Virus record (IMG/VR): IMGVR_UViG_3300005512_000004 | Length of the DNA stretch: 20,000 bases | Strand: one strand, 5' to 3' | From: an uncultured virus (IMG/VR IMGVR_UViG_3300005512_000004) | Taxonomy: Duplodnaviria; Heunggongvirae; Uroviricota; Caudoviricetes | Part shown: positions 1-20,000 of the stretch, in pieces | Numbering within the stretch: the first letter of the stretch is position 1 | How the letters are laid out: each line of letters opens with the position of its first letter | Translations under genes and position numbers: made by a program | Notes under the pieces: generated by a model | What the model was told of the DNA's origin: nothing | Database searches by the model: none | The model's input: only the letters and a program-made list of their open reading frames with translations

Positions 1-200
1 GCGTGCCCGAGACCGCAAGCTAAAAGAGTGGGTACGTTGGGTTGGGTATCGTCTGTATGTTATAGGGCTGCTGTTGGGTCTGTACTTCTTCTTACGTGCC
101 TGTATGTCGCCTCTTGCGCGCGACGTCTTCGGGCTCCAAAGCTTTTGGTGGGTAGAAGCTTTTGTCGCGTTTGTGTACGCGCTTATAGAGGAGTTATTAA

Positions 201-677
201 ATGGGAAATCCTAAAAACGAGCAACCGACTCGGCAGTTCACGCAGTCCGAGAAGGCGAAGCGCGGCTGGTGGGCGAGCGTCGTCTTTATGCTGCTGATTG
301 TCGCACTCATCATCTTCTTAAGCTACGTCAAGATCGTTGAAGAGAACCGCGACATCCTTATCGGTATCATCGGCATGCTTACGGGCAGCATCAGCTCTAT
401 GCTAGCGATCGCGAGCGGACGAGACCCAAGCGAGATGGAAGAGCTAAAAGAAAAGCTCTCGGCAGCGAACGCTGATCGGGAGGCGCTCATCGCTAGGCTA
501 CGTGACGCGCAGATTCAGATGCAGCTGTTACGGGAGCAGATCTTCGAGCTACAGAACGCGGTCATCGACAAACTATCATTGTTCTCGGGTAGCCCTCCCA
601 TTAAAAAGAGGCGAGAACAAGATGTCTCCTTACCGGACGTAGTCGAGCAATGGCTGCCCGGTAAGGATGAGAACTAG
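201..677 (+). CDS. Membrane protein with two N-terminal TM helices and a C-terminal coiled coil (holin-like architecture, function unknown)
   Basis: GAGGAG SD about 7 nt upstream; hydrophobic WWASVVFMLLIVALIIFLSYV and ILIGIIGMLTGSISSMLAIA; heptad-rich ELKEKLSAANADREALIARLRDAQ. Confidence 0.75.
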   Translation: MGNPKNEQPTRQFTQSEKAKRGWWASVVFMLLIVALIIFLSYVKIVEENRDILIGIIGMLTGSISSMLAIASGRDPSEMEELKEKLSAANADREALIARLRDAQIQMQLLREQIFELQNAVIDKLSLFSGSPPIKKRREQDVSLPDVVEQWLPGKDEN

Positions 678-715
678 CGGTCTGGGTAGTAGCCGCCGTC
701 GAAGTAGTCGTCCAT
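674..715 (-). CDS. Putative 13-aa micro-ORF (MDDYFDGGYYPDR)
   Basis: Preceded by AAGGAGGACAGC-ATG (same as the leader of the gene at 2116) and a pentaloop hairpin at 741-755; its stop overlaps the stop of the convergent gene in a shared CTAG. Confidence 0.35.
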   Translation of the reverse strand: MDDYFDGGYYPDR

Positions 716-757
716 GCTGTCCTCCTTTCTTGTTAGCGTTAGCGCAAAACGCGCTTG

Positions 758-1936
758 TTATCCGTTCACTGCGTGGGCCGCACAGTACTTCCCTGCCTGC
801 GCGCAGCAGAAGACCGCGACCGCCGCCCAGAGGCTAGGCTCCGCTGCCACTACGAGCAGGGAGTAGCCGATTACGGAGCCCGCTGTGTAGGCGAGCTTCG
901 CGGCACCCTGCGTGTCGAACCCGCGCTTAGACGCCCACCTATCGCACAGGAACTCCCTGCGCTTTGACGCTGCCCACGCTAGGAGCAGCAGTGGCGCGCA
1001 AGGCTCTACCCACACGCTCACAACAGCTCCGAGCGCGACCACGCTCAAACCCACGCGATCACCATAGCGCCAGACCGCGCAGCGCTTGATCGCATTGGTT
1101 AAGTTGTACGTGAAGTGCTTCCCCGACACTCCCCACGCGATCATCGCGAGGCCACCCACGACGTCCACGCATGTCTGCGCGAACGTCCATCGGCGGGCTA
1201 GCTCTTCGCCTAGCCACCCGTTGAGCGCGATCGCGGCCACTGTGCCGCCGACCGCTGGGAGCTCCGCGAGCGTATTCACCCGTGCGTTGCGCCAGACCTC
1301 ACGAAGAACACTCAACTGTGGGCGCTCGAGCAAGCCATCTCTGTGGGCCCACCACAAGATGGTCGCGGTGGGGACGAGCTCGGCTAGAAGCGTGCCGAGA
1401 GACGCCCCCCTCGCTCCCATCCTCTCCCCGATCACCAGCCAGTACGTCAGCGCGACGTTACTGACTGCGACCACCCATGCGAGTCGGATACGTGCCTTGA
1501 CGCGTACCTGGGCGGTCCCGAGGGCCATGTAGCCCACGACACCGACTCTGATGAGCAGGCTCGCAGGCGCGGCGTAGGCGAGGTAGTCCGCCATGCCGGG
1601 CAGACCTACTACATCCTCAAGTCCGCTCGACGCGGCCCATAGAACGCCGTAGAGCGCCGTGCTCAAGAGCGCCCAATAGTAGTTGCTCGAGAGCAACGCG
1701 GCCGAGCGTGAGGCCTCCTCCGAGGCCTCGGCGAGCTTCTTCGCCACGCCGCTCGGGGCGCGTACCAGGCGCCCGATCGCGCCGAGCGCGAGCGCGGCGA
1801 CGCTGGCACCCGCTACCTTATCCACCTCGCCCGCCCCTGCGAGGATGAAGATGTCGGTGATGAGTAGGAGCAGCTCGGGAAGCCACTCCAGATACTGCGT
1901 ACGCAGCTCCTCTTTGTGTGTTTGTTTTCTTTCCAT
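758..1936 (-). CDS. Polytopic membrane protein, MATE/MOP-family transporter-like
   Basis: Many hydrophobic segments; SNVALTYWLVIGERMGARGASLGTLLAE resembles the MATE N-x-x-L...G-x-x-GAA-x-AT motif; start placed at the ATG following GAGG. Confidence 0.6.
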   Translation of the reverse strand: MERKQTHKEELRTQYLEWLPELLLLITDIFILAGAGEVDKVAGASVAALALGAIGRLVRAPSGVAKKLAEASEEASRSAALLSSNYYWALLSTALYGVLWAASSGLEDVVGLPGMADYLAYAAPASLLIRVGVVGYMALGTAQVRVKARIRLAWVVAVSNVALTYWLVIGERMGARGASLGTLLAELVPTATILWWAHRDGLLERPQLSVLREVWRNARVNTLAELPAVGGTVAAIALNGWLGEELARRWTFAQTCVDVVGGLAMIAWGVSGKHFTYNLTNAIKRCAVWRYGDRVGLSVVALGAVVSVWVEPCAPLLLLAWAASKRREFLCDRWASKRGFDTQGAAKLAYTAGSVIGYSLLVVAAEPSLWAAVAVFCCAQAGKYCAAHAVNG

Positions 1937-1978
1937 GTATATCCTCATCTCCACAAATCGTGGTTATGTGTGTATTTA

Positions 1979-2005
1979 CTTATCACGAATACACGCATTA
2001 TCTTG
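1979..2005 (-). promoter_or_regulatory. Putative promoter CAA-N16-GTGATAAG upstream of the MATE-like gene
   Basis: Same motif and spacing at five other intergenic sites; AT-rich divergent region. Confidence 0.5.
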
Positions 2006-2040
2006 TTAGGTTACGGGCACTTAGTGATAGTAATAGTTCT

Positions 2041-2067
2041 CAATCTCGAGTTACTTCTTGTGATAAT
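2041..2067 (+). promoter_or_regulatory. Putative promoter CAA-N16-GTGATAAT driving the ligase operon
   Basis: Followed by hairpin GCGC-GAGTT-GCGC (2082-2094) and AAGGAGG SD. Confidence 0.55.
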
Positions 2068-2115
2068 AAAGCACCAACACCGCGCGAGTTGCGCCACACC
2101 TACAAGGAGGACAGC

Positions 2116-2388
2116 ATGGCTGGACTAGACACGAGCCCGCTGCGCAACATGGTCATTGCGTACATGAATAAAGACCCAATGGAGCTCAACCAATACGAGA
2201 ACGAGATGCTCAACGAGCTCGTCACCATGATGGTGGACTTTGATGCGCGCTTTGTGCAGTACCCGCTCATATGTGCGAAGGTGCTCGCGGACTGCATAGA
2301 GGCACACTCGGTCGACCTCACCGCGCTCAAAGCGTGCGTGGACCTCCTCGCCTCAGTCGATCAACAGTTAAGGAGGTACAAATGTTGA
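2116..2388 (+). CDS. Hypothetical protein (90 aa)
   Basis: AAGGAGG SD; overlaps the ligase start. Confidence 0.75.
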   Translation: MAGLDTSPLRNMVIAYMNKDPMELNQYENEMLNELVTMMVDFDARFVQYPLICAKVLADCIEAHSVDLTALKACVDLLASVDQQLRRYKC

Positions 2389-3209
2389 CGCTCGCACACA
2401 CCTACCGGCAGACAGACAACGTCGACGGATATTGGGTGCAGCCCAAGCTCGACGGCGTCCGCTGTGTCTTCGACGGTAAAACGTTCTTGTCGCGCGCAGG
2501 GAAGCCCTTCGAGCCGCCCGCTGAGTGGTACGAGGGTAGCGCGCTCGCAGCACTGCAGAAGGAGGTCGGAGCGCCGATAGACGGAGAGCTGGTGTGCTTC
2601 CTTCAAATCGCGCCTCTTCGTGGTGGCCCTTTCGGGAAGCAGCTCGTGAACTTTAACAGCGTCGTGTCTGTCGTGCGAAGGAAGGAGAATGCGGACATGT
2701 CTGGGTGGGCCGAGATCGCGTTCGTCGCGTTCGACGTCGTGACGGACGAGCCCTGCTCCTATCGAGAGCGGTACAGCCTGTTGGAGAAGGCCAGGACAGA
2801 CCACTCCTTGTTCATCATGCCTATCGTCGACGTAGTTGACTCGGGAGACGATCAATATGGTTGGTTGGCAAGCGCGGCGCTGAACGGGTGGGAAGGCGTG
2901 ATGCTCCGTAATCCAGACGCGCCTTACGAGCGGAAACGCACACGCAACCTGCTCAAGGTAAAGCCCGTGGCGGATGAGGAGTTCGTTGTCACGGGCATGC
3001 AGGCGGGCACAGGCAAGCACGCGGGGCGCATGGGCGCGTTGCTGTGTCAGCGTGATGGGAAAGAGTTTAAGGTCGGTACGGGGTTCACAGACGCTGACCG
3101 CGAGTTGCGGGATTGGGTCGGAAAAACCATCACCGTGGAATACTTCGAGCTTACGCCTCGAGGTGTACCACGTCACCCACGCTTCAAGGGGGTACGAGAC
3201 TATGAGTAA
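2382..3209 (+). CDS. lig: ATP-dependent DNA ligase (minimal adenylation + OB domain)
   Basis: Motif I QPKLDGVR, DGEL, FVAFD, WEGVMLR, LLKVK, VGTGF, PRHPRF; TAAGGAGG SD before ATG 2382. Confidence 0.95.
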   Translation: MLTLAHTYRQTDNVDGYWVQPKLDGVRCVFDGKTFLSRAGKPFEPPAEWYEGSALAALQKEVGAPIDGELVCFLQIAPLRGGPFGKQLVNFNSVVSVVRRKENADMSGWAEIAFVAFDVVTDEPCSYRERYSLLEKARTDHSLFIMPIVDVVDSGDDQYGWLASAALNGWEGVMLRNPDAPYERKRTRNLLKVKPVADEEFVVTGMQAGTGKHAGRMGALLCQRDGKEFKVGTGFTDADRELRDWVGKTITVEYFELTPRGVPRHPRFKGVRDYE

Positions 3210-3408
3210 AGTCAGTCGGGGAGAGACGGACTACGGCACCGAGGTCATCTACATCGAAAAGGACGATAAGCTCTGGGAGGTCAAGGCGACCGACGAGGGT
3301 ATCCTCATCGATGTGTATACGGGCAACGGGAATGAGTGGTTGGACTCGCCCTTCTCGGCCACTTGGGATGAGATGCTTGCTCCCAAGGATGACGACAAAA
3401 ACTCGTAG
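3202..3408 (+). CDS. Hypothetical acidic protein (68 aa)
   Basis: ATG overlaps the ligase end; MSKVSRGETDYGTEVIYIEK... Confidence 0.7.
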   Translation: MSKVSRGETDYGTEVIYIEKDDKLWEVKATDEGILIDVYTGNGNEWLDSPFSATWDEMLAPKDDDKNS

Positions 3409-3447
3409 GTTTTTGCGATAATAGAGTACCAACGCGTGTTGCGTTTA
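3396..3447 (+). promoter_or_regulatory. Putative promoter CAA-N16-GCGATAAT plus leader hairpin AACGC-GTGTT-GCGTT (3431-3445)
   Basis: Matches the repeated promoter and leader elements elsewhere in the window. Confidence 0.6.
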
Positions 3448-3465
3448 CCTACTACGGAGGAAATC

Positions 3466-3687
3466 ATGGATACAAACTACCTCAAGGCGTGCGTCACGCT
3501 CGGAAACGCGCTGAGCGCGGCGCGATATTATGGCATCGCGGGTGTCAAGCGCGCGTTGGACGGCGCGATGATCCGTGTCACCGACAAGCCCGCCACTGCG
3601 GACGAGCGCCACTTCGCGGGCTATGTCCGCACGCTCGTCCACGACCTTAGCCTTAGGCTCCCGGAGGAGTACTCATGGTTGAGCTGA
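3466..3687 (+). CDS. Hypothetical protein (73 aa)
   Basis: GGAGG SD before ATG 3466. Confidence 0.75.
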   Translation: MDTNYLKACVTLGNALSAARYYGIAGVKRALDGAMIRVTDKPATADERHFAGYVRTLVHDLSLRLPEEYSWLS

Positions 3688-3983
3688 TCCGCAGCGCTGC
3701 TGCCCGTTATGGTCGTCCCGCCTGGAACGACCGCGTCACCCAAGACGGCAACGCCATGGCCGTCCTGTCCATCACGCGCAACGACCTTCTCGCGCAGGGG
3801 TGGCCGCGAGAGAGCGTCGACAGCGTCATCCGAGAGGCCAAGACCCTCGACTACGACGGTCTCGTCAGCCTCTGCTTGTCTGTCTACGCGCCTCCCGTGT
3901 CGGACGACGATTGGGATGATTGGGGCGACGATTGGGACGACGACGACTGGGATGATGACGAGGAGGACAGCCATGACGATTGA
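3675..3983 (+). CDS. Hypothetical protein with a very acidic Asp/Trp-repeat tail
   Basis: GGAGGAG SD; C-terminus DDDWDDWGDDWDDDDWDDDEEDSHDD. Confidence 0.75.
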   Translation: MVELIRSAAARYGRPAWNDRVTQDGNAMAVLSITRNDLLAQGWPRESVDSVIREAKTLDYDGLVSLCLSVYAPPVSDDDWDDWGDDWDDDDWDDDEEDSHDD

Positions 3984-4230
3984 CGAGCTGGAGTACGAGA
4001 AATGGGAGAACGCGCTCGACTTCGCGCTCACCGAGCGCTTTATGCTCGGGCTCAGCGACATGGTCGACGCACCCACGCGCGCACACTACGACAGCGGCCT
4101 CAGCGTCGCGGAGGCGGCGTGGGAGGTGGCGCAGAACGATGAGATGTTCGCGCCTTACCTCGAGGAGTACGCGTGGGAGCTCGAGGCCTTCGAGGCGAGC
4201 GCGGAGAGATACCTCGCCGAGAATGACTGA
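3973..4230 (+). CDS. Small acidic phage protein (85 aa; possibly DUF5419-like)
   Basis: AGGAGG SD; GLSDMVDAPTRAHYDSGLSVAEAA resembles the D-L-P-D...Y-D-x-G-x-S-P-x-E-A pattern. Confidence 0.65.
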   Translation: MTIDELEYEKWENALDFALTERFMLGLSDMVDAPTRAHYDSGLSVAEAAWEVAQNDEMFAPYLEEYAWELEAFEASAERYLAEND

Positions 4231-4279
4231 CTAATTCCAACAAGACACGAGTTGTGTCGATATACACAAGGAGAGCCAT

Positions 4280-4648
4280 ATGAGCACTATCACCTTTCGT
4301 ACAAAAGACCTCGCGGCCGCTGCCGCGGCGTTATTCAAAGCAGACGCCCCGAAAGCCCGCATCGCCGCGGAGCTGATCAACAAGGCTGTGACTGCGGAGC
4401 AGCGTATCCGAGGTCTCGAAAAGGATCTCGCAGGTGCGATGGCGGAGATCAAGAAGCTCCGCGAGATCACCGCAGGCGCAGAGGCGCATAGCTTGATGCG
4501 CGTTAAGCGCGAAAAGGAGTTGTGCGCTCGCATCGACGACATGAACGTCGAGCGCCTCAATCTCATCCGAGACTACGAGCAGAAGCTCGACAAGAGCGAC
4601 GAGACGCTCAAGCGCGCTATCGCGCTGATCGAGCACCTGACCAAGTAG
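4280..4648 (+). CDS. Coiled-coil hypothetical protein
   Basis: AAGGAG SD; heptad pattern; preceded by hairpin GACAC-GAGTT-GTGTC (4244-4258). Confidence 0.8.
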   Translation: MSTITFRTKDLAAAAAALFKADAPKARIAAELINKAVTAEQRIRGLEKDLAGAMAEIKKLREITAGAEAHSLMRVKREKELCARIDDMNVERLNLIRDYEQKLDKSDETLKRAIALIEHLTK

Positions 4649-4659
4649 GTAGGTGCGCC

Positions 4660-5154
4660 TTCAACATCTTCTATCTGTCACAGTGTCCTCGCCAAGCAGC
4701 GGAGTGGCACTGTGATAAACATGTCCGGAAGATGATATTGGAGACCGCTCAGATGCTGGTGACCGCGCGCGTGTTGCGTGGCGAGTTACCACGGGAGACA
4801 AAGTACTTCACTTTTAGGATGCGCAATCATCCGTGCAGCAAGTGGGTACGTCTCGACCGAGCAGGTTTCGAGTACGCATCTGACCTTTTGCGTGCCTTGT
4901 GTGACGAATACACGTATCGTTTCGACAAGGTGCACGCGACCGAGCGGTTCTACTATGGCGAGTTGCCGCATGTAGACTTGGACACGCTATTCCCATATCG
5001 CAGACGACGTAAACCCGTTCCGCTTGCGACGGGAGAGCAACACCCCCTCGACGCTGACCCCGTTGAGGTGTACAGGAGATACTATGAAACCAAACAACAA
5101 CGATGGGAGCTCAAGTGGAGCAGACGAGAACAACCACGATGGTTTTCGGGTTAA
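4660..5154 (+). CDS. Pyrimidine dimer DNA glycosylase / endonuclease V-like protein; expected ATG is replaced by TTC
   Basis: NIFYL...A.WHCDKHVRKMILETAQML...NHPCSKW...LCDEYTYRFDKVH...DPVEVYRRYY...K is the signature of this family. Confidence 0.8.
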   Translation, partial: FNIFYLSQCPRQAAEWHCDKHVRKMILETAQMLVTARVLRGELPRETKYFTFRMRNHPCSKWVRLDRAGFEYASDLLRALCDEYTYRFDKVHATERFYYGELPHVDLDTLFPYRRRRKPVPLATGEQHPLDADPVEVYRRYYETKQQRWELKWSRREQPRWFSG

Positions 5155-5338
5155 GCTCGACCCATTCTTGAAGACTCAAGAGAGTCTGCCGCAGCAGATC
5201 GACCCTAACGCACTCTACGTTGGCCTGCCTACAGGTTGGGTCGAGATGTTCGAGTGTGCAGCCGATCTCGAGGGCGTCCCCGAGAACCACTATATGATGA
5301 TCAAGAGCGGTGGTGAGCTGCTCAAGATGCTTAAGTAG
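5084..5338 (+). CDS. Hypothetical protein (84 aa)
   Basis: AGGAG SD before ATG 5084; overlaps the upstream gene by 71 nt. Confidence 0.55.
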   Translation: MKPNNNDGSSSGADENNHDGFRVKLDPFLKTQESLPQQIDPNALYVGLPTGWVEMFECAADLEGVPENHYMMIKSGGELLKMLK

Positions 5339-5349
5339 GCGGAGGAAAG

Positions 5350-6417
5350 ATGAGTATTAAAGAGGTCACAACGATTTCGGTCACGCCTATGATCGGCAAA
5401 GCAGGCCACTGGTCCATCGCGAGCGTGACATGTATGTACAGCGACTTGCAAAAGTTGGTCACGCATAACGTCGAAAACGACAGCGGAGATCTACGACGCT
5501 CGAAGTCGTACTTCGACAGAGATCTGCCCATCCAGCGCAAGCCAGTCCGTGCTCGCGTAGATGCGCTTAAGGCGTATATCTCTTCGAAGATTGATACGGA
5601 GAGCGGCACAGGTGCGTTGCCTGCGCTCACGCTTGTTGTTATCGGGAAAGTATCGGTCGACTCGGATGACGGGACGCTCAACATCAAGCTCGAGGGGGAG
5701 GATGGGCGCTGCCTTATCGCAGACGGCATGGGGAGGTACACAGCCCTTACAGAGCTCTACCAGGAGCAGGGCCTCGACCTGCCTATAGCGGTCACGATCT
5801 TCGCCAATCGACGCGCGAAGATGTATGAGGTCGCGCAGCTACTGCACGACATCAATCGCTACAGTACAAACATGCGGCCTGTGACAGCAGCGAAGTTTAT
5901 GCACACAGGTCCGTTCGCGGATATGCACGAGCGACTGGAGTCGCTGGTGAACGCGGCAGATCTTTCCGTGCCTCGTACGTGGCTGATCGCGGATGGACCA
6001 CTCATGCTTATCAAAGCGCCCGAGCTTGGTAACGCGCTCAAGGTCGTCGACAAGTACGACGTAAAAGAAGGAGTCTCTGACATGTCGAGACTAGAGCGCT
6101 TTGACATACCTGTCGCGATAGGGCGCGCGGTCGTTGAGTACCCTGCTGTCCTCGACGTGAGGTACGTCTTCCAGGCTGTGCTACATGGTATAGGAGCGGG
6201 CTTCGCGAGCAATCGCCCCTTTAAGATCCATGTAGACCCGCGTATCTTCACACTGCCCACTCCGCATAAGAACAAGGGGTGGGGCGACCTACAACGGTGC
6301 GTTACCGTTGTTCCTCAAGATGACGCATGCCTTCGTTGTGGCGAAGAGCTCACGGACGACAACCGCGCGTTCGATAATGAGCGTGTGTGCGACTACTGCG
6401 ACCATGTAGCCCGCTAA
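5350..6417 (+). CDS. DGQHR/DndB-like (ParB-superfamily) protein with a C-terminal Zn-ribbon
   Basis: IQR...RVDALKAYI...LPALTL...IADGMGR..AL...IAVTIF...QLLHDIN pattern; CLRC...CDYC at the C-terminus; GGAGG SD. Confidence 0.75.
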   Translation: MSIKEVTTISVTPMIGKAGHWSIASVTCMYSDLQKLVTHNVENDSGDLRRSKSYFDRDLPIQRKPVRARVDALKAYISSKIDTESGTGALPALTLVVIGKVSVDSDDGTLNIKLEGEDGRCLIADGMGRYTALTELYQEQGLDLPIAVTIFANRRAKMYEVAQLLHDINRYSTNMRPVTAAKFMHTGPFADMHERLESLVNAADLSVPRTWLIADGPLMLIKAPELGNALKVVDKYDVKEGVSDMSRLERFDIPVAIGRAVVEYPAVLDVRYVFQAVLHGIGAGFASNRPFKIHVDPRIFTLPTPHKNKGWGDLQRCVTVVPQDDACLRCGEELTDDNRAFDNERVCDYCDHVAR

Positions 6418-6427
6418 AGGAGACACT

Positions 6428-6745
6428 ATGATTATCCGTTTTCATGACGACGAGTTTCCAGAGATGACCCCCGCTGAGCTCTGCGCGGCGCTGAAGCGTC
6501 GACGCGCTGACGTCAACTTTCGTATTGATGGTGACACGGTGGTGGGCGCCTATCTCGGAGGGAAGATGCGGGCGAGTGTGTGCGATGGGAAACTCGATGT
6601 AGCGCTCGAGATCTCGCCCTTTGTCTCCTCCAGCGTCGTAGAGACAGTCAAGGCACAGGGCATCGTTCTCCTTGAGTGCATCAAGGCGAGCGGTACGACC
6701 GTACCTCCCATGGACTTCGAGACAGTGGAGGTGCCCGATGCGTAA
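6428..6745 (+). CDS. Hypothetical protein (105 aa)
   Basis: AAAGGAG SD. Confidence 0.75.
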   Translation: MIIRFHDDEFPEMTPAELCAALKRRRADVNFRIDGDTVVGAYLGGKMRASVCDGKLDVALEISPFVSSSVVETVKAQGIVLLECIKASGTTVPPMDFETVEVPDA

Positions 6746-6935
6746 GCAACACTGGGTGGACCAGATGACCAATATCGCACGAGACTTCGAGGACGCGCAC
6801 GTGAAGGCGTTCTTATTCAAGCGGATTGGTGGCCACGTGACCTGCCTCGTCACCGTTGTCAACGCCGATGGGAAGGAGGTCACGTGGGAGCTCGTCGATG
6901 ACGGCGTGAGCACTGACCTCTGGCGGAAGGTCTAG
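6738..6935 (+). CDS. Hypothetical protein (65 aa)
   Basis: GGAGGT SD; overlaps the upstream stop; ends in a CTAG shared with the convergent gene. Confidence 0.7.
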   Translation: MRKQHWVDQMTNIARDFEDAHVKAFLFKRIGGHVTCLVTVVNADGKEVTWELVDDGVSTDLWRKV

Positions 6936-7966
6936 TCCTTCTTCTTCTGCTGTGCTTTATTGTAGCGGTATCCTCCGTAGGCCCCTAGGCCCGCACCGAC
7001 CAGGCCTGCGCCTATTGCCCTTTGGATACTGCCTGACCCGGCGCCTGCAGCACCTCCGAGCAGTCCTCCACCGAGAGCACTTCCTGCTAACATGCGATTA
7101 CCTGCCAGCAGACGATCTCCCCACTTATCCTTGGAAGGTGTGCCTTCTTGGTCCTTATAGAGGCGCTGCTTTCTTTTAGCTAGCAGCTTAGCGGCGATTG
7201 CGGGAGAGCTTGCGAGGGTGGCGGAGGTAAGGTATGTCCCGAACGCGTTAGCGAGTCCTGGTCCTTGGAGACCACCTTGCCCAAATTTACGTGCGAGCCC
7301 TCTCGCGCGGATTGTCGCGCGTGCCTCCTCCGCGAGTGTGGGTAGCTCGCTCGCGGCACGGTGTACGAGAGCTGCGTTTGCCATAGCGTTAGCTCTGTCA
7401 GCCTGCTCTTTGTTTGTGGCGGAGCCCGCGTATAGAGCAGCCCCTCCCTGCAGTCCTAGATTGAGAAGCCCTGGCGTGGCGCTGGTGCCGATAGTTGCGC
7501 CGAGCTTCCCGACGACGCTTCCTCGCCTAGAGCCTAGTCCGGTACCGTGTCCGAGCTCGTGTAGGAAGACGTCCTTATTAAAATCACCGTCCATAAGGAT
7601 CGTGCCGCGTGTCTTGGGGCTTTTGCTGGGCGCGAGTCCGAGCATTTTAGCAGGCGTATACATCGCGCCGCTTACCTTTCCATCCTCTCCGGGTATCGGC
7701 ACGCCTCTATTGAAGTTCACCTCGATGTGCTTACCGTCTTTTGTGGGAAGAATGAACTCGTTTTTGCCCGTTTGTTTCGCGCGCATCTTCTTAAGGAGCT
7801 TCGCCATCTCTTGGGCGTCTGCTTTTGTGCGGTGCTGCGGTACCCCTCGCGCGAACATGACGTTCCCTAGCGCGGATGCTCCTGCGATCCCCGCGGTGTA
7901 CTTCGCTCCTGTGAGCGCGCTGTCTCTATCTCGTTTTTTCTCGGCTAGTTTCTCATAAAAGTGCAT
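6932..7966 (-). CDS. MFYE-leader family protein with HExxH Zn-metallopeptidase-like motif and glycine-zipper segments
   Basis: Starts MHFYEKLAE after GGAG SD; VFLHELGHG ... LAEEARA; C-terminal GSALGGGLLGGAAGAG...GAGLVGAGLGAYGG. Confidence 0.75.
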   Translation of the reverse strand: MHFYEKLAEKKRDRDSALTGAKYTAGIAGASALGNVMFARGVPQHRTKADAQEMAKLLKKMRAKQTGKNEFILPTKDGKHIEVNFNRGVPIPGEDGKVSGAMYTPAKMLGLAPSKSPKTRGTILMDGDFNKDVFLHELGHGTGLGSRRGSVVGKLGATIGTSATPGLLNLGLQGGAALYAGSATNKEQADRANAMANAALVHRAASELPTLAEEARATIRARGLARKFGQGGLQGPGLANAFGTYLTSATLASSPAIAAKLLAKRKQRLYKDQEGTPSKDKWGDRLLAGNRMLAGSALGGGLLGGAAGAGSGSIQRAIGAGLVGAGLGAYGGYRYNKAQQKKKD

Positions 7967-9101
7967 CGTGGTCTCCATAGAATTCGGATACGCCCCAGTT
8001 AAATTTATCATCGTAGCTGTCGCGTATGTGGTTAATCTCGCGCCTGTTAAGTCTGACGTTAGGTTTCGTCGCAGCTTCGTGCGACTTTACGATTTTCTGC
8101 GCACGGTTACGCAGCGCTGGCGAGCTCTGTGGCGAGCGAAGGATGTCTTGTGCGCGTGTCACAGCGCGTGTGGGCGCGTTACCTCCGAACACGACGCCTT
8201 TGCCTTCGAGCTGACTGAGCATGCGACTTGACCCTGGGAAGACCTGTTTCATGTGATCTAGCTCATTGACGCGTAGGTTCTCTAGCTCTTCGCTAATACC
8301 TTGAGCGTCACGTCCTGTCACAGTGCGCGCGATGTTGAGATCGCGGATAGGCAGCGTCGCGTTCATATGGTTGTTGCCTGGGCCTAGTATATGTCTGGTA
8401 GGCGTAGCTTTTGTGGCAGAGACCCCGTGCTTTCTTTCGAAGCGCTTTGCCTCTAGGTACTCGTTAAACTCGTGCAGCGCGGTCGTAGCTCGGCGCTCTG
8501 GTGTCGTGTGTTCGTACCCGTGCATGTAAATCTTGCCATCTCTGGGGTCGAAGTGCGCTACGCCGCCCCGTGCCATCTGCCGGCCTAGATCATTTCGGGC
8601 TTCTATGAGCGCCCTCTCGGTTTGGCGTGGGGCTATCTTGAGGGCGAGATCGTCAACCCTTTGCGCGGACTTACCGCGCTTGACGCGTATGTTAGCGTTT
8701 CGCATCCTATCGACACTACGAGGTAGATAGTCTCGCCAAGCGCGAGGCTCACCCGCTTCTTGTGCCTCACGCTTAGCCTTGTCGACCCACGAACGCATAT
8801 TCGCCTTACCCTCGCTCATGGTCTTAAGGTCGTTTGGGTTTATGTAGGGTTGTTTGCTTCGCTCGAGCGCCCTTTCGTAGACGTGACGATCCACAGCGCG
8901 TAGCCCGTCGAGCGGGTTTTGTCGCAGGTCCGCGACACGCTTACGGAGCTTGTCTATCTCTGCGGGGTCGGGTGCGGGCATAGGGCGGTAGCCTTTTACA
9001 CGCCCGCGGAGTTCGCGATTATTATATACGAGCTTACGTGCAGCTCGCCTTAGGACGCTGGTGTCGACGGCGTGTTTTTGCATGAATACGCGGCCAAGCA
9101 T
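7953..9101 (-). CDS. Basic hypothetical protein with divergent leader (MLGRVFMQKHA)
   Basis: Long ORF coupled to the upstream stop (TAACATG); Arg/Lys-rich; ALHEFNE motif. Confidence 0.8.
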   Translation of the reverse strand: MLGRVFMQKHAVDTSVLRRAARKLVYNNRELRGRVKGYRPMPAPDPAEIDKLRKRVADLRQNPLDGLRAVDRHVYERALERSKQPYINPNDLKTMSEGKANMRSWVDKAKREAQEAGEPRAWRDYLPRSVDRMRNANIRVKRGKSAQRVDDLALKIAPRQTERALIEARNDLGRQMARGGVAHFDPRDGKIYMHGYEHTTPERRATTALHEFNEYLEAKRFERKHGVSATKATPTRHILGPGNNHMNATLPIRDLNIARTVTGRDAQGISEELENLRVNELDHMKQVFPGSSRMLSQLEGKGVVFGGNAPTRAVTRAQDILRSPQSSPALRNRAQKIVKSHEAATKPNVRLNRREINHIRDSYDDKFNWGVSEFYGDHDALL

Positions 9102-9102
9102 G

Positions 9103-10236
9103 TTATTTGTCTCTTAACGCTGAGAGGAAAGAGGTGGCTCCGGGATAGTCGTCATCACCAAAGTCCTCCACATCGCTCCAGTCAGCGGCACGTAGTCGCT
9201 TCTTCATTTTCTTAGGTAAGGCGTCTACGCGGACCTCTTCGAGATTTGCCATGAAGGGGTCTATAGGGCCCTTGCGTGGTATACTTAGCGCTAGATTGAC
9301 CTCTTGCTCATTGAGTCCTTGTTGCTCGTAGGGCATCCGGCGGTTCTTACCACCTCTGTTAAATCGCTCACTACGTGCCCAAGGTAAATCAGTCGCGCGC
9401 TTTGAAGGCCGTGGACCCGCTCGATGCCGAAGAGATTCAGGCAATTTAGATTCCGAGTATAGGTTACCTGTCGCCTGCCGCCTCGCGAGCGCGGGATGCG
9501 ACTCAGCTACGATCTTATTCTGTCGGAAGTTGCGTCCAAACTTATCTACGACAGGCCCTGGGATCATATATTCTACGCCACCAGTGCTGCCGCCGCCCAT
9601 GAACTTCCCTTGCGCTTGCAGATTACGCAGACCCTTTTCGTCACGTACGAGCGCTTTCGGTAGGTCAAACTGCATGATTGATGGCGACTCAGGCGTGCGT
9701 GTGAATTGGCCTCTCGCCGCCGCGTAGAGGTCCATGCCTCGCGAGTCACCGCCACGGGCACGAGGGACAGTCCATACACCCCTGCCCGACCGACTAAGGT
9801 TGATGCCTGGCGCGGCGTCTTGTAGGTGAGGGCTGTGTGCGGGCATATTTGACGCTACCCCCCCACGCAACATGTGGTCGAATCCCTCGGTGGTTCCACC
9901 GCTTATCATGCCGACCCTGTCTCGCTTTGCGCCTCTACGCATCTGCCTCATCGCCTGTAGGTATGTCGGATTTACTTCGCCATTCACTGTACGCGGTACA
10001 TAATCTTCCCATGTCCTTGCGTTACGTAGGTCGGCCCTTGTGGCGTTCAGCGCCTCGCCTACGTCCCGACGCACCAGGTTTCGTAGTTCGTTCGCTTGAA
10101 GACTGCTCCCCCCGCGCCGCATCATTGTATTGTAGAGCGCGTCTGCAGCTTCGTCGTGCTTTCCTGCGGCGCTCAGGCGCCTCACGTACTTACTTAATGC
10201 GCTTGCGCGCTTCTCCATTAACACTTCGTAGAACAT
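9103..10236 (-). CDS. MFYE-leader family protein, possible divergent ADP-ribosyltransferase-like fold
   Basis: Starts MFYEVLMEKRA; GGGAG SD; SGGT...GRGVW...YA...PSIMQFDLP...VEYMIP spacing. Confidence 0.75.
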   Translation of the reverse strand: MFYEVLMEKRASALSKYVRRLSAAGKHDEAADALYNTMMRRGGSSLQANELRNLVRRDVGEALNATRADLRNARTWEDYVPRTVNGEVNPTYLQAMRQMRRGAKRDRVGMISGGTTEGFDHMLRGGVASNMPAHSPHLQDAAPGINLSRSGRGVWTVPRARGGDSRGMDLYAAARGQFTRTPESPSIMQFDLPKALVRDEKGLRNLQAQGKFMGGGSTGGVEYMIPGPVVDKFGRNFRQNKIVAESHPALARRQATGNLYSESKLPESLRHRAGPRPSKRATDLPWARSERFNRGGKNRRMPYEQQGLNEQEVNLALSIPRKGPIDPFMANLEEVRVDALPKKMKKRLRAADWSDVEDFGDDDYPGATSFLSALRDK

Positions 10237-10387
10237 AGTGTCTCCCTATTACGGCCCGTAATCACACGATGAATAGAGAGACTCTACGTACCTCGTACGT
10301 GGACCGATTGGTAAGTTTATTTCCGAGCTATACCGTCATGTATCGCCAAGGTCTCTTCCTTAGAATCGTTCGGTCGCGAAGACGTCA

Positions 10388-10846
10388 TCACAGCCTGATC
10401 TTATCCATGTTCTTGTACGCCTCGACAGCCTGTCCGAGAGGGTTACCGCCAGTTGGGAGCATCGTGCGCAGCTCCGCGCGACGTATCTCCCTAGGAGACG
10501 TGAACCTAGAGGCACGTCGTCCGGGAGGATTGCTCATCGGCAACTTGCTCTTCGCACTGCTCGCCATACCGCCCCCAAAAGGCGTCTGACTGCTAGTTGG
10601 GAGCATCGCGCGGAGCTCCGCGCGACGTTTCTCCGTAGACCTGAACTTAGCGGGGTTTGGTCCGCCACGTAGTCCGGCACGTAGTCCGGGAGGGTTACTC
10701 ATGGGTAACTTGCTCTTCACACTGCTCGCCATACCACCCGCAAAAGGCGTCTTACCACGAGTAGCGAGCATCGCGCGCAGACGGTCGAGCCTATTCCCGA
10801 TCATTCCCTTAGCAGCCTTCTTCTCCATTAATACGTCGTAGAACAT
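10388..10846 (-). CDS. MFYE-leader family protein, basic, with internal repeats
   Basis: Starts MFYDVLMEKKAA; repeated TPF.GGMASS.KSKLPMSNPPG.RA and RRAELR.MLPT. Confidence 0.8.
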   Translation of the reverse strand: MFYDVLMEKKAAKGMIGNRLDRLRAMLATRGKTPFAGGMASSVKSKLPMSNPPGLRAGLRGGPNPAKFRSTEKRRAELRAMLPTSSQTPFGGGMASSAKSKLPMSNPPGRRASRFTSPREIRRAELRTMLPTGGNPLGQAVEAYKNMDKIRL

Positions 10847-10864
10847 ACGTACCTCTTTCTTTTG

Positions 10865-10886
10865 TCAGCGTGAGCGCGCACGCTGA
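10865..10886. promoter_or_regulatory. Perfect 8-bp inverted repeat upstream of the left MFYE operon
   Basis: TCAGCGTG-agcgcg-CACGCTGA. Confidence 0.45.
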
Positions 10887-11272
10887 GCTGTTATGGTAAT
10901 ACACATGAAAGTGTGCACGTAGTATGTCACGTGCTCATGTGTTTCGCAAACAAGATTGCATGAGTGGTAACTCGTAGTTGGAAGCACGCTAGTGCTGACT
11001 TCTTTCTAGTTAAGGAAGGACGGAGCTCTTGCGTAGTCTGGCGTGATCGTGTGCATGTGGGTGATACGTACAAGCCTCGCCCCCCTACCCCCCAAGATCG
11101 CTACTTTTTGCGTGTGTGTCAAGAAAGTTAACACGTGCGCGGGTTACGTTTACGTCTAGAAAATGTCGACAAACACTACGTTTCCCTCGCGTGTAAAAAG
11201 ATAAAAAAATACTTGCCTACTTTGGTGAGGTACGTACAAACCATGCCCGTGAGATCAACAGGAGCTAAAGAG

Positions 11273-11350
11273 ATGAACGAGTTGACGTTACCCGAGGCCG
11301 TTATAATGGCGCTGTGTTATTGGTTGTTCATCTGGTACGCTACACGTTAG
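11273..11350 (+). CDS. Putative 25-aa membrane micro-protein
   Basis: MNELTLPEAVIMALCYWLFIWYATR; AGGAG SD; A-tract and TTGCCT-N16-TACAAA upstream. Confidence 0.5.
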   Translation: MNELTLPEAVIMALCYWLFIWYATR

Positions 11351-11359
11351 CGCACGAGA

Positions 11360-11420
11360 ACTATCATCGTAGTTTTTACCGTCGTTGCGGACGTCGTAGT
11401 TTTTATCGTCATTGCGGACG
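11360..11420. repeat. 27-bp tandem repeat (11367-11393, 11394-11420); 11360-11398 recurs at 19962-20000
   Basis: TCGTAGTTTTTAYCGTCRTTGCGGACG x2. Confidence 0.9.
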
Positions 11421-11428
11421 TGAGCGCT

Positions 11429-11773
11429 TTAGTCCTGTGGTGCGTTATACACCTCGGACCAAGCCTTGAGAACATCAGCGGGGATGCGATCAGCGTCCTC
11501 GTCGACGTCGTAGTCCTCTTCCACGATGATGACTTCCCTCCCGAAGGAGATGATGCCCATCTTGTAGAAGACAGCGTACGAGTACACGAAGCTGACAACC
11601 ATGAGACCGTTAAAAGTCCACAGCAACCACTCTGGGCTGATGTAGCCGATGTACGCGCTCGCGGCATTTGAGAAGACGACGAAGGTGATCGCACGCAGGT
11701 CGCGACCTGCCACGATGAGGGCGAAGATGACGTTAAGGGTGAGGATGGTCAGGTAGATGTAGAGTGCAATCAT
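11429..11773 (-). CDS. Membrane protein (about 3 TM segments, acidic tail)
   Basis: Hydrophobic N-terminal 75 aa; promoter-like motif at 11853-11879. Confidence 0.7.
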   Translation of the reverse strand: MIALYIYLTILTLNVIFALIVAGRDLRAITFVVFSNAASAYIGYISPEWLLWTFNGLMVVSFVYSYAVFYKMGIISFGREVIIVEEDYDVDEDADRIPADVLKAWSEVYNAPQD

Positions 11774-11852
11774 AGCACTGTTCCAATCTGCGCAGTCGCG
11801 CGGTAAGTGATAGCCCTATCCGCGGAAGTGCGGTTTGTTCTAGGACTACTTA

Positions 11853-11882
11853 CTTATGACAAGAAGCGTGTCGTTTTTGCGC
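11853..11882 (-). promoter_or_regulatory. Putative promoter GCGCAA-N16-GTCATAAG
   Basis: Same spacing as the other copies. Confidence 0.5.
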
Positions 11883-12090
11883 GTCCCGTGACCTGCCCTA
11901 CTAGGGGCGGACTATCATCGTGAGGGTGTGTACGTTACATAACGTGTACCTACCTACCCCCCCATGAGGTATATGTTTAGGGCTATCGTAAAAAGGCATG
12001 GGGGTTCTGCACACTAGACAGTGCATCGAGTTTCGTAGTAAATTTTGATCTGCCTTGCGCGAAGTAAGTACGTGTGACCTTACCCGTCAA

Positions 12091-12121
12091 AGGCGTAGCT
12101 AAATTTTTTTGGGGAGTACCT
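12091..12121 (+). repeat. Intergenic cassette repeat copy 1
   Basis: AGGCGTAGCTAAATTTTTTTGGGGAGTACCT immediately before ATG. Confidence 0.9.
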
Positions 12122-12355
12122 ATGTTTTACGAAGTGTTAATGGAGAAGAAGGCGCAGCGCTCTGCGGAAGGGTACGACAACGAGATCGCTGATCTACGCA
12201 AGCAGTACGAGAAGCACCGACGAGGTAAACTTGTAAGCGTTTTAACAGGCCGACTGGGTAACCGGATCTACCATGGCACGAAGGCGGGCGGATTCAAAAA
12301 GCGTATGGACGAGTTGGTTGCGGAGCGCGAGCGTGTACATGGGCGGTATAAATAG
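12122..12355 (+). CDS. MFYE-leader family protein (77 aa, basic)
   Basis: Starts MFYEVLMEKKA after GGGGAG SD. Confidence 0.8.
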   Translation: MFYEVLMEKKAQRSAEGYDNEIADLRKQYEKHRRGKLVSVLTGRLGNRIYHGTKAGGFKKRMDELVAERERVHGRYK

Positions 12356-12385
12356 GCGTAGCTAAATTTTTTTTGAGGAGTATCC
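12354..12385 (+). repeat. Intergenic cassette repeat copy 2
   Basis: AGGCGTAGCTAAATTTTTTTTGAGGAGTATCC; overlaps the upstream TAG. Confidence 0.9.
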
Positions 12386-12964
12386 ATGTTCTACGAAAAG
12401 TTAGCGTCAGCTAAAGAGCAACGAGAGTTTAAAGCACGTATTGCGTTAATCCGCGCAAGCCAGGGCGGGAACGAGAGCGTATCGAACGCAGCCGCGCAGG
12501 AGTACGCAAACGCGTTACGCGCAGGTGGCTATGATGTAGACGAGATCGATCTCGGAGCTGTCCCATTCGCTGACGAGTGGGATGACAGGTTTAAGAACAA
12601 GCACCGCAGGCGATTAAGAAAATCGCAGGCGACGGTCTTCGCTACGCCTGTCTATAACTGGGGGCCGAGTGCGCGACTCAACGCGTATCTACAAAACGCT
12701 GTTAAAGCGGGGCAAGACCCTTATCGCCCTTATGCTGTGTTAGGAGCAGCGGGATCACAGCGCGCTCAAGGGTATCTTCATGGTTTACAGAATATGGTCG
12801 CGATGGAAGATAAGGGGATTAACGTAGGCGCGCCTCTAGTCGCCACCGAAGACGATGTTATGTACGACGGCGATAAGGTCACGGGTGTGAGCGAGGCGTA
12901 CAAGAAGCGTTTAGCTGAGCACGCTCAGATCTTAGGTAGGCTCGCGCAAAATAGGCGTAGCTAA
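12386..12964 (+). CDS. Flavodoxin-fold NADPH-dependent FMN reductase-like protein with MFYEKLA leader
   Basis: IALIRAS...S...A; VDEIDL; VFATPVYNWGPSARL matches the F.TP.YN...S..L motif. Confidence 0.8.
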   Translation: MFYEKLASAKEQREFKARIALIRASQGGNESVSNAAAQEYANALRAGGYDVDEIDLGAVPFADEWDDRFKNKHRRRLRKSQATVFATPVYNWGPSARLNAYLQNAVKAGQDPYRPYAVLGAAGSQRAQGYLHGLQNMVAMEDKGINVGAPLVATEDDVMYDGDKVTGVSEAYKKRLAEHAQILGRLAQNRRS

Positions 12965-12984
12965 ATTTTTTTTGGGGAGTACCT
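12953..12984 (+). repeat. Intergenic cassette repeat copy 3
   Basis: AGGCGTAGCTAAATTTTTTTTGGGGAGTACCT; encodes the last codons and TAA of the upstream gene. Confidence 0.9.
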
Positions 12985-14004
12985 ATGTTCTACGAAGTGT
13001 TAATGGAGAAACGGGCAGAAGAGCAGCGCGGCCTCTCCGCAAAAGAGAAAGCCCTTGTCGGGTTAGGTGCGGCTGGTGGCGCGGTAGGCGTGACAGGTAA
13101 CATTGTTTTACCGAAGATTCTTAACGGAAAGCTGTCAGACGCGCAGATTGATGCGCGTATGGGTAGGTACGGAAAGTACGTACCGCTCGGCGCGCTGGGA
13201 GGTGCTGTGGTCGGCGGTATGCTCGCACGTAAGGGGCTACACGCGTATAGAGATCGAGGCGATCGAAGAGAGCGTGATGGTAAAGATCGCTTATCTAAGG
13301 GCGAACGCCTTGGATTAGCTGCGGGGCAGCTGTACGTGGGAAAGAAGATGGCAGACGCGGGCGCGGAGCGTGTCCTCGGTGTGCGTAGGTTTATTCATGG
13401 GACGTCAAATGAGAACGCGTGGGGTATCCTCGATAAGGGTCTCCTCGGATCGCACGGCGGTAAAGGGGGCGGGTCAACCGCTCAGCTCGGTGAATCAGGC
13501 ACACCCACCGCTAAGAAGATTAGAGGGAAGATTCATATCTTTGAGGACAATCCTTTTGCGGACAGGCTCGCAAGAGGCCACGCTAACCTCGCAGAAAAAG
13601 GGGGACTAGGTGCGCACTTGCGTGGAATCTTTGGCGTGCCTGGCGTAGGCGGAGGGGGTCAGCGACTATACGGCGAGATGGACTACGCAGATTATCGAAA
13701 GAACTATAGGATCGACCCGGACTATAACCCGAGTAGGCATATGGTTAGTGGAGCTGCTGTATCTCGTTCAGGGGTCAACGCAGATATCGACCCATCGAAG
13801 ATTAAAACGCGCCGAGGAGGACTAGCTCGCATTTTTAAAGCTCGTACAAAGGATTTGCCGAGCTACCTAAAAAAGCACACAGGTCGGGCGGTGCGGGGGG
13901 CAGCGCTTCTAGGCGGGGGCGCGCTACTAGGCAGAAAAGCGTATAATAACATTCGTGCGGGCTTTGAGGCCGAGTCAGAAAAGCGCGCCCCGCGTCACTT
14001 CTGA
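12985..14004 (+). CDS. MFYE-leader family protein with glycine zippers and an ADP-ribosyltransferase-like HGT motif
   Basis: MFYEVLMEKRA; GALGGAVVGG; FIHGTSNENAWGILDKGL. Confidence 0.8.
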   Translation: MFYEVLMEKRAEEQRGLSAKEKALVGLGAAGGAVGVTGNIVLPKILNGKLSDAQIDARMGRYGKYVPLGALGGAVVGGMLARKGLHAYRDRGDRRERDGKDRLSKGERLGLAAGQLYVGKKMADAGAERVLGVRRFIHGTSNENAWGILDKGLLGSHGGKGGGSTAQLGESGTPTAKKIRGKIHIFEDNPFADRLARGHANLAEKGGLGAHLRGIFGVPGVGGGGQRLYGEMDYADYRKNYRIDPDYNPSRHMVSGAAVSRSGVNADIDPSKIKTRRGGLARIFKARTKDLPSYLKKHTGRAVRGAALLGGGALLGRKAYNNIRAGFEAESEKRAPRHF

Positions 14005-14030
14005 CGCGAATTCAGCTGGAAGTTGCTCAT
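13995..14030 (-). pseudogene. Truncated paralog (MSNFQLNSRQK*) of the gene at 14729-14998
   Basis: AAAGGAG SD and leader hairpin 14051-14065; matches the N-terminus (L)SNFQLNARQR of the intact gene. Confidence 0.6.
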
Positions 14031-14048
14031 AGTGTTCTCCTTTGGCGA

Positions 14049-14098
14049 TAAACGCAACGCGCGTTGTTATACTGCGTACGTGAGCAGCGCGCTCACGT
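14049..14098 (-). promoter_or_regulatory. Two pentaloop hairpins (ACGTGAGC-GCGCT-GCTCACGT; AACGC-GCGTT-GCGTT)
   Basis: Repeated element. Confidence 0.7.
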
Positions 14099-14104
14099 GT
14101 GGAC

Positions 14105-14142
14105 TAGTCCGTAGCTTTGTCGGCACGAACGAGGCAGCGCGC
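14105..14142. repeat. 38-bp copy of 15062-15099
   Basis: 36/38 identical. Confidence 0.85.
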
Positions 14143-14194
14143 TCTTGGGTGCTGGCGGGCTCGCCGCAGGATACGCAGCGAACAACTAGTGCGA

Positions 14195-14257
14195 CTACTC
14201 GTCCATAGATCCGATGATGTACAGGATGAGTAGCACGACAATGATTGTTTTAATCAC
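14195..14257 (-). CDS. Putative 20-aa hydrophobic micro-protein (MIKTIIVVLLILYIIGSMDE)
   Basis: AGGAGGT 8 nt upstream of GTG; overlaps the upstream stop. Confidence 0.5.
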   Translation of the reverse strand: MIKTIIVVLLILYIIGSMDE

Positions 14258-14648
14258 GACGCCACACCTCCTGTAGCATCTCCTCGACCTTCTCCGCCCC
14301 ATCGGTCCACGTCAACGCCTTCAAGATGGTGCGCGCGTTGCTCCGCGCTTGTGTGTCACACTCGACCCCTGCGCGATCTTCGAGATCGCGCACGTAGAGC
14401 GCGTGGGCGAATACAGTTCCACCGTGTATGCTTCTGGGGGCAGCGAGCCGCCCACACATGTGGTAGAGCGCCATCTCGCCCTCAGGCGCGGCCTCGCCTG
14501 TGATGAGCTCGAATACCACCTTGCGCTGGCCCGGGCTGAGCGCCCACATTTCGGGGTGCCAACACTCCGCATCACTGCGGTGTGCATCTCGAGCTCGTGT
14601 TACGTCGTGGCAGATGTCTGCTGCGAGTCTATAAAAATTAATGTCCAT
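14250..14648 (-). CDS. Hypothetical protein (132 aa)
   Basis: GGAGG SD before MDINFYRL; leader hairpin 14669-14683. Confidence 0.75.
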   Translation of the reverse strand: MDINFYRLAADICHDVTRARDAHRSDAECWHPEMWALSPGQRKVVFELITGEAAPEGEMALYHMCGRLAAPRSIHGGTVFAHALYVRDLEDRAGVECDTQARSNARTILKALTWTDGAEKVEEMLQEVWRRD

Positions 14649-14666
14649 GTTTCCTCCGTCGATTGA

Positions 14667-14716
14667 TAAACGCAACACGCGTTGTTGATGATACCGCGCA
14701 CATGAGCAACGCGCTC
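14667..14716 (-). promoter_or_regulatory. Two pentaloop hairpins (GAGC-GCGTT-GCTC; AACGC-GTGTT-GCGTT)
   Basis: Repeated element. Confidence 0.7.
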
Positions 14717-14728
14717 GTACGTCTCCTC

Positions 14729-14998
14729 TCAGTACTTGGCGGGGAGCTGACACTCCCCCGGGTCTCCTGAGACGGCAATCATGATGATGCACGTCGGCGA
14801 GATGTACGCCCACTCGCCGCGACGCACCTCCCCGTAGTAGGGGTTGTCGGGTATAGGCGTGCGGTCGAGACGCACCCACGGGAGGATCCCGTTACTCCCC
14901 CACATGGTGGTGCGGCGGAAGTGCGCGATGTCGCGCTTGGTGTACCCAAGCTTGCGCAGGAAACGCCTCTGCCGTGCGTTGAGCTGGAAGTTACTCAG
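14729..14998 (-). CDS. Hypothetical protein (89 aa), probable CTG start
   Basis: AAAGGAG SD 5 nt before CTG; the paralog remnant has ATG at the same position. Confidence 0.65.
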   Translation of the reverse strand: MSNFQLNARQRRFLRKLGYTKRDIAHFRRTTMWGSNGILPWVRLDRTPIPDNPYYGEVRRGEWAYISPTCIIMIAVSGDPGECQLPAKY

Positions 14999-15015
14999 GG
15001 GTACTCCTTTCGTAG

Positions 15016-15033
15016 TTAACGCAACACGCGTTG
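15016..15033 (-). promoter_or_regulatory. Leader hairpin CAACGCGTGTTGCGTTAA
   Basis: 28 bp identical to 19337-19364. Confidence 0.75.
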
Positions 15034-15060
15034 CCGATGTGCTCTTACCACAAAGATGGA

Positions 15061-15627
15061 TTAGTCCGTAGCTTTGTCGGCACGGACGAGGCAACGCGCG
15101 CGTGCTCGACGGTCGAGCTCTTTGTCGTCCTCGAGGATGCACTCCAGCTCGTATGCGCGTGCCCAATCGTCCGCCTCCTGGGCCTCCGCGCATGCCTTAA
15201 CGAGCTCGATCATGACACCCGTCCGCTCGTAGTCGAGCGGGGCGATCTCCTCTTGCCACGCCTCGTTATTTTTTCGGTAGAGGCGGCGGCCGTCGAAGTC
15301 GGACAGCCAGGTCACTCCATCCTCGTCCGTCTCCCACGTGACCGCGGGCCCGCTGCCGATGCTGATGCGTCCTTGTGGCTCAGCAACGACAAACTCGCAC
15401 TGGGTGTAGTACTCGCCTATGGGCGAGATCACGTTGCGCGGATGGCGCACCATGCAACCCACCGAATGAATGTGTGCGTCTGAGCGCACGTCTGAGACGA
15501 GCATCAGCTCGAGCGTCTCCTGGCCTTGATGCCCAGTGACGTACCACTCCTGCCACGCACCATTGGGGAACTCCTGGCGCGCCTTTTCCCCGCTCCCCCA
15601 ATACTGCCAAAGTGTGCTCTTTTGCAT
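15061..15627 (-). CDS. Hypothetical protein (188 aa)
   Basis: TAAGGAG SD; leader hairpin upstream. Confidence 0.8.
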   Translation of the reverse strand: MQKSTLWQYWGSGEKARQEFPNGAWQEWYVTGHQGQETLELMLVSDVRSDAHIHSVGCMVRHPRNVISPIGEYYTQCEFVVAEPQGRISIGSGPAVTWETDEDGVTWLSDFDGRRLYRKNNEAWQEEIAPLDYERTGVMIELVKACAEAQEADDWARAYELECILEDDKELDRRARARCLVRADKATD

Positions 15628-15643
15628 ATCTCTCCTTAGTGGG

Positions 15644-15731
15644 TAAACGCAACACGCGTTGTTAGGTACGTTATTATCACGCGAAGAGCTAAAAATTTGC
15701 GCTCTGGGCCGCGCATGTGAGCAACGCGCTC
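15644..15731 (-). promoter_or_regulatory. Hairpin (15719-15731), promoter GCGCAA-N16-GTGATAAT (15673-15702) and leader hairpin (15646-15660)
   Basis: About 45 bp nearly identical to 19633-19677. Confidence 0.7.
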
Positions 15732-15743
15732 GCGCGGCTTTTC

Positions 15744-16196
15744 TTACTCGTCCTCGTCGTTACCCTCGTCAGCATCTTCACACGTAGACGAGCAGTAGGG
15801 CGGGACGGTGTCGTGATCTTCGGTATCGAAGTCGTACCCGCAGGTCGTACAGGTGCAGAGCCGATCCTCGTTCAAGATCGGGTAGTCCGCTAAGCGCTCA
15901 AGCAGCTCTTTCGCCTTTGTGAGCGCGGGCGTGTCTCGCTCGACGACGATATAGTCGAGGTGCCCGACAGCGAAGTGTCCGAAGCGCACTGTCGTGTACG
16001 CGCCTTCAGCCTTCTCAAGTGCGCTACACATCTCGTCGAAGTTTATGCTGTCGAGCGCGTCCGCGTCGCGATGCGTAGAGAGGACAACATAGTCATCACC
16101 CCAATCGTCCAAGACCGCGTCATAATGGAGCGCGAAGTGTCCGTTGCTGTCACGCCCCATCTCTTCGACGAGCTCACGTAGGGTCTGTAGCTCCAT
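15744..16196 (-). CDS. Conserved phage hypothetical protein with a C-terminal Cys cluster
   Basis: RDADAL..INF...FGHFAVG...LADYPILNE pattern; CTTC...YCSSTC. Confidence 0.75.
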   Translation of the reverse strand: MELQTLRELVEEMGRDSNGHFALHYDAVLDDWGDDYVVLSTHRDADALDSINFDEMCSALEKAEGAYTTVRFGHFAVGHLDYIVVERDTPALTKAKELLERLADYPILNEDRLCTCTTCGYDFDTEDHDTVPPYCSSTCEDADEGNDEDE

Positions 16197-16198
16197 AG

Positions 16199-16570
16199 TC
16201 ACCACCAACTGTAGTAGACGACCTTCCAGCCGTCGTTAAGCGCAGCGCGCGCGTCTTCGATAAACTGTGCGACGAGCTCCTCGTTGTGTTTACGGTGAGA
16301 GCCATCGTCATCGCGGACGTTCCAGAAGAACCCCTCCCGATCTTGGAGCTTTTGATAACACTCCGCGAGGTCGTCTAACGTGTCCGTATCAAGCGGCAGC
16401 TCGATACAGTTAAACTCCTGCTCACCACCACGATCGTGATACAGGTCCTCCATGTAGGCCTGCAGGGGTGAGAACTTTCGCCAATAGGCGATCTCCTCAC
16501 GCTCTTCTTTTTCGCCCTCGTTGTCTGTTAGGACGGGGCGCACCTTAAACGCGTATTGATCGAGTCCCAT
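16199..16570 (-). CDS. Conserved phage hypothetical protein (MGLDQY...YWRK family)
   Basis: AAAGGAG SD; MGLDQYA...EIAYWRK...FNC...GFFW...VVYYSWW. Confidence 0.85.
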   Translation of the reverse strand: MGLDQYAFKVRPVLTDNEGEKEEREEIAYWRKFSPLQAYMEDLYHDRGGEQEFNCIELPLDTDTLDDLAECYQKLQDREGFFWNVRDDDGSHRKHNEELVAQFIEDARAALNDGWKVVYYSWW

Positions 16571-16629
16571 GGTATCTCCTTTGACATGGCATGTGTGCGT
16601 CGTTATATACGCGCCCGAAGGAGGTGCGT

Positions 16630-16704
16630 ATGACGCTTGATACAAAGATCTTTATCGCCAACACGGCGATATGGTTGACGATTATGGGGATTCACTCTCT
16701 GTAA
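16630..16704 (+). CDS. Putative antisense 24-aa hydrophobic peptide
   Basis: TTGACA-N17-TATATA (16581-16609), AAGGAGGT SD, MTLDTKIFIANTAIWLTIMGIHSL. Confidence 0.4.
   Translation: MTLDTKIFIANTAIWLTIMGIHSL
16653..16671 (-). promoter_or_regulatory. Pentaloop hairpin TATCGCC-GTGTT-GGCGATA
   Basis: Same loop as the leader hairpins with a different perfect 7-bp stem. Confidence 0.65.
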
Positions 16705-16987
16705 ACACCCACTCGTGGAGCCAGTCTCCCCAAAACTCTTGGGTAAATCCTGCCTGCTTGAGAGCCTGTTCGAGTAGATCGTAGTAGGTATCGAAGAGCG
16801 CCTGCGACGCGGGAGTGTACTCGGTCATACCACTCACCTCGCACGGCGGCTCGTGGTGCTCTGTGATCTCCGGGTGCAGGGTTACGAGCATCTTGTGCGC
16901 CATCTCACAGACGTCAGACATCTGTACCGCTTCACGTGAAGCATGGCACGCCACGATGAACTCGTTGAGCATACACTCTTCTGTCAT
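16682..16987 (-). CDS. Hypothetical acidic protein (101 aa)
   Basis: ATGA overlap with the upstream gene. Confidence 0.7.
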   Translation of the reverse strand: MTEECMLNEFIVACHASREAVQMSDVCEMAHKMLVTLHPEITEHHEPPCEVSGMTEYTPASQALFDTYYDLLEQALKQAGFTQEFWGDWLHEWVFTESESP

Positions 16988-17616
16988 CTCTCGTACCTCT
17001 CGATAAACTCGTCAAGGGTCTCGGGGAACCCCTCGAGGTCTTTCTCTGTGAGAGTGCCTTCCTCGAGATCACACGCCAAAGCGTCTTCCCCATGGATAGC
17101 ATAGACAAGCTCGTTATAAGGTCCGCACGCATCGAGCTCGATCTCCCCCTTCGGGTCGATACGCTGGATACCTCCGAAGTCCATGCCCGGCTCTTCATAC
17201 ACCGCTTCGACAGAGACGCCGTACGTGCGAGCGACGACGCGCAGCCCCGATAGAGGAGGCGCCCACGCGCTCTCGAACGTAATCGAGACGTGGCCAGGGG
17301 CACCGTCATGTACGTCGTACGATGGGTCCCATTTCGTCCCGATGTATCTCGACAGCTCATGGAACGCGCCACCGATGTCAATATCCTGTTCACGGAAGTC
17401 GACCGATGATAGTAGCCTCCCGAAGAGGTAGCGCGCCGAGCCTGTGTTCTCCTCCGTGTGTCCTGTCGTGACGGCGTCGAAGTATTCGGGCACACCCATG
17501 TCGTACGTGTACCCTTGTGCGATGCCAACGCGCTCATCGGTAAGAATCTGCCTGATCACGTCGAGAGCGTCCTCGGAGCCTGTAAACTTCACGCTGTTAC
17601 TGCACCAGTTTGGCAT
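16984..17616 (-). CDS. YubB ferredoxin-like / DUF1281-type protein
   Basis: MPNWCSN...GTKWD...FESAWAPP...YEEPG; AAAGGAG SD. Confidence 0.8.
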   Translation of the reverse strand: MPNWCSNSVKFTGSEDALDVIRQILTDERVGIAQGYTYDMGVPEYFDAVTTGHTEENTGSARYLFGRLLSSVDFREQDIDIGGAFHELSRYIGTKWDPSYDVHDGAPGHVSITFESAWAPPLSGLRVVARTYGVSVEAVYEEPGMDFGGIQRIDPKGEIELDACGPYNELVYAIHGEDALACDLEEGTLTEKDLEGFPETLDEFIERYER

Positions 17617-17899
17617 TTTGCTCTCCTTTTACTGGGATGGTCGTCAGGTCATGCACCCTACGCAACTGCGGTACGAGTGTATGATTTCGTAGGTTGGTGG
17701 GGTCGTACGTTACACGTACTAGTGTGAGAGGGTCCGTGGGCGGAGCATAGCAATCAATGATCTCTGCGAGATCATTGATCTCGCTCTGAGTAAACTCCGC
17801 CATGTTGATAAGACGCGGAACAGAACCCGTGTCCGCGAAACAGTAAAAAGCATCGCATAGATGTGCCTGTAGCGGGTCACTTTCAGTACAATCCGGCAT
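17597..17899 (-). CDS. Hypothetical protein (100 aa)
   Basis: Starts 2 nt after the upstream stop; weak support otherwise. Confidence 0.45.
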   Translation of the reverse strand: MPDCTESDPLQAHLCDAFYCFADTGSVPRLINMAEFTQSEINDLAEIIDCYAPPTDPLTLVRVTYDPTNLRNHTLVPQLRRVHDLTTIPVKGEQNAKLVQ

Positions 17900-17901
17900 G
17901 A

Positions 17902-18147
17902 TTAAATCCTCGGAATCGTGGGGAGTTTGTTGTCTGTGGTTTGCAGAACGCCTGCATCGTTACCCGCCTCGTCACTCATAGGCCAGACGAGCGTACCGTC
18001 GCTGAGCTCGACGACGAGCGTGCTACGCACCCAGCCGACCTCCTGCAGCTCTTCCGCCGTCATATAGCGAACAGACACGATCGTCTTGCCGACGAGCAAC
18101 TCGCTCGCCTTCTTCGTCCACGTCTCGGTGACATTACTTCTGCCCAT
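17902..18147 (-). CDS. Conserved phage hypothetical protein (81 aa)
   Basis: GAGGAG SD; LVGKTIVSVRYMT.EE...GW...DG...PMSD.AGNDAG. Confidence 0.8.
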   Translation of the reverse strand: MGRSNVTETWTKKASELLVGKTIVSVRYMTAEELQEVGWVRSTLVVELSDGTLVWPMSDEAGNDAGVLQTTDNKLPTIPRI

Positions 18148-18529
18148 GTGTGTACTCCTCGTACGTATCGTCGTCACGCGACGTGAGAACGCGCTCCTCG
18201 TGGATGTCGTAGCCGCGTGACATCCAGGCCTGTGGCTTGATATTCTCTACCCAATCTTCGAAGCTCGGGATCTTACCCCCGCAGTCCTCTCGGACGTGCT
18301 GCTCCCCGATTAACCGCACGGGCACCTTCTTGCCATCGCTGTTCACGATGAAGTGCCCGAATACCTTCTCGCACTCGAAGATGCCGAAGGCGTGATGCCG
18401 CAACGCGCGGTGTCGGAAGTTGGCGACAGCGATCTTGGACTCGTCGAACCAGTCGTGAATGGCCTGGTAGTCCTCGGGCTTCCCGCCCCACCTCTTTACG
18501 CATGAGTTTGCGTGATATAACGGATTCAT
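18134..18529 (-). CDS. DUF6915-like protein
   Basis: HA.S.V.RWGG..EDY..IHDWFDESK...RHRALRHH..GIFE.E..FG...NSDGK.VPVR.IGEQHV.ED. Confidence 0.85.
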   Translation of the reverse strand: MNPLYHANSCVKRWGGKPEDYQAIHDWFDESKIAVANFRHRALRHHAFGIFECEKVFGHFIVNSDGKKVPVRLIGEQHVREDCGGKIPSFEDWVENIKPQAWMSRGYDIHEERVLTSRDDDTYEEYTHGQK

Positions 18530-19326
18530 GCCTTCTCCTCACCGAGTTCCTCGTAGTGGTTGTGTGCTAGTCGAGAGGTGACCTCGTGCACATACACGTT
18601 GAAGTCTACTTCCCACGCCCCGTTGTTTCTGCTGAACTCGTACGTCCCATGCCCGCCATCGTTGTTGTACCAGTCCACCCCGCACCCCCCTAGCGCCGCA
18701 TAGACGTGCTCCTCGATCGCCACGAAAACCGTGCGCGCGGTGTAGGTGCAGGTCGTGATGCACGCGCCCGCCTCCGGGTTGTAGCGCTCAGAACAGACGT
18801 AAACCGGGATCTCTGGGAATACGATCTCCGGCTTATTCGACACACCGTTAATCGTGTACGTATACGTCTTGGGCGTAATGTTCTCCTCCCCCACAAAAAG
18901 CTCGATGTGCTCGATTTGCCCGCTGTCACCTCCTCCGTAGAACTCCACGGTCACATACGTCACGCCGTAGGTGAGGTGCATGAGATCGAGGGTCCGGGAC
19001 ATGCTCATATCCAAGATCTCCCGGAATCGTGTGGCGTATTCCTCGAGACCGTCGGGGCGGTCGGAGGTGACCCACATGACGTGCGGGTTCGTCTCTGAGC
19101 CCGCGTTCTTCTCGATGACGAAGAAGTGCATCTTTATCTCCGCCTTGCCCTTCGTGGCCTCGATCAGCGCGATCTCAGCGCACACGAGCTCGTCATCGTC
19201 ACTCAAGACGCGGGCGCGCAGCGAGTCGATATACGTCGTGACCAGCTTCGGGTCGCTGTTCAGGGGCTTGTCGATGTTGTTGATGCGGACGGTGCCGGAG
19301 ATGATGCTGTCGTTGTTGAAGTACAT
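18526..19326 (-). CDS. Protein with a C-terminal DUF6878-like domain
   Basis: F.GGGDSGQIE...DWYNNDGG.G; start placed at the ATG downstream of leader hairpin 19349-19363. Confidence 0.75.
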   Translation of the reverse strand: MYFNNDSIISGTVRINNIDKPLNSDPKLVTTYIDSLRARVLSDDDELVCAEIALIEATKGKAEIKMHFFVIEKNAGSETNPHVMWVTSDRPDGLEEYATRFREILDMSMSRTLDLMHLTYGVTYVTVEFYGGGDSGQIEHIELFVGEENITPKTYTYTINGVSNKPEIVFPEIPVYVCSERYNPEAGACITTCTYTARTVFVAIEEHVYAALGGCGVDWYNNDGGHGTYEFSRNNGAWEVDFNVYVHEVTSRLAHNHYEELGEEKA

Positions 19327-19346
19327 ATACGTATAGCCTTTCGTAG

Positions 19347-19364
19347 TTAACGCAACACGCGTTG
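19347..19364 (-). promoter_or_regulatory. Leader hairpin CAACGCGTGTTGCGTTAA
   Basis: Repeated element. Confidence 0.75.
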
Positions 19365-19382
19365 ATGTTTCATGGTCGAGGA

Positions 19383-19625
19383 TCACTGAAGTCGGCTTAG
19401 TGTCCTTCGCTGCTCCGCGTCCCTCACCGCCTGCTCGACAGACATGTCTCTGTCGGGACTCACATAACCGATGGCCTCCAACAAGGACGAGGCTTCTCGG
19501 TTAAGCTCGTCGTAGCGTTCGCGCAACTCGCTCAATTTCTCTTGGCGAGCGCGGGCCTGCGCACGAGCGACGACCTCAGGGTCGAGCGTACTCAAATCCA
19601 TCTGCGGCCTAAATGCGTCAGACAT
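19383..19625 (-). CDS. Hypothetical coiled-coil protein (80 aa)
   Basis: TAAGGAGG SD. Confidence 0.75.
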   Translation of the reverse strand: MSDAFRPQMDLSTLDPEVVARAQARARQEKLSELRERYDELNREASSLLEAIGYVSPDRDMSVEQAVRDAEQRRTLSRLQ

Positions 19626-19643
19626 GATTTCCTCCTTAGTGAG

Positions 19644-19680
19644 TAAACGCAACGCGCGTTGTTAGGTATGTTATTATAGC
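19644..19680 (-). promoter_or_regulatory. GCTATAAT -10-like box plus leader hairpin AACGC-GCGTT-GCGTT
   Basis: Near copy of 15644-15680. Confidence 0.65.
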
Positions 19681-19789
19681 TAAAAAACGTAATGATTACA
19701 GACCCTTACTATCATCGAGTATGGTCTCTCACACCACACTCCGATGCCCCTGACTTACGCACCTCGTACCGCAGGGGTCACCCTACGGC

Positions 19790-19852
19790 TTACTTGCCGG
19801 TCTTAGGGTTCACGCGGTGTACGACACCACGTGAATCAACATAGTAGGTCAT
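19790..19852 (-). CDS. Putative 20-aa micro-ORF (MTYYVDSRGVVHRVNPKTGK)
   Basis: GAGAGG SD; downstream of promoter motif 19910-19939. Confidence 0.35.
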   Translation of the reverse strand: MTYYVDSRGVVHRVNPKTGK

Positions 19853-19909
19853 GTTGCCTACCTCTCTCCGCAGCCGCGGACTAGGGTTACCGTTCCTTCC
19901 CACCAATTA

Positions 19910-19939
19910 CTTATCACGTAAACAGGTAAATTTTTGCGC
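19910..19939 (-). promoter_or_regulatory. Putative promoter GCGCAA-N16-GTGATAAG
   Basis: Same motif and spacing as the other copies. Confidence 0.55.
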
Positions 19940-19961
19940 TTCGAGCAACACGTGCGCGCAT

Positions 19962-20000
19962 ACTATCATCGTAGTTTTTACCGTCGTTGCGGACGTCGTA
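19962..20000. repeat. 39-bp exact copy of 11360-11398 (runs off the window end)
   Basis: ACTATCATCGTAGTTTTTACCGTCGTTGCGGACGTCGTA. Confidence 0.9.

Follow-up and report, generated by a model that had tools for sequence, protein, structure and literature searches.

The window analysed here, a stretch of 20,000 nucleotides from an uncultured phage of the Caudoviricetes, carries small-gene operons, a block of MFYE genes and pentaloop hairpins, whose occurrence on the sense strand of the small-gene operons is a confirmed observation (Table 1). These hairpins combine stems of 4-8 pairs, free in sequence, with a G-N-G-U-U loop that is mostly closed by a C-G pair. With variants included, about two dozen hairpins of all kinds lie on the sense strand of the small-gene operons. 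The first-pass annotation had placed seven AACGC-GYGTT-GCGTT copies at the right coordinates and on the right strands, and the eleven others that it listed are present as well, while five hairpins, one with an 8-bp stem, had been absent from its list.

Table 1. Pentaloop hairpins of the window, written stem-loop-stem; distances run from the hairpin.
Hairpin	Position	Strand	In first-pass annotation	Context
GCGC-GAGTT-GCGC	2082..2094	+	yes	leader; GATAAT 2062-2067 14 nt 5'; start codon 2116 21 nt 3'
AACGC-GTGTT-GCGTT	3431..3445	+	yes	leader; GATAAT 3417-3422 8 nt 5'; start codon 3466 20 nt 3'
GACAC-GAGTT-GTGTC	4244..4258	+	yes	leader; start codon 4280 21 nt 3'
AACGC-GCGTT-GCGTT	14051..14065	-	yes	leader; 11-codon remnant (MSNFQLNSRQK*) 21 nt 3'
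AACGC-GTGTT-GCGTT	14669..14683	-	yes	leader; start codon 14648 20 nt 3'
AACGC-GTGTT-GCGTT	15018..15032	-	yes	leader; CTG at 14998 19 nt 3'
AACGC-GTGTT-GCGTT	15646..15660	-	yes	leader; GATAAT 15673-15678 12 nt 5'; start codon 15627 18 nt 3'
AACGC-GTGTT-GCGTT	19349..19363	-	yes	leader; gap after gene 19383-19625; no TATAAT-like box seen nearby; start codon 19326 22 nt 3'
AACGC-GCGTT-GCGTT	19646..19660	-	yes	leader; TATAAT 19673-19678 12 nt 5'; start codon 19625 20 nt 3'
AGCGC-GTTTT-GCGCT (variant loop)	741..755	-	yes	2 nt past stop codon of gene 758-1936
ACGTGAGC-GCGCT-GCTCACGT (variant loop)	14078..14098	-	yes	just past stop codon
GAGC-GCGTT-GCTC	14704..14716	-	yes	about 13 nt past stop codon of gene 14729-14998
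GAGC-GCGTT-GCTC	15719..15731	-	yes	about 12 nt past stop codon of gene 15744-16208
TATCGCC-GTGTT-GGCGATA	16653..16671	-	yes	CATAAT 16681-16686 9 nt 5'; start codon 16570 82 nt 3'
GCGCAGG-GAGTT-CCTGTGC (one G-U pair)	944..962	-	no	in gene 758-1936
CCGC-GAGTT-GCGG	3098..3110	+	yes	in DNA ligase gene 2382-3209
CGCGC-GTGTT-GCGTG (one G-U pair)	4766..4780	+	yes	in gene 4645-5154
CAGGT-GCGTT-GCCTG (U-G closing pair)	5609..5623	+	no	in gene 5350-6417
ACAACGGT-GCGTT-ACCGTTGT (8 bp)	6291..6311	+	no	in gene 5350-6417
CCCAA-GAGTT-TTGGG	16729..16743	-	no	in gene 16682-16987
TGCAG-GCGTT-CTGCA	17942..17956	-	no	in gene 17902-18177
GGCGAGC-GAGTT-GCTCGTC (core CGAGC/GCTCG)	18091..18109	-	yes (as 18093)	in gene 17902-18177
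CCGC-GCGTT-GCGG	18398..18410	-	yes	in DUF6915 gene 18134-18529
CGCG-GAGTT-CGCG	9005..9017	+		sole antisense copy; inside MFYE-block gene 7953-9101 (- strand)

The hairpins are strongly enriched. Indeed, 20 combine a GNGTT pentaloop with a stem of at least four Watson-Crick pairs, whatever the closing pair, versus 0.69 (maximum 4) in dinucleotide shuffles; with the C-GNGTT-G descriptor, 15 have a stem of at least four Watson-Crick pairs versus 0.26 (maximum 3) in 500 dinucleotide shuffles, and 10 a stem of at least five pairs versus 0.08. Of the 20 copies, seven belong to one duplicated AACGC cassette, and a segmental duplication covers part of the region. Since the 20 hairpins correspond to 14 distinct stem-loop sequences, the enrichment over shuffles anticipated in the first-pass annotation holds with the seven duplicated AACGC leaders collapsed. 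It also holds against codon-preserving shuffles, as open reading frames contain seven GNGTT hairpins versus 0.67 when synonymous codons are shuffled, none of 500 shuffles reaching seven; these internal copies are under selection at synonymous sites.

The hairpins are moreover polar, 19 of the 20 being sense, and their orientation tracks transcription across four strand switches, which bears out the coding-strand location claimed earlier. The single antisense copy (9005+) is possibly due to chance or an antisense feature and was left out of the tag class. Five flanking Watson-Crick pairs accompany 13 of 101 sense GNGTT pentamers versus none of 74 antisense ones, whereas bare GNGTT outside hairpins is without strand bias (82 sense versus 73 antisense, as derived counts). 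Matches of a covariance model beyond its training rows, with E up to 4.1, were likewise sense in 12 cases and antisense in one. The same hairpins distinguish one gene class: next to small-gene operons, each of the 11 gaps that measure 15 nt or more contains a hairpin, and none of the five gaps within the MFYE block does. The sense strand of 6932-14004 is devoid of these hairpins, and the absence from MFYE genes noted by eye in the first-pass annotation is thus true for that strand.

Three settings can be distinguished, namely leaders, sites 2-13 nt 3' of stop codons and open reading frames. Nine leader copies, built on three unrelated stems, have the hairpin end at a fixed 18-22 nt from the start codon. 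The full leader module has the order TATAAT-like box, 8-14 nt, hairpin, 8-10 nt of G-poor spacer, Shine-Dalgarno (SD) sequence and start codon. The earlier description of the seven AACGC copies as lying just upstream of SD sites hence stands as to position, with a weak SD (AAAGG) at 19349. TATAAT-like boxes stand 8-14 nt 5' of five hairpins; the window has 15 [TGC]ATAAT hexamers, and five of them are at this spacing, versus a chance expectation of about 0.05 by our own rough estimate. A scan with the sigma-70 consensus called none of the hairpin-associated promoters because a good -35 element is missing. From gene orientation and TATAAT-like boxes, we infer the 5' ends, the early label of the operons and the transcription of the hairpin strands; given the spacing of the box, the hairpin would fall some 0-7 nt from the predicted 5' end. 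In two leaders, paralogy is apparent: the CTG at 14998 corresponds in alignment to the ATG of its paralogue, the remnant MSNFQLNSRQK*, and the 14051- hairpin is within a segment that duplicates the 15018 region. The core of the 14078- hairpin, past a stop codon, is homologous to the 14704 and 15719 hairpins. A terminator-like stem with a T run occupies 15715-15698, after the 15719- hairpin, and the CATAAT at 16681-16686 overlaps the stop codon of gene 16682-16987.

The conserved part of the element is its loop. G1, G3, U4 and U5 are invariant among the 14 distinct stems, whose flanks are unrelated, and as these flanks include different open reading frames, the common loop is convergent and not inherited. 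Among 13 distinct sense-strand sequences, all five stem positions vary on both sides, a tally that is descriptive only, since pairing was the criterion by which the rows were chosen. Stem stability is low, the predicted fold of the AACGC hairpin alone reaching -4.2 kcal/mol and that of other 4-5 bp stems -3.7 to -6.6 kcal/mol, which argues against a purely thermodynamic role. In five of nine leaders, the local minimum-free-energy fold prefers alternative pairings to the hairpin. G-U versus A-C mismatches in the stems (three versus four) do not discriminate RNA from DNA. No match was found in Rfam, nor any close relative; in the only relatives found, the GNGTT loop is not enriched. Sister contigs have the same leader layout with a GCACA loop, a motif chosen post hoc, in four sense-strand hairpins versus 0.22 in shuffles.

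The best explanation, to which we give about an even chance, is that the hairpin is a tag on sense-strand RNA, with a trans-acting factor reading its loop on one message class. The element would act in cis, as RNA, on transcripts from the small-gene operons, which appear to be of early type; it is present in the leader module and past stop codons and retained within open reading frames by synonymous codon choice. As the stems have little stability and conservation is confined to the loop, the latter is the putative docking site of the factor, which is most likely a protein, encoded by the phage more probably than by the host. Such a factor may act post-transcriptionally on this class, wherever translational coupling is broken, and govern how stable the mRNA segment is or how it is processed, together with the use of the adjoining ribosome-binding site; we lean slightly toward protection or activation early in infection over targeted inactivation. 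Differing stems around a constant G-N-G-U-U loop point to an undescribed loop reader on one message class. The T4 RegB sites, as described in PMC3014915, are a precedent for a class-specific mark found mainly in translation-initiation regions and partly in coding sequence. Several results count against the tag: no RNA-binding or RNase family turned up among the open reading frames scanned, five of nine leader folds favour other pairings, one duplicated cassette accounts for seven copies, the promoter-like boxes lack good -35 elements, the stem mismatches do not separate RNA from DNA, and the loop is not enriched in the relatives found.

A passive structural element, without a specific reader, could shield 5' ends and gaps from 5'-end-dependent or scanning nucleases and from 3' exonucleases and keep the SD unstructured, its loop being conserved for folding; the five hairpins at or near a predicted 5' end, 8-14 nt past a TATAAT-like box, the further ones directly past stop codons and the G-poor spacer before the SD are consistent with this. 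5'-terminal stem-loops are also known as mRNA stabilisers, that of the ompA leader reportedly since Emory, Bouvet and Belasco in 1992. Yet a barrier needs no fixed loop, whereas four loop positions are invariant here; GUGUU, GCGUU and GAGUU are absent from the main text of two surveys of natural RNA pentaloops, the stems are of low stability and displaced in over half of the leader folds, and internal copies lie away from transcript ends, all of which makes a passive element rather unlikely. That hairpins flank gene boundaries on both sides would also suit a class-specific endoribonuclease (cf. T4 RegB, T7 RNase III) involved in polycistron processing or in shut-off at the late switch, and the distribution resembles that of RegB sites, mostly intergenic or at the translation initiation of early genes, with some in coding sequence, and missing in the other class (PMC3014915). 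We consider such a target unlikely: among the window open reading frames scanned (33 with Pfam and PHROGs, 25 with NCBIfam), no RNA-binding or nuclease family, including RegB-like and barnase-like ones, was found, and since RegB is described as reading unpaired GGAG and being inhibited by secondary structure (PMC3014915), the recognition mode differs.

Antitermination of the boxB kind, in which an N-like protein with an arginine-rich motif would bind the pentaloop of the nascent leader and let RNA polymerase pass terminators, fits the size and shape of the element (15 nt, 5-bp stem, pentaloop right after promoter-like boxes) and the terminator-like site between cassettes at 15715-15698; moreover, the product of 14729-14998 has, by eye, an arginine-rich N-terminus if CTG-started. 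It is nevertheless highly improbable, for one site per operon is enough whereas 20 hairpins occur, with seven in open reading frames and five after stop codons, the loop is unlike that of boxB, which is of GAAAA type, no common boxA-like element was seen by eye beside hairpins with different stems, the N-protein family has no match among the scanned open reading frames, and a public protein atlas has the 14729-14998 product from residue 31 only, without its arginine-rich part. In favour of this reading, both lambda and P22 N are described as recognising boxB through a pentaloop (PMC9074901). A DNA-level role is very unlikely too, be it with the seven AACGC-N5-GCGTT sites as operators of a dimeric regulator that overlap the transcription start or with the hairpins as extruded single-stranded signals, whether for N4-type promoters, for priming or for recombination. 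The AACGC/GCGTT arms do form a perfect inverted repeat, 10 bp centre to centre, between the -10-like box and the SD, such repeats can drive cassette shuffling, with segmental duplication being present, and N4 early promoters are hairpins in which the loop, closing pair and some stem bases are conserved and the rest is free (PMC4496689). However, the arms vary and the spacer is conserved and oriented, the reverse of what defines an operator in double-stranded DNA; an orientation that tracks transcription over four strand switches is not what any polarity of replication or packaging would give, and copies in open reading frames are maintained at synonymous sites. The 5-nt loop, flanks that are not conserved across stems and the TATAAT-like box upstream further separate the element from N4 promoters.

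Compared with known systems, the proposed loop-read RNA tag keeps one part of the initial proposal, that of an element defined by structure and loop, with stems that vary yet remain paired around a fixed loop, and marking one gene class, whereas the analogies then named, lambda boxB and N4 hairpin promoters, fail as memberships on loop form, copy number and differences in strand and block. N4 promoter hairpins have a 3-nt loop, and stabilisers of the ompA type need a stable stem near the end and no particular loop. The latter resemble the phage leaders in having a hairpin a few nucleotides from the predicted 5' end and upstream of the SD, but in this phage weak stems carry an invariant loop, and many copies lie off 5' ends. 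Lambdoid boxB and N share with the phage hairpin a short stem and pentaloop in an early-operon leader soon after the promoter and, with a putative counterpart in this phage, a protein that reads the loop and not the stem sequence (PMC9074901). Membership was rejected since the boxB loop, read as a GNRA fold according to the title of a cited reference, misfits GNGUU, inspection by eye showed no boxA partner, and at least 20 copies, post-stop and internal ones included, are far too many versus one per operon. The N4 hairpins are likewise short, with loop and closing pair conserved, much of the stem free and an association with early genes; as described in PMC4496689, they are template-strand DNA hairpins in a conserved -17 to +1 block, at three sites at the genome end, and are served by a giant virion polymerase, none of which is seen here, and membership was rejected.

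Closer in layout are the PeSL (promoter-early stem-loop) of T4-type phages, repeated composite cassettes in which a promoter and a stem-loop are joined to an SD and a start codon and which separate small ORFan genes (PMC4122927; PMC2839356), lying in variable regions and similar enough to recombine (PMC4122927), as the segmental duplication in this phage recalls. PeSL membership was also rejected: that stem-loop is described as just 5' of the promoter, read as a terminator and with its consensus in the stem (PMC4122927), whereas the phage hairpin is 3' of the -10-like box in the predicted transcribed leader, conserves its loop and has copies in open reading frames. T4 RegB sites are similar as a short mark limited to one temporal class, located mainly between genes or at initiation and sometimes in coding sequence, with a phage factor as reader (PMC3014915), as would probably be the case for the putative reader in this phage. 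No RegB-like gene was seen here, and, in the account of PMC3014915, the motif read by RegB is linear, unpaired and identical with the SD, whereas the mark in this phage is a hairpin loop 8-10 nt 5' of the SD.

The GNGTT hairpin (GNGUU in RNA), a short paired stem closed by a five-nucleotide loop, occurs in the window far more often than in shuffled sequence. Indeed, with the loop set as C-GNGTT-G and a stem of at least four Watson-Crick pairs, 15 copies were observed against 0.26 in the controls (500 dinucleotide shuffles, maximum 3), and with at least five pairs 10 copies against 0.08 in dinucleotide shuffles. Allowing any closing pair, the count reached 20 against 0.69 in shuffles (maximum 4), pentaloop hairpins of all kinds numbering 129 against 89.6 ± 9.1. 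GNGTT is by far the commonest pentaloop of the window (GAGTT 7, GCGTT 7, GTGTT 6), followed by GCGCT (4) and GTTTT (3). All the hairpins listed in the first-pass annotation were found where it had placed them, and five GNGTT-loop copies can be added to its list (944-, 5609+, 6291+, 16729- and 17942-, named by start coordinate and strand). The 20 copies represent 14 distinct stem-loop sequences and the excess is therefore independent of the seven identical AACGC-GYGTT-GCGTT leaders; it thus outlasts the collapsing of duplicates which the annotation had proposed as a check, and the strand bias and the surplus over codon-preserving shuffles that it had also asked about are both present.

Regarding polarity, 19 of the 20 hairpins lie on the coding strand despite four switches of the direction of transcription over the window. 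Considering all GNGTT pentamers, with no selection on pairing, five flanking Watson-Crick pairs were found for 13/101 in sense and 0/74 in antisense orientation, and outside hairpins the pentamer has no strand bias (82 vs 73). A covariance model of the 13 distinct sense-strand sequences retrieved, beyond its training rows and with matches taken to E 4.1, 12 sense and 1 antisense matches, including variant loops at 741, 1444, 14081 and 16239. The hairpins also follow gene class: the gaps of at least 15 nt beside the small-gene operons all hold one (11/11; 10 GNGTT and 1 GTTTT), and those of the block of genes for MFYE-type proteins hold none (0/5). The sole antisense copy (9005-9017) is located within this MFYE block; at 9005-9026, the minus strand carries a TATAAT 3 nt upstream of the hairpin's complement and the plus strand was scored as terminator-like, and this stretch may be an antisense feature inside the gene at 7953-9101.

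Coordinates of gene blocks, MFYE-type genes, -10-like boxes and sister-lineage hairpins (L122, L123 and L124 are short metagenome contigs)
Feature	Position	Strand	Remark
Gene	758-1936	-	
Small-gene operon	2116-6935	+	includes ATP-dependent DNA ligase, PHROG-624 'DNA binding protein' and DndB/DGQHR-like protein
MFYE block	6932-14004		mostly proteins starting MFYEVLMEK or a close variant
Small-gene operon	14029-19625	-	
MFYE-type protein	6932-7966	-	
MFYE-type protein	9103-10236	-	
MFYE-type protein	10388-10846	-	
MFYE-type protein	12122-12355	+	
MFYE-type protein	12386-12964	+	
MFYE-type protein	12985-14004	+	
-10-like box	2062		beside leader copy
-10-like box	3417		beside leader copy
-10-like box	15673		beside leader copy
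-10-like box	19673		beside leader copy
-10-like box	16681		beside post-stop hairpin 16653
GCACA hairpin	L123 459-474	sense	
GCACA hairpin	L123 3358-3375	sense	
GCACA hairpin	L122 234-254	sense	
GCACA hairpin	L124 1328-1344	sense	

The window, whose G+C content ranges from 51 to 63% (1-kb windows), encodes mostly products without a family in Pfam, PHROGs or NCBIfam. Family searches covered 33 ORFs with Pfam and PHROGs and 25 with NCBIfam. Functions could be named only for a DNA ligase, a 'DNA binding protein' of PHROGs and a DndB/DGQHR-like protein, besides several DUFs and one flavodoxin-like fold; these searches returned no RNA-binding protein or nuclease, and the window contains no tRNA. From gene size, gene content and the TATAAT-like boxes, we infer that the small-gene operons are 'early-type'. 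The DndB/DGQHR-like product (5350-6417, +; Pfam DndB 3.6e-9; NCBIfam DGQHR 1e-6, under the curated cut-off) has a C-terminal cysteine cluster, and its predicted relationship is a hint that the plus-strand operon may serve in DNA modification or anti-defence. The product of the 758-1936 gene is a polytopic membrane protein (392 aa) that weakly matches the MATE family (E 3e-5). The gene sits in the highest-G+C kilobase (63%); it is divergent from the operon starting at 2116, and the intervening gap has one GATAAT per strand (1997-, 2062+). In the minus-strand operon, a hydrophobic 20-codon ORF (MIKTIIVVLLILYIIGSMDE) at 14187-14249 has a GTG start overlapping the stop codon of 14250-14648.

The six MFYE-type proteins are otherwise dissimilar and share only their N-terminus, MFYEVLMEK(R/K)A, or MFYDVLMEKKA, MFYEKLA and MHFYEKLAEKK. 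The L-M-E|K stretch is presumably similar to the L/I-x-E signals by which T4 internal proteins are cleaved and targeted to the capsid. One of the six weakly matches the start of Pfam DUF5836 (E 0.001), one has the flavodoxin-like fold, and the 152-aa MFYD protein encoded at 10388-10846 (-) contains two copies of a unit of ~45 residues (...LRAML.T...TPF.GGMASS.KSKLPMSNPPG.RA...). Three of these genes carry a second, hairpin-free leader cassette, GGCGTAGCTAAATTTTTTTT(G)RGGAGTAYCY followed by ATG (~12090-12121, 12353-12385 and 12952-12984, +), whose TAAAT core recalls, as we take it, T4-type late promoters and which may be the promoter of another temporal class.

Hairpins of the small-gene operons occur in three settings. 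Nine copies are located in leaders and have three unrelated stems (AACGC in seven, GCGC at 2082 and GACAC at 4244); their end lies 18-22 nt upstream of the start codon, and the 8-10 nt that separate them from the SD are poor in G. Small genes without a hairpin leader of their own mostly abut or overlap the preceding gene, and the leader hairpin thus occurs wherever translational coupling is broken. Five copies follow stop codons by 2-13 nt (741, 14078, 14704, 15719 and 16653). Within ORFs, seven copies with at least four Watson-Crick pairs were found, all in small-gene operons, against 0.67 when synonymous codons were shuffled within each gene, and none of 500 shuffles reached seven; two more ORF-internal copies contain G-U pairs. 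As for promoters, five of the 15 (T/G/C)ATAAT hexamers of the window are followed by a hairpin after 8-14 nt, so that with the start placed ~7 nt past the box the predicted 5' end of these five copies is ~0-7 nt from the hairpin. In stem-loops that stabilise an mRNA at its 5' terminus, only a few unpaired nucleotides separate the hairpin from the actual end. These boxes have no good -35, the sigma-70 consensus scan did not call the cassettes, and the promoter-like sites that it found in the window were not above shuffles.

By their 3' flanks, three subtypes can be told apart among the seven AACGC cassettes. Two regions, 13990-14180(-) and 14960-15125(-), form a segmental duplication with 79% mean column identity, in which the 14051 region is a partial duplicate of the 15018 region (upstream gene end, hairpin, SD and first codons). 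The duplicate at 14051 ends as an 11-codon remnant, MSNFQLNSRQK*, and the longer copy has CTG in place of the remnant's ATG; the N-terminus of its product (14729-14998) is arginine-rich only if the start is this CTG. In view of this duplication, recombination between cassettes has probably spread the AACGC stem, as proposed for PeSLs, the stem-loops of T4-type phages.

What is conserved across the stems is the loop. Among the 13 distinct sense-strand sequences, changes occur on both sides at all five stem positions and 93.8% of cells are paired, figures that are descriptive only because the rows were selected for pairing. Only GAGUU, GCGUU and GUGUU loops were seen, with UU throughout at the last two positions. 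The stems have little stability (AACGC at -4.2 kcal/mol, the other stems of 4-5 bp at -3.7 to -6.6), alternative pairings displace the hairpin in 5/9 predicted leader folds, and G1, G3, U4 and U5 are invariant over stems set in unrelated flanks; therefore the loop must carry the function. That its second base varies speaks against simple pairing to another RNA. Mismatches in the stems (3 G-U vs 4 A-C) do not discriminate RNA from DNA; RNA is the most economical active form since polarity follows transcription and copies are kept at synonymous sites.

The GNGUU loop would hence be a docking site for a putative trans-acting factor, probably a protein, which may act on early-type messages beside each free-standing ribosome-binding site and at gene ends, either by protection and activation or by marking them for cleavage. 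Family searches (33 ORFs in Pfam and PHROGs, 25 in NCBIfam) and a protein atlas look-up of the product with the arginine-rich N-terminus (14729-14998) gave no candidate for this reader.

Beyond the window, 50,697 phage records contained no DNA match, viral contigs scanned with protein seeds gave no confirmed relative, and the back-translated MFYEVLMEK pattern had no match. The bare 15-mer occurs at at least 120 single-copy loci, as chance predicts, and the cassette with its SD in one unrelated viral contig and as 38 single-copy matches in bacterial genomes of many phyla. A metagenome scan recovered an 8-kb contig identical to window 4090-12172 and three short contigs of a sister lineage, with 44-48% amino-acid identity to the MFYE-type protein at 9103-10236. 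These three contigs show no GNGTT excess and have one orthologous CGTC-GCGTT-GACG each. They contain four sense-strand hairpins of at least five pairs with differing stems and a loop containing GCACA (4 vs 0.22 in 500 shuffles, a figure that is only indicative because the motif was chosen after viewing the list). One is in leader layout (TATAAT, 13 nt, hairpin, 9 nt, AAGGAG, 9 nt, ATG), one lies ~10 nt past a stop codon and one is ORF-internal. On L123, a repeated promoter-like GCAAAA...GATAA(C/T/G) followed by GAG(G)TGAGCAGAGAGGCA-like text was seen by eye at ~1457-1520, 2490-2550, 3800-3860 and 5690-5750.

A broader and rather doubtful possibility is that the GNGUU hairpin serves as an address label within an RNA-reading system encoded by the phage, in which a dedicated factor would read the loop on leaders, gene ends and ORF interiors and sort one temporal mRNA class to a common fate, the sister lineage using a GCACA loop in the same layout. 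Such a fate could be, for example, shielding from nucleases of the host or the phage, timed destruction, or delivery to ribosomes or to a compartment. The usual explanation of temporal programmes in phages invokes promoters, sigma factors and antiterminators; here, the conserved part is a five-base RNA loop, present about once per cistron, confined to one gene class and kept even in coding sequence. The same layout with a different loop in the sister contigs hints at a general phenomenon, and if the address-label reading is true, loop-coded mRNA class tags and their co-evolving readers would be a widespread, undescribed layer of phage gene control.

Several known elements could be considered instead. 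An intrinsic terminator does not fit: the flanks have no T run, the stems are weak and no sense-strand GNGTT hairpin is terminator-like in sense orientation. A double-stranded DNA operator is likewise rejected, the arms being variable and the oriented 'spacer' fixed. Display of primase sites (GTT/GCT) on the lagging-strand template and integron attC-like or REP-like elements were dropped because the hairpins turn with transcription four times over the 20 kb and are absent from the MFYE block. A search of Rfam with the whole window (E ≤1) gave only an irrelevant sub-threshold match at 1223-1279. The strings GUGUU, GCGUU and GAGUU are absent from the main text of two pentaloop surveys, the listed titles and abstract openings on PeSLs, N4, T4 post-transcriptional control and pentaloops make no mention of a GNGUU-type class, and there is slight indication that the motif is undescribed.

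Among phage signals, the first-pass annotation had invoked boxB and N4 hairpin promoters; its interpretation is partly supported, in that a tag of one gene class, acting as RNA and read through its loop, is likely, and the hairpin belongs to neither of the two. The boxB pentaloops are GAAAA, GAAGA or GACAA and fold like a GNRA tetraloop. A nut site has a boxA next to its boxB and is present once in an operon, ahead of terminators. The GNGUU loop departs from the boxB form, no boxA-like flank common to hairpins of different stems was seen by eye, and the copies are far too many (20, of which 7 in ORFs). As to an N-type protein with its arginine-rich motif, the ORFs scanned have no match to the N family in Pfam or NCBIfam, and the arginine-rich N-terminus of the 14729-14998 product depends on the CTG start. 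N4 promoter hairpins have a stem of 5-7 bp and a loop of 3 nt, whereas here the loop is of 5 nt, it is conserved on the non-template strand and the flanks are not conserved across stems. N4 promoters go with a virion RNA polymerase encoded by the phage; in this 20-kb part of the genome, none of the 33 ORFs scanned matched an RNA polymerase family. One study describes the N4 promoters as hairpins of the template strand, embedded in a conserved block from -17 to +1 and known from three sites (PMC4496689).

The PeSL is a stem-loop just upstream of an early promoter, a composite of terminator and promoter with its consensus in the stem (PMC4122927). PeSL cassettes recur in variable regions, run into the SD and start codon of small genes and go with rearrangements. 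The likeness lies in the repeated cassettes of this kind (nine leaders aligned), and in the segmental duplication with a truncated paralogue. In the strict sense, PeSLs are rejected since the leader hairpins lie 8-14 nt downstream of a -10-like box; only 15719 together with 15715-15698, upstream of the 15673 box, resembles the PeSL order. T4 RegB is a case in which a phage marks its early messages, in their initiation regions and at some sites of the coding sequence (PMC3014915). Finally, if a reader of the GNGUU loop exists, it would provide a new handle on phage message sorting, and the two would form a compact orthogonal RNA tag-reader pair in the league of boxB-N or of the MS2 coat protein and its hairpin.
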